DNA from: Nitrospirota bacterium
Lineage (GTDB): Bacteria; Nitrospirota; UBA9217
Direction of reading: 5' to 3'
Assembly: GCA_029858565.1 (NCBI GenBank)
Contig: JAOUEV010000001.1
Location: 107,420-171,419 of the forward strand
Length of the DNA: 64,000 nt
Part shown: piece after piece, positions 1 to 64,000 of the stretch
Numbering within the stretch: the first letter of the stretch is position 1
Layout of the letters: the number at the start of each line of letters is the position of its first letter
Program-made: the position numbers and the translations under genes
The notes under the pieces: model-generated
Seen by the model: the letters and a program-made list of their open reading frames with translations, nothing else
What the model was told of the DNA's origin: nothing
The model's database searches: none

Positions 1-6
1 GAATAT

Positions 7-690
7 GTGTATGGAGGAATGTGCACAAACTGGACGGTTTCAAATTTTGATGCTCACAATGTAGGTTTTATCTACTCTACCACCTACGGATGGACTGCCG
101 GCTCGGGAAACTGTAACTCGTCGGCGGCGCTGGCGTGTTTTCAGATCGGGAACGGCGGACCGCTCCCGGCCTTTACCGCCACGGGGAGAAAAGCCTTCAT
201 TACGTCGACCAAGGGGACCGGCAACCTCGGCAGTTGGGCCGACTCAGGCGGCAACACAGGTGTTGCTGCCGGCGATGCGATCTGCCAGGCGCGGGCTTCC
301 GCCGCCGGTCTTGCCAATGCGGCAAAATTCAAGGCGTGGTTGTCCGATGGAACCGCGGCGATGGATAGCCGGTTGACGGGCAATGGCCCCTGGCTCCGTC
401 TCGACGGCATGGTTATGGCCAAGGACAAGACAGAACTCATGAGCGGCAGTTTGCCGACCAGCATCAACGTAACCGAGACAGGGGTGTACGTCGGCGACGC
501 AAATTCCCTTGCCTGGACGGGCACGAAGTCAGACGGCACGGCGCACGCAGACACTTGTAACGGCTGGACCGATGCAACAAACGGGATGAGCGGATTGGCG
601 GGGATGCCTTATGCCGCGAACCTCTGGTGGACGTTCTTCACGCTGCCGACCTGCGACACGCAGGCGTCGCTCTATTGCCTGGAAGACTGA
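7..690 (+). CDS. C-terminal fragment (5' end outside window) of a secreted Cys-containing Gly/Thr/Ala-rich protein of unknown function
   Basis: ORF open to window edge; conserved Cys positions (CNGWTD, LPTCDT, LYC); no recognisable catalytic motif. Confidence 0.4.
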   Translation: MYGGMCTNWTVSNFDAHNVGFIYSTTYGWTAGSGNCNSSAALACFQIGNGGPLPAFTATGRKAFITSTKGTGNLGSWADSGGNTGVAAGDAICQARASAAGLANAAKFKAWLSDGTAAMDSRLTGNGPWLRLDGMVMAKDKTELMSGSLPTSINVTETGVYVGDANSLAWTGTKSDGTAHADTCNGWTDATNGMSGLAGMPYAANLWWTFFTLPTCDTQASLYCLED

Positions 691-725
691 GTTTTCGCAA
701 AAATCAAGAAGACACGTACTGCTTT

Positions 726-755
726 GCGGCCGCCCTTCGGGGCGGCCGTTTCTTT
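726..755 (+). terminator. Rho-independent terminator: GC hairpin CGGCCGCCC-TTCG-GGGCGGCCG followed by TTTCTTT
   Basis: perfect 9-bp GC stem, 4-nt loop and T-rich tail about 35 nt after the stop of ORF 7..690. Confidence 0.6.
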
Positions 756-810
756 GGAACGTGTATCGATGCTTCCCCCGTGGCAGGAATATGCTGCGGC
801 GAACAGAGCC

Positions 811-840
811 TTGACCCGCCTTTGCCCATGATGCTAGAAT
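811..840 (+). promoter_or_regulatory. sigma70-like promoter TTGACC-N18-TAGAAT
   Basis: near-consensus -35 and -10 hexamers about 55 nt upstream of ATG 896; the ATG at 839 lies inside the -10 box and is unlikely to be the start. Confidence 0.45.
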
Positions 841-895
841 GCACACTGTTCACCGGCATGGATATCCCGATCATGGCAGCGCATTCTTTCCGTTC

Positions 896-1729
896 ATGAC
901 CCAACTTACCGAAGAGACTTTTGAAAAGACCCTCCGTTCCTTTATCCGCTCAGAGCGTATAGACCTGGGCGGCGTCACGTTCATCGATCCCTACGGCATG
1001 GTCGGCCTTTTGGAGATCGGCGAGCTGTGCATGCTCGAGGACGTGAAGAAGACGATCGTCCTTCCCCGATCCCCCGAGGTCTGCAGGTATCTTGAGCGCA
1101 TGGACTTCTTTTCCCACGCGAAACGATACTTCACCCTTGAACCCATGCAGCCTCCATCTGATGGCAGCAGCGGCGCCTCAGATGTACTGCTCGAGATCAC
1201 ACCCATCGAACGGGCCAACGATATCCACTATATTGTCGGCAAGGTGCGGGAGCGGGCCCAGGCCATACTTACTGCACATCTCCGGTACGATGAACGGGCC
1301 ATCAACGGGTTCATCGTTGCCCTTTCCGAGGTCTGCCAGAACATCATCGAGCATAGCGAGAACAAGGGCTTTGTGGGAATCCAGAAGTACCGTTTTCCGA
1401 GCCTGGGAAAGAACATCGTCAAGATCGCGGTCATGGATGCGGGCATAGGATTTCGCAGGTCGCTCTCGAACCGCTTCAAGCTCAAGAGCGATCTTGAGGC
1501 TATAGAAAAGGGCCTGCTCCAAGGCGCGTCGCGCCACGAGGACGAGGGCCGTGGCCACGGCCTTGCCGCAGTGCGCAGGTTCGTGACCCAGTGGCAGGGC
1601 AGGCTCTCGATCCGCTCTGGCTCGGCCCGTCTCTCACTTATCCCGAAGTGGTCGCGGGGCAGGGAAAAGGAACTGAACCTCACGCAGTTCCCCGGCAGCC
1701 AGATCAACATCATCCTGCCGGAGATGTGA
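896..1729 (+). CDS. STAS-like N-terminal domain fused to GHKL/HATPase_c ATP-binding domain (RsbW/SpoIIAB-type anti-sigma kinase-like)
   Basis: N box QNIIEHSENKG, G1 box MDAGIGF, G2 box GHGLAAV; N-terminal IDLGGVTFIDPYGMVGLL resembles a STAS strand-helix; start taken at Met896 downstream of the promoter. Confidence 0.55.
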   Translation: MTQLTEETFEKTLRSFIRSERIDLGGVTFIDPYGMVGLLEIGELCMLEDVKKTIVLPRSPEVCRYLERMDFFSHAKRYFTLEPMQPPSDGSSGASDVLLEITPIERANDIHYIVGKVRERAQAILTAHLRYDERAINGFIVALSEVCQNIIEHSENKGFVGIQKYRFPSLGKNIVKIAVMDAGIGFRRSLSNRFKLKSDLEAIEKGLLQGASRHEDEGRGHGLAAVRRFVTQWQGRLSIRSGSARLSLIPKWSRGREKELNLTQFPGSQINIILPEM

Positions 1730-1854
1730 TCAGGCCCTATCCTGATCTCGAACACCGTTTTATTCCCGCGCTGATAACGCCTGTTTTATTGACAGCTCTC
1801 GATCAAGTTGGTACTATGTTGCAGTTTGTTGAAGCCGTTCTGAAGGAGAATGAA

Positions 1855-2253
1855 ATGAAGAAACAGATTGTGATGTTGTTCCTGGCAGCAGGTCTCATGA
1901 TCGCCCAGAGCGCATTGGCTGCTGAAACAGCGCCGCTCAGCACTCCGGAGCTGAAGCAGGCCATCGGCGCGGGCAAGAAGAACACGGTTGTTTTCTTTAT
2001 CAACCCCAACGGCGGTCCCTGCAAGGCGCAGAAGGAGATCCTGGTTCAGCTTCAGAAGGACCGGAAGGGGAACTTCAATATTGCCTACGTGGATGCAATG
2101 AACCAGGCGAACCAGAAGGCGTTCTATGACTACGGCGTCAGGAGCCTGCCCACGGTCGTGGTCGTTGACGGGAAGGGCAAGATCGCAAAGTATTTCCCTC
2201 CGGGCATCCAGAGCTACGATGTTCTGGCAAAGACGCTGGACAGCATTAAGTAA
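1855..2253 (+). CDS. periplasmic thioredoxin-like protein (TlpA/ResA-like) with signal peptide
   Basis: AAGGAG SD before ATG 1855; signal peptide MKKQIVMLFLAAGLMIAQSALA; thioredoxin-fold length; redox motif degenerate (GGPC); stop overlaps ccdA start by 1 nt. Confidence 0.65.
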   Translation: MKKQIVMLFLAAGLMIAQSALAAETAPLSTPELKQAIGAGKKNTVVFFINPNGGPCKAQKEILVQLQKDRKGNFNIAYVDAMNQANQKAFYDYGVRSLPTVVVVDGKGKIAKYFPPGIQSYDVLAKTLDSIK

Positions 2254-2897
2254 TGGACCTAGGCATAACAAATATCGGATTGGCAATAGGCGCGGGGCTC
2301 GCAAGCGTGATGTCTCCCTGCGTGCTGCCGGTCGTTCCGGTGATCATGGCGGGGGCGGAGCGGGAAGACCGCCTTCGGCCCCTGCTGATCGTTCTCGGGC
2401 TGTCGCTCATGTTCATGATCATGGGCGCGATCTCGTCGCTCTTTGGCGCGCTTCTGGTCGGAAAGACCCGGTACATCGAACTGACCGGCGCGGTGATCAT
2501 CATGATCATGGGCTTTGTGGTCCTGTTCGATCTCAGCCTGTTCAAGCGGCTCTATCAATTGTCGAACATTCGCGTGAAGGGCGAGGGAAGGTTCTCGGGG
2601 CTTCTGCTCGGCATGGCGCTCGGCCTTGTCTGGGTCCCCTGCATCGGTCCGTTCCTGTCCAGCATCCTCACCATGGTCGGCACGAGCGGAGAGATGGCAA
2701 AGGGTGTTTTCCTGCTCGGATTCTACTCTCTTGGCCTTGCGATCCCCATGCTGATCGTGGCTTATTCCTCACATCTTCTGCAGCGCAAGCTCAGTTCCCT
2801 GGCACGGCATGAAGCGGTATTTCGCTATGTGACCGGCAGCATCCTTATTGCTTTTGGTCTGTACTCCATCCTTGTCGGCAACATCGCCTTCTCGTAA
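2253..2897 (+). CDS. ccdA: cytochrome c-type biogenesis / thiol-disulfide electron transporter CcdA (DsbD beta-domain family)
   Basis: six predicted TM helices with the two conserved Cys motifs SPCVLP and VPCIGP; translationally coupled to the thioredoxin gene. Confidence 0.8.
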   Translation: MDLGITNIGLAIGAGLASVMSPCVLPVVPVIMAGAEREDRLRPLLIVLGLSLMFMIMGAISSLFGALLVGKTRYIELTGAVIIMIMGFVVLFDLSLFKRLYQLSNIRVKGEGRFSGLLLGMALGLVWVPCIGPFLSSILTMVGTSGEMAKGVFLLGFYSLGLAIPMLIVAYSSHLLQRKLSSLARHEAVFRYVTGSILIAFGLYSILVGNIAFS

Positions 2898-3004
2898 CTG
2901 ATTGATATTATAGGTTATAATATCAATTAAATAACCACTTGACAAAAGTCTTGAAATATGGTTCAATTGATTCAATTGAATTGGATGTTTTTAGCGGGAG
3001 CTCT

Positions 3005-3571
3005 ATGGAATTAACGATCAATACCGGAACTTTTGAGCACAAGATCTATCCCATTCGAGGACAGAAGGTCATGCTGGACAGCGACCTTGCTGCTATGTAT
3101 GGGGTGAATATCGGCGACCTGCATCGCGCGGTAAAAAGGAATATGACACGATTTCCCAAGGACTTCATGTTCCAGTTGACACCCGATGAGACCGAAACCT
3201 TAAGATGCCAAACCGGCATCATGGGACTGCGTGAGCATCTTACAGCCCAAAACGCCGGCATAACGCCTGCTCGTGGAAAACAGCGGAAGTATCTTCCCCA
3301 GGTCTTTACTGAACAGGGCGTGGCCATGCTTTCCAGCGTGTTAAAGAGCCGGCAGGCAGCTCACGTCAATACTGCAATCATGCGCACGTTCATCAGTGAT
3401 TCCCGGTTCGCGGTTGTTTTCGATGCCATTCGCGAGTTCATGACTCAGACGGACAAGATCGGTTTCCTTGCCAGGGAAAGCATGTCTGTCTATAAGACAG
3501 TTGCTGAGAGATCATTATTGGCAGCCTCAAAAGCGGATAGGAAAAAGATCCATCATGAGGTTGCACGATGA
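3005..3571 (+). CDS. ORF6N-domain (KilA-N-like, phage antirepressor-type) protein
   Basis: YPIRGQKVMLDSDLAAMYGV motif typical of ORF6N N-terminal domain; GGGAG SD before ATG 3005; local GC about 50%, below flanks. Confidence 0.55.
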   Translation: MELTINTGTFEHKIYPIRGQKVMLDSDLAAMYGVNIGDLHRAVKRNMTRFPKDFMFQLTPDETETLRCQTGIMGLREHLTAQNAGITPARGKQRKYLPQVFTEQGVAMLSSVLKSRQAAHVNTAIMRTFISDSRFAVVFDAIREFMTQTDKIGFLARESMSVYKTVAERSLLAASKADRKKIHHEVAR

Positions 3572-3951
3572 AGCCGGTGGCCACGGCAGAAACAATAGCG
3601 CGACAGATTTATCTGATCCGCGGACAGCACCGAAAGTATTTACCCTATGCATTTACCGAGCACGGGGCGCTCATGGCTGCGAGTGTTCTTAATACGCCGC
3701 GTGCCGTCGAGGTGAGCATTTATGTTGTGCGCGCATTCGTCAAGCTCCGGGAAATGATCGCTTCTCATAAGGATCTCGCAAATCGCTTTGATGATTTGGA
3801 GAAACGATACGATGCGCGGTTTACCGTGGTTTTCGACGCTATTCGCGAACTGATGACCGTTCCGGAGGAAGAAAAAAGAAAAATCGGGTTTCTGGCAAAG
3901 GAGAACCATGCGGTCTATGCGTCGCCTGACCGCAGTAATGCAGTGGCCTAA
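3568..3951 (+). CDS. N-truncated paralog of the upstream ORF6N-domain gene (C-terminal module only)
   Basis: aligns with the C-terminal 120 aa of ORF 3005..3571 (RKYLP, RFxVVFDAIREx, KIGFLAxE conserved); ATGA start/stop overlap. Confidence 0.5.
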   Translation: MKPVATAETIARQIYLIRGQHRKYLPYAFTEHGALMAASVLNTPRAVEVSIYVVRAFVKLREMIASHKDLANRFDDLEKRYDARFTVVFDAIRELMTVPEEEKRKIGFLAKENHAVYASPDRSNAVA

Positions 3952-3961
3952 TAATTTCGCT

Positions 3962-4525
3962 ATGACCACTTACGACCTTCATACACTCCTGAAAGAGGAG
4001 ATCAACAGCGACGCCCGGGACCTCGTGACCCGGCCCACCGGCCAGGCCATCCGCATACGGATCGAGCGGGACCTGGAAGCGGAGCCCGCGGGAACCGTGA
4101 TCGGTCTCGACTTCTCCAGGGTCGGAGTGATCGACTATTCCTGCGCGGACGAGATCGTGGCAAAGCTCCTGTCGCGGCTGCTTTCGGGCGAGTACGGGGA
4201 CCGGTATCTCCTGCTCCTGGGGCTGAACGAGAACCAGAAGGAGAACATCGAGGTGGCGCTGGAACGGAAGGACCTCGCCATCGCAGGCCAGATGAAGGAC
4301 AACGGAAGGGCGCTGCTCGGGAGCCTGAACAATTACCTCCGCGACACGCTCGATCATATCGTGAAGAACCGGAAGGTATCGTCAAAGGACCTGGCAGACG
4401 CCAAGAAGCTCGAGCCGAACACGAGCGGAACACGGCTGCTGAACCTCTACAAGAAGCGGCTGGTAAAACGGATCGAGGAACTGCGCAGCGACGGCAAGGT
4501 CTGGGTGTATGAAACGCTGGAGTAA
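3962..4525 (+). CDS. DUF4325-type STAS-like domain protein (putative anti-sigma antagonist-like partner)
   Basis: VIGLDFSRVGVIDYSCADEIVAKLL STAS-like core; start set at the first ATG after the upstream stop; no clear SD. Confidence 0.45.
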   Translation: MTTYDLHTLLKEEINSDARDLVTRPTGQAIRIRIERDLEAEPAGTVIGLDFSRVGVIDYSCADEIVAKLLSRLLSGEYGDRYLLLLGLNENQKENIEVALERKDLAIAGQMKDNGRALLGSLNNYLRDTLDHIVKNRKVSSKDLADAKKLEPNTSGTRLLNLYKKRLVKRIEELRSDGKVWVYETLE

Positions 4526-4582
4526 AACAGCGCGAAGAAGCAACGGTGTTCTTATCAACGCGATTGACCGGAGGGTTGGATC

Positions 4583-5041
4583 ATGGACAAGATCAACGAC
4601 AGAATAGTCCTTTTTATCGCGCAGGGCGCGTACAGCGGCAGGGTGCCGTTCGCACCGGGAACAGCGGGAACGGCGGCTGCTGTTCTGCTGTATCTGCTGC
4701 TTAAGGCGCTCAATCCCGGGGCCTATCTTGGCGTATGCGTGCTCGTGACGGTCCTCGGGACCTGGATGGCAGGCGAGGCAGAGCTGCTGCTCAGGAAGAA
4801 GGACAGCCCCTCCATCGTTATCGACGAGATCGCCGGTTTTTTAGTGGCCATGTTCCTGGTGCCGGCGAGCTGGGAGTACATCGTTGCGGCTTTCCTGCTC
4901 TTCCGGTTCTTCGATATCGTCAAACCCTGGCCGATCAACGGGCTTCAGAAGGTCTCCGGCGGCGCCGGGGTGATGCTCGACGACCTGGGAGCAGGGATCT
5001 TCACGAACATAGTTCTTCAGATCGCGGCACGAAACCTATGA
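4583..5041 (+). CDS. pgpA: phosphatidylglycerophosphatase A
   Basis: PgpA family length and motifs (GTAGTAAAV, DEIAGF, FRFFDIVKPWP); GGAGGG SD. Confidence 0.8.
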   Translation: MDKINDRIVLFIAQGAYSGRVPFAPGTAGTAAAVLLYLLLKALNPGAYLGVCVLVTVLGTWMAGEAELLLRKKDSPSIVIDEIAGFLVAMFLVPASWEYIVAAFLLFRFFDIVKPWPINGLQKVSGGAGVMLDDLGAGIFTNIVLQIAARNL

Positions 5042-5142
5042 AGGGAAAGGAGTAAAGGATTGCAGGATTAGGAGGATTACCCCCTGGCATTATCAGACGG
5101 TTAATCCTTACCTCTCTACTCCTCTGATCCTGATCTTAAATC

Positions 5143-6378
5143 ATGCGCGCTGAGATCATAGCAACCGGCAGTGAACTGTTGACCGGCAGGACCGTGGACA
5201 CCAACTCCCTGTTCCTTGCCGACGGGCTTCTGGACCTCGGCATCGAAACCGCTTTCAAGTCCGTGGTAGGGGACGATGAAAAGGACATGGAAGAGGTCTT
5301 CCGCCGCGCCCTTGACCGCGCGGAGGTGATCGTGATCACCGGCGGCCTGGGCCCCACGGAGGATGATATCACGCGCAAGGTGCTCGCGCGGATGTTGAAG
5401 AAACGGCTCGTGCTGAACGAGAAAGCGCTCAAGGCGATCAAGGACGTGTTCGCTGCCCGGAACAGGGAGTATCCGGCGTCGAACGACCGCCAGGCGCTCA
5501 TCCCGTCAGGCGGCCGGGTGCTGGCAAATCCCGTGGGCATCGCTCCGGGGTTCTTCCTGATCGAGGAAGGGCGGTTCATTGCCGTGCTTCCCGGAGTGCC
5601 GCAGGAGATGCGGACAATGTTCAGCGAGTCGCTCCGGCATGAGCTCGCGGCCCATTGCCGCAGCGAGGTCTTCATCCACCGCAAGGTGCTGCATACCTGG
5701 GGCATCGCCGAGTCAAAGGTCAACGAACAGCTTGAGGATATACTGAAAAAGGGCAAGCCCGTCATGGGACTGACCGCGCGGGAGACCGGCGTTGATATCA
5801 GCATCCTTGCGAAGGAAGGGAGCCGCGACCGCGCGCTCACCCTGGCGGACCGGACAGAGACCGAGGTCCGCAAACGGCTCGGCGACGCGGTGTACGGTAT
5901 GGACAGCCAGGCCATGGAAGAGGTCGTGGGCGCCCTGCTCAGGCACCGCAAGCTCACACTCAGCGCGGCCGAGTCCTGCACCGGCGGATTGATCAGCTCG
6001 AGGATCACGAACACTCCCGGAAGCTCCGACTATTTCGAACGAGCCGTGGTCACCTACAGCAACGCATCCAAGACCGAACTGCTGGGTGTTCCCGCGGAGC
6101 TGATCGCGGCCCATGGCGCGGTGAGCCGGGAGGTCGCGGCTGCCATGGCAACGGGCATCCGGGAACGCGCGAAAACAAGCCTCGGCATCGCGATCACCGG
6201 GATCGCGGGCCCGGGAGGCGGTACAGCGGAAAAGCCTGTGGGTCTTGTGTACCTGGCCCTCGCAACCGCCGAAGGCGTATCGGTCGAGGAGCGCAGGTTC
6301 CTGGGAGACCGCGACCAGATCCGGCAGCGTACCGCCCAGGCGGCGCTGGATATGGTGAGGAGGCATCTGATTGCGTGA
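5143..6378 (+). CDS. cinA: CinA family protein (MocF-like N-terminal domain plus C-terminal NMN deamidase PncC domain)
   Basis: MRAEIIATGSELLTGRTVDTN N-terminus and C-terminal CinA domain (ESCTGGL). Confidence 0.85.
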   Translation: MRAEIIATGSELLTGRTVDTNSLFLADGLLDLGIETAFKSVVGDDEKDMEEVFRRALDRAEVIVITGGLGPTEDDITRKVLARMLKKRLVLNEKALKAIKDVFAARNREYPASNDRQALIPSGGRVLANPVGIAPGFFLIEEGRFIAVLPGVPQEMRTMFSESLRHELAAHCRSEVFIHRKVLHTWGIAESKVNEQLEDILKKGKPVMGLTARETGVDISILAKEGSRDRALTLADRTETEVRKRLGDAVYGMDSQAMEEVVGALLRHRKLTLSAAESCTGGLISSRITNTPGSSDYFERAVVTYSNASKTELLGVPAELIAAHGAVSREVAAAMATGIRERAKTSLGIAITGIAGPGGGTAEKPVGLVYLALATAEGVSVEERRFLGDRDQIRQRTAQAALDMVRRHLIA

Positions 6379-6443
6379 TTGCGGATTGCGGATTGAAAAA
6401 ACCGCTGGCATAATCCGCAATCTGCAATCGGAAATCCGAAATC
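6371..6443. repeat. heptamer-repeat hairpin (TTGCGGA/ATCCGCA units) filling the cinA-thpR intergenic space
   Basis: left arm ttgcgtgattgcggattgcggattg, right arm taatccgcaatctgcaatcggaaatccgaaatc are reverse-complementary; same motif family as the tRNA-cluster spacers. Confidence 0.7.
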
Positions 6444-6446
6444 AAT

Positions 6447-7001
6447 ATGCGTTTATTCATTGCCATCGAGCTCCCCGAATCGCTCAAGCAGGAGATCGGG
6501 ACGGTCCGGGAACAGCTCAGGAAGAGCGGGGCAGATGCCAACTGGACCCGGCCTGAAGGCATCCACCTGACGCTCAAGTTCCTGGGCGAGGTGGAGGAGT
6601 CCCTCGTCCCGTTGATCAAAGGATCCCTTGCAGCGGCTTGTCGGGGTATCGGAAAGTTCCGGATCGAGATCGCGGGAGCGGGCGCCTTCCCGAACCTGAA
6701 GGCCCCCCGGGTGCTGTGGCTGGGCGTGCAGGGTGACGTGGAAAAGCTCGGAGCGCTGCAGGCATCGGTCGAGGACGGGATGGCGGATCTGGGATTCGAG
6801 CGGGAGGAACGGAAGTTCAGTCCTCATCTTACCCTTGGCCGCGTTAAGTTCCCCAGGCCACGGGACAACTGGCAGGACAGGATCAGCGAGATCAGGGACG
6901 TGCAGCTCGGCGGATTCGAGGCCGGTCACGTGAGCCTGATGAAGAGCGAGCTACGGCGCGACGGCGCGGTGTATACGGAAATGGCGAGGATAGAGATCTA
7001 G
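6447..7001 (+). CDS. thpR: RNA 2',3'-cyclic phosphodiesterase (2H phosphoesterase, LigT/ThpR)
   Basis: two H-x-T/S-x motifs (HLTLKF, HLTLGR), about 184 aa. Confidence 0.8.
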   Translation: MRLFIAIELPESLKQEIGTVREQLRKSGADANWTRPEGIHLTLKFLGEVEESLVPLIKGSLAAACRGIGKFRIEIAGAGAFPNLKAPRVLWLGVQGDVEKLGALQASVEDGMADLGFEREERKFSPHLTLGRVKFPRPRDNWQDRISEIRDVQLGGFEAGHVSLMKSELRRDGAVYTEMARIEI

Positions 7002-7036
7002 ACGAGAAACGAGAAACGAGAAACGAGAAACAGGAA
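7002..7036 (+). repeat. tandem heptamer repeat (ACGAGAA) x4 plus one degenerate unit, immediately after the thpR stop and 70 nt upstream of recA
   Basis: read directly from the sequence: acgagaa acgagaa acgagaa acgagaa acaggaa. Confidence 0.8.
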
Positions 7037-7108
7037 CTCACTCGTCGCTTGTCTCTGGTCACTTGTCACTGAGTAAATATCCCGGGACATCCGGAAAGGA
7101 GAACGAAC

Positions 7109-8203
<1,095 letters not shown>

Positions 8204-8272
8204 CGCCCGCCGCCGGATAATATTAGAAATTTCGCGCAAGTTAATGTACAATAGAACCACTTGCCGGTCGGT

Positions 8273-8310
8273 CCGGCCGCGTTCAGCGGTCAACGGCCGG
8301 CGCGATTTTT
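8273..8310 (+). terminator. putative Rho-independent terminator after recA (CCGGCCG stem, 19-nt loop, CGGCCGG then GATTTTTCT)
   Basis: 7-bp GC stem followed by T5 tract. Confidence 0.45.
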
Positions 8311-8361
8311 CTGCCCCGCCTGCTTGTCAGGCGTCGGTGCGTCTGGTTTGCGGGAGGTACC

Positions 8362-9579
8362 ATGCAACTGAATGATCTGCTCAAAGCGACGTTCGAAAAA
8401 AGAGCGTCGGACCTGCATCTGAAGGTCGGTGTTCCACCGGTCCTCAGGATCGACGGGAGGCTGGTGCCGCTTGATGCCGAGAAGCGGCTGACCCAGGAAG
8501 ACACGGTCGCGATCGCGTCGGGCATCATGAACCCGGGCCAGAAGGCCCGGTTCAACGAGAAGAACGAGCTGGACCTGGCCTACGCGGTCCCGGGGCTGGG
8601 ACGTTTCCGCGTGAACATATTCAAACAGCGCGGCAGCGTGGGCATGGTATTCCGGTCCGTGCCCGCGAAGATCCTGAACTTCGAGGAGCTGCTCCTGCCC
8701 CCGGTATTGACGAAGGTCGCCCAGGAGCAGCGCGGCCTGATACTCGTGACCGGGACCACGGGAAGCGGAAAATCCACGACGCTCGCGGCCGTGATCGATT
8801 ACATCAACACGGCGCGCACCACGAACATCGTGACCATCGAAGACCCCATCGAGTTCCTGCACCGGGACAAGAAGAGCATTGTGAACCAGCGCGAGATCGG
8901 TTCGGACACCTTCACCTTCGGAGAGGCGCTCCGGAGCGCCCTGCGCCAGGACCCCGATGTCATCCTCGTTGGCGAAATGCGCGACTTCGAGACCATTTCC
9001 ACAGCGCTGACCGCGGCCGAGACCGGCCACCTCGTGCTGTCCACCCTCCATACGGTGGACACTTCCGAGACCGTGAACCGCATCATCAACGCGTTCCCGC
9101 CCTTCCAGCAAAAACAGGTGCGCATGCAGCTGGCATCGGTCATCAAGGCCATCGTTTCCCAGCGGCTGGTCGCGCGCGCTGACGGCAAGGGCCGCGTGCC
9201 TGCCGTGGAAGTGATGCTCGGGACCATGTCGGTGCGCGAAGCGATCATCGACGAGACCAAGACCCGCACCATCCCCGGGATCATATCCTCGGGCATGGTC
9301 CATTACGGCATGCAGACCTTTGACCAGTCCCTTCTTGGCCACTACAAGAAAGGCATCATCACCTACGAGGAAGCGCTCACCATGGCAAGCAACCCCGACG
9401 ATTTCGCGCTCAAGGTCAAAGGCGTGCAGTCTACGAGCGACCTGGCCATGGAAGAGGATGAAAAAAAGAAGTCCGGATCAGGCATACGGGGCACCATCGG
9501 CGGAGCAAAGCCGGCGGCCAAGGAGTCCCCGGGCTCCTCAGGAAACTCGGATTTCAAGATCGACCGGTTCGGCAAGTAG
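8362..9579 (+). CDS. pilT: type IV pilus retraction ATPase PilT (with about 50-aa low-complexity C-terminal extension)
   Basis: Walker A GTTGSGKST, PilT family motifs, AIRNLIRE-like helix; GGGAGG SD; C-terminal tail KKKSGSGIRGTIGGAKPAAKESPGSSG is atypical. Confidence 0.9.
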   Translation: MQLNDLLKATFEKRASDLHLKVGVPPVLRIDGRLVPLDAEKRLTQEDTVAIASGIMNPGQKARFNEKNELDLAYAVPGLGRFRVNIFKQRGSVGMVFRSVPAKILNFEELLLPPVLTKVAQEQRGLILVTGTTGSGKSTTLAAVIDYINTARTTNIVTIEDPIEFLHRDKKSIVNQREIGSDTFTFGEALRSALRQDPDVILVGEMRDFETISTALTAAETGHLVLSTLHTVDTSETVNRIINAFPPFQQKQVRMQLASVIKAIVSQRLVARADGKGRVPAVEVMLGTMSVREAIIDETKTRTIPGIISSGMVHYGMQTFDQSLLGHYKKGIITYEEALTMASNPDDFALKVKGVQSTSDLAMEEDEKKKSGSGIRGTIGGAKPAAKESPGSSGNSDFKIDRFGK

Positions 9580-9618
9580 GCGTGAGACGTGAAACTAAAG
9601 AGGGATAATATCATTTCA

Positions 9619-9649
9619 GGGCGGTCCTCAGTGACCGCCCGTTCAATTT
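9619..9649 (+). terminator. hairpin GGGCGGTC-N-GACCGCCC followed by GTTCAATTT, downstream of pilT
   Basis: 8-bp GC stem; the following tract is only weakly U-rich. Confidence 0.4.
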
Positions 9650-9653
9650 GACC

Positions 9654-10142
9654 ATGGAGCAGGACGACAAGGAACTGAAACGGGCAAAGAACAGCGCCTA
9701 TCGTTTTCTCACCATCCGTCCCCGAAGCAGATACGAGGTCGAGCATAAGCTTCAGGACCGGGATTTCCCCTCGGACATCATCACTTCCGTCATTGATCAT
9801 CTTATCAGGCTTGGCTATCTTGACGATCGAAGGTTTGCGGCCCAATGGGCAGCGAGCCGTGTACGGACGCGCGGATTCGGCAGACGCAGGATCGAGCAGG
9901 AACTTTACACCAAGGGGATCAGCCGTGAACTTATCACCGATACCCTGAGGGAGCTCTTTTGCGACGAGCCGGAGCTTGATGTGGCGCGCAAGGAGGCGGA
10001 AAAGAAGCTTCGTTCCCTCGGACGGTTCGACCCGGAGGTCCGGAAGCGGCGGCTTGCCGGGCATCTGGAGCGGAAAGGATTCCCTGCGGAGATAATCGGG
10101 AAAGTCCTGAGGGAGACGGGCCGTGACCGACGCGAACCTTGA
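9654..10142 (+). CDS. recX: recombination regulator RecX
   Basis: three-repeat helical RecX architecture; ORF-track TTG start at 9648 replaced by in-frame ATG 9654. Confidence 0.8.
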   Translation: MEQDDKELKRAKNSAYRFLTIRPRSRYEVEHKLQDRDFPSDIITSVIDHLIRLGYLDDRRFAAQWAASRVRTRGFGRRRIEQELYTKGISRELITDTLRELFCDEPELDVARKEAEKKLRSLGRFDPEVRKRRLAGHLERKGFPAEIIGKVLRETGRDRREP

Positions 10143-10229
10143 CTAATCCGATGAGAAGGGGTATGATCATCCGTATTAAGTTACGGATAATCGGAGGATA
10201 TCGTGAAAGCAGCATTCAAAAGGGAAGAG

Positions 10230-10493
10230 ATGGTAAGTGCAACAACGGTTGCGAAGAACTTCGGCAAGGTCGTTGCGGACCTTTTGGAACACCGGAAGGA
10301 GAAGGCGGCCGTGGTCAGGAACAATGAGATCACAGCGGTCATTCTGCCTGTCGAGGATTACGAGTACATGGCGGATGTGGTCGAGTTCGTGGAGCATCTC
10401 GAGATCTACGATATGGTCACGAAGCGACGGAAAAGCGCCGGCAAGCGCGTTCCCTTGGACAAGCTGTTGAAGGAGGAAGGCGTTGCGCTATAA
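10230..10493 (+). CDS. type II antitoxin, Phd/YefM family
   Basis: about 87 aa; acidic C-terminus; GGGAAG SD before ATG 10230; overlaps the downstream toxin start. Confidence 0.6.
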   Translation: MVSATTVAKNFGKVVADLLEHRKEKAAVVRNNEITAVILPVEDYEYMADVVEFVEHLEIYDMVTKRRKSAGKRVPLDKLLKEEGVAL

Positions 10494-10791
10494 GGTCGTT
10501 CTTACCGCGGAAGCGGCGAACGATTTTCGCAGTCTTGACGGCTCGGTCAAGAAACAAGCCGCCCGACAGCTCAAAAAGCTCGAAGAATCACCTCACCTTG
10601 GCCAGCCGCTCGGAAATCGTGCAGGATTCGATCTGGCTGGTTACTATAAGCTGTACGCGGCAACTAAAGCCATCCGGATCATCTATCGTATTATTGAGGA
10701 TGAAGTCGTTGTGGAGATTCTAGGCATCGGCAAGCGGGCTGATTTCGAGGTCTATGCGGATGTGGCGAGAAGGTTGTTGAAGAAGAAGTAG
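10483..10791 (+). CDS. type II toxin, RelE/ParE superfamily (TTG start)
   Basis: 102 aa, basic, conserved RelE/ParE core (YKLYAATKAIRIIYRI, EILGIGKR); AGGAGG SD 7 nt before TTG 10483; 11-nt overlap with antitoxin. Confidence 0.7.
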   Translation: MRYKVVLTAEAANDFRSLDGSVKKQAARQLKKLEESPHLGQPLGNRAGFDLAGYYKLYAATKAIRIIYRIIEDEVVVEILGIGKRADFEVYADVARRLLKKK

Positions 10792-10907
10792 GTGAACCTG
10801 TTGTCAGGGATACCGGCTGTCCCGCACTAATCTGTTGAATTCTTCCCGTTTTTCTGCTATTTTCCCCAGTGCTGTTACTTTCTTAAATTTTCGCCAAGAG
10901 GTGTGTT

Positions 10908-13547
<2,640 letters not shown>

Positions 13548-13574
13548 TGCTGCTTAGATCTAAAAAGTAAAATG

Positions 13575-13650
13575 TATCTCGCGCGAAGCCGCAAAGGAAA
13601 GCAATGATCTGACGAACTTCTTTGCGGGCTTAGCGTCTTTGCGAGAGATA
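13575..13650. repeat. palindromic intergenic element copy A (TCTCGCGCGAAGCCGCAAAGG ... CTTTGCGGGCTTAGCGTCTTTGCGAGAGA)
   Basis: imperfect inverted repeat arms 20-30 nt with a 30-nt loop; related copies at 25240 and 46438. Confidence 0.6.
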
Positions 13651-13817
13651 TGATCTGGTCTGTTTATTTGAGAGTTGTGAACTTGAACGCATCCGGAGCC
13701 CTTTCCGGGTGCGTTTTTCATTTTTCTCCAACCGCTTGTGCTTTGCTGTTCTATGCTATAATCAAATCAAACAGCTATAGTTAACTTCACAGGAACTCAT
13801 CTCACAAGGAGGTTGCC

Positions 13818-14135
13818 ATGGTGGTTGCGGAGATCGTCAAGAGGGCTTTTCTGGCAGGGCTTGGTGCGCAGGAGAAGGCGAAGGAGTTCGTCGACGAGCT
13901 GGTAAAGGCCGGGGAGCTTTCAAAGAGCGACGCGGCTGCGATGGTCAAAGAATGGACCGAAAAAGCGCAGCAGAGCACCAAGGACGTGGATGTAAAGCTC
14001 AAGGACGCCGTGGCCGGCATCCTGGAAAAACTGCACATCCCGAATAAGGACGAGTTCGAACGGCTGGAAAAGAAGGTGCAGAGCCTTTCCGCGCGGGTCA
14101 GAAAGCTCGAAGGCGGGGGCGAGGCAGAGGACTGA
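13818..14135 (+). CDS. phasin-family (PHA granule-associated) protein
   Basis: 105 aa, all-helical, Lys/Glu/Ala-rich; similarity to PhaF/phasin N-terminal region; strong AAGGAGG SD; upstream TTGTGC-N15-TATAAT promoter candidate at about 13736..13762. Confidence 0.55.
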   Translation: MVVAEIVKRAFLAGLGAQEKAKEFVDELVKAGELSKSDAAAMVKEWTEKAQQSTKDVDVKLKDAVAGILEKLHIPNKDEFERLEKKVQSLSARVRKLEGGGEAED

Positions 14136-14153
14136 TCGTCCGGGTAGAGCGCT

Positions 14154-15860
14154 ATGTCCTTCCTGGGGTTCTGGAGAAGACATTACCGGGACATTCCCCG
14201 GGTGCGGCATATCCTGATGGTGGCGTCCCGGAACGGGTTCGGCCATCTTGTGGAACAAACAGGTCTGCAGCGGTTCGTGTCCGTGGGCATGAGGTTTCTG
14301 GCGTTCCGGAAACCTCCGCCCATGGTCCATCCGCTCGGAGCGCCCGAACGGCTCCGGATCATGTTCGAGGACCTGGGGCCGACATTTATCAAACTGGGCC
14401 AGGTGCTTGCCTGCCGGCCCGATCTCCTTCCCCTTGAGTATGCGCGGGAACTGGCAAAACTTACCGATTCCGTCGCTCCCTTTCCCTTCCCCGAAGCGCG
14501 AGAGATCATTGAGTCGGACCTGAACGCGGGTCTTGATGAACTGTTCAGCCGATTCGACGTTGTGCCGGTAGCTGCGGCATCGATCGCCCAGGTCCACAGC
14601 GCTGCCCTGCCCGACGGCCGCGAGGTCATGGTCAAGGTCCAACGGCCGAACATCGACCGCATCATTGAGCGCGACACCAGCATCCTGAGCGGGATCGCCG
14701 CCCTCCTGGACACCCACGTGCGCGAGCTTCAGCCCTACAACCTGCCGGGGATCGTGGATGAGTTCGCCCGGACCATCGGCCGGGAGCTCGATTTCTACAT
14801 CGAAGGATCGAACGCCCAGCGGCTGCGCAGGAACTTCGAGGCCGGCGACGTGCTGGTCATACCCGAGATCTACCCGGATCTATCGAGCAGGCGGGTGCTG
14901 GTCATGGAGCGGATCGAAGGGATCCGGATCGACGACGTGGACGGGATCGTCCGGCGCGGCCATGACCGCAAGGAGATAACGAAAAAAGGGGCCGGCGCCT
15001 TTTTCAAGATGGTGTTCCAGGACGGACTGTTCCACGCCGACCCCCATCCGGGCAACATCTTTGTGCTCGCCGACGGACGGATCGGCCTGGTCGACTTCGG
15101 CATCATGGGCCGGGTGACCGAAGAGAACATGGAGCATTTCGCCAACGTCCTGCTTGCGCTCGCGGATCACGATTATGATTCGCTGGCACGTCAGTATGTG
15201 AACCTCGGCTTCGTGTCCGAGGAGACCGTGGACATCGAGAAGTTCCAGCGCGGTCTGCGCGACGACCTGGAGGAGCTGCTGGAGCCTTATTACACCATGA
15301 AGGTCGGGCAAATAGACTTCGGCGTATACGTTGACCGGGTCTCGCGGATCCTGTCGCGGCATAAGCTCCGGCTTCCTCAGAACCTCTACCTCATGGACAA
15401 GGCGCTGATCACGCTTGAAGGACTTCTGAAGCAGCTCGACCCGGAATTCAACTATTTCGAAGCTGCCCAGCCCTACGTGGAGGACCTGATCCGCAAGAGG
15501 CACCAGCCCGCACGGATGCTTCGGCGGGCGCGCAAGAGTTTGGCCGCGATGAACGACGCGGTGATCGATCTGCCGCGCCAGGCGCGATCAGCTCTTGGTA
15601 AGCTGCTTCGCGGCGACGTGGGGGTGAAGCTCCACCATGAGGGCCTGCACCATCTTATCCGCGACCTGGACAAGGCGAGCAACCGGCTGTCATTCAGCAT
15701 CATCACCGCTGCCATTATCGTGGCATCGTCCATTATCATCCACTCGGGGCTCGGCCAAAAGATCTTCGATCTGCCCGTGCTGGGGCTTGCCGGCTATGTC
15801 ATCGCCGGTCTCTTCGGCATCTGGATCTTGATCGGCATCCTGCGGTCGGGACAACTATAA
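14154..15860 (+). CDS. ubiB: ABC1/UbiB family atypical kinase with C-terminal TM helices
   Basis: ABC1 domain motifs (AAASIAQVH, HADPHPGN, DFG); two C-terminal TM segments. Confidence 0.85.
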   Translation: MSFLGFWRRHYRDIPRVRHILMVASRNGFGHLVEQTGLQRFVSVGMRFLAFRKPPPMVHPLGAPERLRIMFEDLGPTFIKLGQVLACRPDLLPLEYARELAKLTDSVAPFPFPEAREIIESDLNAGLDELFSRFDVVPVAAASIAQVHSAALPDGREVMVKVQRPNIDRIIERDTSILSGIAALLDTHVRELQPYNLPGIVDEFARTIGRELDFYIEGSNAQRLRRNFEAGDVLVIPEIYPDLSSRRVLVMERIEGIRIDDVDGIVRRGHDRKEITKKGAGAFFKMVFQDGLFHADPHPGNIFVLADGRIGLVDFGIMGRVTEENMEHFANVLLALADHDYDSLARQYVNLGFVSEETVDIEKFQRGLRDDLEELLEPYYTMKVGQIDFGVYVDRVSRILSRHKLRLPQNLYLMDKALITLEGLLKQLDPEFNYFEAAQPYVEDLIRKRHQPARMLRRARKSLAAMNDAVIDLPRQARSALGKLLRGDVGVKLHHEGLHHLIRDLDKASNRLSFSIITAAIIVASSIIIHSGLGQKIFDLPVLGLAGYVIAGLFGIWILIGILRSGQL

Positions 15861-15973
15861 GAGCAGCAGTAAGGGGTAAGGAGCAAGGAACAGCAAAGCC
15901 GGTGCCGGTGGCTGGGAACAGCCGATATACCAGAGAACGTGGGATCACCTTTCGAATTATTCTCTCCATCTTA

Positions 15974-16002
15974 TTGACGAACCCGACATAGCGGTATATC
16001 AT
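15974..16002 (+). promoter_or_regulatory. sigma70-like promoter TTGACG-N17-TATCAT upstream of mltG
   Basis: hexamers with 17-nt spacer ending 14 nt before ATG 16016. Confidence 0.4.
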
Positions 16003-16015
16003 ATTCGAACCTATC

Positions 16016-17116
<1,101 letters not shown>

Positions 17117-17244
17117 TAAGTGATAAGCAGTAAGCGCTAGAGCAGAAAAAGGGCTAGAGGGCTAAGAAGCAGGATCGAGGATTACAGGATCAGAGGATTA
17201 AAAGGGTAGATGGTAGCCGCGGGCTTTAGCCTGCGTTAGTCATG

Positions 17245-17649
17245 TTACTCGATCATGATCGTATATCCCGCGAACTCCGGTAACGCAGCAAGCATTTCCT
17301 TCATTCCGTCCGTCTTGAACTTTCCGTAGGCCATCGAAGTGTCGGAGAACTTGATGGCCTTTTTGTTCCCGTCGCGCTCGAACTTCCCGCCGCCGAGGAT
17401 ATGCCAGGCTTTGTCGTGAATGAAAAACTTTTCCTTCCTGCTGTCGTAGCTTCCTTCGATGCCCTTGTCCATGCAGAACCGTTCCACGATGTTGGCGTGG
17501 TATTTGGTCAGCTCCTTGGGGGAGAGGATGAGATATATCTCGTTGCTGTTCCATATCTGGACGAACTTGCCCACGGTTGCCGAAGGGATGTCGGTTTTCA
17601 TGATGGAACTGTAGTAAACGGGTGTGTAGTCGATGAATACCATGTACAT
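17245..17649 (-). CDS. hypothetical protein, low-GC (about 50%) relative to flanks
   Basis: intact 134-codon ORF 4 nt downstream of dcd; no family recognised; true start may be Met17601. Confidence 0.35.
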   Translation of the reverse strand: MYMVFIDYTPVYYSSIMKTDIPSATVGKFVQIWNSNEIYLILSPKELTKYHANIVERFCMDKGIEGSYDSRKEKFFIHDKAWHILGGGKFERDGNKKAIKFSDTSMAYGKFKTDGMKEMLAALPEFAGYTIMIE

Positions 17650-17653
17650 GTTC

Positions 17654-18172
17654 TCAGGGCTTTACCTGCTCGATGAATCTTCCCTGATATCGTGCGTGTC
17701 CGTCGCACTTTTCGAACACGAACTGGCAGATCCGCGTGCCGGGATAGAGCGCCAGCGGTCCATGGCCCAGGTTCACGATCTCAAGCACCTGGTGATTCGA
17801 GATGCCCGGGTGCATGAATCCGGCGGTGACGTGCACGGCAAGGCCGAAGCGGGCGAACCTGCTTCTGCCTTCGAGCCTGCCCGAGATATTGTCCGCAAGG
17901 GTGATCTTTTCCCGGGTGATCCCCAGTATCATCTCTCCCGGTTTGATCACCATGTAGCTGCCGTCAGGCACATGCACGGTCCTGGTGATATCCTCGAACC
18001 GGGAATCGTTCTTGATGTGGTAGACCTTGAACTTCTTTTTGAACATCCTGAAATCGTTCCCAAGCGTAAGGTCAACGGACCCCGGACCGACCTGTGACCG
18101 GTCGAGCGGTTCGATCCTGATCGAACCATCAGCCAGTGCTTTCCCTATTTCTTCTCCGACCAGAATGCTCAT
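17654..18172 (-). CDS. dcd: dCTP deaminase
   Basis: 172 aa, dUTPase-like fold motifs (GPGSVDLTLG, PGISNHQVLEIVN, conserved E); typical Dcd length. Confidence 0.9.
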   Translation of the reverse strand: MSILVGEEIGKALADGSIRIEPLDRSQVGPGSVDLTLGNDFRMFKKKFKVYHIKNDSRFEDITRTVHVPDGSYMVIKPGEMILGITREKITLADNISGRLEGRSRFARFGLAVHVTAGFMHPGISNHQVLEIVNLGHGPLALYPGTRICQFVFEKCDGHARYQGRFIEQVKP

Positions 18173-18175
18173 AGT

Positions 18176-19030
18176 TCACTCCCTCTGCCTCGGATCAAGC
18201 GCATCCCTTATGCCTTCGCCGAGCAGATTATACCCCAGCACGGTAATGAGGATGGCGAGGCCGGGAAAGGCTGAGAGCCACCAGGCGATCTCGATGTTGT
18301 CCTTGCCTGACGAGAGCAGGCTGCCCCAGCTCGGTGTGGGCGGCTGGACGCCGAGGCCAAGGAAGCTCAGGCCTGATTCCACGAGGATCGCGCCGCCGAT
18401 GCCCATGGTAGCGGAAACAAGGATGGGGGAGAGGCCGTTCGGCAGGATGTGCTTGAAGATGATCCTGAAATCCGTTGCTCCGAGCGCCCTGGCCGCGGTG
18501 ACGTATTCCCGCTCCTTGATGGCGATGAACTCCGCCCGAACGAGGCGGGCGGGCTCCATCCAGCTGGTGAGACCGATCACGATCATGATGTTCATGATAT
18601 TCGGCTCCAGGATGGCGATGACCGCGAGTACCAGGAAGATGGTGGGGATGCTCAGCATGATATCCACGAAGCGCATGAATGCGCTGTCGATGTATCCTCC
18701 GTAGAATCCCGCGATGGCGCCGACCAGGATGCCGATGAGGGTGGCGATGCCGATGGCCACGAAGCCCACTTCGAGCGAGATGCGCGCGCCGTAGATCATG
18801 CGTGCCAGAACGTCGCGGCCCAGCTCGTCAGTGCCAAAGGGATGCTCCACGGTCGGCCCCACGAGGATATGCTTTACGTCGATCTTCGACGGATCGTGCG
18901 GGCTGATCCACGGCGCAAGGACAGCGACCACGAACACGGCAAGCACCAGCAAACCGCCGATGACGGACAGCCAGTTCCTGCGGAAGGTCCGGAAAGTTTC
19001 GGTTGTTGTAAGGGTTATGTTGTTTGGCAT
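18176..19030 (-). CDS. ABC transporter permease, peptide/nickel family (DppC/OppC-like)
   Basis: 6 TM helices, EAA-like motif region (ARALGA...FKHILPN). Confidence 0.85.
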   Translation of the reverse strand: MPNNITLTTTETFRTFRRNWLSVIGGLLVLAVFVVAVLAPWISPHDPSKIDVKHILVGPTVEHPFGTDELGRDVLARMIYGARISLEVGFVAIGIATLIGILVGAIAGFYGGYIDSAFMRFVDIMLSIPTIFLVLAVIAILEPNIMNIMIVIGLTSWMEPARLVRAEFIAIKEREYVTAARALGATDFRIIFKHILPNGLSPILVSATMGIGGAILVESGLSFLGLGVQPPTPSWGSLLSSGKDNIEIAWWLSAFPGLAILITVLGYNLLGEGIRDALDPRQRE

Positions 19031-19031
19031 G

Positions 19032-20003
19032 TCACTTCAGTCTCACTCTCGGGTCCGTGAGCGCGTACCCGATGTCCGCGAGGAAATTCCCGAGCATGGT
19101 GAGGCCCGCGGCAGGGACGAGCACACCCATGGCAACGTTGTAATCCCGCGAGAAGACGGCCTGGTACATGAGCTGACCCATGCCGGGGATGCCGAAGACC
19201 TGCTCCATGATCACGCTGCCGCCGATGATGCCGGGCAGGGAGAGGCCGAGGATCGTGATCACGGGCATGAGCGCGTTCCGGAGCGCATGCTTGTACACGA
19301 CCACGTTCTCGGAAAGTCCCTTGGCCCGGGCGGTCCTGATGTAGTCCTGGCGCAGGACCTCCAGCATGTTGTTCCGCATGTATCTTGAGAAACCCGCCAG
19401 ACCGCCGACAGCAGAGACAAATACCGGCAGGACCAGATGGTTCGCCTTGTCCATGAGCCTGTCCCAGCCTGACAGGCCGGTCAGGTCAAGGCTCTGGAGC
19501 CCGGAGATGGGCAGCAGGCCCCACTGGACACCGAAGAAATAGATCAGGAGCAGGGCGAGCCAGAAATGGGGCATGGAATAACCCACGAACACGAAGATCG
19601 TGGTGAAACGGTCGAGGCTGGAATACTGGTGCGTTGCCGAGAGGATGCCTATGGGAATGGCGAGCAGCAGCACCACTGCGAGCGACAGAAGATTGATCGT
19701 GAGGGTGATGGGCAGGCGTTCGAGGATCTTGTCCTTCACCTTGCGGCCGTCGGCAAAGGCCTCGCCGAAATCCAGGGTAACGAACTTGCGGAGCCAGGTG
19801 ATGTACTGCTTGTGCACCGGCTGGTCAGCGCCATAGAGCTTCCGGAGCCGCTCCCGCGCCTCGGCAGAGGCCTTGGCCGAGAACTCCATCTGCGCTTCCG
19901 CAGGGCCGCCGGGCGCCATGTGCATGATCGTGAAAGAAAGGACCGTTATCCCGAGCAGGATGGGGACCATGAGCAAAAGGCGCTTTAGACTATAGAAGAG
20001 CAT
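19032..20003 (-). CDS. ABC transporter permease, peptide/nickel family (DppB/OppB-like)
   Basis: N-terminal MLFYSLKRLLLMVPILLGITVLSF typical of DppB; EAA motif (ARAKGLSE). Confidence 0.85.
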   Translation of the reverse strand: MLFYSLKRLLLMVPILLGITVLSFTIMHMAPGGPAEAQMEFSAKASAEARERLRKLYGADQPVHKQYITWLRKFVTLDFGEAFADGRKVKDKILERLPITLTINLLSLAVVLLLAIPIGILSATHQYSSLDRFTTIFVFVGYSMPHFWLALLLIYFFGVQWGLLPISGLQSLDLTGLSGWDRLMDKANHLVLPVFVSAVGGLAGFSRYMRNNMLEVLRQDYIRTARAKGLSENVVVYKHALRNALMPVITILGLSLPGIIGGSVIMEQVFGIPGMGQLMYQAVFSRDYNVAMGVLVPAAGLTMLGNFLADIGYALTDPRVRLK

Positions 20004-20008
20004 GGGGG

Positions 20009-20299
20009 CTAGTCTTTGACCTTGTAGACAAGGTCAAAGGGATTGGCAGGCTGGGAAAGCTTGATACCCGTGAACTGGCCGCGCATGGCTTTTTCGACCG
20101 GCTTGTGGTCGAACTCCATGGCGTCCACCTTCTGGGTGAAATCCGTGCCATTACCCTTGATGTGGATGGTCTCTCCTACGGCAAGGTCGCCGAAATCGAG
20201 TTTCACCGCGGCAATGGAATTCTTCTCAAAATACCTGATGACCGATCCGATCCGCTCTTCCATGGGGTCAATGATAGTATAAAATCCCCGTTCTTTCAA
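20009..20299 (-). CDS. small beta-barrel protein resembling EF-Tu domain 2 (hypothetical)
   Basis: 96 aa; GDLAVGETIHIKGNGTDFTQKVDAMEFDHKPVEKAMRGQFTGIKL resembles translation-factor domain II; first gene of the permease operon. Confidence 0.35.
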   Translation of the reverse strand: MKERGFYTIIDPMEERIGSVIRYFEKNSIAAVKLDFGDLAVGETIHIKGNGTDFTQKVDAMEFDHKPVEKAMRGQFTGIKLSQPANPFDLVYKVKD

Positions 20300-20444
20300 G
20301 AAAAAACCATGATGCCCCCGTCCGGGGGAGACGGCGAGAACGGCCGATAACCTTCAATCATTTTAACCTCATAGCGCTTGACAAGGCAGGGGGCGGCGAG
20401 TATTATATGGTCTGCCGTGAAGGGGCCAGGGAAGGTCAAATGCG

Positions 20445-20521
<77 letters not shown>

Positions 20522-20588
20522 GTTTAATTGCGGATTGCGGATTGTAGATTGCGGATTGCACGTTAATCCACAATCCCAAATTTAGAAT
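20522..20588. repeat. heptamer-repeat hairpin spacer (TTGCGGA units then ATCCACAATCCCAAAT)
   Basis: aattgcggattgcggattgtagattgcggattgca ... ttaatccacaatcccaaa. Confidence 0.7.
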
Positions 20589-20665
20589 GCGCCTGTAGCT
20601 CAGCTGGATAGAGCAACAGCCTTCTAAGCTGTGGGTCAGGGGTTCGAGTCCCTTCAGGCGCGCCA
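20589..20665 (+). tRNA. tRNA-Arg (anticodon TCT)
   Basis: acceptor GCGCCTG/CAGGCGC, anticodon stem ACAGC/GCTGT with loop CTTCTAA, T-arm GGTTCGAGT, encoded CCA. Confidence 0.9.
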
Positions 20666-20817
20666 ATTCAAATGCGGAACGGGGAATGCGGAATTTGGAA
20701 TGAAATACCGCAGATCCCTGACCCGAGGGGTCAAAGGGGAGAGGCTCCCCTGAGATGAATATCGGGGGAGATTCCAGAGGGGGCTGGCCCCCGCTGGGGA
20801 GCCCTTTAGGGGCGACT

Positions 20818-20849
20818 GGTCAGGGGTTCGAGTCCCTTCAGGCGCGCCA
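20818..20849 (+). pseudogene. orphan 32-nt duplicate of the 3' end of tRNA-Arg(TCT) (T-arm + acceptor 3' strand + CCA)
   Basis: ggtcaggggttcgagtcccttcaggcgcgcca is identical to 20634..20665; no matching 5' half upstream. Confidence 0.8.
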
Positions 20850-20855
20850 TATAAC

Positions 20856-20975
20856 AATTGCGGATTTGTAAAACCGCAGCACCAATAACTGAAAAGTGTA
20901 TTCCTGATTGCAGGGTGTGATAGTCGGGCCGGAACGAAATGATTACAATCCGCAATCCGAAATCCGCAATCGGGA
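20856..20975. repeat. heptamer-repeat hairpin spacer between the tRNA-Arg fragment and tRNA-His
   Basis: caattgcggatttgtaaaaccgcagc and caatccgcaatccgaaatccgcaatcggg arms. Confidence 0.65.
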
Positions 20976-20986
20976 AATAGAAACAT

Positions 20987-21063
20987 GGTGGGCGTAGCTC
21001 AGTTGGTAGAGCACCAGGTTGTGGCCCTGGTGGTCGCGGGTTCAAGCCCCGTCGCTCACCCCA
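20987..21063 (+). tRNA. tRNA-His (anticodon GTG) with encoded G-1
   Basis: extra 5' G opposite discriminator C; anticodon stem CCAGG/CCTGG with loop TTGTGGC; encoded CCA. Confidence 0.9.
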
Positions 21064-21070
21064 ATCAATT

Positions 21071-21148
21071 GCAGTGCGGAGTGCAGAGTGCGAAGTGCGG
21101 AGTGAAGCATCGTCATTCATTCCGAATTCCGCATTCCGGACTCCGCAT
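21071..21148. repeat. heptamer-repeat hairpin spacer (GTGCGGA/GTGCGAA units vs TCCGCAT units)
   Basis: gcagtgcggagtgcagagtgcgaagtgcggagtg ... cattccgaattccgcattccggactccgcat. Confidence 0.7.
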
Positions 21149-21154
21149 TTTATT

Positions 21155-21231
21155 GCGCCCGTAGCTCAGCTGGATAGAGCGTTGGCCTCCGAAGCCAAAG
21201 GTCCCGCGTTCGAATCGCGGCGGGCGCACCA
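21155..21231 (+). tRNA. tRNA-Arg (anticodon CCG)
   Basis: acceptor GCGCCCG/CGGGCGC, anticodon stem TTGGC/GCCAA with loop CTCCGAA, encoded CCA. Confidence 0.9.
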
Positions 21232-21234
21232 TCT

Positions 21235-21323
21235 AATTGCGGATTTTCGATTGCGGATTGCGGATTGCAATACATAAAGCGGATTTTTGTAAATCCGCAA
21301 TCCGAAATCTACAATCCGAAATC
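21235..21323. repeat. heptamer-repeat hairpin spacer with central AAGCGGATTTTTGTAAATCCGC hairpin
   Basis: attgcggattttcgattgcggattgcggattgcaa ... aatccgcaatccgaaatctacaatccgaaatc. Confidence 0.7.
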
Positions 21324-21328
21324 GTCAT

Positions 21329-21405
<77 letters not shown>

Positions 21406-21572
21406 TAAGTAAATTTTGATTTCGGAATGCGAAATGCGGAATGAAAAGCGTTGTTTCGCTCCGGCGAGCGAGGAAAAAATTCCTCTGATAACCCCATTTT
21501 CCTGTTGCATCCGGTACTAAAGATGCGTATAATACGCTCCTTGTCGCAAGGTATTGTATTCCGTTTTTTAAC

Positions 21573-21648
<76 letters not shown>

Positions 21649-21765
21649 TATAAAACACCGAGAGCAGTGGGCGACTGAACGCACACTGCTCTCATTGTTA
21701 TTGCGGCATTCAAAGGGCAGGTCGTCTGGAGAACCTATCCCGGGGCCATGCGTTCCTATAACGTC

Positions 21766-21848
21766 GCGAGAGTGGCGGAACTGGCAGACGCGCTGGTCTT
21801 AGAAGCCAGTGGGCAACCGTGGGGGTTCAAGTCCCCCCTCTCGCACCA
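21766..21848 (+). tRNA. tRNA-Leu (anticodon TAG), long variable arm
   Basis: acceptor GCGAGAG/CTCTCGC, anticodon stem CTGGT/GCCAG with loop CTTAGAA, 13-nt variable arm, encoded CCA. Confidence 0.85.
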
Positions 21849-21857
21849 TACATCAAA

Positions 21858-21887
21858 TGCGGATTGCGGATTGCGGAATGCGGAATG
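21858..21887. repeat. heptamer repeat (TGCGGAT x2, TGCGGAA x2) between tRNA-Leu and tig
   Basis: tgcggattgcggattgcggaatgcggaatg. Confidence 0.7.
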
Positions 21888-21948
21888 AAATAATCCCATC
21901 CCACCACGTTCAATCTCTGCTTTATCAATAGCGAACAGGAGCAAGGAC

Positions 21949-23223
21949 ATGAAGGTAACGATCGAGGACATCAGTTCAGTAAAGAAAAAGCTGCATATTC
22001 AGGTGCTGCCCGACGCGATCGCGCGGGAGACGGAAAAGGCCGTGGCCGATATCGCCAAGAAGGCCAAGATCCCGGGATTTCGCCCGGGCAAGGCGCCCAA
22101 GGCCGTGGTGGAGCGTCACTACCAGATGGAGATCCATTCGGACGTCATGAACCGGCTCATCTCCGAATCCTATCTGCAGGCGGTGCAGGAGAACAATCTG
22201 CATCCCGTGGAGATGCCGAACATCACGAACATCTCCCCGCTCGAGAAGGATTCGCCGCTCAATTTCACGGCGATGGTCGAGGTCCGGCCGCAGATAGACC
22301 TCAAGCCCTATGAAGGCATTGAAGTGAAGGAAACGCCGGTCACCGTTACCGACGAGGATGTCACGGCCACCATCGACCGTCTCCGGGAGATGTACGCGAA
22401 CCTCGAGGTCGTGGAAGGCCAGGATCTCGGCAAGGACCACACGGCGATCATCGATTTCGAAGGGTTCCATGAAGGGAAGCCGATCGAGGGCGCCAAGGCG
22501 CAGGACCACATGCTGGCGCTCGGCACGGGAAGCCTGATTCCCGGGTTCGAGGAGCAGCTGGTCGGCATGAAGAAGGCCGAACAGCGCGAGATCAGCGTGA
22601 CCTTCCCCGGCGACTATCACGACAAGAACATCGCCGGCAAGGCTGCGAAGTTCAACGTGACCCTGAAAGAGGTCAAGAAAAAGGTCCTGCCCGAGCTGAA
22701 TGACGAGTTCGCCAAGGACATCGGCGAGCACAAGAACGTCGACGAACTGAAGACGCGCATCCGCGAGGACCTCGAGATCCGCAAGAAGAACGAGCGGGCA
22801 TCAGGCCAGCGCGAGGAGCTCATGGCCAAGCTGGTCGATGCCTACACGTTCGATGTTCCCGGCGGCATGGTGGAGCGGGAAATGATGTCCATGGCCCGTT
22901 CCCAGGCAATGCGTCTGGCGCGGCAGGGCATGGACCTCAAGACCTTCGATATCAAGGCCTTCCGCGAGAAGAACCACGACCTGGCCGTGAAACGCGTGAA
23001 AGGGAGCCTTCTGCTGGACCTGATCGCGGAGAAGGAAAAGATCCAGGTATCGGAGAACGAGGTGAACGCGGCCCTCGCGGCTGCAGCGCAGAGCACGGGC
23101 CAGAAGATCGAGGCTGTCAAGAAGTATTACGAGGAACAGGAAGGCGGCCTGGAGAACCTCGAGATCTCCCTGCTCCATGAGAAGACCCTCACGCTCTTGC
23201 TTTCAAAGGCGAAGAAGGTATAA
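21949..23223 (+). CDS. tig: trigger factor
   Basis: 424 aa; ribosome-binding GFRPGKxP motif; FKBP-like middle domain. Confidence 0.95.
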   Translation: MKVTIEDISSVKKKLHIQVLPDAIARETEKAVADIAKKAKIPGFRPGKAPKAVVERHYQMEIHSDVMNRLISESYLQAVQENNLHPVEMPNITNISPLEKDSPLNFTAMVEVRPQIDLKPYEGIEVKETPVTVTDEDVTATIDRLREMYANLEVVEGQDLGKDHTAIIDFEGFHEGKPIEGAKAQDHMLALGTGSLIPGFEEQLVGMKKAEQREISVTFPGDYHDKNIAGKAAKFNVTLKEVKKKVLPELNDEFAKDIGEHKNVDELKTRIREDLEIRKKNERASGQREELMAKLVDAYTFDVPGGMVEREMMSMARSQAMRLARQGMDLKTFDIKAFREKNHDLAVKRVKGSLLLDLIAEKEKIQVSENEVNAALAAAAQSTGQKIEAVKKYYEEQEGGLENLEISLLHEKTLTLLLSKAKKV

Positions 23224-23265
23224 AATAGAACCAGCGGAAAAGACTGAACCTGACAGGAGAATTAC

Positions 23266-23871
<606 letters not shown>

Positions 23872-23876
23872 CCGCA

Positions 23877-25118
<1,242 letters not shown>

Positions 25119-25239
25119 GGGCGCAGGAATAGTCATTAAGTAACCATGTTATCAAGAGATTGAGGCGAGTCTTCAATCTCTTTTTTTTCACACCTTCAGT
25201 TCATGAGGAACGGAGAAAGCAGGACCAGAAAAGAGCTTG

Positions 25240-25336
25240 TCTCGCGCAAAGCCGCAAAGAACGCAAAGGAAATCCAAGAGCCATAGCTGCAGCAATTTAT
25301 TGACTTTCTTTGCGGCTTGGCGCCTTTGCGCGAAGA
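25240..25336. repeat. palindromic intergenic element copy B (TCTCGCGCAAAGCCGCAAAGAACGCAAAGG ... CTTTGCGGCTTGGCGCCTTTGCGCGAAGA)
   Basis: about 30-nt inverted arms around a 35-nt loop; spurious ORFs on both strands translate the repeat (FFAAWRLCAKK). Confidence 0.7.
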
Positions 25337-25363
25337 AGTCTTATCTTCTCGGTACGGTATGTT

Positions 25364-25957
25364 ATGAAAATCCTTTCCGCCGAATTCGTGACCAGCGCTG
25401 TAAAGCCCCATCAGTTTCCCAAGGACGGGAAGCCGCAGGTGGCTTTCGCGGGCCGGTCGAACGTCGGCAAGTCATCCATCATCAATGCGCTGCTGAACCG
25501 GAAGAACCTGGTCAAGACCAGCTCCACTCCGGGCAAGACCCAGCTCATCAATTTCTTCCTGATCAACGATAACTTCTACTGCGTGGACCTTCCGGGGTAC
25601 GGCTTCGCCCGGGCGCCCCGGAACGTTGTGGACCAATGGGCGCCCATGATCGAGGGGTATATCCGGGAAAGCGCCCAGCTTCGTCTGGTGGTCGTTCTGC
25701 TGGACAGCCGCAGAAAGCCTGATGAACGCGATGCCCGCCTGGTCGAATGGCTCCGCCACTATGACGTTCCGGCGCTGTATATCCTCACCAAGTCCGACAA
25801 GCTGAAGCGCATGGAAGCGGCCAAGGCGCAGCGGGAGATCCCGGCGGTCCTGGAACTTGACGCGAAACCGCGGCTCACGTCCGCAAAGAGCGGGCAGGGG
25901 ATCGTGGAACTGAAGAACGAGATCGCCAGGATACTGAACACACCTGCTTTGTCGTAA
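25364..25957 (+). CDS. engB: ribosome biogenesis GTP-binding protein YihA/EngB
   Basis: G1 GRSNVGKSS, G3 DLPGYG, G4 TKSDK; start at MKILSAEF. Confidence 0.85.
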   Translation: MKILSAEFVTSAVKPHQFPKDGKPQVAFAGRSNVGKSSIINALLNRKNLVKTSSTPGKTQLINFFLINDNFYCVDLPGYGFARAPRNVVDQWAPMIEGYIRESAQLRLVVVLLDSRRKPDERDARLVEWLRHYDVPALYILTKSDKLKRMEAAKAQREIPAVLELDAKPRLTSAKSGQGIVELKNEIARILNTPALS

Positions 25958-26069
25958 GTTAGGGCCCCTTTTTCTGCGCACCGGTATTTCAAAATCCTGC
26001 ATCTTGATTCTTTTTCCCGGCTCCTGTATCCTATATTCTGTCTTCTGACTCCTGAATTTGGAGGGTCAC

Positions 26070-27596
26070 ATGGAATTCATCAAGGACCTCGTCGGATCGC
26101 TCTTCTGGGCGACCGTGATCAGCCTGTCGCTCCTGGTGAGCGGGATCGTTTCCACCGGTTTTCTGGCGAAGAAATCCAAGCTCCTGAAGCCGATCGGAGC
26201 GGGGCTCAAGCTCATCGTGCTGTTCGTCGCTGTCCAGGCGTTCATATACCTGGGAGCGGCGGAAGTATATCCCCGGTTTTCCCGTCATCTGAACTTCTAT
26301 TCCTGGGTCATCTTCTCCTTCGCGGTCCTGCGTCTCGCGCTCTACATGTACGGCGATCTGTTCGTGGTGCGGTGGAAAAAGGGGAGCTTTCCGGCGGCCT
26401 TCAAGAACATCATCACGGTCTTTGTCCTGGTCATCGCGGTGCTGGTGCTGCTGAAGGAGATCCTGGACATCAATGTCACATCGCTGATCGCCACGACCAC
26501 GGTGCTGACCGCAACCATCGGTCTGGCCTTCCAGAGCACGCTGGCGAACATGCTCGCCGGTCTCACGATCCACCTGGAAAAACCGCTGAAGCAGGGCGAC
26601 TGGATCCAGGCGGGCGGCCATGAGGGACATGTGCTCGATATCACGCTCCGGTCCACGCGCATGATGACCGTGGACAACAACGAGGTCTTTATTCCGAACA
26701 GCAAGGTGCTGTCCGAGGCCGTGGTGAACTACAGCCTCCCCGACGCGGCGAGCGTGCGCAAGCTGTCGATCGGCGTTGCCTACAGCATTCCGCCGAACAC
26801 CGTGCGGAAGGCGGTCCTGGACGTGCTCTCGACGATCCCGGGCGTGGCGCATCAACCGCCGTCCCTGGTGCGCGTGCTGAGCTACGGGGACTTCTCGGTC
26901 CAGTACGAGATCCGCTTCTCCCTTATGGATTTCGGGAAGCACGTGGATGTCGAGGCGGAGATCATGAACCTTCTGTGGTACCGGTTCCGCAGGGACCGCA
27001 TCGACATACCATTCCCGATCCGCCATGTCACTATGACCCAGTTGACGCCGGAGAGCATCAAGGCCGACCATGAGCACCACGTTGCGGGTGTGCTGAAATT
27101 GATGGAAAAGGTGGACATCATGTCGGCCCTGTCCGCTGCAGAGCTGCGGAATCTTGTTGAAGCGGTGCAGGTCAAGGCCTATGCGTCGGGCGAGTGCCCC
27201 GTGCGGCAGGGCGATGCCGGTGACTCCTTCTATATCATCAAGAAGGGGACCGTGGACGTGATCGTGGAAAAGACGCCGGGCGACGGGATGGTGGTGGCGA
27301 CCCTGGGTGCGGGCAATTTCTTCGGGGAAATGAGCCTGCTGACGGGAGCCGTGCGTACCGCAAGCATCCGTGTCAAGGACGACGCGGAGTTCATCGTCAT
27401 CGACCGGGAGAACTTCCGGACGGTCCTGGTGCATAATCCCTCGATCGCCGAGTCCCTGAGCCACATCCTGGCAGAGCGCCAGGCAAGCCTTGATGCTCAG
27501 CGCGAAAAGCTCGACAGCGCGACCGTGGCCCGGCGGAAACAGGACGCCTCCGGCAAGATGCTGCACAATATCAGGCACTTTTTCGGCCTCCATTGA
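26070..27596 (+). CDS. MscS-family mechanosensitive channel with C-terminal cyclic-nucleotide-binding domain
   Basis: 5 N-terminal TM helices, MscS beta-domain, C-terminal cNMP-binding motif (FGEMSLLTGAVRTASIRV); GGAGGG SD before ATG 26070. Confidence 0.8.
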   Translation: MEFIKDLVGSLFWATVISLSLLVSGIVSTGFLAKKSKLLKPIGAGLKLIVLFVAVQAFIYLGAAEVYPRFSRHLNFYSWVIFSFAVLRLALYMYGDLFVVRWKKGSFPAAFKNIITVFVLVIAVLVLLKEILDINVTSLIATTTVLTATIGLAFQSTLANMLAGLTIHLEKPLKQGDWIQAGGHEGHVLDITLRSTRMMTVDNNEVFIPNSKVLSEAVVNYSLPDAASVRKLSIGVAYSIPPNTVRKAVLDVLSTIPGVAHQPPSLVRVLSYGDFSVQYEIRFSLMDFGKHVDVEAEIMNLLWYRFRRDRIDIPFPIRHVTMTQLTPESIKADHEHHVAGVLKLMEKVDIMSALSAAELRNLVEAVQVKAYASGECPVRQGDAGDSFYIIKKGTVDVIVEKTPGDGMVVATLGAGNFFGEMSLLTGAVRTASIRVKDDAEFIVIDRENFRTVLVHNPSIAESLSHILAERQASLDAQREKLDSATVARRKQDASGKMLHNIRHFFGLH

Positions 27597-27680
27597 GGCC
27601 GGACAACAGGCGGACATTATTTCACGGTCACTTGATTTGTTCGTTGACTCTCCGGAAAATCCCATTATAATGAACGAATT

Positions 27681-29093
27681 ATGAGGGAACTGACGAGAGG
27701 CGAAGACTTCTACGACGGGAACGCACTGCTGGGCGATCCCGTGCACGGATATATTTCCTTCACCACTCCGCGGCCGGATGTTCCCGAAAAAACGGAAAAA
27801 GACCTGATCGATACGGCGTGGATGCAGCGGCTCCGGCAGATCTATCAGCTTCAGAGCGCGCGCTGGGTCTATCCATCGGCCGAGCACAGCCGCTTCCAGC
27901 ACTCCCTTGGCGCCATGCATCTTGCGGGCCGCTTCGCCCGCCATCTCTATCCGTCCCTCAGGGCGGCGGTCCCCGACTGCCCGTCCGCCAACTTCATCGA
28001 GGAACTTCTCCGCGTTGCCGCTCTGCTGCACGATGTCGGCCACGGTCCGTTCGGCCATTTCTTTGATGACAATTTTCTCGAACATTTCGGCCTCACCCAC
28101 GAGAAGCTCGGCCAGCTGATCATCAGGAACGAGCTGGGGTCCATCCTCCGCGAGATCAAGAGGAGCCCGTCGGGCGAGTTCGCCAAGCGGGAGCGCCTCG
28201 ATCCGGACCAGATCGCCTTCCTCATCGGCAAAGGCGCGACGGCCGTGTCAAAGCAGCCCCGCTGGCTCACCTTCCTCCAGCCCATGCTCTCGGGCATCTA
28301 CACGGTGGACAACCTGGACTATGTGCTGCGGGACGCGTATATGTGCGGCGTGGCCGTGGGGCCCGTGGACATCGACCGGCTGATGTACTACACCTTCTTC
28401 ACCGACAAGGGACTGACGCTTCACAAGTCCGGCCTGTCGGCGCTGAACATGTTCCTGAACGCCCGGCTGTACATGTACACCAACGTCTACTACCATCGCA
28501 CCACGCGGGCCATTGACCAGCACTTGAAGGAGCTGTTCAAGGACACTATGGCCGCGCTCTTTCCGTACAACCCCGCCGAGAACCTTGGGGCCTACCTTGA
28601 TCTGACCGACTGGTCGTTGCTCGAAGCGGTCCGGAAATGGGGCAAGGAAAGCGATGGAGCAACGACAAAGCTGGGTGCTGAATGGGCCACAATCCTGGCC
28701 CGTGAAGTAAAATGGAAGATGGCCTACGATGTAACCCTGTCGATGCGGTACTTTGCCAAGGGGAACACGCTCATCGAGGCCCCCGAGATGGTCAAGCGGG
28801 TGCGGAAAAAGCTTCCCGAAAAGCTCAAAGACCTTCAGTTCTGCGTGGACATGGCGAGCCAGGACCCGCGCCCCATCAACCCCCTCATGATGGGCGAGCG
28901 CCAGATCCACGTGTTCAATCCCTCGACCCGGAAGGTCGAGAAGGAACCGCTCAAGGATTTTTTCGACTACATCCCGGCGCGGGTCGTCCAATGCCGCGTC
29001 TTCACGCTCAACCACGACCACGATCTTCTGCTTGCCGACATCGTGGAGCAGGTCCTGGGGATCCAGGAAGACAGCATCAAGACGAACGTGTGA
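27681..29093 (+). CDS. HD-domain phosphohydrolase, dNTP triphosphohydrolase-like (COG1078/SAMHD1-like)
   Basis: HD motif HSRFQHSLG...LLHDVGHGPFGH...D; 470 aa. Confidence 0.75.
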   Translation: MRELTRGEDFYDGNALLGDPVHGYISFTTPRPDVPEKTEKDLIDTAWMQRLRQIYQLQSARWVYPSAEHSRFQHSLGAMHLAGRFARHLYPSLRAAVPDCPSANFIEELLRVAALLHDVGHGPFGHFFDDNFLEHFGLTHEKLGQLIIRNELGSILREIKRSPSGEFAKRERLDPDQIAFLIGKGATAVSKQPRWLTFLQPMLSGIYTVDNLDYVLRDAYMCGVAVGPVDIDRLMYYTFFTDKGLTLHKSGLSALNMFLNARLYMYTNVYYHRTTRAIDQHLKELFKDTMAALFPYNPAENLGAYLDLTDWSLLEAVRKWGKESDGATTKLGAEWATILAREVKWKMAYDVTLSMRYFAKGNTLIEAPEMVKRVRKKLPEKLKDLQFCVDMASQDPRPINPLMMGERQIHVFNPSTRKVEKEPLKDFFDYIPARVVQCRVFTLNHDHDLLLADIVEQVLGIQEDSIKTNV

Positions 29094-29145
29094 TCACGCA
29101 GCAGGCTCTTCCCCGAGCGGCTTGTCCGCAGGGCGCGGGCCGACG

Positions 29146-30663
29146 ATGTCTCTGTTCGTGAAGCCCATGAAGACCAAGGCCAGAAATATCATTGCAGGAA
29201 CGGTTCTCGCCGCTTCCCTCGTTTGGACGGCAGACGCGGTCCTGGACTCGATCGTCCATCATGACGGGACCTTCAGTGACCTGTTCGCTGGAAATGTCCC
29301 GATCCACGGCATTGTTTTCCGTATCCTGTTCGCGGCCGTCATCATCGTGGGAGCGTACAGCTACGCGAAGGTCAGGGAAAAGCGGGTGATCAGCACGGAT
29401 GAACTGCAGCGGCACCTTGCCGCGGTCGAGGCCTCCATGGACGGGGTCGCCATTTACGACAAGAACGGCAACTATCTCTATGTAAACGAGGCTTACGCGC
29501 GGATCAACGGGTATAAAGGGACAAGAGAGGTTATCGGCAAGAACTTCAGGCTGGTCTACGGTGATAATCAGCGGGAATGGATGGAGCGGAATATCCCTCC
29601 TGAACTCGAACGGACCGGGAAGTGGCATGGAGAACTGCTGGCCCAACGGAAGGATGGGACAGCATATATCCAGGAAGTATCGGTATCGCGCCTCCCTGAC
29701 GGCGGCCGGATCTGCATCATCAGGGACATCACCGACCGAAAACAGCGCGAAGAGGCGCTCAAGCGCTCCGAGCGTCTCCTGAACAGCATCTTCGCAAGCA
29801 TCCACGATCCCTTCTGCGTTCTTGACGAGAGCTATCGGATCATCAAGGCGAACAAGGCCTACGCTGAGCTCAAGGAAAAGAGCCTTTCCGACATCCTCGA
29901 CCATGCGTGCTACAAGACGCTGGAAGGGAAGAACGAGGTCTGTGACGGCTGCGTGATACGGAAGACCTTCCAGTCGGGCGATCCCTGCGCCAAGGAAAAG
30001 AAGGTCACCCTTCGTTCGGGCGAGACGCTCTGGCTCGAGATATTCACCTATCCGATAACCGACGAGCAGGGGAAAACGATCCAGGTGATCGAATATACCC
30101 GCGACGTGACCGACCGGAAAAAATCCGACGATGACCGCAAGCGGCTCATCGACCGTCTCGAGATCCTGTCAAGCGTTGACGGGCTGACCGGTCTGCTCAA
30201 CCGGAGGGCACTGACCGAGCAGCTAACTTACGAGATCGACAGAGCCCGGAGATACGGGTCCGCCCTCTCGATCATTCTGTGCGACATGGACAATCTAAAG
30301 GAGATCAACGACCGGCATGGACACCTTGCGGGCGATATGGCGATCCAGATGGTATCGGCAACGCTCAGGAATGTCCTCCGGAGCGTGGATATCGCGGGAC
30401 GGTACGGAGGCGATGAGTTCCTGCTGATCGTTCCCGAGACCCAGATCGAAGGTGTCCGGAGTCTCGCAGAGAAGATACGAGAAGCGATCCAGCGGACCGA
30501 GATCCGCGTTGATAAGGAAAAGACCTTGGCCATGTCGCTCAGCATGGGCATCGCGACCCTGGCCTCGCTGCCCGAGGATGTCGACGGGCTTATATCCCGC
30601 GTGGATACGGCGTTGTATAACTCCAAGCATTCCGGCAGGAACCGCATATCGGTGGCCGAGTAG
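29146..30663 (+). CDS. PAS/PAC sensor diguanylate cyclase (GGDEF)
   Basis: N-terminal TM segment, two PAS-like regions, GGDEF active site RYGGDEFLLIV with I-site RxxD. Confidence 0.85.
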   Translation: MSLFVKPMKTKARNIIAGTVLAASLVWTADAVLDSIVHHDGTFSDLFAGNVPIHGIVFRILFAAVIIVGAYSYAKVREKRVISTDELQRHLAAVEASMDGVAIYDKNGNYLYVNEAYARINGYKGTREVIGKNFRLVYGDNQREWMERNIPPELERTGKWHGELLAQRKDGTAYIQEVSVSRLPDGGRICIIRDITDRKQREEALKRSERLLNSIFASIHDPFCVLDESYRIIKANKAYAELKEKSLSDILDHACYKTLEGKNEVCDGCVIRKTFQSGDPCAKEKKVTLRSGETLWLEIFTYPITDEQGKTIQVIEYTRDVTDRKKSDDDRKRLIDRLEILSSVDGLTGLLNRRALTEQLTYEIDRARRYGSALSIILCDMDNLKEINDRHGHLAGDMAIQMVSATLRNVLRSVDIAGRYGGDEFLLIVPETQIEGVRSLAEKIREAIQRTEIRVDKEKTLAMSLSMGIATLASLPEDVDGLISRVDTALYNSKHSGRNRISVAE

Positions 30664-30753
30664 GCATGGTTATCACCGGGAGTACGGCACTTGCTAGGCA
30701 GCATGGCTGATCGCTGGTTATTTTTTGTCAGGACCAGTGAATCGGCCAGGAAC

Positions 30754-30793
30754 AGAAGCGGGCTCTTGAAAAAGAGCCCGCTTCTGTGTTTGT
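30754..30793 (+). terminator. Rho-independent terminator AGAAGCGGGCTCTT-GAAAA-AGAGCCCGCTTCT then GTGTTTGT
   Basis: perfect 14-bp stem, 5-nt loop, T-rich tail; 90 nt after the GGDEF gene stop. Confidence 0.65.
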
Positions 30794-30855
30794 ACCGCGG
30801 ATTAAGCTTTCTAGGTCAGGCAGGCTATGCGAGAGAGCTCCTGTCAGTCTTAGTT

Positions 30856-32685
30856 CTATGGCACATAGAGCGCCTTCACCATGCTGACAATGGCCTTCCA
30901 GGAGATTCCCTCGTAGTCCAGCAGTTCACCGGATTTCCCGCTCCTGGGAATACTTCTGATCGCAAGGGAATGGATCGGCACGGGACGTTTTGAAAGGGTT
31001 GCCCGCACAGCATCGGCGATGCCGCCCTCGGGAACATGGTCTTCCACAACGATGATGCATCCTGTGTCGTCCGCCGCCTGTCTGATCGTCGCGATGTCGA
31101 CCGGTTTGACGCTGTAAAGGTCGATCACGCGGATGTATATATCCTCCTTTTTCAGCTCTTCATAGGCCTTCAGCGCCTCATGGACCGTAATGCCGGCTGC
31201 GACTATCGTCGCCATATCCCCTGAGTTCGACCGCAGGACCTTGCTGCCGCCTATCCAGAAAGCTTCGTCGTTGCGATATAAAACCGCGGTAGGATTGCGC
31301 GTTGTCCTGAGATAGCTGATGCCGGTGAATTGCGCCATCAGTTCCGTCAGTTTTTCCGCGGACACGGCGTCCGAGGGATAGAGCACCACGCTCCGCTGGA
31401 CGCTTCTGAACATGGCCAGGTCCTCCAGCCCCATCTGGGAGGAGCCGTCCTCGCCGATCGACACGCCGGCGTGGGATCCGCAGAACTTGATGTTCCCGTT
31501 GGAATAGGCTGCCATGCGCACCTGGTCAAAAGCACGGGTAAAGAAAGCCGCAAAGGTGGATACAAAGGGGGTCTTGCCCCGGAGAGCCATACCGAGCGCG
31601 GCGCCTACCATATTCTGTTCAGCAATGAACATTTCAAAGAACCGCTCGGGATGTTTTGCCTTGAACAGCTCTGCATAGGTCGAATTGCTCACCTCGCCGT
31701 CAAGGACCGCCAGATCGGGATACTGCACTGCAAGGCGCGCCAGGGCCGTGCCATAGGCATAGCGCGTCGCGATCGGTTTGTCAGGATCATAGAGCGATGC
31801 CGGGGCCTTGATACTTTGCTGGTATGCCGGTCTCTCGTTGTCGGGCTTTGTCAGTGAACCGTGAACCGACTTGTCCACGGGCCCCAGCTCTTTGAGCGCC
31901 AGCTCCAGTTCATCCGAATTCAGCGCTTTGCCATGCCAGCCGTTCTTGTTCTCTATGAAAGAGACGCCCTTTCCCTTGATGGTCCGTGCGATGATCATGC
32001 AGGGCTTGTCGCCGGACTTCATTGCCTGGCCATAGGCGGTCTTGATGAGATAAGGGTCATGGCCGTCGATCTCAACCGCCAGCCAGCCGAATGCTTCTGC
32101 CCGCTTTCGGTAGATATCAAGAGCATGTCCGTACATGGTCTCTCCCCGCTGACCGAGCCGGTTCACATCCACGATCGCCGTGAGGTTCCCGAGCTTATAG
32201 TAGGAAGCGATCGCCATGGCCTCCCAGACCGATCCTTCGGCCATTTCGCCGTCACCCAGAAGCACATAGGTGCGGTAGGGGAGCTTGTCGAGGAACTTCG
32301 CGTTCAGCGCCATGCCTACGCCGATCGACAGACCCTGTCCAAGCGAGCCGGTGGCGGCTTCTGTATACCTGAACGCGGGCGTAGGATGGCCTTCCAAAGG
32401 ACTTCCGAACTTCCTGAGGCTCATAAGTTCATCGTCGGTGACAGCGCCTGCCGCTGCCCAGAGCGCGTAAAACAGCGGGGAAGCGTGGCCTTTTGAAAAA
32501 ATGAGCCTGTCGTTGTTGGGATGGCCGGGATCGTCAAGGTCATAGCTGAAGATGCCGCTGAAGAGAAGCACGGTCATCAGGTCGGCCGCTGAAAGGGAGG
32601 ATGTGGGATGGCCGGAACCGGCCCTGGTCGTCGAGACCAGGATATTATAACGGATCAATTTTGCGAGTGCTGATAGATCGTTCAC
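30856..32685 (-). CDS. tkt: transketolase
   Basis: 609 aa; TPP-binding GDG motif (LLGDGEMAEG), SGHPTSS N-terminal motif. Confidence 0.95.
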   Translation of the reverse strand: MNDLSALAKLIRYNILVSTTRAGSGHPTSSLSAADLMTVLLFSGIFSYDLDDPGHPNNDRLIFSKGHASPLFYALWAAAGAVTDDELMSLRKFGSPLEGHPTPAFRYTEAATGSLGQGLSIGVGMALNAKFLDKLPYRTYVLLGDGEMAEGSVWEAMAIASYYKLGNLTAIVDVNRLGQRGETMYGHALDIYRKRAEAFGWLAVEIDGHDPYLIKTAYGQAMKSGDKPCMIIARTIKGKGVSFIENKNGWHGKALNSDELELALKELGPVDKSVHGSLTKPDNERPAYQQSIKAPASLYDPDKPIATRYAYGTALARLAVQYPDLAVLDGEVSNSTYAELFKAKHPERFFEMFIAEQNMVGAALGMALRGKTPFVSTFAAFFTRAFDQVRMAAYSNGNIKFCGSHAGVSIGEDGSSQMGLEDLAMFRSVQRSVVLYPSDAVSAEKLTELMAQFTGISYLRTTRNPTAVLYRNDEAFWIGGSKVLRSNSGDMATIVAAGITVHEALKAYEELKKEDIYIRVIDLYSVKPVDIATIRQAADDTGCIIVVEDHVPEGGIADAVRATLSKRPVPIHSLAIRSIPRSGKSGELLDYEGISWKAIVSMVKALYVP

Positions 32686-32737
32686 AAACTCCTCCTCAAG
32701 AAACCCAGCGTTAGAACGCGGACGTTCTGCTCCCGCA

Positions 32738-33349
32738 CTAGGGCAGCAGGCTTTTTACATCCACCGGCGGCTCGTCCTGGGACCCTTCTCCCTTGGCCTT
32801 GCCTCCGATCTCCAGTCCTGCTTCGCGGTAATAATTGTACCCCGGATACTTGCCCGGCCCGCTGATAAGCAGGTCCTCCTTCTCATACACCAGGTTCGTG
32901 CGGAGATATTCTCCCATCTCGAAGTCCGGCGTGAGCTGGATCGCGCAGGTCGGGCAGGCTTCTTCGCAGTACCCGCAGAAGATGCAGCGGGAGAAATTTA
33001 TCCGAAAGAACTCCGGGTAGCGCCTTCCCATTTGGTCTTCGGTCGCCTGGAGCGAAATGCAGTCCACCGGGCAGGCAACCGCGCAGAGATGACAGGCAAC
33101 GCAACGCTCCCGTCCGTCAGGATCGCGGGAGAGAATGATCCTGCCGCGCCACCGGGGCGCGAGCGTGGAGCGCTCCTCGGGGTACTGGACCGTGATCCGC
33201 TTCCGGAACATGGTCATGAAGACCGTGAGTATGGATCGCAGAATACTAAACATGGTTGTTGACACTGAGGACACTGACAAGGCCTTTGACACAGATAACG
33301 GCGGATAGGAGCCTATGAAAATGCTGGATGAATCTGTTACAAATATCAC
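32738..33349 (-). CDS. nuoI: NADH-quinone oxidoreductase subunit I (2x[4Fe-4S] ferredoxin)
   Basis: two CxxCxxCxxxCP motifs ([24 protein letters not shown]). Confidence 0.9.
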
Positions 33350-33389
33350 GCATCTTCATAGCCGTTCTCTGAGTCTTCAGTGTCTACAA

Positions 33390-34343
33390 CTATCCTTTCA
33401 TCAGTATCCATGCACCAGTCAGTAGCAAATTCCCCACCGCCAGAGGCAGGCAGACCTTCCATCCAAAGGACATCAGCTGGTCGTACCTGGGCCGGGGAAG
33501 ACTGGCGCGCAGCAGGATGAACAGACAGATGAAAAAGAACGTCTTGAGCGTGAACCACACCAGCGGCGGCAGCCAGGGGCCGAGCCAGCCGCCGAAGAAC
33601 AGGACCGTGATGAGCGACGAGATCAAGGTGATGCCGAGATATTCGCCGACGAAGAACAGGCCGAACTTGAGGCCCGAGTACTCCGAGTGAAAGCCCGCGA
33701 CCAGTTCGCTTTCCGCCTCGGGCAGGTCAAAGGGCAGGCGGTTGGTCTCCGCGGTCCCGGCGATCAGGAACAGCATGAAGCCGACGAACTGATAGCGGAT
33801 GAACCAGCCGTCCCGCTGGGCTTCGATGATGCGGTTCAGGTCAAAGGACCCGGCGAGCATCACCACGCCCATGAGCGACAGGCCCATGAAGGCTTCGTAC
33901 GAAAGCATCTGGGCTGACGATCGGAGCCCGCCGAGGATCGAGTACTTGCTTCCCGAGGCCCATCCCGCGAGAACGACGCTGTACACGCCAAGTGACGACA
34001 TGGCGAGGAAGAAGAGCAGCCCCATGTTCAATTCCACGACCTGGATGCCCGGAGCAAAAGGCACCACGGCAAAGGACATGAGCGTGACCGTGACGATAAT
34101 GGCCGGCGCCATGATGAAGACCGGTTTGTTCGCGAAAGGCGGGACCCAGTCTTCCTTGAAGAGGACCTTGATCATGTCCGCAACGACCTGGAGCAGGCCG
34201 AAGGGGCCGACGCGGTTCGGGCCGTACCGGTCCTGCCAGAGCGCCAGCAGACGCCGTTCGAGCCAGATCAGCATCCCGCCAACGGCCAGGAGGGTGAAGA
34301 GGACGGCGAAGGAGACCAGTATGTGAGTAAGGCTGTTGCTCAT
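33390..34343 (-). CDS. nuoH: NADH-quinone oxidoreductase subunit H
   Basis: 8 TM helices, NuoH/ND1 signature; start set at MSNSLTHILVSF. Confidence 0.85.
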   Translation of the reverse strand: MSNSLTHILVSFAVLFTLLAVGGMLIWLERRLLALWQDRYGPNRVGPFGLLQVVADMIKVLFKEDWVPPFANKPVFIMAPAIIVTVTLMSFAVVPFAPGIQVVELNMGLLFFLAMSSLGVYSVVLAGWASGSKYSILGGLRSSAQMLSYEAFMGLSLMGVVMLAGSFDLNRIIEAQRDGWFIRYQFVGFMLFLIAGTAETNRLPFDLPEAESELVAGFHSEYSGLKFGLFFVGEYLGITLISSLITVLFFGGWLGPWLPPLVWFTLKTFFFICLFILLRASLPRPRYDQLMSFGWKVCLPLAVGNLLLTGAWILMKG

Positions 34344-34488
34344 GGCAATACGGATAGAACAGAAGGACCATTGATCGCACGAAGGCACGAAGTCACGAAG
34401 AAAGGCAATTTCACTCTCCTGGTCTTGATCAGAGTTGACTCCTCCGTGTCTTCGTGGCTTCGTGCGAGACTGCTTTTGACATCGTCCG

Positions 34489-37044
34489 CTACATTGTCAT
34501 CCGAGGATCCTGCTGATCGTCCATCGGTCTTCTCTTGCCAAGAGCAGGCGATAAATTACTCAATTCCTCAGATCCGAAAATGAAGTATTGCGGTGATTCT
34601 GCCGGGTCTTCACTAAGATCGATCCGGAAATACTCTGATTGGCCGCCTATCATTTTGATCAATCTCGTGCCTGTGCTCTCTTTGCGAAGGTCTCCGCCCA
34701 CTTCCTGCTGGAACCTGTTCAACGCCTGGACCGAGTTCCATCCCGGGGACCAGTACCGGGAAATGAGCGGAGCGGGCGGCTGCTGTTCCGAGCCTTCCAT
34801 GGAAAAGGCGAGCGGGCTGTCCGCGTCATACGCGGGTTTTGGTTCATGAACGGTTCGGTCGGCGATCATGGAGGTCCTGCCGCTGTAACGGTGCGACTGG
34901 CGGGGAACCTTCTGGCCGGCGATCCGGAAACCTGCAGGAGGCACCAGATCGGCCAGCTCCGCGAAGAGCGGCAGTTCCCGGCTCATCTTGCGGATAATGT
35001 CGTCTAAGGTCGCGAAACCGCCGGGAGCCGGGTGTTGCGTCGCCATCATTATAGCATTGATCCACTTCCAGCCTGCTTGAATATCTCCTCTTGGCACGAA
35101 GACCTCATTGTACCGCTGCGGCCGGGTCTCGTAATTGATCAGCGTTCCGGATGATTCTGCAAAGGTCGCCGCGGGCAGGACAACGTCAGCCTGGTCAGCT
35201 GTTCGATGCATGATATGGTCAAGAACGATGATATTCTTCGCTCTTCCGAGGAACTGTTCGACGCTTGCTTCGTCAGCTCTGCGGTAGAGGTCGTTCTCCA
35301 GGATAATGACCGTGTCCGCTAAACCATCCTGCATGACCGTGAATGCCTCGTCAAGGGTCCTTCCGCCAAGGAGTGCTGCACCTAGGGTGTTGCATTCATG
35401 TACTGCGAATGCTAATTGCACAGCTTTTCCCTTTAGCTGGAGCGCCCGGGCGATGTTCGCTGCTGTTTGTACTACTCCCGTGCTTTGGCAGCCTGTCCCG
35501 GATACGATCAGAGGATGCTTGGCATTCATGAGAACCGTTGCGATCTCTTTGGCAAGAGCGTCAACGTCCTGCCCCCTCACTTCGGTCCTCTCTCCAGAGG
35601 ATAAGGGAGGGATATTGGGATCGAGCTTCTGAGATATCGCTGACGCCAGCCGAACAATGTCCTGGATCGGAACGTGCGCTGTCTTTGCCGCGACATCATC
35701 GAGCCGGGTCTCTGCAGGAGAAATGATGTAGACCGGGCTTTTCGCGCTCTGCCCTGCGTTCCGCACGGCATTATCGTCCCAGAGCGGCAGTTTCATGGCT
35801 GCCGCGATCTCGAACTGTTTGTTCCTGCTTGCCTGACGCACTGCAAGGGCCATCAGGGGGGCTGTATTCGGTAGGTCCTCGCCAAGTATCAGGACAGCAT
35901 CGGCGGCCTGTATCTCTCGGAGCGAAGGAGAAGAGGCAGGGCTGTTCTTCTGAATGTCGATAATCAGCGAAACAAGGGATTGTTCCTCGTTCCCAATGCC
36001 GCTGAAAAAGCTATTCTCCCCGGCCAGCGTTCTGAGAGCGAAGTTCGATTCCAGCGACGCACGGGGCGAGCCTATGGCTATGACGCCTTTTGCTTTGGAC
36101 AGGATATCGGCGATATGGGTGAGTACCGTCTCTCTATCAGCTGGCTTCCCCCCCTCGCCCCGGCCCTCTCCCGCGGGGGGAGAGGGAGATTTTACCAGGG
36201 GAGTGCGGATGCGCTTATGGCTGTTCACGAACTCGTACCCGAACCTGCCCCGGTCGCAGAGGAAATAACCGTTAATGTCGCGGTTATAGCGGTTCATGAT
36301 GCGCCGCAGAGACCCGTATCGTTCACCGGCGATGGTATTGCACCCCACGCCGCAATGGACGCAGATGGACGGCGCCGTCTGGAGGTCCCACTTGCGGGTG
36401 TAATGCTCCTTGAGGGTCTTGTCCGTGAACACGCCGGTGGGACAGATCTCGATCAGGTTGCCGCTGAACTCGCTTTCGAGGGGGCCGTCCGCGTGCCTGC
36501 CGAAATAGACGTGGTCGTGGGCGCCAAAGACGTTCAGGTCCCTGCCGCCGGCCACACCTCGATAGAAGCGGACGCAGCGGTAGCACTGGATGCAGCGGTT
36601 CATCTCATGATTGAGAAAGGGGCCCAGGTCCTGGTTCTGGTGCGTGCGTTTTCTGAAACGGCTCCGCCGATAATTATGGCCCGTCATGACCGTCATATCC
36701 TGGAGATGGCATTCTCCTCCTTCGTCGCAGACCGGACAGTCATGGGGATGGTTCAGCATGAGCTGTTCGACAATGCCCTTTCTGAACGCCCGGGCTTCGG
36801 GGTCGTCCACGGAGATGCGCAGTCCTTCGGAAACCGGCGTCATGCAGGACATGATGATGCGGCCCTTGGCATCCTTGTCATCCTTGTACTGCTTCACCGC
36901 GCATTGCCTGCATGCGCCCACGGCATGCAGGGCCGGGTGCCAGCAGAAGTAAGGCAGGTCAAAGCCCAGGGAGAGGCAGGCCTGGAGGAGGTTCTGGTCA
37001 GGCTTGACCTGGTGGGGTTTGTTGTCGATAAAAATCGTCACCAT
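34489..37044 (-). CDS. nuoG: NADH-quinone oxidoreductase subunit G (75-kDa subunit, extended molybdopterin-like C-terminal domain)
   Basis: N-terminal 2Fe-2S and 4Fe-4S Cys clusters (CxxxxCxxC...C, HxxxCxxC, CxxCxxCxxxC); 851 aa. Confidence 0.9.
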   Translation of the reverse strand: MVTIFIDNKPHQVKPDQNLLQACLSLGFDLPYFCWHPALHAVGACRQCAVKQYKDDKDAKGRIIMSCMTPVSEGLRISVDDPEARAFRKGIVEQLMLNHPHDCPVCDEGGECHLQDMTVMTGHNYRRSRFRKRTHQNQDLGPFLNHEMNRCIQCYRCVRFYRGVAGGRDLNVFGAHDHVYFGRHADGPLESEFSGNLIEICPTGVFTDKTLKEHYTRKWDLQTAPSICVHCGVGCNTIAGERYGSLRRIMNRYNRDINGYFLCDRGRFGYEFVNSHKRIRTPLVKSPSPPAGEGRGEGGKPADRETVLTHIADILSKAKGVIAIGSPRASLESNFALRTLAGENSFFSGIGNEEQSLVSLIIDIQKNSPASSPSLREIQAADAVLILGEDLPNTAPLMALAVRQASRNKQFEIAAAMKLPLWDDNAVRNAGQSAKSPVYIISPAETRLDDVAAKTAHVPIQDIVRLASAISQKLDPNIPPLSSGERTEVRGQDVDALAKEIATVLMNAKHPLIVSGTGCQSTGVVQTAANIARALQLKGKAVQLAFAVHECNTLGAALLGGRTLDEAFTVMQDGLADTVIILENDLYRRADEASVEQFLGRAKNIIVLDHIMHRTADQADVVLPAATFAESSGTLINYETRPQRYNEVFVPRGDIQAGWKWINAIMMATQHPAPGGFATLDDIIRKMSRELPLFAELADLVPPAGFRIAGQKVPRQSHRYSGRTSMIADRTVHEPKPAYDADSPLAFSMEGSEQQPPAPLISRYWSPGWNSVQALNRFQQEVGGDLRKESTGTRLIKMIGGQSEYFRIDLSEDPAESPQYFIFGSEELSNLSPALGKRRPMDDQQDPRMTM

Positions 37045-37050
37045 AGACTT

Positions 37051-37527
37051 TTAGCCACGGAAGAGGCGGATACTTCTATAAAAAAGCACAGTAAACCTCT
37101 TTTGCGAACGTAAGGATTATCTAAAGTACACGACGGACTATTTTCAATTTATCAGCGAAATTGATGAGAAGGCCTACTTTCTTGCCGGTGGCCTTCAGGT
37201 AATTGATAAGCTGTGCTTCGTGAATCTTTGCCAGCTCAGAAACTGCTTTAAGTTCGACTATGACGGCGTCCTCGACAAGAAGGTCAGCGAAATATTCACC
37301 TACGAGCTTTTCCTCAAAGAATACGCTGATGGGAGCTTGTTGGCCCGCTTGCAGGCCTTTTGAAGCCAGCTTGATCATCATGGCATTCTCATATACTTTC
37401 TCGGCAAAACCAAAGCCCAGCTGATTATGAACGTCGTAGGCAGCAGAAATGATCTTGTCGGTAATATCGGCAAGATGCAGGTTCGATTCTGTTGTTGTCA
37501 TGTGTTATCCGCCTCTTCCGTGGCTAA
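37051..37527 (-). mobile_element. GxxExxY gene cassette bounded by perfect 22-bp inverted repeats (TTAGCCACGGAAGAGGCGGATA / TATCCGCCTCTTCCGTGGCTAA) inserted between nuoG and nuoF
   Basis: IR at 37051..37072 and 37506..37527 are exact reverse complements; enclosed segment is about 42% GC versus about 60% flanks; right IR overlaps the nuoF stop codon. Confidence 0.55.
37121..37501 (-). CDS. GxxExxY family protein (PD-(D/E)XK-like small protein)
   Basis: 126 aa with G-F-G-F-A-E-K-V-Y-E (GxxExxY) motif near N-terminus, conserved acidic residues downstream; low GC. Confidence 0.7.
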   Translation of the reverse strand: MTTTESNLHLADITDKIISAAYDVHNQLGFGFAEKVYENAMMIKLASKGLQAGQQAPISVFFEEKLVGEYFADLLVEDAVIVELKAVSELAKIHEAQLINYLKATGKKVGLLINFADKLKIVRRVL

Positions 37528-38804
37528 ATAGATTTCCAGGGACAATGTTTGTTGTTGATATGCGATTCAAAATCCTCCAGGAAATACTTCAACGCGCTCT
37601 GGAGAGGCTCCACCGCTCCCGGCGCCAGGGCGCAGAAGGTATTGCCCGGTCCGAGAAGCCTGCACTGTTCCGTAAGCAGGTCCAGATCTGACATTTCGCC
37701 CTTGCCTGTCTCAATGGCCTGGAGCGTCCTTTCGATCCATGGCAGGCCTTCGCGGCAGGGCGTGCACCAGCCACAGGACTCGCGGCGGAAGAACTTTTCC
37801 AGACTATGCACGAACCCGACCGGGCAGGTCCGGTCATCGAGCACGGTGATCGTCCCGGTGCCCATGCGGCTGCCCGCTTTCATGACCGAGTCGAAGTCCA
37901 TTCTGACGTTCATGTGATCCGGCGTCAGGAAGTCGGTTGAAGCGCCGCCAGGCATAAATGCCCTCAGGCGGTAACCATCCATCATGCCCCCGGCCTGCTC
38001 CTCGATCAGGTCGCTGACCATCGTTCCCATGGGCAATTCCCAGAGACCCGGGTTCCTGACCCTGCCGCTGACTCCATAGATCTTCGTACCGCTATCATTG
38101 ATCCCGCCGATCGACTTGAACCAGTCAGCACCGTTGTTCACGATATGGGGAAGGTTTACCACCGTTTCCACATTGTTCACTACCGTCGGCCGTCCCCAGA
38201 GACCGGAGACCTGGGGAAAGGGCGGTTTGGCGCGCGGGGTGGCGCGTTTGCCTTCCAGCGCATTTATCAAGGCGGTCTCTTCGCCGCAGATATACCTGCC
38301 GGCGCTGGTGTGGATCCGCAGATCAAGCGAGAATCCGGAGCCGAGGATGTTTTCGCCCAACAGCTTATTTTCGTATGCTTCTGCAATGGCCTTGTTCAGC
38401 AGCAGCTCCGCACGGCCGTATCCCTGGCGCAGGAATATGTACGCATGGGAAGCCTGGATCGCATAAGCGGCCACGACGATGCCTTCAATGAGCTGGTGAG
38501 GATCTCCTTCGAGCAGGTAACGGTCCTTGAACGCTCCTGGCTCCATTTCATCGGCATTCACAATGAAGTACTTTTGTTTTGGCGCGTTCTCACCCATGGG
38601 CACAAAGCTCCACTTCATGCCTGTGGGAAAACCCGCGCCGCCGCGACCCCGAAGGTTCGATGCCTTTACTTGGACCTGCACATCCTGCGGGGACATGGTC
38701 GAGAGCATCGTACGGACGGCCCGGTATCCGCCGGCCTGCTCGTATTCCATGAGCGATAGCGGGTCCTCGTTGGGCCGGATGTTCTTTGTCAGTGGTCGTT
38801 CCAT
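37524..38804 (-). CDS. nuoF: NADH-quinone oxidoreductase subunit F
   Basis: FMN/NADH-binding glycine-rich motifs, 4Fe-4S CxxCxxC...C (ESCGWCTPC). Confidence 0.95.
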   Translation of the reverse strand: MERPLTKNIRPNEDPLSLMEYEQAGGYRAVRTMLSTMSPQDVQVQVKASNLRGRGGAGFPTGMKWSFVPMGENAPKQKYFIVNADEMEPGAFKDRYLLEGDPHQLIEGIVVAAYAIQASHAYIFLRQGYGRAELLLNKAIAEAYENKLLGENILGSGFSLDLRIHTSAGRYICGEETALINALEGKRATPRAKPPFPQVSGLWGRPTVVNNVETVVNLPHIVNNGADWFKSIGGINDSGTKIYGVSGRVRNPGLWELPMGTMVSDLIEEQAGGMMDGYRLRAFMPGGASTDFLTPDHMNVRMDFDSVMKAGSRMGTGTITVLDDRTCPVGFVHSLEKFFRRESCGWCTPCREGLPWIERTLQAIETGKGEMSDLDLLTEQCRLLGPGNTFCALAPGAVEPLQSALKYFLEDFESHINNKHCPWKSI

Positions 38805-38907
38805 AGAATCTTATTTAGACACTGAGGACACTGAAAAAATATGAATGACTCAACATCAGAAGTTTCTTCGTCTTCTCATATGTTGTCAGTGTCCTCAGTG
38901 TCTAAAA

Positions 38908-39372
38908 TCAGCTGTATTTGCTTAATATCTCATCAATTGTTTCCGGCGTCACCGGTCCGAACAGTTCGTCGTCCACCATCATGGCAGGCGCGCGGTCGCA
39001 GGCGCCGAGGCATGAGGCAGGGAGGAGCGTGAACCTGTTGTCTCCGGTTGTCTCGCCGTATCCGATCCCGAGCTTTGTGCTGATCAGCTTATACAGGTCA
39101 TCATGCCCCAGGGACCAGCAGACCATGCTGTCGCAGAGCGCGATCACATGGCGGCCGACAGGCTTGCGGAAGATGAAGCTGTAGAACGTGGCAACAGCGT
39201 CCAGTTCGGCAGGCGTCATGGAGAGCTGCGCTGCAACATCCCGCAGGCTCGCGTCGGATACCCATCCTCGCTTTTTCTGCACCACGCGCAAGGCCTCGAT
39301 GGCCGCCGCTTCCGGCCGTTCGCAGTGCTTCAGTTCCTCGGATATTTCCTGTTTTTCCTGCTCAGTCAGCAT
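38908..39372 (-). CDS. nuoE: NADH-quinone oxidoreductase subunit E
   Basis: thioredoxin-like 2Fe-2S Cys pattern (CDSMVC...CLGAC). Confidence 0.9.
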   Translation of the reverse strand: MLTEQEKQEISEELKHCERPEAAAIEALRVVQKKRGWVSDASLRDVAAQLSMTPAELDAVATFYSFIFRKPVGRHVIALCDSMVCWSLGHDDLYKLISTKLGIGYGETTGDNRFTLLPASCLGACDRAPAMMVDDELFGPVTPETIDEILSKYS

Positions 39373-39446
39373 ATCCAGTCAATTCCTGCCTCCAGGGGGG
39401 AGAGGGGCCTATATATCTGATCTTACCCTGCGTCTCCGTGTCCAAT

Positions 39447-41195
39447 TTATCTATCCAAATCCGCCAGAATAAAATCAATGCTCCCCAGGATCGCCATGAG
39501 GTCGGCGATCATCAGACCTTTTGCGATCTTCGGCACCATCTGCATGTGCGGGAACGAAGGCGTGCGGATGCGGGTGCGGTAGGAGTGGATGCCTCCGTCG
39601 CTCACGAGATAATATCCGTTGCTGCCCTTTGTCGCTTCGATGCCCATGAACGCCTCGCCCGCTGGTATGACCGGGCCCCAGGATAGGCCCAGAAAATGGG
39701 TGATCAGGGTCTCAATGTCCTTCAGGGTCCGTTCCTTGCGCGGCGGGGTCGTGAGCGGGTGATCGGATTTATAGGATCCCTCGGGCATGTTCTTCATGCA
39801 CTGTTCAACGATCCGCATGCTCTGGCGGATCTCCTCGATGCGGACCACGGCGCGGTCATAGCAGTCGCCGTTCACTGCAGTGGGGATATCGAAGTCGAAC
39901 ATCTCGTAGCCCGAGTAAGGCCGCTTCCTTCGAAAGTCCCAATCGAGTCCGCAGGCGCGGAGACCCGGTCCGGTCACTCCCCACTCGACCGCATCTTCGA
40001 GCGAATAGGCGCCGACTCCCCGGGTCCTTCCTTTGAAGATGCTGTTCCGCATGACGATACTGTCGTATTCCTTGAGCCGGTGCGGAAGATAGGCGAGGAA
40101 ATCCCTCACCAGCCGGTCCCAGCCTTTTGGCAGGTCCTGAGAAACACCGCCGATCCGGAACCAGGCCGGGTGCATGCGGCCGCCGCAGACCGCTTCGACG
40201 ATCTCAAAGACCTTTTCCCGGTCAGAGAAAGTGTAGAACACCGGAGACAAGGCCCCCACGTCCTGGGCAAAGGTGCCGTACCAGACCAGATGGCTCTGGA
40301 TGCGGAACAGCTCTGCCATCATCACGCGGATAACCTTTACCCGGTCGGGCACCTCGATCCCCGCGAGCTTCTCGACCGCCAGTACATATGCCAGGTTGTT
40401 CATGACACCGCCGAAGTAGTCGATGCGGTCCGTGTAGGGAATGAAGGTGTGCCAGGTCTGGCGCTCGGCCATCTTTTCCGCGCCGCGGTGATGATAGCCG
40501 ATGTCCGGGACAGCGTCCACGATCTCTTCTCCGTCGAGCTGCAGGATGATGCGCAGGAGACCGTGCGTACCCGGGTGCTGGGGGCCAAGGTTCAGGAACA
40601 GGTGGTCCGTGCCGTCCTTTGCCGGCGCCATGCCCCATTCCTCGGGCCGGAACTTGAGCGCCTGCTGCGCAATGTCCATCTGGTCCTCGGGCATGCGGAA
40701 CTGTCCCATTTCCGTTGCCCGCGCGGGATGCTCCTTCCTGAGCGGGTGGCCTTCCCATGCGGGCGGCAGCAGGATGCGCTTGAGATGGGGGTGGCCGTTG
40801 AAGCGGATGCCGAAGAGGTCCCATGCTTCCCGTTCGTACCAGTTCGCGTTCCGCCAGAGTCCGGTGATGGACGGCAGGGTGTGAGTATCTCCCAGGAGCG
40901 GGACCTTGATCCTGATGTCCTCGTTCCGGTCAAAGGACAGCAGGTGGTACACAACAGTGAAATCGGACATGGGCTGGTCTGGTCTGTTCGTCCGCGTGCG
41001 TTCGTCAATGACCGTGAGGTCATAGAGCATTTTGTAGGGCCGGCCGATCTTCGTCTTGAGATGCAGGAGTACGTCGGCGGTCCGGTCAGGGGAGATCCAG
41101 AGCGTGGGGATGTTGTCCTTTGCGGGCTGTACCGCGAGGATCGCGGGGCCGAAGGAGCTGCTTAGGTCGGCGATGATAGGGTTAGGAAAAGTCAT
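39447..41195 (-). CDS. nuoCD: fused NADH-quinone oxidoreductase subunits C and D
   Basis: 582 aa; N-terminal NuoC (30-kDa) region then NuoD (49-kDa) region. Confidence 0.9.
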
Positions 41196-41376
41196 AAAAA
41201 CAAGCCATGTTTTACCGCAGAGGACGCGGAGGACGCCGAGAAAAGCCTAAAAAAAGCGCAAGAGCCGATCCTGTTTTAGAAGGATAAAACTAATGCAAAC
41301 AGGCTCATATGCTCCATAAGAATATATCTGACCTTTGAATTTCTCTGCGTCCTCTGCGGTGAAAAAGCCGTTTTTG

Positions 41377-41991
41377 TTAGACTTCATCGGGTGAACGCAG
41401 CACCGAAGCCTTCACCCGTTCCGCCCGCTTCATATCCCTCATGCATGGCGGTTCGGGAGCGGTCGTATCCTGCCGTCCCGCGACCCAGGACAGGGGGCGT
41501 TTCTCCTTGCCCACCTTGGCGCTCAGGAGCAGGAGCCCTTCCATGAAGGCTTCGGGCCGGGGAGGGCAGCCGGGAACGTAGACGTCAACGGGCAGGAGCT
41601 TGTCGACTCCCTGGACCACGCTGTAGATATCGTACATGCCGCCGGAATTGGCGCAGGAGCCCATGGAGATTACCCAGCGGGGCTCCATCATCTGTTCGTA
41701 GAGCCGTTTGATCACCGGCGCCATCTTGATGAACACCGTGCCGGCCACGATCATGAGGTCAGCTTCGCGGGGCGTGCCCCGGAGCACTTCTGCGCCATAC
41801 CGCGCGATGTCGTACTTGCTCGTAAGGCTGGCGGCCATCTCCACGTAGCAGCACGAGAGGCCGAAATTGAAGGGCCAGATCGAGTTCTTCCGGCCCCAGG
41901 CGACCATGTCCTCAAGCCGCGTCAGGAGCAGGCTTTGGCGCACTGCGTCGTCAATGTCTGGGATGCTGCTTCTGGTTGTAGACCAGTTCAT
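41377..41991 (-). CDS. nuoB: NADH-quinone oxidoreductase subunit B
   Basis: N2 cluster Cys motifs ([20 protein letters not shown]); C-terminal about 40-aa extension. Confidence 0.95.
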
Positions 41992-42136
41992 ACGTTATAA
42001 TCCCCGGAGCGGGTCAGCTTTAGAGCTTTAAGCGGTAGAGCGGTAAGCAGCCACAACCAGTTATAGAGCATTAAGCGGTAGAACCGTTAGCAACCGACTG
42101 TTTATCTTCCCTTTGTGCCTGCTTACGGCTTATCGC

Positions 42137-42553
42137 TTACTGCTTGCGACTCGATTTAACCTTTCCCCAGTCAAGAGCTCCCTGACGCAAGATGTACATG
42201 AACGCGACGGCGAACACCCCGGTGAACAGCAGGACCTCCACGTACCCGGTCCACCCGATCTCCCTCACCGACAGTGCCCAGATGTACAGATAGACCGCCT
42301 CGACATCGAAGATAAGAAAGAACATGGCGATGAGGTAGAACTTGACGTCGAACCGGCCGCCCACGGTGCCGGTGGACTGTACCCCGGACTCATAGGGCTC
42401 ATCGGTCGCGCGCTCATGGTGGCGCTGGCCAAGCAGGGCCGAGAGCGCAACAATGAACGCGACAATGGTGACCGTCGCAAGGAAGTACAGGACCAGCGGG
42501 AACAAAGGACCATCCAAGGCGATTTCGCTCCTGTTATTGCTTTTCTCAAGCAT
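42137..42553 (-). CDS. nuoA: NADH-quinone oxidoreductase subunit A
   Basis: 3 TM helices, NuoA/ND3 length; start set at internal MLEKSN Met. Confidence 0.8.
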   Translation of the reverse strand: MLEKSNNRSEIALDGPLFPLVLYFLATVTIVAFIVALSALLGQRHHERATDEPYESGVQSTGTVGGRFDVKFYLIAMFFLIFDVEAVYLYIWALSVREIGWTGYVEVLLFTGVFAVAFMYILRQGALDWGKVKSSRKQ

Positions 42554-42702
42554 ACCGAGTGCCCGGGGGAATGTCAAGCAGGCATAAGCGGAATGCGCGG
42601 TCCGCGCGGGTCTTTCATTCGGCCATATAGCCGTTGACAAGTCCTGTCAACGCTGCTAATCTACACAGGTCTGCGCCAAACCACCATACTGAAGGAGAGA
42701 AC

Positions 42703-43416
42703 ATGAAGAGAACGGTCACCATGCTAGTGTGTCTGTGCCTGATAGCGCCGGCCGCGATAGCGGCGGAGAAGGGCAAGTTCAAGACCAAGAAAGAACAGCT
42801 GAGCTACAGCCTCGGCTATGATATGGCAACCAATTTCAAGCGGACCGAGCTCGACGTCGATCCCGCCATGATCATGCAGGGAATGAAGGATGCCCAGGCC
42901 GGAAAACCGAAAATGTCAGAAGAGGAGATGCGCGAGGTCCTGATGGAGGCTCAGCAGAAGTTCCGGACCAAGCAGCAGGAGCTGATGGCGAAGCAGCAGG
43001 AACAGCGCAAATCACAGGGGGAGAAGAATAAGAAGGAAGGCGAGGCTTTTCTTGAAGAGAACAAGAAAAAACCGGGCATCGTGACGCTGCCGAGCGGTCT
43101 GCAGTACAAGATGCTTGTGGAAGGAAAGGGCAAATCGCCCAAGGCAACGGACAAGGTTACGGTCAACTATCGGGGGACGCTGATCGACGGAACCGAGTTC
43201 GACAGTTCCTATAAGCGCAATCAACCGGCGACGTTCGCGCTGAACCAGGTCATCAAGGCCTGGACCGAAGGCGTCCAGCTCATGAAAGAAGGCGGGAAGA
43301 TCCAGCTTTTTGTGCCGTCCGAGCTTGGATATGGAGACCGGGGCGCGGGAGCGCAGATCGGACCCAACGCCGTGCTGATCTTCGAGGTCGAGCTGATCTC
43401 GGTGGCGGCTGAGTAG
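42703..43416 (+). CDS. fkpA: FKBP-type peptidyl-prolyl cis-trans isomerase with signal peptide (FkpA-like)
   Basis: signal peptide, helical dimerisation region, C-terminal FKBP domain (GLQYKMLVEG...YGDRGAG); GAAGGAGAG SD. Confidence 0.85.
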   Translation: MKRTVTMLVCLCLIAPAAIAAEKGKFKTKKEQLSYSLGYDMATNFKRTELDVDPAMIMQGMKDAQAGKPKMSEEEMREVLMEAQQKFRTKQQELMAKQQEQRKSQGEKNKKEGEAFLEENKKKPGIVTLPSGLQYKMLVEGKGKSPKATDKVTVNYRGTLIDGTEFDSSYKRNQPATFALNQVIKAWTEGVQLMKEGGKIQLFVPSELGYGDRGAGAQIGPNAVLIFEVELISVAAE

Positions 43417-43448
43417 GCCGGATCGGTGCCGGCGGCCCGGAGGATACC

Positions 43449-44096
43449 GTGGTGAAACAACTCTTCAGAGTGTTGATCGCATCTGCGATACTGCTGGCGG
43501 GTGTCCTGGCGGCAGGCGCGGAAGCGGCTGAACAAACACCAACGACCGCTGACGCATGGTTCTTTCGCGGAGGGGAGCTCGCGTCGCAGGGCGCTCTGGA
43601 AGCGGCGCATAATGCGTTCTCAAAAGCGATCGAGATGAATGCGCGCATGGCCGAGGCCTTTGTCAGCAGGGGCATGGTGCACGAGCGGTTGAGAAGAACG
43701 AAGGAGGCGATCGCAGATTATACATCCGCTCTCGCCATCAACAGGAACTTCGCGCAGGCATACAACAACCGGGGGATGGTCCTGTTCCGCGGCCAGCGGT
43801 TCCAGCCTGCCTTGGACGACTTGAGCGAGGCTGTCAGCCTTGATGGGAATAACTCGTCCTATCGGGCTAACCGGGCTGCCGTCTATGCCCGCCTGAAGAA
43901 CTACGACAAGGCCATCGCGGACTATACCGCGGCGGTCCTGATCGATCCGGACAATGCCGATGCCTACGCCGGTCGGGGAGCCGCTCACTATTCCCGGGGG
44001 GATCGCTCCAAGGCCGTGACCGACCTGAAATTGGCCTGTTCGCGAGGCAGCGAAGCAGGATGCAGGAGCCTGAAGGCTGTGAACGGCCGAAAGTGA
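43449..44096 (+). CDS. secreted TPR-repeat protein
   Basis: signal peptide then 5 TPR-like 34-aa repeats (AxxYxxRG consensus). Confidence 0.7.
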   Translation: MVKQLFRVLIASAILLAGVLAAGAEAAEQTPTTADAWFFRGGELASQGALEAAHNAFSKAIEMNARMAEAFVSRGMVHERLRRTKEAIADYTSALAINRNFAQAYNNRGMVLFRGQRFQPALDDLSEAVSLDGNNSSYRANRAAVYARLKNYDKAIADYTAAVLIDPDNADAYAGRGAAHYSRGDRSKAVTDLKLACSRGSEAGCRSLKAVNGRK

Positions 44097-44103
44097 GGCG
44101 ATA

Positions 44104-44679
44104 ATGAAAGTGCTGGCTATCAATGGAAGCGCGCGCAAGGACGGGAACACGGCGCTGCTGCTCAACACGGTCATGGCCGAGCTTTCGACCCAGGGGATCG
44201 AGACCGAGCTCTACCAGCTGGCGGGCAAGCCCATCCAGGGCTGCATTGCCTGTTATAAGTGTTTTCAGAACAAGAACAAACGGTGCGCAGTGGACAAGGA
44301 CATTGCCAACGAATGCATCGAGAAGATGCTTTCCGCCGACGGCATCCTCCTGGGTTCGCCGACCTATTTTGCCGACCTGTCCGCAGGCATGAAGGCCCTG
44401 ATCGAACGGAGCGGCATGGTCGCCAGGGCCAACGGGAACATGTTCCGCAGAAAAGCCGGGGCAGGGGTCGTAGCCGTTCGACGGGCCGGCGCCATGCACG
44501 TATTCAGCTCGCTGAACGCCTTCTTTCTGATCAGCGAAATGGTCATCCCGGGATCGAGCTACTGGAACCTGGGGCGGGGCAGGGAACCGGGCGAGGTCAG
44601 GAACGACGAGGAAGGCATGCAGACCATGAAGACGCTGGGCCAGAACATGGCCTGGCTGATGAAGCAGCTGGGGAAATAA
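44104..44679 (+). CDS. NADPH-dependent FMN reductase / iron-sulfur flavoprotein-like
   Basis: MKVLAINGSARKDGNT flavodoxin-like N-terminus, compact Cys cluster CIACYKC...C. Confidence 0.7.
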   Translation: MKVLAINGSARKDGNTALLLNTVMAELSTQGIETELYQLAGKPIQGCIACYKCFQNKNKRCAVDKDIANECIEKMLSADGILLGSPTYFADLSAGMKALIERSGMVARANGNMFRRKAGAGVVAVRRAGAMHVFSSLNAFFLISEMVIPGSSYWNLGRGREPGEVRNDEEGMQTMKTLGQNMAWLMKQLGK

Positions 44680-44885
44680 CGGCGAATCTTTAAAAGCTAT
44701 TTATCGCACGAAGCCGCGAAGACACGAAGAAAAATAAAGGCGACTCTTATGAGCCGCCTTTATTTGTGAGTGATGGTAAGTCTTGCCCCCTCTCCCGACA
44801 AGGATGAGGGGCCGCATACGTGATGATCTTGGCGGTTGCTTTTTGCTGTTTCGCACTTCCTTGCTGCTTGCTACGGGCCCTGCCT

Positions 44886-45383
44886 CTACTTGAGCTTCTT
44901 GATCACCGCACGCAGGATGTCCGCCCGCGTCAGGATCCCGATCAGTTTCCCCTTCTCATCCACTACCGGCAAGCGCCGGATCTTCTTGTCGTCCATGATC
45001 TCCACGGCTTTCGAGACGTTCATGTCCGGTCTGATCGTCTGGGGCTTCCCGGTCATGATGTCGCCGACCGTATCTCCGATCCTGCGCTCCGGCAGCCGTT
45101 CGCCGAGCATGTACTTCAGCAGGTCCTTGACCGTATGCGCCTTTCCCATGCCGAGCATCGAAAGCACATCCGCCTGGGTAATGATCCCGAGGAGCTTGTA
45201 GTCGCGGTCCACGACCGGCAGTCCGCTGATGTTCCGCTCGGTCAGGATATGCGCGACATTCACGATGGTGTCGTACTTCTGGACCGTCAGGACCCCGCGG
45301 GTCATCACGTCCTGCACCAGGATCTCCTGGCCCATGGAGGAACGGAGGTGGCTGTCTGCGGGTTTGAGAGCTTTCTTCGGCAT
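44886..45383 (-). CDS. CBS domain pair protein
   Basis: two CBS motifs (ILTERNISGLPVVD, IMDDKKIRRLPVVDEKGKLIGILTRADIL). Confidence 0.75.
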   Translation of the reverse strand: MPKKALKPADSHLRSSMGQEILVQDVMTRGVLTVQKYDTIVNVAHILTERNISGLPVVDRDYKLLGIITQADVLSMLGMGKAHTVKDLLKYMLGERLPERRIGDTVGDIMTGKPQTIRPDMNVSKAVEIMDDKKIRRLPVVDEKGKLIGILTRADILRAVIKKLK

Positions 45384-45582
45384 GGCACGCTCCTGCGCTG
45401 AAAATAAGAACTCCGCCGCAATTCCGCGACGATAGCTGATCTAACGGTGCATACTATACCATCCCGAAGGGCTCAAGAAAAGAGGGAAATGAAGGATTGA
45501 CGGGGCAACCGCTGCAGAGCGCCTGTTGATCGCAAAAAGGGGTTGTCTTTACCCACAAGATCGAAGTCGTCGGAAACAGCGG

Positions 45583-46383
45583 CTATCCATGCTTCTGCGC
45601 GATCTTCTCGAACATCATAACCATGCCCGTGCCGAGCTCGAAGACCGATTCGATGGGAAGATGATCAGCCGCGGTGGAGTCGAAGAATATCTTGAGCATG
45701 GATTCCATGTCCCCGTCAGCATGCCAGTAGCAGAACAGCACCGGCATTTTCGGCAGGGGATAGAGGATGACGGTCACATCAGCGCCAAAGTCGCCGGTGG
45801 ACCGTTTTCCGCCAAAGAGGGTGATGATGTCCTCGAAAAGTTCCGCATGATCATCCGCCAGTTTCGCGAGCGCCTGTTCGGCCCGCCTGTGAAAGAGCGG
45901 TCCGCGCTGGTTTGCGCCGGCCAATTCCCGGAAAGGGATCCAGTTTCCTGATGGGGTCGTGCCCTTGCTATGGACGACGTAGCCGAGCAGCGGGATGACA
46001 AGGCCGCTGTGGGTGTGGCATTCTGATGCGACGCTCCCTTCCGCATCCACTGAGAAGTCCCTGCCCAGACAACGTACGATCAGTTTGCCTGCCTCAAAGC
46101 GTCCTGCCAGGCGGCCAGCTGATGAAGCGAGATCGACCTCTTTCATCCTCGAGCGCAGCTCTTCAACGATACCTGACCGTATCTTGTCGATGTCCGGCAG
46201 CACCTCGACCAGATCAATGATCTGCTGCGCATCCTCCCTGGCCAGATGCGGGCAGCTGGTGACCGTGCGCTCGGCTTTAAGCACTGCGGTCGCAAAGGCG
46301 AAACAGGACGGGAAACCACAGTCCCTGCAGTTGGTCTGCGGGAGTCTGCGGTAGATGTCTAGGGGGCTTTTGAGAGGGGGCAT
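45583..46383 (-). CDS. putative Fe-S cluster-binding domain protein with DUF3786-like C-terminal region
   Basis: N-terminal CRDCGFPSCFAFA motif; start set at MPPLK because the upstream codons are encoded by palindromic repeat copy C. Confidence 0.5.
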   Translation of the reverse strand: MPPLKSPLDIYRRLPQTNCRDCGFPSCFAFATAVLKAERTVTSCPHLAREDAQQIIDLVEVLPDIDKIRSGIVEELRSRMKEVDLASSAGRLAGRFEAGKLIVRCLGRDFSVDAEGSVASECHTHSGLVIPLLGYVVHSKGTTPSGNWIPFRELAGANQRGPLFHRRAEQALAKLADDHAELFEDIITLFGGKRSTGDFGADVTVILYPLPKMPVLFCYWHADGDMESMLKIFFDSTAADHLPIESVFELGTGMVMMFEKIAQKHG

Positions 46384-46437
46384 GGAAAGGACAAAGGTAT
46401 TAAGATTTAGGCGCAAACCAACAAAAGAAAATCTTTT

Positions 46438-46531
46438 TCTCGCGCAAAGACGCCAAGCCGCAAAGAAAGGCAATATCAAACCAAGTCATCTGGTTAAAAT
46501 TTTCTTCGCGCCTTTGCGGCTTTGCGCGAGA
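46438..46531. repeat. palindromic intergenic element copy C (TCTCGCGCAAAGACGCCAAGCCGCAAAGAAAGG ... CGCGCCTTTGCGGCTTTGCGCGAGA)
   Basis: about 30-nt inverted arms, 35-nt loop; closest to copy B. Confidence 0.7.
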
Positions 46532-46567
46532 CGCCTTTTATCATTTAGTCCGTTACGAAAGGAAGTG

Positions 46568-47407
46568 TTATGCGCCTTTTATCTGCCCGCCCCATTCCTT
46601 CAAATGCCCGGTGATGAAGGCGATGATCTTCTCATGCTCCTCATCACCCCGTCCCTGGATCGTCATGGGTTCGCCAAAGGTGAAGTGGACCTTTTTCTCC
46701 GGATCGATCTTCCCGAAATCCTTGATCAGTTTCCCGTTGCCCCAGGCGTCGGTCAGGAGCGCGATAGGGACCACCGGGACGCCTGCGCGTTTCGCGAGCT
46801 TGATGCCGATGGTGTTGAACTCAGCGGGGTCGAACATGGCGCTGCGCGTGGTCTGGGGGAACACAATTATCGAAGTGCCGTTCTTCAGCCGCTCCGAACC
46901 GCCTTCCATGACAATGCGGAAATCGTCGCGCGCGTTGGTCCTGCCCACGGTAATGGGATCACGGGTGCGCATGATGTGCTTAAACACGGGATAGTCCACC
47001 AGGCTCTGTTTCACCACAAAGGTGCAATGTTTGACCGGCTCGATGATCATGGGGAGCACGAAGGTCTCCAGGGTGCTCATGTGATTGCCGATGAACACGC
47101 AGGGTCCGTTAACGCCCCGGAGGTTGTCGATCCCTGTCACCTCGAACCGGACTCCTACGTTCTCAAGGGCGCGGAGGGTGTTAAAGCTGTTCTCGCACCA
47201 CTCGGCGTCGGCGTAGCGGCCGCGCTTTGCCCTGGAGCTCCCGCTGAACACGATTTTCAGGAGGTCGACGTAGAACGGCAGGCCCGGGGCCATGCGGCCG
47301 ATGATCGAGGGGGCGACCGGCGCGGTCCGATACGCGCCGTTCTCATAGGTCAGGGTCAGCACGAGGGGGTCTCCTTGGACATCGGAAGATCGCTGCAACG
47401 GGTTCAA
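46568..47407 (-). CDS. lysophospholipid (1-acyl-sn-glycerol-3-phosphate) acyltransferase family protein
   Basis: HxxxxD acyltransferase motif (NHMSTLETF), FPQTTRS block. Confidence 0.75.
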   Translation of the reverse strand: MNPLQRSSDVQGDPLVLTLTYENGAYRTAPVAPSIIGRMAPGLPFYVDLLKIVFSGSSRAKRGRYADAEWCENSFNTLRALENVGVRFEVTGIDNLRGVNGPCVFIGNHMSTLETFVLPMIIEPVKHCTFVVKQSLVDYPVFKHIMRTRDPITVGRTNARDDFRIVMEGGSERLKNGTSIIVFPQTTRSAMFDPAEFNTIGIKLAKRAGVPVVPIALLTDAWGNGKLIKDFGKIDPEKKVHFTFGEPMTIQGRGDEEHEKIIAFITGHLKEWGGQIKGA

Positions 47408-47453
47408 TATACCATCCGGCAGGGGACATGGAAAGAGGGAAGTGCGTAAGGGT

Positions 47454-48959
47454 TTATATCAGGTCGGGCGACGGGCGCTTGATGTAATATCCCTGTGCGT
47501 AATGGATGCCTGCGGTCCTGACCTGGTCCAGGATGCCCTCGGACTCCACGTATTCGGCGATGGTCTTGATCTTAAGACGGTTTGCGAGGGCGGCGATGCT
47601 CGTGACGATCTCCTTCTCGATCGAGCCTCCGCCGTGAAGGGTCCTGATGAACTCGCCGTCGACCTTGAGGAAGTCCACGTCAAAGGTCTTGAGATAATGG
47701 AACGAGGAATAGCCCGCGCCGAAGTCGTCGATGGCGAAGCGGAAACCCTCGTCCTTGAGCTTGCGGACGAAATCCTCGATCAGGCTGACGTTCTTGACCG
47801 TGTCCCGCTCGGTGATCTCGAAGACCATGCTCGCCGGGGGGATGTCGTAGTCCCTGAACAGCGCCTTGAGCGTGGGAATGAAATCGGCGATCACCAGCGC
47901 TTTGGGCGAAAGGTTCAGGAATAGCGTGCCCGGATAGTTCCGCTCCTTCACGATGGTGAAGGCCCGCTCGATGAGCTGGTAATCGATCTTGCCGATTGCG
48001 CCCATGTTCTCGGCTGCCTCGATGAAGTCGGCCGCGGGGATGATCTTGTCGTCCACGATGATGCGGGTCAGCACTTCGTAGGCCAGGACGCTCTTGTCGT
48101 CCACGCTGACGATGGGCTGGAAATAGGGGACGATCTTTTTTCTCTTATGGCTGTGGATGGCGTCAAGGATCATGATGCTCGTTTCCCCGAGGTTCTTGAT
48201 CATATCCACGTTGTCCCGCTCGCTCGGAAAAGCCATATGGTCCTTGCCCGAGGTCTTTGCCTGGGCGAGCATGCTGTCCGCCAGCATGAAGAGGTCCCGG
48301 GCATCCTGAGCATGGCTGGGGAAGACCGCCACCCCGATGGAGATCGTTTCCTGCATTACCGCTCCGTCCGGCAGGGTGATAGAATGGTTTCGCAGGCTTT
48401 CCATGATACGATGGGCGACCACATAGGCCTGCTCTTCGTCGCAGACCGGCAGAATGGCCGTGAAGTTGTCACCGCCGAACCGCGCCGGGATGTCTCCCTT
48501 GCGGACGGCCGCCCTGAGGATGGCGGAAAAATCCCTGAGGAATCGGTCCCCGATCTCATGGCCGTAAGTGTCGTTGATGATCTTGAAATTGTCCACGTCG
48601 ATGTGGAGGAGCGAGAACTTGTACTGCTGCCGGCGGGAGCGCTGGGTCTCGTACTGAAGCAGGTCCCAGAAGGTGCGTTGGTTGTACAAACCCGTGAGCG
48701 CGTCGCGGGTCGCGGATTCTTTCGCCTCGTCCGAGTAGCGGTTCAGCGCGCGCATGAGAAAAAGATTGCTGATGATCGGGAACGGCGCGAAACAGAGCAG
48801 GAGGACCGTCATGGTCTTTCGCGGCAGCCAGGTCGTCTCCCTGCCGCTGAACAGCACGGCGGCCGCGGCAGCGATCAGAAGAAGGGTCAGAAAGATCGCG
48901 CCTATAAACAAGCACATCTTGATCTTTTTGAGGTTTTTTTCGCTTTTTGGTTCCGGCAT
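47454..48959 (-). CDS. membrane-anchored GGDEF-EAL (diguanylate cyclase/phosphodiesterase) protein
   Basis: N-terminal TM helices, GGDEF variant RFGGDNFTAILP, EAL domain (EVLTRI, DDFGAGYSS, EGVE); start set at MPEPKSEK (ATG 48959). Confidence 0.85.
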   Translation of the reverse strand: MPEPKSEKNLKKIKMCLFIGAIFLTLLLIAAAAAVLFSGRETTWLPRKTMTVLLLCFAPFPIISNLFLMRALNRYSDEAKESATRDALTGLYNQRTFWDLLQYETQRSRRQQYKFSLLHIDVDNFKIINDTYGHEIGDRFLRDFSAILRAAVRKGDIPARFGGDNFTAILPVCDEEQAYVVAHRIMESLRNHSITLPDGAVMQETISIGVAVFPSHAQDARDLFMLADSMLAQAKTSGKDHMAFPSERDNVDMIKNLGETSIMILDAIHSHKRKKIVPYFQPIVSVDDKSVLAYEVLTRIIVDDKIIPAADFIEAAENMGAIGKIDYQLIERAFTIVKERNYPGTLFLNLSPKALVIADFIPTLKALFRDYDIPPASMVFEITERDTVKNVSLIEDFVRKLKDEGFRFAIDDFGAGYSSFHYLKTFDVDFLKVDGEFIRTLHGGGSIEKEIVTSIAALANRLKIKTIAEYVESEGILDQVRTAGIHYAQGYYIKRPSPDLI

Positions 48960-49125
48960 GGAACAATGAACTCCCCGCAACAGATCGTATTTAGAGAATA
49001 GCCGTGAAGCCTGATCTTTGTCAACCCCGCGGATGAAATAATACAAGACATACTTGTACACCTCGAACGTGCATGGCCGATCCGGGGCAGGAGGCGGGCA
49101 GGGGGAGAAAAAACTTGCGTGAGCG

Positions 49126-50706
49126 ATGGAAAAAAGGGACAATGGCGCCATGTTGATCGGGTCATTGAAGCGGGCGGTCGCCCAGATGGTCATGCCGCGC
49201 ATTGACGGCGAAAAGCTTGCAGATGCCGCGTATCGGGGAGAGATACATAAGCTTGCCGAGGAAGGTATCGGCGGGTTCATTCTCTTTGGCGGAGACATCA
49301 AAAGCACGCCTGCCTACCTTGCGGAGCTGCAGGCCAAGGCGGAGCACCGCTTGCTCATCTCCTCGGATGTGGAGCGGGGGCTTGGGCAGCAGCTTGCCGG
49401 CGGGACCCGGTTTCCCAGCCAGCGGGCCGTGTCAGCGGCGATCGACCGGCGGTCGAAAAAGGACAGCGATCTCCTGAACCGCATGCTCGACGCGGTCAGG
49501 ACGGAGTCCCGGGCAGCGGGGATCCATATCGTGTTCTCGCCGGTCATGGATGTGAACAACAATCCCGACAATCCCATTATCTGCACCCGCGCCTTTGGCG
49601 ATGATCCGCAGACCGTGGAGTGGTTCGGCAAGCAGTATATCCGGAGGCTCCAGAAGCCCCGTTCCAACGGTGACCTCGACCTTCTTGCCTGCGCCAAGCA
49701 TTTTCCCGGCCACGGGGACACGGACCAGGATTCTCACTCCGTTCTTCCGGTGATCCGCGCGGACAAGGCAAGGCTGAACCGGGTGGAGCTGCCGCCGTTC
49801 CGCGAGGCGGTCAAGGACGGCGTGGGTACGGTGATGATCGCCCACCTCTTGGTGCCGGCGCTCGATCCGACAAAACCGGTGACCTTCTCGAAAAAGGTGG
49901 TGACCGCGCTGCTTCGCGAAGGCATGGCCTTCGAAGGGCTCATCGTATCCGACGCGCTGGACATGGGAGCCCTGGCGAACGAATATCCCCAGGGCGAGAT
50001 CGCGATCCGCGCTGTAGAGGCCGGTATGGACATCCTGCTTCATCCCGTGGACGCCCGAGTGACCGTGGAAGCGGTCGTGCGTGCCGTGGAGCAGGGAAGG
50101 CTCACCCAGGAGCGAATCCAGGAATCCGTGGACCGGATCATGGGGATGAAGAAGAAACTGGGGATCTTGAATGATGCTGCACCAGTGAATGCGAAGCTCG
50201 ACTATGAAAAACACCGCAAGATAGCGCAGGAGATCTCCCGCAGGGCGGTCACCGTGGTGCGGGGGAGCAAAGGGATGCTTCCCCTTGATGCTGATAAAGG
50301 CGCGGCATGCTTCATCCTGGATGACGATTCCCAGGGCAGAGGCGAAGCATTCCAGCAGGAACTGATGGCGCGATTCGTCGACGCGACAGTGACCACGCTT
50401 ACCCCGGACGCATGTGAAGCCGCTTTGTCATCCCATCTGGATATCAGCAGAGCCGGCGCTGCGGTGATCGCCATATTCTCCCGCATATCCGCTTCCAAGG
50501 GCAGGTCCGGCATCTCGCCGAAGCTTCGGGACGCGGCAATCGAGCTGCTGAAGCGCGCGAAAGCCGCGGGAAAGCCATCGGTGGTCATTTCATTCGACAG
50601 CCCTTATATTCTGGACCAGTTCAAGGACGCTGGCCTGCATATCGCCTGCTATGACCGGATGGACGAGATACAGAGGGCGGCAGCAGAGAAACTAGTAAAG
50701 GGCTAA
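49126..50706 (+). CDS. nagZ: glycoside hydrolase family 3 beta-N-acetylhexosaminidase (NagZ-like) with C-terminal extra domain
   Basis: GH3 N-terminal motifs (KHFPGHGDTDQDSH, SDALDMGA); 526 aa. Confidence 0.85.
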   Translation: MEKRDNGAMLIGSLKRAVAQMVMPRIDGEKLADAAYRGEIHKLAEEGIGGFILFGGDIKSTPAYLAELQAKAEHRLLISSDVERGLGQQLAGGTRFPSQRAVSAAIDRRSKKDSDLLNRMLDAVRTESRAAGIHIVFSPVMDVNNNPDNPIICTRAFGDDPQTVEWFGKQYIRRLQKPRSNGDLDLLACAKHFPGHGDTDQDSHSVLPVIRADKARLNRVELPPFREAVKDGVGTVMIAHLLVPALDPTKPVTFSKKVVTALLREGMAFEGLIVSDALDMGALANEYPQGEIAIRAVEAGMDILLHPVDARVTVEAVVRAVEQGRLTQERIQESVDRIMGMKKKLGILNDAAPVNAKLDYEKHRKIAQEISRRAVTVVRGSKGMLPLDADKGAACFILDDDSQGRGEAFQQELMARFVDATVTTLTPDACEAALSSHLDISRAGAAVIAIFSRISASKGRSGISPKLRDAAIELLKRAKAAGKPSVVISFDSPYILDQFKDAGLHIACYDRMDEIQRAAAEKLVKG

Positions 50707-50904
50707 GAAGAACAAAGAAGGGCTAGAGGGGTAATGGGCTAGGGTCAGGAGTAAGGCGTAAGGGGTAAGTAACCTCCAAAGAGACGCAAGCTGTGTCCGT
50801 CATTCCCGCGCAGGCGGGAATCCAGGTTCTGTGCTTTTCTCTGCGCCTCCGCGTCTCTGCGCGAGATGCTTTGGTTTTGAGTCAGCGATTATGCTCTCTA
50901 TCAC

Positions 50905-51555
50905 ATGGCAACGATACTAATTATCTTCCTCTTCTTCGCGCTTATCCACAGCATCACGGTCTCCCATCGATTCAAGAACCTCTGCAAACAGCTTTTCGGG
51001 GAAAAGTTCCTGCGAGTCTGGTACCGGTTCCTGTATACCTCGGTGAGCGGGTTGACCGCAGCCATAGCAGTGTGCCTGATAGCCCAGGCGCCGGACCGTC
51101 ATCTCTGGACAGCTCCGTCATGGCTCCGCTGGACCATGCACGGGATACAGATCGCAGGTTTTGTTTTCGGCGCAAAAGCCTTTGACTATCTGGACAAGTG
51201 GGAGTTCTTGGGGTTCCGCCAGGTGTTGCGGTATCTCCGGTCCGGCGAGGTCAGCGGAAATGTCGAAGGCCTGACCGACAGGGAATTGGCCACTACGGGA
51301 GTCTACGGCATCGTGCGTCATCCGCTCTATGTGGCGGGCATTGTGATATTCACGTTCAGCCCTGTCATTACCGTGAATGGACTCCTGATCACCGTCCTGG
51401 CGGACCTGTATTTCCTCTTCGGTATGTTTATCGAAGAAAAACGCTTCCTTCGCATCTTTGGCGACCGGTATCGGGAATATATGCTGAGAGTTCCAAGGAT
51501 GCTGCCCCGGCTAAGAAAGAATGCGGAGAAGGAACACCCCCGTACCTCTGCCTGA
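50905..51555 (+). CDS. isoprenylcysteine carboxyl methyltransferase (ICMT)/phospholipid methyltransferase family membrane protein
   Basis: 5 TM helices; C-terminal conserved block GVYGIVRHPLYVAGIVIF...EEKRFL...YREYMLRVPR. Confidence 0.6.
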   Translation: MATILIIFLFFALIHSITVSHRFKNLCKQLFGEKFLRVWYRFLYTSVSGLTAAIAVCLIAQAPDRHLWTAPSWLRWTMHGIQIAGFVFGAKAFDYLDKWEFLGFRQVLRYLRSGEVSGNVEGLTDRELATTGVYGIVRHPLYVAGIVIFTFSPVITVNGLLITVLADLYFLFGMFIEEKRFLRIFGDRYREYMLRVPRMLPRLRKNAEKEHPRTSA

Positions 51556-51651
51556 GATTATCCGTGGCTTCTGATTTCCCTTCGCAGTGACCGCTATCCA
51601 TGATCAGCAACCTCATTTGACCTCCAATGACATGTTGACCTGATCTTTCCG

Positions 51652-52107
51652 TTGACTTTCGTTATTCCCTCAGATATATTACGCTTAATGCCGAACAAAG
51701 ATCACGGGAATAAGACGAAGAGAGTTCATGAACCCGGAGTACATGGCCGGATCTGGATCGACGGTCCCGACGGAGTATTCATCGGTCATGGTCGGGTGGT
51801 CCTGCTCGAACGGATCCGGGAACATGGCTCCATCACCCAGGCCGCCAAGTCCATGGAAATGGCCTATCGCCATGCCTGGGACCTGGTGGACTCCATGAAC
51901 CGCCAGGCCGTGGAACCCTTTGTCGTGGTCGCCACCGGCGGCAGGGGCGGCGGCGGGGCGCAGGTCACCGAAGCGGGTGAAAAGGCGATCAAACTGTTCT
52001 GGAAGCTCCAGGAGGATTTCCGGAAGTTCCTGGAAAAGGAGCAGAGAGCGCTGTTGAAGAAATACCTCGTTCCTATAGACGGAAAGAAGAAGCAAAAGAA
52101 ATGGTAA
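51652..52107 (+). CDS. ModE-like molybdate/tungstate-responsive HTH regulator (N-terminal domain only, no Mop/TOBE domains)
   Basis: GSITQAAKSMEMAYRHAWDLVDSMN helix-turn-helix typical of ModE N-terminal domain; start uncertain (51652 or 51688). Confidence 0.55.
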   Translation: MTFVIPSDILRLMPNKDHGNKTKRVHEPGVHGRIWIDGPDGVFIGHGRVVLLERIREHGSITQAAKSMEMAYRHAWDLVDSMNRQAVEPFVVVATGGRGGGGAQVTEAGEKAIKLFWKLQEDFRKFLEKEQRALLKKYLVPIDGKKKQKKW

Positions 52108-52267
52108 TCACCTGTTCCGGTTTCGCCGGGACACACAGGCGAAGTCAAAGTCGGGGCTGGATTGAAAGTTTGGAAGGATTATCGTTCTGGTTATTCTCCG
52201 TGTCCTCCGTGGCTCCGTGGTAAATAACCGATCTTGCTTTGTATTGATCTTCTGCAGAGGGACCTGC

Positions 52268-53077
52268 ATGAAATGGGTCACGACCTTCGCTTTTGCGGTG
52301 ATGCTCATCAGTACGGCTGCGTTCGCCGAAACGCGCGTCAAGATGGCATCGACCACGAGCACGGAAAATTCAGGGCTCTTCAACTACATACTTCCGCTCT
52401 TTGAGAAAAAGACGGGCATCAAGATCGACGTGGTTGCCGTGGGTACCGGCGCGGCGATCGAGATCGGCAGGCGCGGGGACGCAGACCTGGTGTTCGTGCA
52501 TGCGAAAGAGCAGGAGCTGCAGGCGGTGAAAGAAGGCTACTTCGTGAACCGGCACGATGTGATGTACAACGATTTCATTCTCCTCGGACCGCCCAAGGAC
52601 CCCGCTAAGGTAAAGGGCAGGACGACCGCAATTGACGCTTTTCAGGCCATCGCTGCTTCAGGCGCACGTTTCGTATCCCGGGGAGATCGGTCGGGCACGC
52701 ACACGAAGGAGCTTGCTCTCTGGAAAGCCGCTGCCGTCGACCCCGCGGGCGCAGGGTGGTATCGCGAAGCAGGGCAGGGGATGGAAAAGACCATGCGCAT
52801 CGCTGATGAACTCGGAGCCTATACCCTTGCGGACCGCGGAACCTGGCTTGCCGTCAAGGACAAGGACAAGCTGGACCTGAAGATGCTTTTTGAGGGAGAT
52901 CCTCCGCTGTTCAACCAATACGGCGTCATGGCCGTGAACCCCGAGAAGAGCAGGGGCGTCAACTACAAAGAGGCCATGGCGTTCGTGAACTGGATCATAT
53001 CCAGGGAAGGGCAGGCGGCGATCGCGGCGTTCAGGGACAAGAGCGGCAATCCGCTCTTCATCCCGAACGCAAAATAG
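52268..53077 (+). CDS. tupA: tungstate/molybdate ABC transporter substrate-binding protein (TupA-like)
   Basis: signal peptide; TupA-type motifs (TTSTENSGL, AVGTGAAIEIGRRGDAD, SRGDRSGTH). Confidence 0.8.
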   Translation: MKWVTTFAFAVMLISTAAFAETRVKMASTTSTENSGLFNYILPLFEKKTGIKIDVVAVGTGAAIEIGRRGDADLVFVHAKEQELQAVKEGYFVNRHDVMYNDFILLGPPKDPAKVKGRTTAIDAFQAIAASGARFVSRGDRSGTHTKELALWKAAAVDPAGAGWYREAGQGMEKTMRIADELGAYTLADRGTWLAVKDKDKLDLKMLFEGDPPLFNQYGVMAVNPEKSRGVNYKEAMAFVNWIISREGQAAIAAFRDKSGNPLFIPNAK

Positions 53078-53327
53078 TTCGTCAACTCCGGCGCGGGCCG
53101 GTGCGGAGCAAGGAATGATACCCCCAGTATCCCTCGCCGGTCCGGTCCGCGCCTTTTTTGAAGTGAAAAACAAATCGTGTGAATACCTGATGCAACCACG
53201 GGTCACGGCTGCTTCGTGACAGAGGGACGGACTCAAAACCCTGCAGCTGGCTCCATCTGTGTGCGGCGAAGCCGCCCGTGGTTAAAAGGCCGTTCAAGGT
53301 TCTTTCCGGAAAACGCAGCAAGCATCT

Positions 53328-54032
53328 ATGGATCTATTTCTCCAGGCAATATCCCATGCCTTCAGCCTGATCGTGCATCTCGATCCGGTCCTTACGGGGA
53401 TCATCGTCCTTTCCCTGAAAGTGTCCGGCTACGCACTGATCATAGCGACCGTACTCGGTCTTCCCGCAGGCGCCTTTCTCGGGTTGAAACGGTTTCCGGC
53501 ACGTGACCTGGCGATCAGCACGATCAATACATTCATGGGCCTGCCGCCGGTGGTGGTCGGCCTCTTTCTGTACCTTCTTTTGTCCCGAAAAGGCCCTCTT
53601 GGATTCATGGGACTGCTCTATTCGCCGTCTGCAATGATCATTGCCCAGACGGTCCTGGCGGTCCCCATCGTTACGGCGCTGTGTCACTCAGCGATCATGA
53701 GCGTTGATCCGATCATTCGACAGGCTGCGCGGACCCTCGGCGCCACGGACACCCAGGAGACCCTGGCCGTGATCCGGGAGGCGCGATACGGGATCCTGTC
53801 GGCCCTTCTTGCCGCTTTCGGAAGGGTCATGGCCGAGGTGGGCGCGATCCTGATCGTCGGCGGCAACATCGCGGGATACACACGCGTTATGACCACTACC
53901 ATTGCGCTCGAGACGGACAAGGGCAACTTCGAACTTGCTCTCGCCCTCGGCATCATACTGCTCGCCATATCGTTCCTCGTGAACGCAGCTCTCCACTTTG
54001 TCCGGAAAAAAGGGATGGTCCACACCTCATGA
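53328..54032 (+). CDS. tupB: tungstate ABC transporter permease (TupB-like)
   Basis: 5 TM helices, EAA-like loop (ARTLGAT). Confidence 0.8.
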   Translation: MDLFLQAISHAFSLIVHLDPVLTGIIVLSLKVSGYALIIATVLGLPAGAFLGLKRFPARDLAISTINTFMGLPPVVVGLFLYLLLSRKGPLGFMGLLYSPSAMIIAQTVLAVPIVTALCHSAIMSVDPIIRQAARTLGATDTQETLAVIREARYGILSALLAAFGRVMAEVGAILIVGGNIAGYTRVMTTTIALETDKGNFELALALGIILLAISFLVNAALHFVRKKGMVHTS

Positions 54033-54676
54033 GGCTGATCGCCAGGCATATCAGGAAGGACTACGGCGGCAGGACCGTGCTGAAGGACTGCTCCTATGAG
54101 TTTGATGCGCACGCTGTCTACGCGCTCATGGGGCCGAACGGCTGCGGCAAGTCGACCTTCCTGCGGATCTGCTCCCTGCTCGAACGGCCTGACTCCGGAG
54201 ACGCGCTTTTCTCGGACGGGGCGACGATGCTTCTGCCGGACCTGTCGCTGAGACGACGCATCACGCTGGTGCTCGCGCGGACCGGGGTATTCAACACGAC
54301 GGTCTACCGGAACGCGGCCTACGGACTGTCGATACGGGGGGCGGGGAAGGCAGAAATCGCGCGGAAGGTCAAAGAGGCGCTCAACTTTGTCGGCCTGGGC
54401 CACAAGATCGATCAGCACGCGCGAACTCTTTCAAGCGGGGAGACCCAGCGCCTGGGCATTGCCCGTGCCCTTGCCGTCGAGCCGGAGATACTCTTCCTTG
54501 ATGAGCCCACCGCGTCGGTGGACCAGGAGAACACCGAGATCATCGAGTCGCTCATCATGAAGATGAGGACTGACGGAAAGACCATGGTCATCATGACGAC
54601 CCATGACCGCGACCAGGCTGATCGATTGGCTGACCAGGTTCTTGTGATCAGGGACGGGAGTATCACTCGTCATTAA
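54029..54676 (+). CDS. tupC: ABC transporter ATP-binding protein (TupC-like)
   Basis: Walker A GPNGCGKST, signature LSSGETQRL, Walker B ILFLDEP; 4-nt overlap with tupB. Confidence 0.85.
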   Translation: MRLIARHIRKDYGGRTVLKDCSYEFDAHAVYALMGPNGCGKSTFLRICSLLERPDSGDALFSDGATMLLPDLSLRRRITLVLARTGVFNTTVYRNAAYGLSIRGAGKAEIARKVKEALNFVGLGHKIDQHARTLSSGETQRLGIARALAVEPEILFLDEPTASVDQENTEIIESLIMKMRTDGKTMVIMTTHDRDQADRLADQVLVIRDGSITRH

Positions 54677-54779
54677 CATAGGGTTTGTCTTTCTGTTTAC
54701 GGTCAAGGCCGGGAGATACCAGAAAACGGAAGTTGTGAGTGCTATACTTTGATCAGGGGGCTGATCGGAGGACAGCTAC

Positions 54780-55115
54780 ATGGAGAGCATTCACCGTGCT
54801 GTGGAGGTCGTTTCCCTGGGCGTCAGCATTATCGGGGCCGTGGTCACGATCTGGGGCGTTATTGAAGCTGTCGTTGGCTTCCTTTCCCTGAAGTTCTCCC
54901 GTGCGGGCAAGGACGAGATCGCCATGAGCGAGTTCCTGCGCCAGAAGCTCGGCGCCCATCTGCTGCTCGGGCTGGAGATCTTTATCGCCGCGGACGTGAT
55001 CAGTTCCGTGGTCAGTCCCACCTGGAACAAGGTCGGCCTGCTTGCAGCCATCGTGGCGATCAGGACGGTGCTCAGCTATTTCCTCAGGATGGAAGTGCGC
55101 CAGACGCGGCAGTAG
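54780..55115 (+). CDS. DUF1622-family small membrane protein
   Basis: 111 aa, two-three TM helices, overall similarity to DUF1622. Confidence 0.45.
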   Translation: MESIHRAVEVVSLGVSIIGAVVTIWGVIEAVVGFLSLKFSRAGKDEIAMSEFLRQKLGAHLLLGLEIFIAADVISSVVSPTWNKVGLLAAIVAIRTVLSYFLRMEVRQTRQ

Positions 55116-55161
55116 GCGTTTTTAAGCTAGATTCAGAGAGAGGTGATGTACTGGGTGCTTT

Positions 55162-55707
55162 CTAGTCCGCAGAAAGGGCGGCGATGTAGGGCAGGTTCCG
55201 GTATTTCTCGGCAAAGTCCATTCCGTATCCCACCACGAACCGGTCGGGTATCTCGAAGCCCACATAGTCCAGTTGCACATCAATGGTCCTGCGGGTGCGT
55301 TTGTCGAGCAGCACAGCGGTCCTGATGCTCGCGGGGCGACGCTTCCGATAATGTTTCTGTAAATAAGCCAGGGTCCTGCCGCTGTCCACGATCGTGTCCA
55401 CGATCAGCACATGCTTATCCATGATATCGATGTCGATAGCCCGGGATATCGCGACGTCCCCGGAAGAGGTCGTTGCGGTTCCGTAGCTTGCCGCGTTCAC
55501 AAAGGCGAGGCGGGAATGAATGGTAAGCGACCTCGCCAGGTCCGCCGCGAAGATCGCCGCGGCTTTGAGCACGCATAGCACGATGATCTCCTTGCCCAGG
55601 TAGTCCCGTGATATCCGGCCTGCAAGGTCGGCGACCTTCTCCTGAATAACTCCCTCATCGTACAGCGGTTCCAGGTCTTCGTACACGAGGCCTCCGGTGC
55701 CGTTCAT
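55162..55707 (-). CDS. hpt: hypoxanthine phosphoribosyltransferase
   Basis: PRPP-binding motif VLIVDTIVDSGRT; start set at MNGTGG (ORF-track start at 55773 is a TTG extension). Confidence 0.85.
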   Translation of the reverse strand: MNGTGGLVYEDLEPLYDEGVIQEKVADLAGRISRDYLGKEIIVLCVLKAAAIFAADLARSLTIHSRLAFVNAASYGTATTSSGDVAISRAIDIDIMDKHVLIVDTIVDSGRTLAYLQKHYRKRRPASIRTAVLLDKRTRRTIDVQLDYVGFEIPDRFVVGYGMDFAEKYRNLPYIAALSAD

Positions 55708-56052
55708 GCTTTTGGCTTCTTTGCCAAGAATACCCCCTGTTGATAATCTTGTAAAGAGAGAAGGTGATAGCAATGAAGAACAAGATGTCGCTGGTCATCT
55801 CGAAGCAGACTTGCGTTGTAAATTGCTCCAATGGTGCGTGTTCAATGATCTGATCGTTCTGGTATTTTGCCATGGACAGCAAGTCGTGAGAACGGAACGG
55901 GCTGCGCGCATCCGCGAGAGAGCGCTGGAACACTCGGGTCACCAAATAAAATAGGATTGGCAAAATAATGTAGACATTCGGCATCTAAAGGGCTATAGTG
56001 TTGCCATGTGATCGGATAGCTTATTTGTCGATTCGCATAGGGAGGCATCACC

Positions 56053-56628
56053 ATGGCAACGAAAAGGTTTTTGGTTCTAGTTCTGGTATGTGTTGCAGCA
56101 GTAGCGATAGGTGGCTGTGGTTCGAGCAGTACCTCGTCCGGACCGCAGGCATATACTCAGGACACGCTTGATTCTGATACTGTGTGGGCAGTCAATACCG
56201 GAATGGTAAGCATCTATAACAACAACCTCGCTGGCAAGCCTACGGGGTCGCAAAATATGCCTAATAAAAACTGCGCACTTGGCGGGACAGTATCAATCAC
56301 AGGCACCACGACATATGATTCGATTCATGGGATCACAACAGTTGACCTGACCTATGCACTTTCGAATTGCAGGTTTACCAGCGCAAGCGGATCGCTCTCG
56401 GTCACACTCACAATGAACGGCACCATGACGCACAGCGGATTTTTCAGCTCCAGCAGCAAGGATGAGATCTTTTCATCTAACGGAGCAAATGTGAGCATTG
56501 TAGGAACTGCTGAGAGGACGGGCTATATTGATGGGACGATCAACGAGAATTGCACTTATTATGCTCAGTCAAAGACCAGTTCTGTGACCGGGTCGATCTG
56601 CGGCAGGGATGTTTCCTGGACCTATTAG
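56053..56628 (+). CDS. lipoprotein of unknown function (Ser/Thr/Gly-rich), low-GC (about 47%)
   Basis: signal peptide with lipobox AIGG-C; AGGGAGG SD; composition differs from flanks. Confidence 0.55.
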   Translation: MATKRFLVLVLVCVAAVAIGGCGSSSTSSGPQAYTQDTLDSDTVWAVNTGMVSIYNNNLAGKPTGSQNMPNKNCALGGTVSITGTTTYDSIHGITTVDLTYALSNCRFTSASGSLSVTLTMNGTMTHSGFFSSSSKDEIFSSNGANVSIVGTAERTGYIDGTINENCTYYAQSKTSSVTGSICGRDVSWTY

Positions 56629-56656
56629 ACTGCTACGTAAAATTACATGTTTGGAG

Positions 56657-56690
56657 AAGCCGCCGAAATCCTGTTCGGCGGCTTTTTAAT
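56657..56690. terminator. bidirectional hairpin AAGCCGCCGAA-ATCCTG-TTCGGCGGCTT plus TTTTAATTT between convergent lipoprotein and pseudopilin genes
   Basis: 11-bp stem; T-tract on + strand; overlaps stop of the minus-strand pseudopilin ORF. Confidence 0.55.
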
Positions 56691-57402
56691 TTGCCGCGGG
56701 AGCGGCTGCCGGTCGGGGAAGGACCGCACCTGGTTGCTGCTGCGGTGCAGTATACACGAACTTCCACTCGTTGTACTTGGTCTTTCCCTCGAATTCCCTG
56801 TTCTCGTCCGGGAAGTCCGCCTGCTTGAACGGTTCCTTGTCACTTGAACTGTATACGCCGATGAGCCTGTTCCCCTTGGTCTGATCGCGCAGCAGCTCGA
56901 AATCCTCGCCGGTGATGGGGTCCTTGTACTTCTGCCGGAGATGGCGTTTTCCCCGTGCCGTACGCCCGTCGCTCAGCAGGTCATCGATGTTCCGAGGATA
57001 CTCGAGCCTGCCCGGGATGGCCGTAGTGTAACGCTCGATGGCCAACCGGTACTGGTTGCCCCGGAACAGCAGTTCCTCCTCTTTTTCCCTTGCCATGACC
57101 GCCTGCCAGTACTTTCCCGCCGCGCCCATTGAGATGCCGATGATGACAATTGCCGCAAGCAGCGCGATGTAGGTGAAACCGGAAGAAGTGCGGAGTGCGG
57201 AGTGCGGAGTGCGGAATAAGAAACGGCGGATCTGGTGAGGAACATCCGGCCGGGGGATGTGGTGTTGATTTTTCTCCTCGTCGCAGGTGACGAAGCGAAG
57301 GGTCACGTGCTCCGGCGCGTCATTCACTTCGCACTTCGCACTCCGCACTCCGCACTGCGTCTTCATTCCATCTTCCTCTGGCTTACAAAGGCGCCATCGC
57401 AT
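56686..57402 (-). CDS. GspG/PulG-like type II secretion pseudopilin (prepilin-type N-terminal domain); true start uncertain
   Basis: G-FTYIALLAAIVIIGI hydrophobic prepilin helix (Ala instead of Glu at +5), GspG-like globular region (RGNQYRLAIERYT, DPITGEDFELL); ORF 5' 220 nt consists of heptamer-repeat sequence and overlaps the upstream gene by 40 nt. Confidence 0.55.
   Translation of the reverse strand: MRWRLCKPEEDGMKTQCGVRSAKCEVNDAPEHVTLRFVTCDEEKNQHHIPRPDVPHQIRRFLFRTPHSALRTSSGFTYIALLAAIVIIGISMGAAGKYWQAVMAREKEEELLFRGNQYRLAIERYTTAIPGRLEYPRNIDDLLSDGRTARGKRHLRQKYKDPITGEDFELLRDQTKGNRLIGVYSSSDKEPFKQADFPDENREFEGKTKYNEWKFVYTAPQQQPGAVLPRPAAAPAAN
57188..57359. repeat. inverted pair of heptamer-repeat blocks ((GTGCGGA)x4 at 57188..57217 and its complement (CACTTCG/CACTCCG)x4 at 57325..57359) separated by about 107 nt
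   Basis: read directly; arms are reverse-complementary; lies within the 5' extension of the pseudopilin ORF. Confidence 0.75.
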
Positions 57403-60400
57403 TTATACTGCACATCAACAGTGTTCTTTCGGTCCCCTGCTCCGGAACCCTGAAGCAGGTAGAGGATCCGCTGGGGCTGCTGGTCAACGGTGAGATCAAA
57501 GACCACGGCCCCGTTCCTGACAGCGCTGTTCCTGTTCGCCCAGAGAAGCTTCACGTCTTTGGGGAGAGGCACCGATATCCGCGCAGCGACCTGACCCGCG
57601 GCGGCGGCAACGGACAGATGGCCAGGGATGACCGTCCCACTCTCATCCGGCCGGGGGACCGAAGTGAAAATGACCGCGCGCACCAGAAGGCTGTAAGGCG
57701 TTGACGTTCCGGCGGCCAGCGCGGAACGGATAAGGGAGAAGGGCATGACAATGAGCTTTCCGGCGCCTTCGGTAGCCGCGAGGACCGCGGGCTGATCGTT
57801 GGAGTAGACCGCGACGGCCCTGCCTTCTTTCCGCGAAGGGATAAAGGCCGGCTTGCCGAAGGGGAGGGTCCCGTTCAGGCCGAGGGGGGAATCGCCGGGG
57901 AAGGTTATGTATGCGGCATCGGCCGCAGTCGCGTACTGGAACCCGAACTGTTCGGCAAGGGAGCGGGAACGGTCATTGGAGCCGGACAGGACCACGACAT
58001 GGCCGCGGCCGAGAACCGTGCGGAGCGTTTCCAGCGTGTCGAGGGTGCTGTCGATGTCGATCAGCAGGTACATGGTATAAAGTCCGGTCAAAGCCTCGCG
58101 GGAAAACGCTTCCGCCGAAGTGACGGTCTTGAGGTAAATGCCCTCCTGGGCAAAGGCTTCGCGGAGCAGCTTTTCGGAAAGAGCGCGTTCGATCGACGTG
58201 TCGCTCTCTCCGCCGGTCCAGACAAGGAGCCGCGGAAGTGGCGCTGCTATCGGCGTCACCACGACCGGTCCCCGCACGACCAGAGGCCGCTCGTCGAGGA
58301 GGACGTCGCCGCTGGTGCCCGGTTTATTCCCGATCACCGACGCCCGCAGGGAAATGGCATAGTCCCCTCCGGGAAAGTCCACGCGGGCGATCTGATGGGT
58401 CTGTTCGCCCATGACCAGAGGCAGCTGAATGGCATGGACCCGCTGGCCGATCCCCGCGGTCCGGATCTCGAGTTTGACCGAGCCGCCGGTGAAGGGAATG
58501 GTTCCGCTATTGCGGACAGCATAGCGCACCAGGAGCGGCTGGCATGGAGATGCCACGGGGTCGGTTCCGGCGAGCGAACCTTTGACCGAAAGTGTCGGTC
58601 TGATGACCAGTCCCACGGAATCCGCCGAAAGGACCGTGCCGCTCACTTCGGTCCGCGCGTCGACCAGGTAGACGCCCTCCTGCAGCGCTCCAGAAGCCAG
58701 AGACCGGTCGAACTGCCGCATGCCGCCCGATTCGAAGGCCACCACGGGAACAGACTCGGTGGAAACCGCTTTGCCCGACGGATCGCTGATATGGAGCGTA
58801 AGGTTCAGCAGGGGGATGGTCCGTGCCGTGAAGTTGGCGACCGCGACCTGGTAATTGATCTCGTCGTCTGCGGCAAAGGATTCCTGCCGGGGTATGACCT
58901 CCAGAAGAACATCGGGGATCTCGAGCGCCAGGGCGAACTGGTTGTTGCTTTTGTCGGTCTCCAGGACAGCATTCTCGCTGTCCACGGCGGCCGTGAGCGA
59001 ACGGGCACCCGCTTTTCCCGCGAGTTTCCAGGGTACAACAATGACATGCTGGCTTCCCGGTTCGAGCGGCGGGACCTCAAAGTGCGTGATGCGCTGTCCC
59101 CCTTTGCCCGGATCGCCTTCGTAGAGCGAGGCCCTGGCCTTGCCCGAAGGCACTTTGCCGCGGTTCGCGACGCCGACACCGATCTCCATGAAAGGCGCTT
59201 TTATCGCCGAGACCTGGATGGTCGCGATCAGGTCCGGAAGCCGGGCGCCGAAGGTGATTGCTGCTTCGCGGCTGTCTCCGGGTCCGCTGGAGGAAAGCGC
59301 GGCGCCGATGCGGTGCACGCCCTGGGTCATCCGGCCGGGGGTGAACGATATCTTTGCGATCCCGGGTTTCGGGAACTTCTCCCGCTGCACCCGCTTGCCG
59401 TCGACCAGGAGTTCCAGTGCCGCTCTGGTCCTGATGTAGGCTGTCGCGGACATGACGATAGGGCCGCGTGCCTCGTAATAGACCGGCCTGTCCGTTGAGA
59501 GCGCCAGGATCGCAGCCTCGCCTGCATCGATGAACAGCTGGCCGGAGGAAAGATCCCTCGGCTCATCAGGGAAACCGGGACCCTCGGGAAGAACCGCCGC
59601 GATATTATAGCGGAGGCGCCAGATACCGGCGCGGTCCATTGCCGCGGGGAGCGCAAGGGAAAGGTCATTGGGGCCGGAGGTCAGGTTGATCGACCTTGTC
59701 TGTTCAGCCCGCTGCCGGCCCGCGGGATCAATGAGCCGAAGCCGGATGACCGCCGGGAGCCCGGCGGAGGACTCGACGCGGAGGACGGCCTGTGCCTGCG
59801 GCCCTGCGCCTGCTTCCCAGCGGATGTCGGTGCACCGCGCCTCCGCGCCGATGATCGCGACAGAGAGCGTTCCCTCGCGGCGGCCGCCGGTCCGGGTGAG
59901 AAAAGCCCAGGACAGGGGGTACAAGCCCGAAGGAAGGCCTTCGGGGATAATGATCTCAAAGCTCCGGTTTGAGCTGATATGCTCGCTCATTTCCGTTCCC
60001 AGGGCGCTGAAGGAAAAGGCGCCGAGCCCCAATCCCGTTGCAGAGATCCGGGCCTTTTGTCCGGGCGCATACCAGGGACGGTCAAAGGAGACATTGCCGC
60101 CAGTCGCTGTTCCGGGATCCACGGCGCCCCTGGCCAGTGATCTGCCGCTGGCGTGGTAGACCGCGTACACGACCGGCGACGGGTCTGCGGCGCCGTCCAT
60201 ATCAAAGACAACCTCGGTCCGCTCTCCGGTCAACTGGAAATATCTTTCCTGCCCGGCTGCGCGTGCAATAAGGTCTGCGGCGGCTGTTGTTGCCCCCGTC
60301 CTTCTGATGTCCAGAAGAAGCCGGAGGCCGCCGCGCTGCGCGGTCACGGACGGCTGCACGGAGATGCCGAGGGGCGCTGCGGGGTAGGGTTTTGCCTGGG

Positions 60401-61565
60401 GAGGCACCGTGGACAGCGCTGCACGCGAGGTCACTGCGAACCATCCTTCCGATGACTCGCTCAAGGGGGAAAGGACCCGCTTCCCGTCGTGCAGGCGGTA
60501 CTGGAGATGATAGATCCCCGGTTCGGCGTCGCGGGGGAACGTGGCGGAATAGGACAGAAGCGCGGTCTGTCCCGCTGCAACGTTAAGGTGGAAGATGGCC
60601 TCATCGCGGCGTCTGTCCGGTGAAGGGCCGACGATCCGCACGCCGACGATCTCAGCAGTGCCGGCTTCAGGACCGCTTATCCTGAGGGTTGCGGCCACCG
60701 GTTCCCCGGGAACCGCGGTCCGCACCTTACCTCCCGCTTTTGCCCAGAGCACCAGATCGCGCACCAGTTCCTGCTCTTCAGCATGGAGCTGGCCACGGGC
60801 AGCGGAGTAATCGCTCATGAGCGTCGTGGCCGCGACCCATCCTTTTCCCAGGGGATAGACGATCAGGGTGGCGCGGCCGTCGGGACGGGCCAGCAGGACC
60901 TGCCCTTCTTCAGGGTAACCGGTCAGATAGCCGTCGGTCTCCAGCGCAGGCGATGTCCTTCGCTGCGATGCCAGTGCCGGGTGGGATGCACGGAGCAGCG
61001 ATGCCCTGAACAGCGATCCGCTGTCCTCGGCCCAGCCCACGCCGGTGATCCCGGTCGTAGCGTTTTCCGGGACCGGCAGGCTGGCGAAGTCCGCGCCGGT
61101 CTGCTGGGTGAAGCAGATCACCACGCCCCCGGAGCGAACATACTCGGCGAGACCCGCCTGAAAGTACCGTGATGCGCGCAGTCCTGCCAGGCCGCCCGAG
61201 GGAATGAGCAGGACCGGTTTGTGGGAGGCCAGTCCCGCGACGTCGCCGGGTTCCACGAACAGCAAGGATTCCCGGAACCCGGCCAGCATCCCGGGCCAGG
61301 GCGCGGAGAGCCCGTTCCGCAGAACAGCGATATCCGGGCCTGCCTTGATCTCCTCCGCAAGGGTCTGGTCGATAATGCCCTTGCGAAAGCCGGTCCGCAG
61401 GGACCACGAGGGCTCGGGTTCCGGCTGCTGAAGCGCGGGAGCGACGCCCATCCACGGTCCGCCGGGGTGGTCAGCGAGCGAAAGGGGGTCCTGGGCCGGA
61501 GCGGAAGAAGGCACTCCCGTCAGGAGCGAGACAAAGAGTATGACGATGATCGAGATGCGATTCAT
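57363..61565 (-). CDS. giant (about 1400 aa) secreted protein with signal peptide and multiple CARDB/Ig-like beta-sandwich repeats; function unknown
   Basis: signal peptide MNRISIIVILFVSLLTGVPSSAPAQD (start set at ATG 61565); CARDB-like segment ...EPGSQHVIVVPWKLAGKAGARSLTAAVDSENAVLETDKSNNQ...; Ala/Gly/Arg-rich, no catalytic motif recognised. Confidence 0.55.
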   Translation of the reverse strand: MNRISIIVILFVSLLTGVPSSAPAQDPLSLADHPGGPWMGVAPALQQPEPEPSWSLRTGFRKGIIDQTLAEEIKAGPDIAVLRNGLSAPWPGMLAGFRESLLFVEPGDVAGLASHKPVLLIPSGGLAGLRASRYFQAGLAEYVRSGGVVICFTQQTGADFASLPVPENATTGITGVGWAEDSGSLFRASLLRASHPALASQRRTSPALETDGYLTGYPEEGQVLLARPDGRATLIVYPLGKGWVAATTLMSDYSAARGQLHAEEQELVRDLVLWAKAGGKVRTAVPGEPVAATLRISGPEAGTAEIVGVRIVGPSPDRRRDEAIFHLNVAAGQTALLSYSATFPRDAEPGIYHLQYRLHDGKRVLSPLSESSEGWFAVTSRAALSTVPPQAKPYPAAPLGISVQPSVTAQRGGLRLLLDIRRTGATTAAADLIARAAGQERYFQLTGERTEVVFDMDGAADPSPVVYAVYHASGRSLARGAVDPGTATGGNVSFDRPWYAPGQKARISATGLGLGAFSFSALGTEMSEHISSNRSFEIIIPEGLPSGLYPLSWAFLTRTGGRREGTLSVAIIGAEARCTDIRWEAGAGPQAQAVLRVESSAGLPAVIRLRLIDPAGRQRAEQTRSINLTSGPNDLSLALPAAMDRAGIWRLRYNIAAVLPEGPGFPDEPRDLSSGQLFIDAGEAAILALSTDRPVYYEARGPIVMSATAYIRTRAALELLVDGKRVQREKFPKPGIAKISFTPGRMTQGVHRIGAALSSSGPGDSREAAITFGARLPDLIATIQVSAIKAPFMEIGVGVANRGKVPSGKARASLYEGDPGKGGQRITHFEVPPLEPGSQHVIVVPWKLAGKAGARSLTAAVDSENAVLETDKSNNQFALALEIPDVLLEVIPRQESFAADDEINYQVAVANFTARTIPLLNLTLHISDPSGKAVSTESVPVVAFESGGMRQFDRSLASGALQEGVYLVDARTEVSGTVLSADSVGLVIRPTLSVKGSLAGTDPVASPCQPLLVRYAVRNSGTIPFTGGSVKLEIRTAGIGQRVHAIQLPLVMGEQTHQIARVDFPGGDYAISLRASVIGNKPGTSGDVLLDERPLVVRGPVVVTPIAAPLPRLLVWTGGESDTSIERALSEKLLREAFAQEGIYLKTVTSAEAFSREALTGLYTMYLLIDIDSTLDTLETLRTVLGRGHVVVLSGSNDRSRSLAEQFGFQYATAADAAYITFPGDSPLGLNGTLPFGKPAFIPSRKEGRAVAVYSNDQPAVLAATEGAGKLIVMPFSLIRSALAAGTSTPYSLLVRAVIFTSVPRPDESGTVIPGHLSVAAAAGQVAARISVPLPKDVKLLWANRNSAVRNGAVVFDLTVDQQPQRILYLLQGSGAGDRKNTVDVQYKCDGAFVSQRKME

Positions 61566-61685
61566 AGGAATTATCAGGCCGTGAGATGGATGCCCTGAGA
61601 CGTGAAATGGCAGAGGTGAGACGCGATTTTCCGGACGACCCGGCGATTTTCTCCTCACGCCTGACGTCTTGCCTTTCCGGTGGCG

Positions 61686-63404
61686 CTACTCAATGAACGT
61701 GACCCGGTTGATCTCCTTGAGCGTGGTATCTCCGGCCAGGACCTTTGTGACGGCGGACTGGCGCAGGGTGGTCATGCCTTCGGCAATGGCGATCTTTCTG
61801 ATCTCCGAGGACGGCCGTTTCTCAAGGATCATCTCACGGATGCGGTCCGAGAGGTCGAGGAATTCGGTGATAGCTTTCCGTCCGCGGAAGCCCGTGTAGT
61901 TGCATTCTTTGCAGCCCGCGGCGTCGAAAAACTCATGGTCACGATAGCGTTCGAACTCCAGGGCCGAGTCTTCAAGGTCCTTCCGCGCCAGGGTTACCTT
62001 CTTTTTGCAGCGCGGACAGAGCATGCGGACCAGGCGCTGGGCCAGGATGCAGTTCAGCGCGGAAACGAAGTTGTACGGCTCGATGCCCATGTTCAGGAAG
62101 CGGCCGAGCACATCAAAGGCATTGTTCGCGTGGACCGTGGTGAACACGAGGTGGCCGGTCAGCGCCGACTGGACGGCGATCTGGGCGGTCTCGGCGTCGC
62201 GGATCTCGCCGACAAGGATCTTGTCCGGGTCGTGGCGCAGGATCGACCGGAGGCCGCGCGCAAAGGTGAGGCCCTTCTTCTCGTTCACCGGGATCTGGAC
62301 CACGCCGCGGAGCTGGTATTCAACCGGATCCTCGATGGTGATGATCTTGTCCTCGCCCGTGTTGATCTCCGTGAGCGCCGCGTAGAGCGTGGTCGTCTTG
62401 CCGCTGCCCGTGGGTCCGGTGACGAGCACCATGCCATAGGGTTCCCGAATGCTCTTCCGGAACCGCTTGAGATCGTTCTCATCGTGTCCCAGGCTTTCGA
62501 GCTTGAGGGTGCTCACGCCGGCGGTGATGGATTCCTTGTCCAGGATGCGGATCACGATGTCCTCGCCGAAGGACGAGGGCATGATCGAGACGCGGAAGTC
62601 GATCGTCTTGCCGGCGGTTCGGAGCTTGAACCGACCGTCCTGGGGCACGCGGCGTTCGGCGATGTCCAGATCGCTCATGACCTTGATGCGCGACACGATT
62701 GCGCTGTGATACGCCATGTCAATGGGCTCGGTCGCCGGGTAGAGGACGCCGTCGATGCGGTACTTGATGATGACGTTCTTGTCCGTGGCCTCGATATGGA
62801 TGTCGCTGGCCCTGCGCTGGATGGCGTCGAAGACCGTGGTATGGACCAGCTTGATGATGGGGCTCTCGTCCTTGTCGATGGTTTCGAGCGACAGGACCTC
62901 CTCGCCGTCCTCCTGCTCCTTCACGATCTGGAACTTGAAGTCCTCGGACATCTCGTGGAGCACCCGCTCCGACGTGCCGCTCCGTTTGAGCGTGTCATCG
63001 ATCGCCGACGGAGAGCTGACACACACCTCGATCTGGCGCTGGAGCAGCATCTCCAGTTCGTCGATGGCCGGGATATTGTTCGGGTCCGCCATGGTGATCA
63101 CCAGCGTCTCGCCCGAGTCCTCCAAGGGCACGAACTGGTAGCGCTGCATCACGTCCACGGAGATCAGCTCGTTGAACTTGGGATTGATGCGGAAATCCGT
63201 GAGGTCAACGTACCGGAGATCGCGCTGCTCGGCAAGGGACTGCGCGAGCATCTCCTCGGTGATCAGTCCTTCGGCAAGGAGGATCTCGCCGATGCGCTTC
63301 TGGCGGTTGTCCGACTTTGCCAGGGTCTCGTCGATGCGGGCGGCGCTGACGACCCCTTTTGCGGCGAGGATCTCGCCCAACCTTCTCCTGCGGAACGACG
63401 TCAT
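61686..63404 (-). CDS. pilB: type II secretion / type IV pilus assembly ATPase (GspE/PilB family) with N-terminal GSPII_E_N domain
   Basis: Walker A GPTGSGKTTT, Asp box, His box, tetracysteine CPRCKK...CKEC; 572 aa; ATGA overlap with upstream gspF/pilC. Confidence 0.9.
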   Translation of the reverse strand: MTSFRRRRLGEILAAKGVVSAARIDETLAKSDNRQKRIGEILLAEGLITEEMLAQSLAEQRDLRYVDLTDFRINPKFNELISVDVMQRYQFVPLEDSGETLVITMADPNNIPAIDELEMLLQRQIEVCVSSPSAIDDTLKRSGTSERVLHEMSEDFKFQIVKEQEDGEEVLSLETIDKDESPIIKLVHTTVFDAIQRRASDIHIEATDKNVIIKYRIDGVLYPATEPIDMAYHSAIVSRIKVMSDLDIAERRVPQDGRFKLRTAGKTIDFRVSIMPSSFGEDIVIRILDKESITAGVSTLKLESLGHDENDLKRFRKSIREPYGMVLVTGPTGSGKTTTLYAALTEINTGEDKIITIEDPVEYQLRGVVQIPVNEKKGLTFARGLRSILRHDPDKILVGEIRDAETAQIAVQSALTGHLVFTTVHANNAFDVLGRFLNMGIEPYNFVSALNCILAQRLVRMLCPRCKKKVTLARKDLEDSALEFERYRDHEFFDAAGCKECNYTGFRGRKAITEFLDLSDRIREMILEKRPSSEIRKIAIAEGMTTLRQSAVTKVLAGDTTLKEINRVTFIE

Positions 63405-64000
63405 TTTATTCTCGCCCCCATTTCGAAGATCGGCAGATAAAGAGCCACCACGATCACGGCGATCACGACGCCCATGGTAAGCATGAGCACCGGTTCGATC
63501 ATGGTCGTGAGCATGGTGAGGCGGCTCTCGACCTCCTGTTCATAGAAATCCGATACATCCTCGAGCATCTGCGGCAGGTCGCCTGACGATTCCCCCACCT
63601 CGATCATGCGCACGGTCATGTCCGGCGCCAGCCTGGTGCGCTCAAAGGAGTTGGCCAGGCCGACGCCCTCGGTCAGGAGCTGGCGTGACTCCCGCAGACG
63701 AAGCGCGATAACTCGGTTCGCCACCACGCCTGCCGTGGTGTCCAGCGCCTGGACCAGCGGAATGCCCCCCCGGAGCAGCGTGGCCAGGGTCCGCGTGAGC
63801 TGGGCAAGGATATACTGCATCAGGAGCGACCGCACGAGGGGAATGGCGAGGACAAGCCGGTCGACGGACATCCGTCCCTGATCCGTGCGGTACCACAGGC
63901 GAAGCCCGATGCCGCCGCCGACGATCAACAGCGCCAGGAAGGGCGCCAGAGCGGACAGCGTGTCAGCGAACCCGATCATCAGGGTGGTGAGGAACGGGAG
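63401..64000 (-). CDS. pilC: type II secretion system F / PilC platform protein, C-terminal part (N-terminus beyond window end)
   Basis: second T2SSF domain with 2 TM helices; ORF continues past 64000. Confidence 0.8.
   Translation of the reverse strand, partial: LPFLTTLMIGFADTLSALAPFLALLIVGGGIGLRLWYRTDQGRMSVDRLVLAIPLVRSLLMQYILAQLTRTLATLLRGGIPLVQALDTTAGVVANRVIALRLRESRQLLTEGVGLANSFERTRLAPDMTVRMIEVGESSGDLPQMLEDVSDFYEQEVESRLTMLTTMIEPVLMLTMGVVIAVIVVALYLPIFEMGARIK

Follow-up and report, generated by a model that had tools for sequence, protein, structure and literature searches.

A probable CapK-CapS-type regulatory locus with ORF6N cargo in Nitrospirota

In a 64,000-nucleotide stretch of a Nitrospirota contig (the window), the segment at positions 2898-4525 is best read as the interior of a CapK-CapS-type regulatory locus with ORF6N cargo rather than as a self-contained islet, a reading to which we assign a probability of about 0.7. 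CapK-CapS, the "controller of adjacent pathways", was described from proteobacteria as a switch that senses DNA damage and precedes immune operons (Chambers et al., EMBO J 2026, PMC13373217; CapS structures 9Z71, 9Z72 and 9Z73), and the locus is a new arrangement of this system, published in 2026. The original prediction had described a horizontally acquired islet of three genes; its two ORF6N genes are indeed compositionally foreign and occupy a site that varies between related genomes, but gene 3 and the AT-rich spacer were not imported. Because the ORF6N copies are cargo between a kinase gene and a repressor gene, the foreign part is limited to the middle of the segment. The features are the following.

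Positions 896-1729, plus strand: CapK-like GHKL serine-kinase gene, 277 aa (an alternative upstream start at 839 would give 296 aa)
Positions 1816/1855-2253, plus strand: thioredoxin-like gene (trx), by Pfam, part of an insertion at 1816-2897
Positions 2253-2897, plus strand: ccdA/DsbD_TM gene, by Pfam, part of the same insertion
Positions 2899-2929, no strand assigned: AT-rich hairpin TGATTGATATTATA-GGT-TATAATATCAATTA, 14-bp stem, directly after the ccdA stop, by sequence and fold
Positions 2939-2944, plus strand: -35 hexamer TTGACA of the predicted capS promoter, by conservation
Positions 2959-2967, plus strand: extended -10 element TGG-TTCAAT, its hexamer being the first six bases of the palindrome
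Positions 2962-2980, no strand assigned: putative CapS operator, a 19-bp perfect palindrome TTCAATTGA-T-TCAATTGAA covering the -10 element and start site
Positions 3005-3571, plus strand: ORF6N-1 (gene 1), 188 aa, type A, N-terminal domain intact, about 22 coiled-coil residues missing
Positions 3204-3220, plus strand: remnant of hairpin hp1, GATGCC...GGCATC, 6-bp stem, inside ORF6N-1
Positions 3568-3951, plus strand: ORF6N-2 (gene 2), a 127-aa remnant with a type-B helix segment and a mosaic C-terminal part
Positions 3962-4525, plus strand: CapS-like repressor gene (gene 3, capS or g3), 187 aa, N-terminal STAS, C-terminal winged helix, candidate phospho-acceptor Ser60
Positions 4554-4568, no strand assigned: degenerate inverted repeat ATCAA-CGCGA-TTGAC, at the site of (G)TCAA-N6-TTGAC in relatives

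We confirmed the three predicted open reading frames of the segment on the plus strand. The third encodes a homolog of the solved CapS repressors 9Z71 and 9Z72 (profile match, E = 7.5e-20), entries identified as CapS from the data statement of PMC13373217. Residues 1-120 are structurally similar to solved STAS domains, and the protein shares with CapS the order of a STAS domain and then a winged helix-turn-helix. Within IDYSCADE, Ser60 is matched in the alignment by the second S of TDSSF and by TDASF, two residues past a conserved Asp, which puts it in register with S54 of E. roggenkampii and S58 of V. cholerae, the CapS phospho-acceptors on STAS helix 2; a serine occupies this position in most members of the gene 3 family, and by alignment Ser60 is a candidate phospho-acceptor. 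The Pfam model DUF4325 (PF14213), predicted for gene 3, scores 17.2 bits, under its 23-bit gathering threshold; some close homologs have a precomputed PF14213 match or the NCBI name DUF4325. An exact sequence look-up of gene 3 matched no record, and an NCBIfam search with the three genes gave no meaningful matches.

Gene 3 is a resident gene, and dozens of Nitrospirota have kept it at the same position. Of the related Nitrospirota genome loci, 24 extend beyond cinA on its upstream side, and in all 24 the gene immediately precedes (pgpA-)cinA-ligT-recA, with 63-77% identity (CinA itself is 59-67% identical); identity rises to 81-88% in closer metagenomic relatives. Database homologs number 4432, synteny of the gene with its promoter extends over 47 genome and 80 metagenome loci, and dN/dS is 0.07-0.11. 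The predicted GC drop is borne out, at 0.41-0.53 across 2850-4050, and the compositional anomaly ends at 3951, as seen in the G+C content at third codon positions (GC3): 0.57 for ORF6N-1 and 0.56 for ORF6N-2 against 0.835 for gene 3 and 0.74-0.87 for the flanking genes. Gene 3 therefore cannot be counted as a member of the islet, its clade-conserved position and host-like codon composition being the very findings that the original prediction had named as speaking against an import.

The suggestion that a DUF4325/STAS gene would be paired with a GHKL ATPase proved a good lead, as a GHKL partner lies 2.2 kb upstream, at 896-1729 (Pfam HATPase_c, 35.2 bits against a cut-off of 26.4; HATPase_c_2, 30.9 bits against 27.4). 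Its clade profile matches E. roggenkampii CapK with 94.3% probability (hhalign, E = 1e-7), profile columns 69-240 (window residue 54 onward) aligning with CapK 124-304 at an offset of 70 residues and the N-box Asn149 with CapK N218. This alignment covers the C-terminal part of the central STAS region of CapK (YLERMDFFSH versus YLNRLGFFDH), and a profile comparison of the kinase N-terminus with the gene 3 STAS domain gave a probability of 3%. By the CapK profile match, the kinase gene is homologous to CapK; its dN/dS is 0.05, and a PDB sequence search with the kinase returned no match.

In relatives, the kinase gene adjoins the promoter/operator and gene 3 on their upstream side. In the window, capS is not directly 3' of the kinase gene: the two are 2.2 kb apart, with trx, ccdA and two ORF6N genes between them. 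The trx-ccdA pair, inserted between the kinase gene and the capS promoter, is specific to a subclade: apart from the window, it was found in the closest relatives (L050, L051 and L054) and is missing from the 20 other genomes with the GHKL-operator-g3 arrangement. ccdA is not the ancestral left neighbor; the GHKL gene directly adjoins the promoter in most relatives. capS stands directly 3' of the kinase gene in distant loci and in those clade loci that have an empty slot and retain the kinase.

The spacer itself is the clade-conserved promoter and putative operator of capS. The TTGACA hexamer claimed for it is present at 2939-2944 and recurs in 52 of 52 distinct clade loci, 17 nt ahead of TTCAAT in 41 of them, and a TGN motif precedes the palindrome in 45 of the 52. 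A simple consensus promoter scanner did not call this promoter because its -10 hexamer lacks an A at position 2, and the assignment accordingly rests on conservation. The sequence described as a direct repeat, TTCAATTGATTCAATTGAA at 2962-2980, is real but is in fact the perfect palindrome. It occurs as a single copy per locus in 20 of 20 relatives spanning the GHKL-g3 interval and in further metagenome loci, including genomes with an empty slot, where the promoter is present as well. With the pattern TTCAA-N9-TTGAA, it is the sole site in the 64-kb window, even at one mismatch. Distant g3 homologs (43-53% identity) keep this pattern just before their start codon, next to a -10 element, and in one of them, on a 1.3-kb contig, the operator is still visible. 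By analogy with CapS, the palindrome is a putative operator bound by the gene 3 protein. An SOS box shared with recA was rejected, as no similar site occurs upstream of recA or elsewhere in the window.

Two further repeats flank these elements. The hairpin at 2899-2929, of which L054 has merely a degenerate trace, is possibly a terminator or a repeat element. Downstream of capS, the (G)TCAA-N6-TTGAC repeat of relatives overlaps the -35 element of a conserved promoter; its counterpart in the window lacks a -10 element and stops 14 nt short of the pgpA start, and is thus probably a relic.

ORF6N-1 is a clear ORF6N protein, as predicted (Pfam PF10543, 107.1 bits against a 27.8-bit gathering threshold, covering model positions 2-86 of 86). 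The phage or mobile-element character attributed to such genes is reflected in a PHROG anti-repressor match (83.8 bits) and in three PADLOC models of the defense candidate PDC-S05 (148.7, 140.2 and 97.8 bits). A ribosome-binding site, GGGAG, lies at 2996-3000. The coiled-coil residues missing from ORF6N-1 are kept in ORF6N-2, and the L054/L055 ortholog shares the deletion. Compared with the L054 ortholog, ORF6N-1 has a dN/dS of 0.27 and a dS of 0.81, which matches the flanking genes (0.62-0.78) and argues against recent import. The gene is the vertically inherited type-A allele, with part of the coiled coil and most of the internal hairpin gone. A PDB sequence search with ORF6N-1 gave no match.

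For ORF6N-2, the second half of the model prediction falls short: Pfam ORF6N scores 23.5 bits, under the 27.8-bit threshold, over model positions 63-86 only, although alignment makes homology to full-length ORF6N proteins clear and PDC-S05 models match at 68.8 and 64.1 bits. The gene was said to be N-truncated, which is wrong: its first 20 residues match the full-length N-terminus (15 of 20 identical to L009), the whole C-terminal half is retained, and the deletion is internal. This in-frame deletion, of a microhomology type, lies between two RGQ-coding repeats and has removed the DNA-binding ORF6N core and the hairpin site. As for its being a duplicate of ORF6N-1, the paralogy holds (40% identity over 102 columns, E = 1e-21), but ORF6N-2 is of another allele type, with 71% identity to the single ORF6N of L009 and 47% to ORF6N-1. 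At the DNA level, it is collinear with the 3' end of the single L054 gene from 3807 and with L050 from 3725; synonymous sites are saturated against all available relatives, so dN/dS is not estimable. A recent tandem duplication was rejected, given the 40-47% identity between the copies and the fact that their nearer counterparts are single genes of different relatives.

Most likely, the two ORF6N genes are cargo undergoing erosion, with function reduced or absent. They may nevertheless retain function, given their intact frames, in-frame deletions, coupling and the dN/dS of ORF6N-1. The coupling predicted for all three genes holds for the first two, which overlap by ATGA at 3568-3571, but gene 3 starts 10 nt past gene 2 without overlap. 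With profile matches to PDC-S05 in both genes, an anti-phage role of the subfamily is a candidate one. One PDC-S05 representative was reported in a preprint to protect E. coli against T7, T5 and T4; this protein is described with a RhuM domain, so its relevance to the ORF6N subfamily is indirect.

A covarying hairpin within the coding sequence appears to be widespread among ORF6N genes. It has a 12-13-bp stem and a 3-nt loop at the LRSQxVTS codons; the hp1 stem is 12 bp in relatives, and the recurrent hairpins of the cargo slot are located inside ORF6N genes. An Rfam search of window positions 1-12000, intragenic hairpin included, matched no family. Compensatory changes would keep the hairpin even at the price of altered amino acids, and it could act as a regulatory, self-recognition or recombination site. 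If confirmed, it would add a new feature to a gene family that is very widespread in phages and mobile elements.

In this Nitrospirota clade, the interval from the operator to the capS start codon is a hypervariable cargo slot, with a palindrome-to-g3 distance of 2 to 4112 nt. Both ends of the slot are visible in 52 clade loci: it is empty in 19, contains nothing but ORF6N in about 13 and has other cargo in about 20; the sample comes from pattern-based, non-random retrieval, and these fractions are merely indicative. In 33 further loci, cargo adjoins g3 and was assigned by that position, the palindrome lying outside the sequence obtained. Cargo genes are low in GC and almost entirely on the plus strand. 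Besides one ORF6N gene, the slot in relatives can hold type II restriction-modification genes (MTase_II, 738.9 bits; RE_MjaI, 210 bits; RE_EcoO109I, 308 bits), AbiEii-type toxin-antitoxin pairs (an Rv0078B antitoxin with an AbiEii-like protein that is marginal at 22.4 bits against a 22.5-bit cut-off and has no PADLOC match) or GIY-YIG nucleases (GIY-YIG/PDC-S14). IS30 and RAYT genes are sporadic, in three loci only.

The slot has what marks a core-genome defense hotspot, namely conserved flanks, variable defense-rich cargo and no dedicated recombinase. As originally stated, there is no integrase, nor a transposase, within 9 kb; since att-like repeats are missing too, cargo exchange probably proceeds via homologous recombination in the conserved flanks. 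Insertion mediated by REP/RAYT was rejected, the window having no REP-like hairpins and the supposed REPs lying within ORF6N genes. An integron platform was likewise rejected: IntI is absent (all open reading frames in window positions 1-9000 belong to other families), and there are no attI/attC sites or recurrent boundary repeats. That ORF6N is interchangeable in the slot with restriction-modification and toxin-antitoxin modules gives independent contextual support to a defense-related role, which is still unproven.

Several other explanations of the locus have points in their favor. An import of the whole three-gene islet (ORF6N, truncated ORF6N and DUF4325), together with its own AT-rich promoter region, between ccdA and pgpA would account for the low GC across 2850-4050, the tight gene packing and the phage-type affinities of ORF6N (PHROG anti-repressor, PADLOC candidate). 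We consider it very improbable, since gene 3 has a GC3 of 0.835 and a clade-conserved position with or without ORF6N, the promoter and palindrome of the spacer are found in empty-slot genomes, the dS of ORF6N-1 equals that of the flanks, and the closest relatives L050, L051 and L054 have a single ORF6N gene each rather than two. It is also improbable, if somewhat less so, that the palindrome is the site of a different protein, for instance an SOS-type or global repressor specific to the clade, and the slot a neutral insertion hotspot. The locus adjoins cinA-ligT-recA, and the half-sites differ from published CapS half-sites; against this, the 64-kb window has one site and none upstream of recA, the palindrome travels with g3 homologs, including distant ones in other contexts, and the site bound by the homologous CapS in its own promoter is of exactly this kind (PMC13373217).

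The more serious alternative, unlikely in our view, is that ORF6N functions as a third part of the switch, for example as an antirepressor or co-regulator that targets CapS or the operator, and is split over two genes in the window. ORF6N-1 would then be the DNA-binding domain and ORF6N-2 the coiled coil, associating via a shared C-terminal motif. No other single occupant of the slot is as common as ORF6N (about 13-15 loci), relatives have it translationally coupled to capS (with an overlap of 4 nt in L051 and gaps of 1-7 nt in L050 and L054), the deletions in the window are complementary and in frame with an ATGA overlap between the genes, dN/dS is below 1, and phage ORF6N relatives are annotated as anti-repressors. 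However, the kinase-operator-capS set is intact without ORF6N in 19 clade loci and in 11 of 12 distant loci, and unrelated restriction-modification and toxin-antitoxin cargo adjoins capS equally tightly. L054 and L055 have the coiled-coil-deleted allele alone, so a second ORF6N gene is not needed as a complement. ORF6N composition is foreign, and an IS30-like element splits the ORF6N gene in one relative.

Under the preferred reading, a CapK-CapS-type locus with ORF6N as cargo, the regulatory steps can be modeled on those shown experimentally for enterobacterial and Vibrio CapKS. A CapS dimer on the palindrome would repress its own strong sigma-70-type promoter; single-stranded DNA would activate the kinase, which would phosphorylate Ser60; and the phosphorylated dimer would dissociate, letting the promoter fire. 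Cargo would be co-transcribed with capS from this CapS-controlled promoter. A broader proposal, that the autoregulated capS promoter of this clade has become a damage-inducible expression platform for interchangeable defense cassettes (restriction-modification, Abi-type toxin-antitoxin, GIY-YIG and ORF6N), inserted between the kinase and repressor genes and swapped by recombination within those two genes, and that ORF6N genes generally carry a functional hairpin, is a tentative one that we think rather less probable than its converse.

The locus extends the CapK-CapS switch to Nitrospirota, a lineage outside the published capKS table, and presents a new topology, with the cargo placed directly after the repressor's own promoter, downstream of the kinase gene and upstream of the repressor gene. 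If the capS promoter drives this cargo, restriction-modification and abortive-infection genes would be damage-induced in these uncultured bacteria. The conserved operator with the capS gene would be a simple handle for harvesting defense genes from metagenomes.

The closest known system is CapK-CapS itself. Both have a GHKL kinase gene followed by a STAS-winged-helix repressor gene, with detectable homology for both proteins, a conserved serine in the same register, a palindrome over the promoter between the two genes and an association with restriction-modification and other defense genes; binding of CapS to the palindrome in the capK-capS intergenic promoter is experimental (PMC13373217). 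Differences are also clear. The Nitrospirota kinase is without the N-terminal HTH of canonical CapK (277 residues against 362, with the 70-residue offset), a domain whose deletion left the damage response of CapK unaffected (PMC13373217). The half-site here is TCAA/TTGA in one 19-bp palindrome, as opposed to TTAA in narrow and wide forms in characterized CapS. In the published survey, capS immediately follows capK in every one of 443 cases, and immune operons lie downstream (PMC13373217), from which the Nitrospirota arrangement departs: the variable defense cargo is found upstream of capS rather than downstream, after the kinase gene and the capS promoter. After capS, the window and its CinA-anchored relatives have pgpA-cinA-ligT-recA, where CapS would have a second site controlling a downstream immune operon; other clade loci differ downstream. 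The clade is missing from the capKS table of PMC13373217.

More distant parallels exist for individual parts. VapK-VapS-VapC (PMC13373217) has a kinase without HTH and weak profile similarity (86% probability for the kinase, E = 0.018 for VapS), but here there is no VapC/PIN gene, the STAS protein carries a winged helix instead of a short inhibitory tail, and the similarity of the window kinase reaches the STAS-linker region with CapK and not with VapK. SpoIIAB-SpoIIAA and RsbW-RsbV likewise pair an anti-sigma-type GHKL kinase (HATPase_c_2) with a STAS substrate; here, the STAS domain comes joined to a DNA-binding domain, the adjacent genes include neither a sigma factor nor a PP2C phosphatase, and the output would be direct repression rather than sigma-factor release. 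Among ORF6N/KilA-N/Bro-N-type DNA-binding proteins and PDC-S05, ORF6N-1 is a clear member, and both window copies carry deletions. Like an integron cassette platform, the locus has a fixed promoter and, after it, co-oriented cargo genes that vary in number and mostly lack promoters of their own, although it has no IntI and no attI/attC at cassette boundaries. CapW/BrxR and CapH+CapP are regulator-linked defense loci, and, as in those, a putatively DNA-damage-responsive repressor adjoins the cargo here. Core-genome defense hotspots such as the Pseudomonas aeruginosa cDHS (PMC10250203) share the conserved flanks, the highly variable low-GC defense cargo and the lack of a dedicated integrase. Unlike in either, it is the regulator pair itself that provides the flanks here, one gene on each side, and all cargo is co-oriented behind the regulator's own, putatively autoregulated promoter.

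Genes of this part of the window share one orientation and lie in the order GHKL ATPase, thioredoxin-like, ccdA, ORF6N-1, ORF6N-2, gene 3, pgpA, cinA, ligT and recA. The features around the ORF6N genes are as follows:

896–1729 (alternative start 839): GHKL ATPase gene (CapK-like kinase gene)
ending at 2253: thioredoxin-like gene
2253–2897: ccdA
between ccdA and gene 1: spacer of 107 nt, 29% GC
3005–3571: gene 1 (ORF6N-1), 188 aa
3568–3951: gene 2 (ORF6N-2), 127 aa, with an ATGA overlap with gene 1
3962–4525: gene 3 (capS-like), 187 aa, after a 10-nt gap

By Pfam, gene 1 is an ORF6N protein (107.1 bits), gene 2 scores 23.5 bits with this model, below the cut-off and over the last 24 model positions only, and gene 3 scores 17.2 bits for DUF4325, also below the cut-off. 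The low-GC islet reported in the original prediction exists as a dip in GC (0.41–0.53 over 2850–4050), but gene 3, which had been included in it, has a third-position GC of 0.835, within the 0.74–0.87 of its neighbors, compared with 0.57 for ORF6N-1 and 0.56 for ORF6N-2. Broken down by codon position, the unusual composition affects only the two ORF6N genes. The features of the proposed acquired three-gene islet (ORF6N/ORF6N/DUF4325, 2898–4525) are therefore largely real, but its boundaries were wrong: the cargo is 3005–3951 only. Elsewhere in the window, four tandem copies of a 7-bp unit, CGAGAAA, lie at 7003–7031, between ligT and recA and about 80 nt before the recA start. The recX-alaS interval holds two short genes that overlap, encoding 96 and 102 aa (about 10203–10791, coordinates transferred from locus L001), the second with a weak ParE_toxin match; GC falls to 0.47 there, and the two probably represent an inserted toxin-antitoxin pair.

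Gene 3 has 4432 database homologues, the best 120 of them at 72–100% identity, and is identical (100%) to a protein of a Nitrospirota MAG. Using CinA as an anchor, we fetched 47 genome loci and mapped all window proteins onto them. In the related Nitrospirota loci that reach upstream of cinA (CinA 59–67% identical), gene 3 lies directly 5′ of (pgpA-)cinA-ligT-recA in 24 of 24, at 63–77% identity. The GHKL gene sits immediately 5′ of gene 3 in L007, L008, L010, L011, L012, L018, L020 and L024; one full-length ORF6N gene separates the two in L003, L004, L005, L006, L009 and L041, and other inserts of 0.3–4.1 kb do so in L014, L016, L022 and L047, the 4.1-kb cargo of L014 being the largest among the genome loci. 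The thioredoxin-ccdA pair is limited to the closest relatives of the window, with the order Trx-CcdA, one ORF6N, gene 3 (81–88% identical) in L050, L051 and L054. It lies between the CapK-like gene and the capS promoter at these positions:

window 1816–2897
L050:6217–7263
L054:1482–2563
L051:6151–7199

In L051–L053 no kinase gene is adjacent at all any more; the upstream region carries a ParE/Phd pair and a DinG-like helicase instead. The CapK-like gene of L014 (4285–5139, 48% identity) carries three in-frame stops and that of L081 (2180–3046) one stop codon.

The spacer was originally described as containing direct repeats; the repeat is real, but it is a perfect 19-bp palindrome, TTCAATTGA-W-TCAATTGAA (2962–2980). 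It occurs once per locus in 20 of 20 related genome loci, always just 3′ of the GHKL gene (of ccdA in the subclade of the window). TTGACA precedes the palindrome in all 52 of 52 distinct clade loci. The palindrome opens with TTCAAT, which follows TTGACA after a 17-nt spacer in 41 of these loci, and TGN stands directly 5′ of the palindrome in 45. The predicted promoter thus combines a perfect −35 hexamer with 17-nt spacing and an extended −10. In genomes without an insert, the palindrome lies 2–91 nt from the start codon of gene 3, indicating that the element is the gene-3 promoter with a putative operator over the −10 and start site. No second TTCAA-N9-TTGAA was found in the window, allowing one mismatch, and none upstream of recA. 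Distant gene-3 homologues (43–53% identity) keep TTCAA-N9-TTGAA, with other bases inside it, between a −10 element and the start codon and close to both, so the site travels with the gene. Many relatives also conserve a promoter, TTGAC-N17/18-TACAAT, just 3′ of capS and in front of cinA or pgpA (seen in the first 60 nt after the gene-3 stop in L007:3020–3065, L011, L013, L014, L016, L022, L012 and L024). Its −35 is overlapped by an inverted repeat, (G)TCAA-N6-TTGAC, with the same half-sites as the main operator, a repeat that may act as a second site for CapS in the control of cinA-ligT-recA; only a relic of it survives in the window (4554–4568), without the −10 element. Directly after the ccdA stop lies an AT-rich hairpin with a 14-bp stem (2899–2929). 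Its outer arms (TTGATATT..AATATCAA) are similar to the variant hairpin in the ORF6N gene of L006, and L054 has no more than a degenerate trace of the AT-rich hairpin.

The remark in the original prediction that STAS-like modules partner with GHKL ATPases proved a useful lead. Gene 3 and the GHKL gene are homologous to CapS and CapK. In the published system, the kinase CapK has the domain order HTH-STAS-GHKL and the repressor CapS the order STAS-wHTH; dimeric CapS binds palindromes at its own promoter, located between capK and capS, and at that of a downstream immune operon; single-stranded DNA activates CapK, which phosphorylates CapS at Ser54, so that the dimer dissociates and transcription is derepressed (Chambers et al., EMBO J 2026, PMC13373217). 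Searched against the PDB, the gene-3 family profile matches 9Z71 (E = 7.5e-20) and 9Z72 (E = 1.8e-18) over nearly its full length; these are the E. roggenkampii and V. cholerae CapS proteins (PMC13373217). An AlphaFold2 model of gene 3 built on 55 diverse homologues has a pLDDT of 97.7. With PDB chain numbering taken as native + 2, as judged from N145, K151, G169 and G170 in PMC13373217, CapS S54 (TDSSF) and S58 (TDASF) align with Ser60 of gene 3 (IDYSCADE). The clade GHKL profile matches E. roggenkampii CapK (probability 94.3%, E = 1e-7) in a stretch that starts at the end of the STAS part and extends through the N-box of the kinase, and the 70-residue offset of this alignment indicates that the window kinase lacks the N-terminal HTH. 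The spacer and gene 3, previously read as imported, are thus resident parts of a CapK-CapS-type switch, its putative operator and its repressor. By analogy with CapKS, the gene-3 protein would bind the palindrome as a dimer and repress, and DNA damage would lead to kinase-dependent phosphorylation of Ser60, relieving repression. Judging from position, cargo including ORF6N-1 and ORF6N-2 would be co-transcribed from the capS promoter; terminator prediction gave none on the + strand from 2980 to 4525.

To the genome loci we added 80 metagenome loci, fetched by means of an alignment of gene 3. The stretch between the palindrome and the gene-3 start codon, here called the slot, spans 2–4112 nt across clade members. 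Where both ends are visible, it is empty in 19 of 52 loci, holds ORF6N alone in about 13 of 52 and carries other genes in about 20 of 52; in 33 more loci, foreign low-GC genes abut the gene-3 start and the fetched sequence ends before reaching the palindrome. In the distant homologues the slot is empty in 11 of 12. Cargo ORFs share the orientation of gene 3 in almost all cases and include:

type II methyltransferase, 17 loci (PADLOC, 738.9 bits)
MjaI-family endonuclease paired with the type II methyltransferase, 12 loci (Pfam, 210.3 bits)
EcoO109I-family endonuclease, 3 loci (Pfam, 308 bits)
Rv0078B-type antitoxin with AbiEii-like nucleotidyltransferase, 5 loci (Pfam, 38.9 and 22.4 bits, the latter marginal against a cut-off of 22.5)
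GIY-YIG protein matching PDC-S14, 3 loci (PADLOC, 50.9 bits)
Eco57I-like methyltransferase, 2 loci (PADLOC, 420.4 bits)
L014:5387–5761 and L047:6365–6928, IS200-like (RAYT-type) Y1 transposase genes
L019:7688–8680, − strand, IS30-family transposase splitting the ORF6N gene, 44 nt upstream of its internal hairpin

RAYT and IS30 transposases are scattered in the loci, and neither an integrase nor recurrent boundary repeats were seen at the slot; cargo exchange is most simply explained by homologous recombination within the conserved flanks. ORF6N-1 itself matches the PADLOC candidate PDC-S05 (148.7 bits), one representative of which is reported in a preprint to confer phage resistance, and the context of the ORF6N genes argues for a defence-related or selfish role over that of a switch component. 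In L014, an ORF6N remnant (LVFQFGMSK and hairpin) comes right after the operator. A small ORF of about 60 aa (MAITAKIEGTKLIITADLETPTPSASGKTLVVASTRGNKETDVVIDGKPVIIGLNAYIKK) is conserved directly 5′ of capS in three genomes whose cargo otherwise differs (L014:9095–9274, L016:9094–9273, L047:9096–9275).

The paralogy proposed for genes 1 and 2 was borne out by pairwise alignment (40% identity, E = 1e-21), in which gene 1 has a gap of 26 residues. Residues 1–20 of gene 2 are similar to the beginning of gene 1. Aligned with the single genes of relatives, however, the two represent different allele types. ORF6N-1 groups with L003, L041, L050, L054 and L055 through a common insertion (LRCQTGI..L..) and the motif FTEQGVAMLSSVL, and it shares a 22-residue coiled-coil deletion with L054 and L055, where it is the sole copy. 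Between ORF6N-1 and L054, dS is 0.81 (flanking genes, 0.62–0.78) and dN/dS 0.27 (flanks, 0.05–0.17), values that indicate vertical co-inheritance under relaxed constraint. ORF6N-2, 71% identical to L009 overall, has a helix segment that groups with L005 and L009 (FTEHGALMAASVLNTPRA) and a C-terminal part resembling L006, L019 and L050, making it a mosaic. After its first 20 residues (15 of 20 identical to L009) it jumps from RGQ to HRKYLP, the outcome expected of a deletion between the two RGQ-coding repeats that alleles such as L005 (GRGQHRKY) contain. At the DNA level, the single ORF6N gene of L054 aligns twice to the window over its 3′ part, so the window has about 330 extra bases (3478–3806) relative to L054. 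This stacking of two alleles, both of them eroded, is found in this genome only, for which there are two identical contigs, each from a different sample.

ORF6N genes of the clade contain a perfect intragenic hairpin, TTTAAGGTCACA-AAT-TGTGACCTTAAA, at the LRSQIVTLK codons; in type-A alleles it is preceded, 30 nt upstream, by another. The hairpins, with an 11–13-bp perfect stem and a 3-nt loop at the LRSQxVTS codons, and copies of the same 19-nt stem sequence lie at:

clade: L003:1577–1630, L004:7255–7283, L005:8314–8342, L006:6966–6994, L009:1065–1093, L041:8330–8396
viral loci: L228, L230, L237, L238, L246, L248, L254, L258, L262, L271, L294, L299
copies of AGGTCRCAAATTGYGACCT: viral loci L137–L227, e.g., L137:8330–8348, L150:10721–10739, L165:1846–1864

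Base pairing is maintained despite substitutions that change the protein (V to A in L005; Q to P and I to M in L041), and also in L006, whose stem is wholly different and codes LIFQFGISK. Among 17 clade hairpins, a sample biased by being picked by eye, 95.6% of cells pair versus 80.8% in shuffles, and in 8 of 12 pairs both sides have changed; none of 500 shuffles attains the observed values. In an unbiased set of 35 unique ORF6N proteins from viral contigs, selected on flanking protein motifs only, 14 of the 35 genes have an 11–13-bp perfect stem in the same place, against about 5 bp under synonymous-codon nulls (P <= 0.01 each), and one stem is read in a different frame. The hairpin appears to be kept by compensatory, amino-acid-altering changes. 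The stem AGGTCRCAAATTGYGACCT occurs 91 times in viral contigs, 15 of these inside ORF6N genes and about 50 intergenic with A or T runs alongside, like bidirectional terminators; no Rfam family matched the hairpin. ORF6N-1 keeps only a 6-bp remnant (3204–3220) and the ORF6N-2 deletion removes the site, both consistent with erosion of the two copies.

With its conserved flanks, the slot resembles core defence hotspots (PMC10250203). The CapK-CapS system type is already known, and Nitrospirota appear only in the vapKSC table, not in the capKS table (PMC13373217). VapK, like the window kinase, has no HTH, but the GHKL similarity to it is weaker than to CapK and limited to the kinase domain. New here are a kinase that lacks the HTH, an operator that differs, the occurrence in Nitrospirota and a slot for cargo that separates the genes of the two regulators.

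Follow-up and report, generated by a model that had tools for sequence, protein, structure and literature searches.

Inverted tandem octamer arrays in the spacers of a Nitrospirota genome, tentatively read as a REP/REPIN-like hairpin repeat

Why do three separate spacers of a Nitrospirota bacterium carry much the same palindrome? The palindromes begin at positions 13575, 25240 and 46438 of the window, the 64,000-nucleotide stretch of contig JAOUEV010000001.1 analyzed here, and the initial annotation took them for a dispersed repeat family acting as terminators or attenuators. The first part of that description holds: in the 64-kb window, the elements are an intergenic, dispersed family, repeated at the nucleotide level and folding into stable predicted hairpins. 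The second part does not, as the elements do not look like transcription terminators. We tentatively favor, with a probability of about 0.42, that they are copies of a REP/REPIN-like dispersed non-coding hairpin repeat.

All three palindromes, here A, B and C, are present where they had been placed, except that B ends at 25333 and not at 25335. Their arms consist of two to three tandem octamers CGCnAAGn after a TCTC cap. The inverted arms around a loop described before are real, but the loops span about 25-47 nt instead of 30-35 nt, and the arms are tandem arrays. No strand is assigned to any of the palindromes. Copy A (13575-13650), the most degenerate of the three, has two octamers per arm (CGCGAAG and CGCAAAG; CTTAGCG and CTTTGCG) and is found in the 3' region of alaS, where the stop codon of that gene (13547) precedes it and a canonical terminator follows it. 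Copy B (25240-25333), with three octamers per arm, follows the clpX terminator and precedes the engB ATG (25364). Copy C (46438-46531), also with three, occupies a divergent spacer between the start of a minus-strand DUF3786/FeS gene (46383) and the ATG of a plus-strand gene (46570); each of its two arms (46438-46468 and 46501-46531) measures 31 nt, and they are 87% complementary and 32 nt apart. The right arm of B and the left arm of C are 94% complementary over 36 nt. The peptides FFAAWRLCAKK and FFAPLRLCARR, taken earlier as confirmation of the repetition, were quoted exactly. The repetition far exceeds chance: when up to 3 mismatches are allowed, GCGCAAAGCCGCAAAG has 11 matches in the window against 1.09 expected, about ten times the chance frequency and a count reached in 0 of 100 shuffles. 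The degenerate pattern CRCNRAGNCRCNRAG has 23 matches against 6.4 expected, and its perfect matches in the window fall within spacers in 18 of 18 cases.

A fourth full palindrome, sister copy D (34372-34470), sits in the nuoG-nuoH intercistronic spacer; it has the cap (TCTCG / GATCG) and the GAAAGGCAAT extension as in C, with units CACGAAG in both arms. A one-sided GAAAG(N)CAAT extension is common to A, C and D and recurs in B in the opposite orientation, by which B is inverted relative to the other three, pointing to paralogy within the window. The polarity of all four is convergent, with a purine/G-rich array first and a pyrimidine-rich array second. Half-sites also stand alone. One on the plus strand (44699-44732), located in a 3' region, reads TTATCG, then CACGAAG C CGCGAAG A CACGAAG, then an A-rich tail. 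It corresponds to a weaker relative noticed earlier at about 44700: the relative exists, but as a lone half-site of the sister unit CACGAAG with a separate terminator hairpin after it. Two further half-sites are read on the minus strand: 50836-50866 (TCTCG, then CGCAGAG A CGCGGAG G CGCAGAG, then AAAAG), upstream of an NnrU-like gene (50905), and 52195-52221 (CACGGAG C CACGGAG), which abuts a putative start at 52217. Related palindromes of nonamers occupy the nuoE-nuoF spacer (38814-38906; units CACTGAGGA, arms of 31 nt, 94% complementary) and the nuoB-nuoCD spacer (41210-41364; units CGCRGAGGA, cap TTTTAC/TTTCAC). Copy D, both minus-strand half-sites and both nonamer palindromes were absent from the initial annotation. 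The window also contains many inverted arrays of other 7-9-nt units, with at least eight unit families in 64 kb, and the neighbors of the elements are unrelated housekeeping genes, operon interiors and tRNA spacers.

Could such hairpins end transcription? Like intrinsic terminators, they are stable GC-containing hairpins in spacers; A, like the half-site at 44699, is located in a 3' region, and TTTTAT follows C. However, an intrinsic terminator combines a short GC-rich stem and a 3-8-nt loop with a U/T-run, whereas these elements have stems of 25-30 bp with regular mismatches, loops of 25-47 nt and no U-tract. A terminator scan left A, B and C unflagged, with no T-run after the hairpin in any of the three, and instead flagged their neighbors: a canonical terminator after alaS (plus strand, 13685-13726, hairpin 13685-13716; 14-pair stem, then a T-run) and that of clpX (plus strand, 25154-25190, hairpin 25154-25182; 12-pair stem, then T8), both outside the repeat, and a terminator-like hairpin at 44732-44765 (no strand assigned; 15 pairs between A-run and T-run flanks) directly after the 44699 half-site. 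The clpX terminator is conserved in relatives, including one without element B, and B lies downstream of it. Nor do the elements keep to the 3' ends of transcription units, as C lies between divergent gene starts, and D and the related arrays occupy spacers within the nuoB-CD-E-F-G-H operon, which an efficient terminator would break. In Rfam, A, B and C have no match at E <= 1, and only tRNAs were found at gathering score. Rho-independent termination or attenuation is therefore highly improbable.

[quoted passage not shown] The stems are interrupted by 1x1 mismatches, mostly at both n positions of CGCnAAGn, and there is no RNA strand bias, the sense fold being better in 11 cases and the antisense fold in 16. 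Of the eight positions in the unit, six are constrained, with 0-5% mismatch (the scan pattern itself constrained the arm at one inner unit only), while position 4 is variable (14-30% mismatch) and position 8 is free. Arm-arm mismatches concentrate at these two positions, which barely covary between arms (50% complementary versus 37% expected). Together, the weak covariation and the placement of the mismatches argue for a constraint on sequence rather than on base pairing. The conserved cap, T-Y-T-C-A, always stands 5' of the array, in every pairing orientation. The loops are mostly unrelated (median similarity 0.33 within one genome versus 0.29 between genomes), and their self-complementarity is weak (mean z 0.49; z > 2 in 12%).

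Orthologous spacers show how the arrays change. Between clpX and engB, element B is absent in one relative (L001) and present in three others (L002-L004), whose assemblies break inside it. Relatives keep the inverted-array pair in this spacer and change its units (ACAGAGG, CAGGAGT, GAGGTTAAGG, CAGTGATT); in L136 and L144, the innermost array unit doubles as the clpX terminator stem.

The CGCnAAGn family is widely dispersed in other genomes. Its combination of cap, unit and tail occurs at at least 119 genome loci in more than ten phyla, whereas by our estimate about 8 would be expected by chance. It is present in Acidobacteriota, Bacteroidota, Planctomycetota, Verrucomicrobiota, Chloroflexota, Chlamydiae, Cyanobacteria, Myxococcota, Proteobacteria, Leptospira, Actinomycetota and others, with Sorangium cellulosum So0157-2 and Flavobacterium as examples of isolates, and the family also appears in viral contigs and phages (IMG/VR). 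There, the unit CGCAAAG has 23 loci and the sister unit CACGAAG 16, whereas scrambled units of the same composition are essentially missing: CCGAAAG has none, and the two CGACAAG loci are one near-identical sequence and not an array. Convergent orientation is preferred in IMG/VR over divergent (23 versus 9 loci), and direct arrays of the CGCAAAG unit, with 23 loci, are as common as convergent pairs in these viral contigs. Convergent partners are separated by a median gap of 29 nt (range 4-137 nt). Arm size has its mode at three units (n=126 elements; range 2-6 units per arm), and the arms are equal in 46% of elements versus 35% expected under independence. Among tandem-type hairpins at loci not selected for the CGCnAAGn family, those with a purine-rich 5' arm number 37 and those with a pyrimidine-rich one 12.

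The repeat is a member of a wider, already known class, the intergenic inverted tandem arrays of 7-9-nt units. Such arrays have 2-5 units per arm (CGCnAAGn two to three times in A, B and C), opposite-strand partners at variable distance in intergenic positions, and a purine/G-rich array ahead of a pyrimidine-rich one, all of which we find here. In Geobacter metallireducens, paired tandem octa- and heptanucleotides were described as classes 1-3 of "predicted global regulator binding sites" (Aklujkar et al. 2009, PMC2700814). They share with our elements the intergenic opposite-strand pairing, 3-5 tandem 7-8-nt units, a variable partner distance and the coexistence of several unit families in one genome, with no function assigned (PMC2700814). 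Their units are GTTGCTYN, TCTCCGTS(Y) and MTYCTGA instead of CGCnAAGn, the classes were reported as species-specific whereas the CGCnAAGn family crosses phyla, and insertion sequences lie at a fixed distance from them (PMC2700814), while none were seen by CGCnAAGn elements. The GGGAATC repeats of Xanthomonas and the GGGGA(C/T)T repeats of Nostoc (Rehm et al. 2015, PMC4692102; compare the cyanobacterial STRR heptamers) likewise occupy spacers as tandem arrays of 7-nt units, preferably about 4 of them, and in Xanthomonas form 70-75 convergent inverted pairs per genome. Their polarity is as here, the G/purine-rich strand following the upstream ORF and the C/pyrimidine-rich strand preceding the downstream ORF, and the repeats at orthologous sites likewise differ in length and sequence; for most of them transcription is reported, for none a function (PMC4692102). 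The Xanthomonas and Nostoc units, however, can form G-quadruplexes, which CGCnAAGn cannot, their period is 7 nt instead of 8 nt, and no conserved cap is described for them (PMC4692102), while the CGCnAAGn family has one. The TAACTGA heptamers of Beggiatoaceae, Cyanobacteria and Bacteroidetes (MacGregor 2015, PMC4679880) resemble our family in crossing phyla with no evident vehicle, but have another unit and are nearly all direct repeats (one indirect in 170 sets). A further likeness to them concerns translation starts: of the 9 genes in the window that come right behind a pyrimidine-rich arm, 7 have a Shine-Dalgarno sequence that is weak or missing.

The comparison with REP, REPIN and BIME elements carries our preferred reading. 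REP/REPIN/BIME elements are associated with RAYT (Y1/HUH) transposases, whose gene is usually flanked by REPs. Like them, ours are short intergenic repeats, either single or in inverted doublets that can form long hairpins; they occur inside operons, lack target-site duplications and belong to different families at orthologous sites of related species; by analogy, their sequence may be constrained by a putative trans-acting partner. The REP/REPIN-like reading is supported by the occurrence in spacers of every kind, including operon-internal ones and those of A and B with terminators alongside, by the at least 119 loci across phyla and the unit specificity against scrambles, by the presence or absence of B at an orthologous site and the changed units in a conserved architecture, and by in-window paralogy, convergent preference and the clustering of arms at three units. 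Flanking direct repeats, distributed as in a shuffled control, gave no target-site duplication, which also agrees with REP/REPIN. On the other side, a REP unit is an imperfect mini-palindrome with a conserved 5' tetranucleotide, whereas our half-site is a tandem direct array without an internal palindrome, albeit with a conserved 5' cap; REP families are lineage-specific and the CGCnAAGn family is not. The reading is also weakened by loops that are mostly unrelated between copies, unlike those of a MITE or REPIN copied whole, by equal sense and antisense folds with variable positions that barely covary, and by direct arrays as common as convergent pairs in viral contigs. Moreover, no mobilizing enzyme was found in the 64-kb window, and no protein family recurs near the elements at about 150 loci. 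A MITE derived from a DDE transposon fits poorly: inverted ends are present, but there is no duplication above control, the internal sequence is not conserved among copies of one genome, and no full-length parent with the same ends was seen, the genes on the kilobase-sized stretches that separate junctions in L230 and L213 being those of ordinary phage heads and tails.

Since it is the unit sequence that is constrained, the arrays might instead be sites on double-stranded DNA that a protein recognizes by their tandem 7-9-bp units, whether these stand in convergent, divergent or direct arrangement. Such a protein could belong to the iteron- or operator-type binders, the global regulators, or the nucleoid or partition proteins, and hairpin potential would be incidental. 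Ribbon-helix-helix proteins bind such arrays, direct and inverted: MetJ (8-bp metboxes), omega (7-bp heptads) and ParG (8-bp period). This precedent, the six conserved positions beside two that vary and barely covary, the fixed place of the cap, the lone half-sites and direct arrays, and the preferred size of about three units all speak for binding, which was already proposed for the paired sites of G. metallireducens (Aklujkar et al. 2009, PMC2700814). Yet at least eight unit families in 64 kb would need many cognate proteins, orthologous spacers that keep the architecture and change the unit are unexpected for an operator, the neighboring genes are unrelated, and no candidate protein was found; we consider the proposal rather unlikely. 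It is quite improbable, too, that the arrays are by-products of replication, made in place by polymerase slippage on 7-9-nt units and template switching at quasi-palindromes, with neither mobility nor a dedicated function. Slippage would explain arms of 2-6 units, units homogenized within an element (as in D, with CACGAAG in both arms and the cap and extension of C), the innermost unit serving as terminator stem in L136 and L144, and the absence of both target-site duplication and RNA strand bias; Rehm et al. (2015, PMC4692102) cite the view that slippage accounts for the over-representation of heptamer repeats in bacteria. It leaves unexplained why cap and unit recur across phyla while scrambles do not. 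The weak self-complementarity of the loops implies that fold-back copying of whole halves is not general, the variable positions are not copied from arm to arm, and the narrow mode at three units is unlike free slippage.

Returning to the REP/REPIN-like reading, the building block is best described as a half-site with a direction, in which a T(C/T)TC-N cap is followed by roughly three CGCnAAGn octamers in tandem and then by an A-rich tail. Two convergent half-sites form a palindrome, and lone half-sites and divergent pairs occur beside it. The constraint on unit sequence suggests a sequence-specific process acting in trans that spreads and maintains half-sites, with copies presumably tolerated in spacers only. 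Judging from their position in operons and tRNA clusters, copies are probably co-transcribed with their neighbors, and the transcript of either strand is predicted to fold into an interrupted stem of about 25-30 bp. Such a stem could block 3' exonucleases, be a target for processing, or hide the region in which the downstream cistron starts. With Geobacter, Xanthomonas and the cyanobacterial STRR repeats as fellow members, this family of a Nitrospirota bacterium belongs to a class of arrays that has been described before.

The repeat family formed by copies A, B and C is real and was rightly spotted in the initial annotation, which had placed the three elements at 13575, 25240 and 46438; inspection of the sequence bears these positions out. 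Copy A (13575-13650) comes after the alaS stop codon (13547) and ahead of a canonical terminator (13685-13716), copy B (25240-25333) follows the clpX terminator at 25154-25182 and sits 30 nt 5' of the engB ATG (25364), and copy C (46438-46531) separates the divergent gene starts at 46383 and 46570. The arms consist of a TCTC cap followed by two to three tandem octamers CGCnAAGn, a three-unit array being (CGCAAAGG)3; cap, array and A-rich tail together are called a half-site here. In copy C, the arms are 31 nt each, 87% complementary and 32 nt apart, and the right arm of B is 94% complementary to the left arm of C across 36 nt. The claim that the repetition exists at the nucleotide level holds: GCGCAAAGCCGCAAAG with up to three mismatches gives 11 matches versus 1.09 expected, a count reached in 0 of 100 shuffles. 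The peptides quoted from spurious ORFs across the repeats, such as FFAPLRLCARR, are exact. RNA folding, which had been proposed as a check, gives -31.6 to -47.8 kcal/mol for A-C (z -2.6 to -5.4), with predicted stems broken by 1x1 mismatches, mostly at both n positions of CGCnAAGn.

The family is not limited to these copies. The degenerate pattern CRCNRAGNCRCNRAG has 23 matches in the window versus 6.4 expected, and all 18 perfect ones lie in spacers. They comprise A, B, C, a full sister palindrome D built of CACGAAG units (34372-34470, nuoG-H spacer) and three lone half-sites, at 44699-44732 and, on the minus strand, at 50836-50866 and 52195-52221. What had been described as a weaker relative at about 44700 corresponds to the half-site at 44699-44732, after which a separate 15-pair hairpin comes. 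A one-sided extension, GAAAG(N)CAAT, adjoins one arm in A, C and D and is found in inverted orientation in B; since all four carry it, they are paralogues. D has CACGAAG in both arms, yet its cap and extension are as in C; the units of one element are therefore homogenised.

Other unit families, with units of 7-9 nt, form similar arrays in the window: GCGGATT (6376-6451) and GTGCGGA (57185-57360) as inverted arrays, CACTGAGGA (38814-38906, nuoE-F spacer) and CGCRGAGGA (41210-41364, nuoB-CD spacer) as inverted nonamer palindromes, and ACGAGAA as a tandem array of four perfect heptamers between a LigT-like gene and recA (6999-7036). Downstream of the ACGAGAA heptamers lies a loosely complementary CTNGTCN array, and the two together (6999-7075) represent a further family. 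D and both nonamer palindromes thus occupy three spacers of one operon. Nearly every spacer of a seven-tRNA cluster (20525-21890) carries the heptamers GCGGATT, GCGGAAT or GCGGAGT; these follow the tRNA 3' end, with a complementary array before the next tRNA, giving inter-tRNA hairpins such as 21236-21266 with 21292-21322 (87% complementary). In the same cluster, the last 32 nt of tRNA-Arg(tct) (20634-20665) recur as an exact copy some 150 nt past the end of the gene (20818-20849); the pair resembles attL and attR, the scar that a small or decayed element would leave after integration at the tRNA.

Gene contexts were taken only where Pfam or NCBIfam hits support them; greedy longest-ORF calls were excluded, as they mis-called known window genes (recA, clpP, MscS-like). 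These databases confirm alaS, clpX and engB and identify, among other genes and on the minus strand, nuoB, nuoCD, nuoE, nuoF, nuoG, nuoH and nuoI as well as the DUF3786/FeS gene starting at 46383. Genes directly after a pyrimidine-rich arm (starts 6447, 25364, 34343, 38804, 41195, 46383 and 50905) seldom show a Shine-Dalgarno match, the anti-SD duplex being weaker than -4.5 kcal/mol in 7/9 cases versus 18/39 for the others; this depletion is not significant, some start codons are uncertain, and we take it as suggestive only.

The clpX-engB spacer allows the same site to be followed through relatives. In one of them (L001, EngB 77% identity), the clpX terminator is kept and element B is absent. 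In a closer relative (EngB 82% identity), three independent Logan contigs (L002-L004) start inside the right arm of B's ortholog, TTCTTTGCGTCTTGGCGCCTTTGCGAGA, 57 nt before engB; the element is present in that relative and breaks its assemblies. We surveyed 80 metagenomic EngB loci and inspected the 26 closest Nitrospirota relatives (L124-L149), most of which have an inverted tandem-unit pair in this spacer, within the 60-220 nt before the engB match (window equivalent 25119-25363). The units are 7-11 nt long and differ by lineage: ACAGAGG or ACAGAAG (L128, L133, L136, L140, L142, L144), CAGGAGT (L130, L138, L139, L141, L146), GAGGTTAAGG (L131, L137, L145), CAGTGATT (L124, L127, L129) and GGCAGTC or GACTGCATCAT (L125). 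Hence, the architecture is conserved at this site and the sequence is not. Several relatives even nest the clpX terminator in the loop with its stem formed by the innermost array unit, as in L136 and L144, where the T-run splits the right arm. Downstream, a promoter-like TTGATT-N17-TATCCT upstream of the MscS/cNMP-binding channel gene is conserved in three species (window 26004-26032; L001 ~2130-2160; L002 ~755-785); it sits in a pyrimidine-rich stretch that could at first sight be mistaken for a repeat arm, which it is not.

Beyond close relatives, at least 119 genome loci match CGCAAAGNCGCAAAGN{20,50}CTTTGCG, a pattern with 21 specified bases for which we estimate about 8 chance matches in 596 Gb. 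Hosts among the matches listed include Acidobacteriota (many of them Pyrinomonadaceae), Bacteroidota, Planctomycetota, Verrucomicrobiota, Chloroflexota, Chlamydiae, Cyanobacteria, Myxococcota, Alpha-, Beta- and Gammaproteobacteria, Leptospira, Actinomycetota, Gracilibacteria and Heliomicrobium, with isolates such as Sorangium cellulosum So0157-2, Thioalkalivibrio, Flavobacterium, Hallella and Sphingomonas. All loci share one anatomy: A-rich flank, cap, units, A-rich tail, loop and mirror image, with a cap consensus of T(62%) Y(86%) T(64%) C(61%) A(53%) and G or A at unit position 8. In IMG/VR, counted at equal spacing, CGCAAAG occurs in 23 convergent (caps outermost), 9 divergent (caps at the loop) and 23 direct (same-strand) loci, and the sister CACGAAG in 16 convergent loci, versus 2 loci for the scramble CGACAAG (one near-identical sequence, not an array) and 0 for CCGAAAG; the unit sequence therefore matters. 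In the divergent cases, GAGA and TCTC adjoin the loop, and thus the cap always lies 5' of the purine array, making the half-site a directional module. Most of the direct cases are either long arrays or repeats of iteron type. From curated collections of plasmids and phages the family is almost absent, with one cyanobacterial plasmid and no phage record matching.

On viral contigs, octamer palindromes occupy intercistronic spacers between Mu-like head genes and between tail/baseplate genes (L230 286-355 and 4592-4659; L213 5178-5239, 9009-9061 and 9961-10022; L237 3918-3969), often paired divergently so that the caps face the loop. Different unit families can adjoin and share a cap: in L229 (633-760), a CACAGAGAG nonamer palindrome comes immediately after an element of the CGCAAAG type, and both have the cap TTTTTCAC. 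Direct CGCAAAG-type arrangements are found in L259/L260 (~6007-6053, 3081-3127), L261 (9497-9632), L262, L268 and L270; some are long arrays, one of which runs (CACAAAGG)n, (CGCAAAGA)n, (GTACAAAG)n, and others are iteron-like ~68-nt repeats with three CGCAAAG units in each. Such direct arrays could be origins or operator arrays. Pyrimidine-first IMG/VR matches resembled right-end/left-end junctions 4-5 kb apart, and kilobase-sized segments between divergent junctions were checked in L230 and L213 for a long parent element with the same ends. This candidate was rejected: the DNA between the junctions encodes Mu-like head and tail/baseplate proteins and no recombinase, and the matches are simply divergent half-site pairings.

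How are the elements constrained? Mismatches were scored in the arm where the scan pattern fixed no more than one inner unit; their rate is 0-5% at unit positions 1-3 and 5-7 and 14-30% at position 4. Complementarity between arms is 50% versus 37% expected at position 8 and 75% versus 74% at position 4, where the commonest variant, C, creates an A·G mismatch and not a wobble pair. The CGC-n-AAG core is therefore constrained as sequence, beyond stem pairing alone. Of 27 elements whose sense strand is defined, 11 give the more stable fold as sense RNA and 16 as antisense RNA, with no asymmetry and no sign of selection specifically on the sense transcript. Arms most often have three units and are of equal size in 46% of cases versus 35% expected if independent (r = 0.36). 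Among tandem-type hairpins of any unit at loci that were not selected for the unit, 37 have a purine-rich and 12 a pyrimidine-rich 5' arm. Target-site duplications did not exceed a shuffled control, and all-against-all BLASTP of 2016 neighbouring ORFs linked no family to more than 10 of ~150 loci. Even two loops of the same genome are mostly unrelated, apart from a few clearly recent duplicates such as L016/L028 and the L064 pair; the weak self-complementarity of the loops rules against an origin by fold-back of the whole element.

What, then, do these elements do? They had been read as hairpins acting as terminators or attenuators; the hairpin stands, and the functional label is probably wrong. 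A terminator scan passes over A, B and C but flags the neighbouring canonical terminators after alaS and clpX, an Rfam search of the window elements returned no family, C lies between divergent starts, B lies beyond the clpX terminator, and D and the nonamer palindromes are inside the nuo operon. Because such elements are found within essential operons and tRNA clusters, we consider Rho-independent termination or attenuation highly improbable as their role. The elements combine two signals. One is structural: half-sites pair convergently by preference, the sizes of the two arms correlate, and an orthologous site keeps its architecture while units change. The other is sequence-specific: six unit positions are fixed and the cap keeps its orientation across phyla and phages, scrambles are near none, and lone or direct arrays exist. 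We regard operator or iteron arrays read on double-stranded DNA as a rather unlikely explanation, and find it improbable that the arrays arose in place through slippage and template switching, as by-products without a dedicated role.

REP/REPIN elements are recognised by their sequence in trans, occur as singlets and inverted doublets in spacers, including operon interiors, lack target-site duplications and differ between related species at the same sites. Because this is the known system that combines structural and sequence signals, we rate as most likely, at a probability of about 0.4, that the elements work like a REP/REPIN-type dispersed hairpin repeat; position and prediction suggest that they would be transcribed, may fold in the cell and may affect the mRNA. 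They are not members of REP/REPIN, a family with cognate RAYT genes, because the half-site is a tandem array and not a mini-palindrome.

Similar arrays have been reported elsewhere. Geobacter metallireducens has 24, 21 and 8 pairs of opposite-strand sites, each of 3-5 tandem octa- or heptanucleotides at variable partner distance, for which global regulators that were not identified, or IHF/HU, were proposed as binders (Aklujkar et al. 2009, PMC2700814). Xanthomonas genomes hold 70-75 convergent pairs of GGGAATC heptamer arrays at orthologous sites, variable in length and sequence, mostly transcribed and with no function found (Rehm et al. 2015, PMC4692102); their polarity relative to ORFs is like that of the CGCnAAGn family. 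TAACTGA heptamer repeats occur near start codons without ribosome-binding sites in three phyla, with no evident vehicle, and S1, Csp or CsrA proteins were proposed to bind them (MacGregor 2015, PMC4679880). The CGCnAAGn family fits this class of inverted or tandem 7-9-nt arrays, itself described but not explained; the unit was not found described in the literature searched, whose coverage was limited, and a sequence-string search gave primer noise only.

A more specific proposal, which we hold as doubtful, is that the half-site (T-Y-T-C-N cap, ~3 CGCnAAGn/CRCnRAGn octamers, A-rich tail) serves as the array by which a conserved putative trans-acting factor recognises DNA. This could be a reader protein for tandem 8-nt units, or an enzyme installing or mobilising such arrays, and would have to be common to many bacterial phyla and their phages. 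Such a factor would jointly explain why six of eight unit positions are fixed across phyla and the other two free, and would also account for the missing scrambles and for a cap orientation that stays the same whether half-sites are convergent, divergent or single. One possibility, the addition of repeats to DNA ends, would yield the cap-outermost convergent geometry, independently made arms and the lack of target-site duplication.

Inverted arrays of tandem 7-9-nt units fill the spacers of many environmental bacteria; separate earlier studies touched on them in cyanobacteria, Geobacter, Xanthomonas and Beggiatoa without establishing a function or an origin. The window adds a single octamer family with a defined cap and position-specific constraint, common to phyla and phages, and an orthologous spacer that retains its architecture while the unit sequence turns over. 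In practice, such repeats disrupt short-read assemblies, as in the three Logan contigs, give rise to spurious ORFs, and can be taken for terminators or small RNAs by annotators and terminator predictors. Naming the partner factor would make a long-standing curiosity a testable system.

Follow-up and report, generated by a model that had tools for sequence, protein, structure and literature searches.

A low-GC GxxExxY gene enclosed by a perfect inverted repeat between nuoF and nuoG of a Nitrospirota bacterium

The nuoF-nuoG spacer and its GxxExxY gene

We analyzed a 64-kb stretch of Nitrospirota DNA (hereafter referred to as the window), in which the spacer between nuoF and nuoG holds a small gene of the GxxExxY family enclosed by an inverted repeat. 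The minus strand carries nuoF, the GxxExxY open reading frame (ORF) and nuoG alike, so that the cassette is co-directional with the nuo operon, and both host genes scored above the NCBIfam equivalog cut-offs. The features of the junction, in the direction of transcription, are as follows.

37524..38804, minus strand: nuoF, upstream host gene (TIGR01959, 579 bits)
37506..37528, minus strand: 5' arm (mRNA sense), TTTAGCCACGGAAGAGGCGGATA; units CCACGGA and GGCGGAT, with homologous arms in orthologues
37121..37501, minus strand: GxxExxY gene, 126 codons, predicted PD-(D/E)XK fold, contains GFGFAEKVY
37073..37120, minus strand: non-coding loop tail of 48 nt, from the GxxExxY stop to the 3' arm
37050..37072, minus strand: 3' arm (mRNA sense), TATCCGCCTCTTCCGTGGCTAAA; identified from the inverted repeat, the predicted fold and the arms of orthologues
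34489..37044, minus strand: nuoG, downstream host gene (TIGR01973, 625 bits)

The arms (37050-37072 and 37506-37528) are 23 nt long, 100% complementary and separated by 433 nt; the first-pass annotation had rightly described the repeat as inverted and perfect but had given its length as 22 bp. TTTAGCCACGGAAGAGGCGGATA is also the forward-strand reading of 37050-37072, and this 23-mer had no other match in the 64-kb window, even at 3 mismatches, and none in 100 shuffles. As had been recognized from the outset, the repeat overlaps the signals of its neighbours: the nuoF stop codon (TAG, 37524-37526) lies inside the 5' arm, the same arm supplies a Shine-Dalgarno-like GGAAGAGG (37512-37519) 10 nt before the GxxExxY ATG, and the nuoG ATG (37042-37044) lies 5 nt past the 23-nt 3' arm, equivalent to the 6 nt given for the 22-nt version. 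No Shine-Dalgarno sequence is obvious for nuoG, whose start codon stands directly 3' of the hairpin base. GC content is 44.1% in the interior of the cassette and 45.4% in the ORF, compared with 58.2% in nuoF, 57.6% in nuoG and 58.4% in the window, so the low GC described earlier was real, although the figures quoted for it (42% versus 60%) were slightly overstated.

No promoter-like or terminator-like site of its own was detected inside the cassette, and NCBIfam and Pfam profile searches gave no transposase family match there. A target-site duplication is also absent: in gene sense, ATCTA precedes the 5' arm and AGTCT follows the 3' arm. A 14-nt direct repeat (37017-37030 and 37547-37560) was considered as a target duplication and set aside, because its copies lie within nuoG and nuoF codons and the nuoF C-terminus of relatives differs there. 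The 64-kb window contains no second copy of the cassette and thus no sign of recent spread. Between positions 32000 and 43000 there was no rRNA or Rfam match other than a spurious sub-threshold match to an miRNA hairpin.

The product matches TIGR04256 (GxxExxY; 142 bits against a cut-off of 35, E = 1e-41, profile positions 1-115 of 116) and PF13366 (PDDEXK_3; 141.5 bits, cut-off 22), which bears out the identity first proposed for it. It contains the signature G31-F-A-E34-K-V-Y37. Across 86 homologues, G31 and Y37 reach at least 90% conservation, and E34 never varies, nor do D73, E83 and K85, the other candidate catalytic residues. The AF2 model (pLDDT 93.9) has the alpha-beta-beta-beta-alpha-beta core with acidic and lysine residues by which the PD-(D/E)XK superfamily is recognized, and on this structural prediction the product is a GxxExxY protein of PD-(D/E)XK fold and a candidate nuclease. 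Sequence searches found no PDB homologue, no PF05635 match at E <= 0.1, no Y1_Tnp or IS200-like match and no PHROG match for the protein, and PADLOC returned only weak matches, to a type IIG restriction enzyme-methyltransferase and to PDC-M36A (E = 0.005 and 0.027).

The PF13366/GxxExxY family is large (16,312 clusters at 50% identity matching at E <= 0.001) and was found on 8 of 72,556 plasmid records and in none of the phage records. A survey of the PD-(D/E)XK superfamily enters the function of PF13366 as 'Unknown' (PMC3424549), and the literature searched gave no account of GxxExxY biology, of repeats flanking GxxExxY genes or of hairpin-enclosed GxxExxY cassettes. The gene can be multi-copy, with two tandem genes in one locus (L169) and three places occupied in a Gemmatirosa plasmid; recent duplication was considered for the tandem paralogues and rejected, as they are only 53% identical.

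Hairpins with and without a gene

Almost every nuo spacer of the window contains a hairpin; start codons follow closely on the 3' side of its base, and Shine-Dalgarno sequences are lacking. The following carry no gene.

38814..38906, minus strand: gene-less hairpin in the nuoE-nuoF spacer; arms TTTAGACACTGAGGACACTGA..., 31 nt, 94% complementary, loop of 31 nt, z = -7.6
41195..41379, minus strand: gene-less inverted repeat in the nuoB-nuoCD spacer; arms with CCGCAGAGGACGCAGAG, 37 nt, 76% complementary, 111 nt between them
34375..34467, minus strand: gene-less hairpin in the nuoG-nuoH spacer; CACGAAG and CACGGAG units, z = -2.9
33255..33390, minus strand: gene-less hairpin in the nuoH-nuoI spacer; GACACTGA, GACACAGA and GGCGGAT units, z = -5.0

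The cassette arms are no private terminal repeats but an abbreviated form of the tandem units (CRCNGA / GCGGAT) by which most GxxExxY genes are bracketed across phyla. The first-pass annotation had taken them for termini specific to the element, a view that has to be abandoned, since the unit family is dispersed and also forms the gene-less hairpins of the nuo spacers. Per 100 kb, GxxExxY loci contained 8.9 gene-less hairpins, the window 6.2 and control loci (978 kb) 0.2, an enrichment, uncorrected for phylogeny, of about 40-fold near GxxExxY genes relative to controls that come mostly from other phyla. Arm 10-mers were more frequent in their own locus than in other loci (1.59 versus 0.48 per kb, p = 0.0013), and the complement of the cassette 5' arm was present in the nuoE-nuoF spacer of three related contigs (L083, L084 and L101). 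A marine Nitrospiraceae metagenome-assembled genome (MAG) has two gene-less hairpins, made of different units, at its nuoF-nuoG junction. The possibility that gene-less hairpins are deletion derivatives was tried and rejected, as tblastn of 35 loops recovered no GxxExxY remnants (three weak short matches). No credible second cargo family emerged from an inverted-repeat scan of GxxExxY loci or from a scan of viral contigs with an arm word, the matches in both scans being mostly gene-less hairpins.

We further compared about 90 related GxxExxY loci. The flank inverted-repeat score had a median of 31 for GxxExxY genes and 15 for control ORFs, and 49 of 72 GxxExxY genes exceeded the 95th percentile of the controls (p = 2.6e-20). 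The arm 6-mers GCGGAT, CACGGA and CACAGA were 10-20x above background, the arm tip had the consensus AATnGGACRCnGAT, and the unit words and arm tip were common to GxxExxY loci of Nitrospirota, Nitrospinota and Bacteroidota. Cultured Bacteroidota are among the carriers of unit-bracketed GxxExxY genes, and the same layout was found at the radA locus of Bacteroides finegoldii (30-nt arms, 90%) and in Bernardetia (28-nt arms, 86%). The upstream neighbour was co-directional with the GxxExxY gene in 57 of 62 loci. These comparisons show that hairpin enclosure is the usual arrangement throughout the GxxExxY family.

Folding of a 516-nt transcript segment recovered the 23-bp stem of the cassette in the MFE as well as in the centroid structure (z = -4.3). 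Among orthologues, 9 of 19 outer-stem pairs had changed on both sides, compared with 4.8 +/- 1.3 in shuffles (0 of 500 reached 9) and 0-3 double-sided changes when the partner was slid as a control; one pair occurred as GC in seven cases, AU in four and UA in one. Complementarity of the outer stem is thus maintained by paired changes among orthologues. Short-form arms are close to perfect in two relatives of 84-85% protein identity, without mismatch over 19 bp in L172 and with 1 mismatch in 20 in L171. The inner stem of long-form orthologues was 88% paired, with covariation not above shuffles. Arm mismatches on the sense strand showed no G.U bias (112 G.U versus 98 A.C, p = 0.37), so that selection at the RNA level is one candidate cause of the matching of the arms and DNA-level conversion could be another.

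One explanation, possible but somewhat doubtful, is that the hairpins are host mRNA punctuation serving processing or stability, and that the GxxExxY gene has lodged in one of their loops with a product unrelated to them, the stem being only an RNase III or stability element, as in an rRNA intervening sequence. The occurrence of hairpins in almost every nuo spacer, with starts just 3' of the base and without Shine-Dalgarno sequences, would fit this explanation, as would the two hairpins of different units at the marine Nitrospiraceae junction, the covariation of the outer stem, the mostly gene-less matches of the viral-contig scan and the matching architecture of the Coxiella intervening sequence. 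However, a plain stem requires no conserved sequence, yet the units and arm tip are common to three phyla, and an invariant candidate active site under strong purifying selection implies a substrate. The lack of G.U excess over A.C on the sense strand also counts against a purely RNA-level role.

The same junction in relatives

The cassette was found at the nuoF-nuoG junction of 16 other Nitrospirota contigs (L083-85, L091-94, L096, L098-102 and L171-173), with identities of 66-85% for the GxxExxY protein, 71-81% for the NuoF C-terminus and 81-91% for the NuoG N-terminus; the nearest database relative, 85% identical, has it at the same site. The reading frame was intact in 17 of 17 junction loci, gene distances correlated with flank distances (Mantel r = 0.44, p = 0.006), and the median dN/dS of about 0.08 indicated strong purifying selection, with dS saturated in deep pairs. 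GC3 was low (38-56%) in all orthologues, unlike in the highly GC3-biased nuo genes around them, and being common to all of them it is no mark of recency. Together, the shared site, the co-divergence with the flanks, the purifying selection and the retained low GC3 argue for an ancient, inherited gene and against a recent insertion. The model of a hairpin-enclosed gene leaves the persistence of low GC3 unexplained.

At more distant nuoF-nuoG junctions, collected by a contig search with NuoF, a GxxExxY gene was absent in 80 of 80, the best identity in this set being 67%, too distant for a true empty allele; in every sufficiently close relative the junction was already occupied by the cassette. 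The gene whose absence had been anticipated in relatives was thus lacking at the distant junctions and present in the 16 Nitrospirota contigs, and set against those distant operons the cassette is an insertion. Homologues of 50-68% identity adjoin unrelated genes, lying for example after pyruvate kinase (L086), radA (L174) and ade (L175). The first-pass annotation had proposed a hairpin-bounded mobile cassette, against which orthologues with the same gene at the same site and normal GC would speak. The same site was found and the normal GC was not; enclosure by a hairpin stands, and extends to the family, whereas recent or current mobility does not agree with occupation of one junction in 16 further contigs.

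Domestication, in which the GxxExxY gene has gained a host function connected with complex I or nuo expression and is kept for it, is an unlikely reading. A position fixed across a Nitrospirota clade, the intact frames with a dN/dS of about 0.08, and translation signals lodged between the stop codon of nuoF and the start codon of nuoG are what it would predict, but homologues beside unrelated genes, absence from the 80 other nuo operons, a fold and residues of nuclease type, and a GC3 unlike that of the nuo neighbours all weigh against it.

Less probable still, and largely refuted, is a recent horizontal insertion in which a transposon-like element would have brought the arms as fresh terminal inverted repeats and the low GC would betray foreign DNA. 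The perfection of the arms over 23 nt, the GC of 44-45% against 58% in the flanks, the absence from distant nuo operons and the unrelated contexts of the family (pyruvate kinase, radA, ade) had seemed to point this way. The gene and homologous arms nevertheless occupy the same junction in the 16 other contigs, synonymous sites are saturated in deep pairs while gene distances follow flank distances at a dN/dS of about 0.08, all orthologues share the low GC3 (38-56%), and near-perfect short-form arms recur in L171 and L172 at 84-85% protein identity. Neither a target-site duplication nor a transposase accompanies the cassette, and the family is rare on plasmids (8/72,556) and absent from phage records. 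Coincidental matching or misassembly, for which only the MAG origin of the source could be cited, has already been refuted by the zero matches in 100 shuffles, by independent recovery of the identical locus from an ENA assembly and a Logan run (L001 and L002), and by the homologous arms in 16 other contigs, and has a negligible probability.

Preferred explanation and comparison with known systems

We prefer, with moderate confidence, the explanation that an old, vertically inherited GxxExxY candidate-nuclease gene lies in the loop of a dispersed-repeat hairpin whose arms are short tandem units. From this arrangement we infer a mechanism that combines gating by an RNA stem or cutting by RNase III with a nuclease acting on hairpins. 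The GxxExxY gene would be transcribed solely as part of the nuo mRNA, in which the arms would form a 23-bp stem masking the GxxExxY ribosome-binding site, so that its translation would depend on a ribosome that opens the stem while terminating on nuoF. The stem would also place the nuoF stop beside the nuoG start, and, like the stem of 23S rRNA intervening sequences, it would be long enough for RNase III to recognize. Through such gating, stop-start juxtaposition or RNase III cutting, the insert would stay harmless to the operon. The nuclease, for its part, may act on the unit arrays or the hairpins themselves and, much like RAYT with REPINs, could promote their spread or persistence; alternatively, it might home into hairpin loops, with the arms serving as homology. 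Action on units or hairpins would account for the joint occurrence of the gene and gene-less hairpins in different phyla.

More tentatively, GxxExxY genes and tandem-unit hairpins may constitute a widespread, phylum-spanning replicator pair, REPIN/RAYT-like but based on a PD-(D/E)XK nuclease. Gene-bearing copies would then be 'intervening sequences' of mRNAs, their arms pairing in the transcript and gating translation of the nuclease to the upstream terminating ribosome and/or being removed by RNase III. If this is true, such elements could persist for long periods inside essential operons such as nuo, and a family of more than 16,000 clusters would gain both an assigned function and a lifestyle. 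The idea of the hairpin-bounded selfish ORF would be extended from rRNA intervening sequences to mRNAs, and the long-lived gene-repeat partnership of the REPIN/RAYT type to another enzyme fold. The systematic enclosure by unit arrays, the accompanying gene-less hairpins and the stable complex I cassette together provide a testable hypothesis about the nuclease and its DNA or RNA substrate. For annotation, low GC and perfect flanking repeats at the nuoF-nuoG cassette do not signal recent transfer.

Among known systems, insertion sequences and DNA transposons with terminal inverted repeats differ from the cassette, which has no transposase and no target-site duplication. The closest solved structures are minimal PD-(D/E)XK nucleases of Cas4 and restriction type, at an identity of only 8-23%; they share the conserved E...D...ExK...Q constellation, but the GxxExxY protein lacks an Fe-S cluster module and a CRISPR or restriction-modification neighbourhood. 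Some homing endonucleases are of PD-(D/E)XK type, e.g., I-Ssp6803I. Like their genes, the cassette places a small, selfish nuclease gene in a host transcription unit with the host function spared, and its flanking homology could permit copying into empty sites; unlike them, it lies in neither an intron nor an intein, and close relatives show no polymorphism of occupied and empty alleles.

The 23S rRNA intervening sequence of Coxiella, of 428-444 nt, has a 28-bp terminal stem, one ORF and a GC below that of the genome; it is cut by RNase III and was horizontally acquired and then inherited (PMC4990558). The cassette resembles the intervening sequences of Coxiella, Leptospira and Salmonella (PMC4990558) in its size (~430-480 nt), complementary termini with a stem of 23-28 bp, one small ORF in the loop, GC below the host, transcription within a host RNA from no promoter of its own, and an apparent single acquisition followed by vertical inheritance. 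Both have a stem long enough for RNase III, as demonstrated for the intervening sequences and presumed for the cassette. The hosts differ, being helix 25 or 45 of 23S rRNA in one case and the nuoF-nuoG spacer of a polycistronic mRNA in the other, as do the ORFs, which encode an S23p four-helix bundle (PF05635, TIGR02436) and a PD-(D/E)XK GxxExxY protein (PF13366), respectively. In Coxiella the ORF is degenerating and its product apparently absent in vivo, whereas the ORF of the cassette is clearly under purifying selection. Moreover, the cassette arms, unlike those of intervening sequences, are tandem units found also as gene-less hairpins, and carry the stop codon and ribosome-binding site of neighbouring genes.

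With REPIN/RAYT systems (PMC3337134, PMC3116915, bioRxiv 10.1101/2021.07.10.451892) the cassette shares inverted copies of a short repeat that flank the gene, dispersal of the repeat as gene-less palindromic doublets in spacers (examined over 64 kb for the cassette), genome-specific repeat variants, and long vertical inheritance with purifying selection on the gene. RAYT is an HUH/Y1 (IS200/IS605-like) transposase and typically single-copy, whereas the cassette protein has a predicted PD-(D/E)XK fold and GxxExxY genes can be multi-copy. REPIN arms are single REP palindromes, whereas those of the cassette are arrays of 7-10-nt tandem units, and spread of the hairpins by the GxxExxY protein, unlike the action of RAYT on REPINs, is a proposal. 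By analogy, the cassette is most likely comparable to 23S rRNA intervening sequences in its architecture and to REPIN/RAYT systems in the relation between gene and repeat.

Layout of the cassette and identity of its protein

An ORF bracketed by inverted repeats does lie between nuoF and nuoG, as the first-pass annotation had described:

37524-38804, minus strand: nuoF
37121-37501, minus strand: GxxExxY ORF, 126 codons
34489-37044, minus strand: nuoG

The repeat is perfect and measures 23 nt, one base more than had been reported, with arms at 37050-37072 (TTTAGCCACGGAAGAGGCGGATA) and 37506-37528 separated by 433 nt. The 23-mer has no further match in the window with up to 3 mismatches allowed (0 in 100 shuffles), and the 23-bp stem is found in both the MFE and centroid folds. 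Read in the mRNA sense, the 5' arm begins 1 base ahead of the nuoF stop codon TAG and holds the Shine-Dalgarno-like GGAAGAGG 10 nt upstream of the GxxExxY ATG, confirming the claimed stop-codon overlap and ribosome-binding motif, and the 3' arm terminates 5 nt before the nuoG ATG. The lower GC of the ORF was also borne out (45.4%, and 44.1% for the cassette interior, vs 58.2% for nuoF, 57.6% for nuoG and 58.4% for the window). A search of the cassette in the window turned up neither promoter-like nor terminator-like sites. Two independent assemblies contain this locus (database loci L001 and L002), and the operon (window 30856-42553; L001) runs nuoA, nuoB, fused nuoCD, nuoE, nuoF, GxxExxY, nuoG, nuoH, nuoI, followed by a transketolase-family gene, with nuoJ to nuoN not adjacent. 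A 14-nt direct repeat (GTTTGTTGTCGATA / GTTTGTTGTTGATA, 93%) also closely flanks the cassette (37017-37030 and 37547-37560), with one copy in N-terminal codons of nuoG and the other in C-terminal codons of nuoF; it is probably due to chance, because the nuoF C-terminus at this position reads HIREKKCPW in relatives vs HINNKHCPW in the window.

By sequence and fold alike, the ORF belongs to the GxxExxY / PF13366 family, and its proposed PD-(D/E)XK-like identity was upheld by full-length matches to TIGR04256 ('GxxExxY protein'; 142 bits, cut-off 35) and Pfam PF13366 PDDEXK_3 (141.5 bits, cut-off 22). The candidate active site is intact, with E34, D73, E83, K85 and Q97 invariant among 86 homologues, and the AlphaFold model from the alignment of these homologues is confident (pLDDT 93.9). 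Sequence searches found no solved structural relative and no PHROG match, and PADLOC returned weak matches only, to other nuclease-containing models. The family is very large, with 16,312 clusters (50% identity) matching at E <= 0.001 and 4,344 at E <= 1e-10, and the function of PF13366 is given as 'Unknown' in a survey of PD-(D/E)XK proteins (PMC3424549). Tandem and fused forms also occur: one database locus (L169) carries a GxxExxY pair (2358-2729 and 2992-3387; 53% identical), each with its own arms, and two-domain fusion proteins are found among the 250-295 aa hits (including P0121-P0126 of the representative library).

Age of the insertion and evolution of its arms

In 80 nuoF loci of other genomes (NuoF <= 67% identical), nuoG lies directly next with apparent gaps of <= 233 nt and the GxxExxY gene is absent from all 80 junctions; the gene is therefore an insertion relative to nuo operons generally, as first proposed. 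An IS-type transposon can be dismissed, as the cassette has no transposase, no target-site duplication and no second copy in the window. Nor is it linked to plasmids or phages, GxxExxY genes having appeared in 8 of 72,556 plasmid records and 0 phage records.

A recent insertion is likewise rejected. Each reasonably close GxxExxY homologue with readable context sits at the same nuoF-nuoG junction (17 loci: L083, L084 and L085; nine metagenome contigs and L100; L171, L172 and L173, the closest relatives at 79-85% identity; and the window), and the reading frame is intact in all of them. Identity to the window is 71-81% over the last 120 residues of NuoF, 81-91% over the first 150 of NuoG and 66-85% for GxxExxY, and pairwise distances of the gene and its flanks are correlated (Mantel r = 0.44, p = 0.006). 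The gene is under purifying selection (median dN/dS 0.08 among pairs with unsaturated dS), and synonymous sites are saturated in deeper orthologue pairs. Its GC is 38-46% and its GC3 38-56% in 15 of 15 loci tested, next to nuoF/nuoG genes of GC3 62-87% (only where >= 130 nt of gene was readable); low GC is therefore a stable, lasting trait of this gene and no mark of recent arrival.

The 5' side is homologous in all loci of the junction alignment, reading (C)CTT[TAG/TGA]ACAC[A/G]GAAGAGGCGGAT, then 5-6 nt, then ATG, and a third unit (ATGATAAnnGCGGATAA), present in most loci, falls within codons 1-6. Most loci have a long-form 3' side, TATCCGCCGTTATCAGG-ATTTTGATCAGTG-TAAATC[C/T]GTGTCAAAGG, in which mutual pairing of the outer units covers the nuoF stop codon, pairing of the inner units covers the GxxExxY start codon, and the middle units do not pair. 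The window sublineage (window, L171 and L172; L173 as far as it reaches) has the short 3' side TCCGC[C/A]TCTTCCGTGGCTA, which forms one continuous stem with the 5' outer and middle units (a perfect 23 bp in the window, 19 bp in L172, and 1 mismatch in 20 in L171). Perfect arms are thus common to lineages 15% apart in protein, so perfection is no sign of youth. The first-pass annotation had found a real and non-trivial structure and was wrong in what it concluded from the low GC and the perfect repeats, both being common to diverged orthologues.

Complementarity has been maintained in the outer stem, with changes to both partners in 9 of 19 pairs (shuffles 4.8 +/- 1.3, with 0/500 reaching this value; slid partner 0-3), a count qualified by the anchoring of the alignment on the unit words. 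One pair occurs as G-C (7 loci), A-U (4) or U-A (1), and the window has GCCAC/GTGGC in place of GACAC/GTGTC. The inner stem of the long form (88% paired) gave no covariation signal because it is nearly invariant.

Hairpin architecture across the family

We aligned the upstream flank of each of 72 distinct GxxExxY genes with sufficient flanks (49-100% identity) to the reverse complement of its downstream flank. The median inverted-repeat score was 31, vs 15 for 102 control ORFs of the same loci (Mann-Whitney p = 2.6e-20), and 49 of the 72 exceeded the control 95th percentile. The hairpin-bounded architecture noted in the window is real, then, and not particular to one cassette, which is one old, conserved case of a general family architecture. 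The arms consist of tandem units of ~7-10 nt (e.g., GGACACAGATGAACACAGATGAACACAGATT, ATAGAACGCGGATGACGCTGATAACGCGGATT) with their complements downstream, the words GCGGAT, CACGGA, CACAGA and CACTGA reach 10-20x background frequency in them, and AATnGGAC[A/G]CnGAT is the consensus of their outer tip; the window arm CCACGGA-AGA-GGCGGAT is a two-unit version. Annotated isolates have this layout too, as in a 'GxxExxY protein' gene of Bacteroides finegoldii between radA and a FAD-dependent protein gene (30-nt arms, 90%, made of CACAGAGGA / CGCAGAGGA / CACGGAG), and a Bernardetia gene between ade and a mannose-1-phosphate guanylyltransferase gene (28-nt arms, 86%). Neighbours are mostly co-directional (upstream 57/62, downstream 43/55) and the upstream stop codon lies a median of 74 nt from the GxxExxY ATG, by crude ORF calling and with 14 loci being nuo orthologues. 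The searchable literature yielded no description of GxxExxY flanking repeats, hairpins or operon-spacer residence, and the architecture is apparently undescribed, though curators of databases may have recorded it informally.

The same unit words build hairpins without a gene in other nuo spacers of the window:

38814-38906: nuoE-nuoF spacer hairpin, arm TTTAGACACTGAGGACACTGA, fold z = -7.6
33255-33390: nuoH-nuoI spacer hairpin, GACACTGA / GACACAGA / GGCGGAT units, fold z = -5.0
34375-34467: nuoG-nuoH spacer hairpin, CACGAAG / CACGGAG units, fold z = -2.9
41195-41379: nuoB-nuoCD spacer inverted repeat, arm CCGCAGAGGACGCAGAG, folds not significant

Defined as two facing unit clusters within 200 nt, gene-less hairpins co-occur with the gene: with kinship ignored, they number 8.9 per 100 kb at GxxExxY loci (348 kb), 6.2 in the window and 0.2 at 80 control loci (978 kb), with none in shuffles. 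Arm ten-mers recur more densely elsewhere in their own locus (1.59 per kb) than in others (0.48 per kb; Wilcoxon p = 0.0013). The nuoE-nuoF spacer of three database loci (L083, L084, L101) holds the exact complement type of the cassette 5' arm (ATCCGCCTCTTCCGTGTCAAAGG), and two gene-less hairpins built from another unit (GCTGACA) occupy the nuoF-nuoG spacer of a marine Nitrospiraceae MAG (L008). No GxxExxY remnants were found in gene-less hairpin loops. The start codons of nuoI (33253), nuoH (34343), nuoG (37044), nuoF (38804) and nuoCD (41195) each lie ~10 nt or less 3' of a hairpin base and have no recognisable Shine-Dalgarno, GxxExxY alone having one here; each spacer hairpin may juxtapose the stop codon of one gene and the start codon of the next.

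Related repeats were also observed elsewhere. Spacers of a seven-gene tRNA cluster (20445-21848; Pro, Arg-tct, His, Arg-ccg, Arg-tcg, Lys, Leu) are full of GCGGATT heptamer arrays and their complement in inverted arrangement, and 20818-20850 duplicates the tRNA-Arg(tct) 3' end. Further intergenic hairpins or arrays (57181-57376, 46438-46531, 25244-25323, 6380-6392, 52197-52219) comprise GTGCGGA heptamers, GCGCAAAG/CCGCAAAG units and CTCCGTG units. Inside nuoG, an in-frame G/C-rich palindromic repeat (36124-36201, minus strand; CTCCCTCTCCCCCCGCGGGAGAGGGCCGGGGCGAGGGGG) encodes NuoG residues ~285-302 (KSPSPPAGEGRGEGGKPA), and repeats of this type (CCTCTCCCCTGGGGGAGAGGGTTGGGGTGAGGGGGT) form inverted pairs in three database loci (L093, L098, L100). 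In IMG/VR contigs classed as viral, 31 stretches (L176-L206) contain the arm word GGACRCRGATGAACRCRGAT; those with an inverted partner are mostly gene-less hairpins (loop 16-240 nt), and none encloses a GxxExxY gene. Two adjacent lower-GC ORFs on the plus strand (2939-3571, 48%; 3568-3951, 52%) adjoin a low-GC island (2701-3200) and share similar N-terminal motifs (IYPIRGQKVMLDSDLA... and IYLIRGQHRKYLP...), which we take to resemble ORF6N / KilA-N-type domains.

Possible mechanism and comparison with known systems

The descriptive part of this account is much firmer than the mechanism, and we see an even chance that the combined explanation holds, namely an old hairpin-enclosed gene with both an RNA-stem and a nuclease-repeat mechanism. 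The gene would be expressed solely from nuo read-through transcripts, with the 23-bp stem hiding its ribosome-binding site (in long-form relatives, the start codon instead). With the nuoF stop located in the 5' arm, the stem would be opened by a ribosome that terminates on nuoF, allowing coupled translation of GxxExxY; the stem would also be a plausible RNase III substrate, by analogy with the Coxiella 23S rRNA intervening sequence. A reading in which the arms serve as RNA only finds no support in their sense-strand mismatches, among which G.U is not in excess over A.C (112 vs 98, p = 0.37), although A.A does exceed T.T (102 vs 42). A plain stem would not need conserved unit words. Conservation of these words across phyla together with a conserved nuclease suggests that the GxxExxY protein may recognise unit arrays or hairpins, either in a RAYT-REPIN-like protein-repeat relation or through homing with the arms as homology.

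Two known systems invite comparison. The Coxiella 23S rRNA intervening sequence (428-444 nt, 28-bp terminal stem, one ORF, low GC) was acquired horizontally and then descended vertically (PMC4990558); the cassette is similar in architecture, but its host RNA and ORF family are wrong for such an element. REPIN/RAYT systems (PMC3337134; PMC3116915; bioRxiv 10.1101/2021.07.10.451892) resemble it in their gene-repeat relationship and long vertical persistence, but it is not one of them because the enzyme differs. By analogy, the cassette appears akin to selfish ORF cassettes bounded by hairpins, or to partnerships of a gene with a repeat.

Follow-up and report, generated by a model that had tools for sequence, protein, structure and literature searches.

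A divergent type IV filament locus of Nitrospirota with a Glu5-less prepilin and an optional giant secreted protein

Results

Gene content and order of the locus

At one end of the analysed window, a 64,000-nucleotide stretch from a Nitrospirota bacterium, four co-directional genes on the minus strand encode, in order, a platform protein of the PilC/GspF type, a PilB-like ATPase, a giant predicted secreted protein and a prepilin (Table 1). The original prediction had placed the same four genes here, had called their order non-canonical and had noted two gene overlaps; each of these points is confirmed, and most extend to related loci. The order platform-ATPase-giant-pilin is conserved in more than 20 Nitrospirota lineages, with at least 14 species-level genomes and many metagenome contigs. 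The platform stop and the ATPase start share an ATGA at 63401-63404, a 4-nt overlap that recurs in 26 of 27 distinct related loci. A second ATGA, at 57366, joins the stop of the giant gene to the ATG of the pilin gene and is found in 24 of 32 distinct loci, including those in which the giant is reduced to a 450-aa short form. The platform frame runs open past base 64000, with no stop before it, and the gene is therefore cut by the window end.

In relatives that share the synteny of the window, the operon is flanked by housekeeping genes and not by gsp or pil genes; the window locus, its own upstream flank being read from theirs, is therefore unlikely to be the trailing end of a canonical gsp or pil operon. 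The original prediction had named a full operon of this kind upstream as one of two outcomes that would refute its reading; such an operon does lie upstream in some relatives, and not in those syntenic with the window. In many genomes, one of them represented by a 1.3-Mb contig, the platform, ATPase and pilin genes stand alone among housekeeping genes. Exact-sequence look-ups connect the giant only to a 5-kb Logan contig and return no matching record for the window ATPase and pilin. Predicted promoters and terminators along the operon are about as numerous as in shuffled sequence, and literature searches for this architecture in Nitrospirota return nothing relevant.

Table 1 Coordinates of the features in the window
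Feature	Position	Strand	Open reading frame	Basis or remark
Platform protein PilC/GspF, C-terminal 199 residues	63401..64000	-	63401..>64000	Pfam T2SSF 103.8 bits
PilB-like extension ATPase, 572 aa	61686..63404	-	61686..63404	Pfam T2SSE 443 bits and MshEN 68.6 bits
Predicted MshEN tandem 24-residue c-di-GMP-binding motifs, ATPase residues 8-60	63225..63383	-		NF053729 48.4 bits, cutoff 38
Predicted giant secreted protein, 1400 aa from M32	57363..61565	-	57363..61658	Frame open up to GTG 61658
N-terminal alpha/beta head, giant residues 50-280	60726..61418	-		Class-I glutamine-amidotransferase-like / ThuA-like fold
About eight Ig-like beta-sandwich domains, giant residues 281-1107	58245..60725	-		Contains the sole Pfam CARDB match, 58935-59210
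C-terminal module, giant residues 990-1400	57366..58598	-		Ig domain, second GATase1-like domain without Cys, terminal beta-sandwich
Prepilin without Glu5, start M13	56686..57366	-	56686..57402	ATGA overlap with giant stop; mature from F at 57177, ~163 aa
Long hairpin, (GAGTGCG)n / (CGCACTC)n arms	57184..57356	-		Within the leader-coding part of the pilin gene
GGDEF-EAL protein	47454..49307	-		Pfam GGDEF and EAL
PilT-family retraction ATPase	8362..9579	+		TIGR01420 474 bits, cutoff 319

The motor pair and a predicted c-di-GMP receptor domain

The PilB/GspE-family ATPase and the PilC/GspF platform of the type IV filament core set are both present. Against TIGR02120 (GspF), the platform fragment scores 168.9 bits over profile positions 204-399. 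Full-length orthologs in relatives have 395-398 aa, and the one in L048 reaches 309 bits, below the GspF equivalog cutoff of 424; the window copy is truncated. The ATPase lies under both NCBIfam equivalog cutoffs, with 589 against 675.65 for PilB (TIGR02538) and 546.7 against 630.25 for GspE. Its closest solved structures are the PilB proteins of Geobacter and Myxococcus (476-458 bits, full-length), GspE scoring 371, and identity among the ATPases of related loci is 77-88%.

The N-terminal motif pair of the ATPase reads RLGEILAAKGVVSAARIDETLAKS-DNRQK-RIGEILLAEGLITEEMLAQSLAEQ. When compared with the published definition of the 24-residue MshEN c-di-GMP motif (PMC5013675), motif II matches, with Ile replacing the Leu of RLG, and motif I matches a relaxed form, with Ala at a hydrophobic position, Ile for Leu and Ser for Gln. 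By this tandem motif the ATPase fits the MshEN receptor domain and is predicted to bind c-di-GMP. With this N-terminal domain and a tandem motif that scores above the NCBIfam cutoff, it resembles the MshE-type ATPases of the MSHA pilus and the PilB of Myxococcus and Geobacter; unlike in the MSHA pilus, the remaining msh gene set is missing here. The GGDEF-EAL gene also lies downstream of the operon, in synteny, in L002 and on the P0009 contig, and its product is a candidate c-di-GMP input to the operon.

A Glu5-less prepilin related to GspG

The prepilin combines a class III signal peptide with a hydrophobic alpha-1 helix, which aligns with PilE and PilA from residue 1. Its processing motif, SSG before and FTYIALLAAIVIIG after the cleavage point, with Ala at +5, is the sole motif of this kind in the 64 kb, and the family alignment gives R/S-x-G ahead of FTYIALLAAIVIIG. 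Pfam N_methyl and TIGR02532 remain sub-threshold for the window protein. The Ala in place of Glu5, previously likened to tip pseudopilins, is present, and the loss extends across the family: 91 of 92 members lack Glu5, as cap pilins do, and have A, G, F, S or a similar non-acidic residue at +5.

The protein had also been described as a GspG-like pseudopilin, a relationship seen at the level of an intermediate profile and not at the level of Pfam or NCBIfam, where no GspG match is obtained. With hhalign, only the N-terminal helix aligns with E. coli GspG alone, and nothing aligns with E. coli GspH. The GspG relationship is visible only through a profile composed of Nitrospirota GspG-like pilins and E. 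coli GspG, to which the pilin aligns at 97.3% (E 2e-11, 109 columns); judged by this comparison, the pilin is probably a GspG-fold paralog. In other gene contexts, members of the family lie immediately behind a gene for a GspG-like protein that has Glu5. The pilins without Glu5 known from characterised systems, such as PilX and GspK, are tip caps and not bulk subunits (PMC7541494, PMC10191384). Because of its probable GspG-type fold and the near-complete absence of Glu5 from its family, the window pilin looks like a cap subunit and may occupy the cap position. The GspK Pfam domain finds no match in it, and its mature length of ~160 aa compares with about 300 aa for the GspK type.

The hairpin in the leader-coding region has a dG of -98.7 kcal/mol (z -8.1). 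Across 56 related loci no such structure is kept (median z -0.2), and a conserved regulator was therefore dropped as its explanation; it is a lineage-specific repeat element and not a family feature.

Architecture of the giant protein

The start of the giant at M32 follows public annotation, in which an identical protein (P0001, 100%) has 1400 aa, and all 38 homologs are ~1400 aa long. The N-terminus is of the Sec type, as read by eye from the sequence and from an AlphaFold2 helix at residues 4-15, in line with the signal peptide originally assigned. The AlphaFold2 models (pLDDT 81 and 88) consist of about nine Ig-like beta-sandwich domains flanked by two glutamine-amidotransferase-like (GATase1-like) alpha/beta domains. 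The expected series of CARDB-like repeats was overstated; one CARDB domain is recognised by sequence, with a single significant Pfam match of 42.7 bits (cutoff 22.7). This one clear domain is shared with CARDB cell-surface proteins, but it makes up only ~7% of the giant, and that family shows neither two GATase1-like domains nor this operon context. For alpha-2-macroglobulin, MG2 is sub-threshold (25.9 bits against 32.8) and no thioester domain matches. No PilY1, vWA or pilin-like domain is found in the giant, Pfam gives no match to the PilY1 beta-propeller, and the C-terminal half matches GATase1-like and CARDB folds; the giant and PilY1 are not homologs.

Conservation is highest in the N-terminal head, whose fold is that of the class I glutamine amidotransferase / ThuA-like group. 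Of a candidate catalytic Cys-His(-Glu) triad, C151 is placed where a strand ends and a helix follows; both C151 and H195 are invariant, also in distant phyla, and E209 is not kept. Neither hhalign with E. coli HisH nor a PDB profile search gives a sequence-level alignment of the head from which equivalent catalytic residues could be read. The whole giant family was found in no position but the one flanked by this ATPase and this pilin, in lineages whose copies share 33-52% identity. Omnitrophota and Desantisbacteria also have giant surface proteins that carry its N-terminal domain, with neither ATPase nor pilin nearby, so that the earlier concern about a family living apart from pilus genes applies to this domain and not to the complete protein.

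The giant is an optional occupant of the ATPase-pilin slot

At the same syntenic site in relatives, the platform, ATPase and pilin genes occur without the giant or with the 450-aa short form, and giant-bearing, short and giant-less forms interleave on the ATPase tree. The giant, originally taken for an integral part of the locus, is dispensable; it has been lost repeatedly, and the filament therefore works without it. Since it is repeatedly absent and the relatives possess a normal secretin, a role as secretin substitute or machine part was rejected. The short forms retain only residues 990-1400, which makes this C-terminal module the operon-tied part of the protein; we propose that it is a docking module. 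The slot itself varies in content, being empty or holding 450 aa, 1400 aa, or 1400 aa together with four low-GC genes for further signal-peptide proteins, as in L009. No column of the pilin family alignment discriminates giant-bearing from giant-less lineages; hence no giant-specific interface is visible, and a pilin surface particular to giant-bearing lineages was set aside.

Further machine genes in the window and in relatives

In L048, L052 and L089, the platform-ATPase-pilin trio directly adjoins genes for a TPR-secretin, for two GspG-like pilins that have Glu5, and for PilM-like and PilO-like proteins, and the secretin is adjacent to the trio in L048, L052 and L109. The secretin and the platform score best on GspD and GspF models. 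The trio thus belongs to a larger machine, contrary to the first description of a compact, minimal machine with a single pseudopilin. Within the 64-kb window, no secretin, prepilin peptidase or Glu5 pilin is found, and PilM, PilN, PilO, PilP, PilQ and a major pilin are absent. GspC, GspL and GspM are not detected in the window or in the relative loci, and an E. coli GspO query for the prepilin peptidase gives no match in the window or in any relative locus examined. The separate pilT gene lies, as first reported, between recA (7109-8203) and recX (9648-10142), and its product may act as a partner in this filament system.

Discussion

The locus is a variant of a known machine type and not a new machine. 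We tentatively favour, with somewhat less than even confidence, a model in which it represents the motor-plus-cap part of a divergent Nitrospirota type IV filament system with an optional passenger, the giant sitting on the cap as an analog of PilY1. PilC and the PilB-like ATPase, predicted to sense c-di-GMP, would polymerise Glu5-bearing GspG-like pilins whose genes presumably lie at another site of this genome and, in some relatives, beside the trio. The Glu5-less GspG-fold pilin, whose gene comes after those of the motor, would prime assembly and become the filament cap. The giant would be exported by Sec, with its synthesis tied to that of the cap pilin by the overlapping ATGA of stop and start, and would dock on the cap via its conserved C-terminal module of ~410 residues. 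The cap may then carry the giant through the secretin, so that the Ig-like stalk and the conserved GATase1-like head are displayed at the filament tip. The giant would thus act as a functional, non-homologous PilY1 analog or as cargo. Most likely the pilus either bears the giant or exports it, and a tip adhesin or dedicated cargo, the role first suggested for it, is still the best reading. The operon-tied module, the conserved head and the ATGA coupling speak for the model; the repeated loss of the giant, the lack of a giant-specific pilin column, the absence of PilY1-type domains and the absence from the window of a secretin, a prepilin peptidase and a Glu5 pilin speak against it.

The PilY1-PilX pair of Myxococcus xanthus and Pseudomonas aeruginosa offers a close precedent for such an arrangement, in that there, too, the gene for a Glu5-less pilin has beside it one for a large non-pilin protein carrying a type I signal peptide, and PilY1, like the giant, has a conserved C-terminal portion and an N-terminal one that can be separated from it. 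A PilB-like ATPase and PilT are also common to type IVa pili. The differences lie in the domains, since the beta-propeller and vWA of PilY1 give way to GATase1-like and Ig-like domains, in the GspG fold of the pilin, in the single cap pilin in place of the FimU-PilVWX set, and in the gene order, the giant/pilin pair lying with the motor genes and not in a separate minor-pilin operon.

A type II-secretion-style system is possible though unlikely. A short pseudopilus, with the Glu5-less pilin in the role of GspK, would contact the giant, together with the four additional L009 proteins, push it through the secretin and release it. The GspK-capped pseudopilus shares with the present system pilins of GspG type, a Glu5-less subunit, a secretin and platform best matched by GspD and GspF, and an operon-encoded secreted protein, and the variable content of the slot between ATPase and pilin also speaks for this reading. 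Contact with substrates has been proposed for GspK, and the term analog of T2SS substrates has been applied to PilY1 (PMC7541494). However, the ATPase is nearer PilB than GspE and carries the predicted c-di-GMP-binding MshEN domain, the relatives have PilM and PilO while the GspC, GspL and GspM components are missing, PilT is present, the ~160-aa pilin has no GspK domain and the gene order is F then E. Stop/start coupling to the pilin and the retention of one C-terminal module point more to a stable complex than to a transient substrate.

It is improbable that the giant is an ordinary multi-domain surface or periplasmic protein, independent of the filament, in a permissive site of a pilus operon. 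Its repeated loss without change in the pilin and the Omnitrophota and Desantisbacteria proteins that share its N-terminal domain would fit such a passenger, and L009 demonstrates that foreign genes can enter the same slot. Yet the full-length family keeps to this single position despite its divergence, and the ATGA coupling persists even after truncation to 450 aa.

Least expected is a self-sufficient Com-like machine, perhaps periplasmic, that consists of platform, ATPase, a Glu5-less major pilin docking independently of Glu5, and a prepilin peptidase only. Four core proteins are enough for the Com pilus of monoderms, a minimal type IV filament (PMC10191384); the isolated trios noted above, in which the operon of many genomes comprises only platform, ATPase and pilin, and the single pilin of the window are in keeping with this. 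The phylum here is diderm, however, with relatives that encode the trio alongside two Glu5 pilins, secretin, PilM and PilO, the platform gene precedes the ATPase gene, and the pilin family follows a Glu5-bearing gene elsewhere in the manner of a minor pilin and lacks Glu5, as caps and not bulk subunits do in characterised systems. Because the giant is optional, machine genes lie next door in relatives and the pilin is cap-like, we do not regard the locus as a self-sufficient minimal machine. An equally slim chance is given to a stand-alone diderm filament of platform, ATPase and Glu5-less bulk pilin, which would need docking chemistry without the salt bridge from Glu5 to the N-terminus and would deliver a giant whose GATase1-like head, in which a Cys and a His are invariant, is an active enzyme.

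If the favoured model fails, the locus reduces to a divergent pilus operon of the ordinary kind in which a surface protein has hitch-hiked. If it holds, a large Sec-exported protein on a Glu5-less cap pilin would be a second, unrelated solution to the task of PilY1. The natural forms without passenger, with the 450-aa module, with the 1400-aa protein or with extra secreted genes constitute ready controls for the loading of non-pilin proteins onto type IV filaments. Current domain libraries miss a family of small, Glu5-less pilins of probable GspG fold, a giant protein family marked by two GATase1-like domains, and a filament system, predicted to be gated by c-di-GMP, of an uncultivated and environmentally widespread Nitrospirota lineage.

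Motor genes and their surroundings

The interval 56686-64000 is occupied by four genes, all on the minus strand, and the open reading frames together with the Pfam T2SSF and T2SSE matches bear out this co-directional locus as originally noted. The platform protein gene (PilC/GspF) is truncated by the window end, its frame running on past base 64000 with no stop, and at its other end its stop codon overlaps the ATPase start as ATGA. The best PDB matches of the ATPase are the PilB proteins of Geobacter and Myxococcus, over the full length (476-458 bits), with GspE lower (371 bits); among the NCBI equivalog models it lies under the cutoff for PilB and for GspE alike. A tandem c-di-GMP-binding motif spans residues 8-60 (NF053729, 48.4 bits, cutoff 38). 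Read by comparison, motif II fits the published motif, with Ile replacing the Leu of RLG, and motif I agrees with its relaxed form (PMC5013675). The GGDEF-EAL gene of the window keeps its downstream position in distant relatives (locus L002 and the contig of protein record P0009), and L002 has an additional GGDEF gene immediately upstream of the platform gene, an arrangement that hints at c-di-GMP acting locally on the ATPase through its MshEN domain.

Genes recA and recX are ordinarily neighbours. In the window a PilT-family retraction ATPase is interposed between them (TIGR01420, 474 bits, cutoff 319), where pilT had been placed.

Features of the locus and of its neighbourhood in the window
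Feature	Position	Strand	Details
recA-pilT-recX	7109-10142		
GGDEF-EAL gene	47454-49307	minus	
Predicted lipoprotein	56053-56628	plus	191 aa; convergent with the pilin gene
Prepilin gene	57366 (ATG) to 56686	minus	ATG overlaps TGA of the giant gene; mature pilin from F at 57177
Heptamer hairpin	57184-57356	minus	arms (GAGTGCG)n / (CGCACTC)n; within pilin leader-coding DNA
Giant protein	57363-61565	minus	P0001, OEW15_00930; 1400 aa; annotated publicly as hypothetical, in a Nitrospirota MAG
Signal peptide	giant N-terminus		
Alpha/beta domain 1 (head)	giant residues ~50-280		AlphaFold2
Eight beta-sandwich domains	giant residues ~281-1107		AlphaFold2
Alpha/beta domain 2	giant residues ~1108-1303		AlphaFold2; Cys missing
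Terminal beta-sandwich	giant residues ~1304-1400		AlphaFold2
ATPase	61686-63404	minus	572 aa; T2SSE 443 bits and N-terminal MshEN domain
Platform protein	63401 to window end	minus	last 199 codons; T2SSF 103.8 bits

A GspG-like pilin without Glu5

The orthologs of the window pilin at 12 loci share the N-terminus R/S-x-G|FTYIALLAAIVIIG and then REKEEELLFRG-QY, behind leaders of ~17 to >40 residues. Across the 92 family members identified, position +5 of the mature pilin is most often Ala (69); a further 22 have Gly, Phe, Ser or some other non-acidic residue there, and a single member has Glu. The window pilin is recognised by no Pfam or NCBIfam model, and the alignment of the family profile with type IV pilins is confined to the N-terminal helix. 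It is matched by the second pilin of the Nitrospirota locus L048 (E 2.7e-7, 143 residues), which passes Pfam T2SSG and N_methyl and shares 31% identity with E. coli GspG. When profiles are compared, the family matches Nitrospirota GspG-like pilins plus E. coli GspG with a probability of 97.3% (E 2e-11, 109 columns). Together with the +5 counts, these matches make the window pilin a probable paralog with the GspG fold, from a family in which Glu5 is characteristically lost. Where filaments have been characterised, a subunit lacking Glu5 (PilX, GspK) caps the filament and initiates its assembly (PMC7541494; PMC10191384).

The hairpin in the leader-coding DNA has a dG of -98.7 kcal/mol (z -8.1). 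No conserved hairpin structure was found in related pilin loci, where the same leader site holds different short repeats translated as 'FRIPHSALR' or 'IRNPKSEIRN'; it is not a family feature and looks like a REP-type element tolerated inside a long prepilin leader. Distant members of the family carrying 'ELLFRG' (38-48% identity) occur without motor genes at L099, L100, L104, L107, L109 and L111, several directly following a GspG-like gene that has Glu5, again away from any motor genes. The L109 member retains Glu5; a secretin and two pilin genes lie ~6 kb away on the other strand. The predicted lipoprotein beside the window pilin has a lipobox-like ...IGGC and is Ser/Thr-rich; a family search returned nothing above threshold.

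Architecture of the giant protein

The giant was modelled by AlphaFold2 in two halves that overlap, from 21 aligned sequences in each case (pLDDT 81 and 88). The models and domain searches uphold the expected beta-sandwiches; neither a PilY1 propeller nor a thioester domain is present, and a vWA domain and a pilin-like N-terminus are likewise missing. The head is the best-conserved region, with 46/231 residues invariant, and C151, Q154, H195 and D211 are retained in domains of 30% identity that belong to giant surface proteins of Omnitrophota and Desantisbacteria. In the model, C151 stands at a strand end ahead of a helix, the position expected of a nucleophile elbow; a comparison with E. coli HisH and a PDB profile search brought no confirmation of a catalytic arrangement.

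GATase1-like domains of the head type, with the same Cys/Gln/His, lie in very large surface proteins of those phyla (L019 2752-10167; L020-L027), one of them 2471 aa long with PKD domains. L025 has two copies, one without the Cys. No pilus ATPase or pilin was found near the head-domain genes of L019-L027.

A variable slot between ATPase and pilin

In the scan of species-representative genomes, the giant is restricted to Nitrospirota and invariably lies between the ATPase (77-88% identity) and the pilin (46-75%), its own identity being 33-46%; the unusual order ATPase-giant-pilin, noted in the window, recurs in every giant-bearing genome of that scan. Scanning metagenomes with the pilin as seed yields four operon forms. 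The slot between ATPase and pilin holds the 1400-aa giant in form A, is empty in form B (a 25-316 bp gap, including a 1.3-Mb contig at the same syntenic site), and in form C holds a 450-aa protein made of a signal peptide and giant residues 990-1400. Form A+ (L009) has four additional low-GC signal-peptide genes before the giant. These genes (L009 3483-9332; the contig is also L034) encode proteins of 426, 412, 208 and 861 aa with weak Glucodextran_B and PKD matches only, and the block looks like a foreign insertion in the same variable slot. Forms A and B are intermixed on the ATPase neighbour-joining tree, from which the giant appears to have been lost several times, repeated gain being less likely. 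The giant stop and pilin ATG overlap as ATGA at 24 of 32 distinct loci, form C among them.

The window and some of its relatives share a phosphoribosyltransferase, NnrU and GGDEF-EAL downstream. A canonical operon upstream had been named as a possible finding, and the relatives divide on it: those sharing the window synteny have housekeeping genes upstream of the platform gene, among them genes for histone-deacetylase-like, shikimate kinase, AMMECR1, polyprenyl synthase and TrpRS proteins, whereas relatives such as L048 have a secretin, pilins and PilM/PilO there. L048 comprises nine co-directional genes, for a TPR-secretin, two Glu5 pilins (one T2SSG-positive), PilM-like and PilO-like proteins, a 206-aa protein, platform, ATPase and the Glu5-less pilin; L052 and L089 hold the same set in divergent arrangement. 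The L048 secretin (1070-3439) is a lipoprotein-like fusion of N-terminal TPR repeats, STN/N0/Secretin_N, secretin core and a C-terminal cohesin-like domain (Pfam Cohesin, 33 bits). No secretin, prepilin peptidase or second pilin was found in the 64-kb window. The compact minimal machine with a single pseudopilin gives way to these fuller clusters, and by gene content the trio of platform, ATPase and pilin is evidently not a whole machine.

A proposed passenger at the filament tip

Our preferred reading, put forward tentatively, is that the operon provides both motor and cap for a divergent type IV filament under c-di-GMP control, with the giant as a passenger carried to its tip. Where present, the giant would be produced co-ordinately with the cap pilin, anchored by its C-terminal module, and transported to the filament tip with the conserved head exposed. 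On this reading the giant parallels PilY1 with its partner PilX in having a signal peptide, a C-terminus that is conserved and proximal, an N-terminus that is distal and separable, and a partner lacking Glu5 (PMC7541494), but the folds of PilY1 and the giant are unrelated and the likeness is functional.

The nearest alternative, rather unlikely in our estimate, is that the giant is cargo released in the manner of a T2SS; the variable slot content and the GspG/GspD/GspF affinities favour release, but the PilB-like ATPase, PilM/PilO, PilT and the stop/start coupling point to retention. It is more doubtful still that the giant is functionally unlinked to the filament, as the pilin's want of giant-specific columns and the head domains found elsewhere without pilus genes would allow. 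Least likely of these is a stand-alone minimal machine whose filament would be built mainly of the Glu5-less pilin.

A description of this operon architecture was not found in the searchable literature, and public annotation in the family reads only 'hypothetical', 'CARDB domain-containing' or 'GspH family / PulG'. What is new is a type IV filament whose tip or cargo protein is non-homologous and whose cap pilin is unusual; it is no new kind of system. The natural series of slots, from empty through short and long to expanded, is its most useful feature for follow-up.
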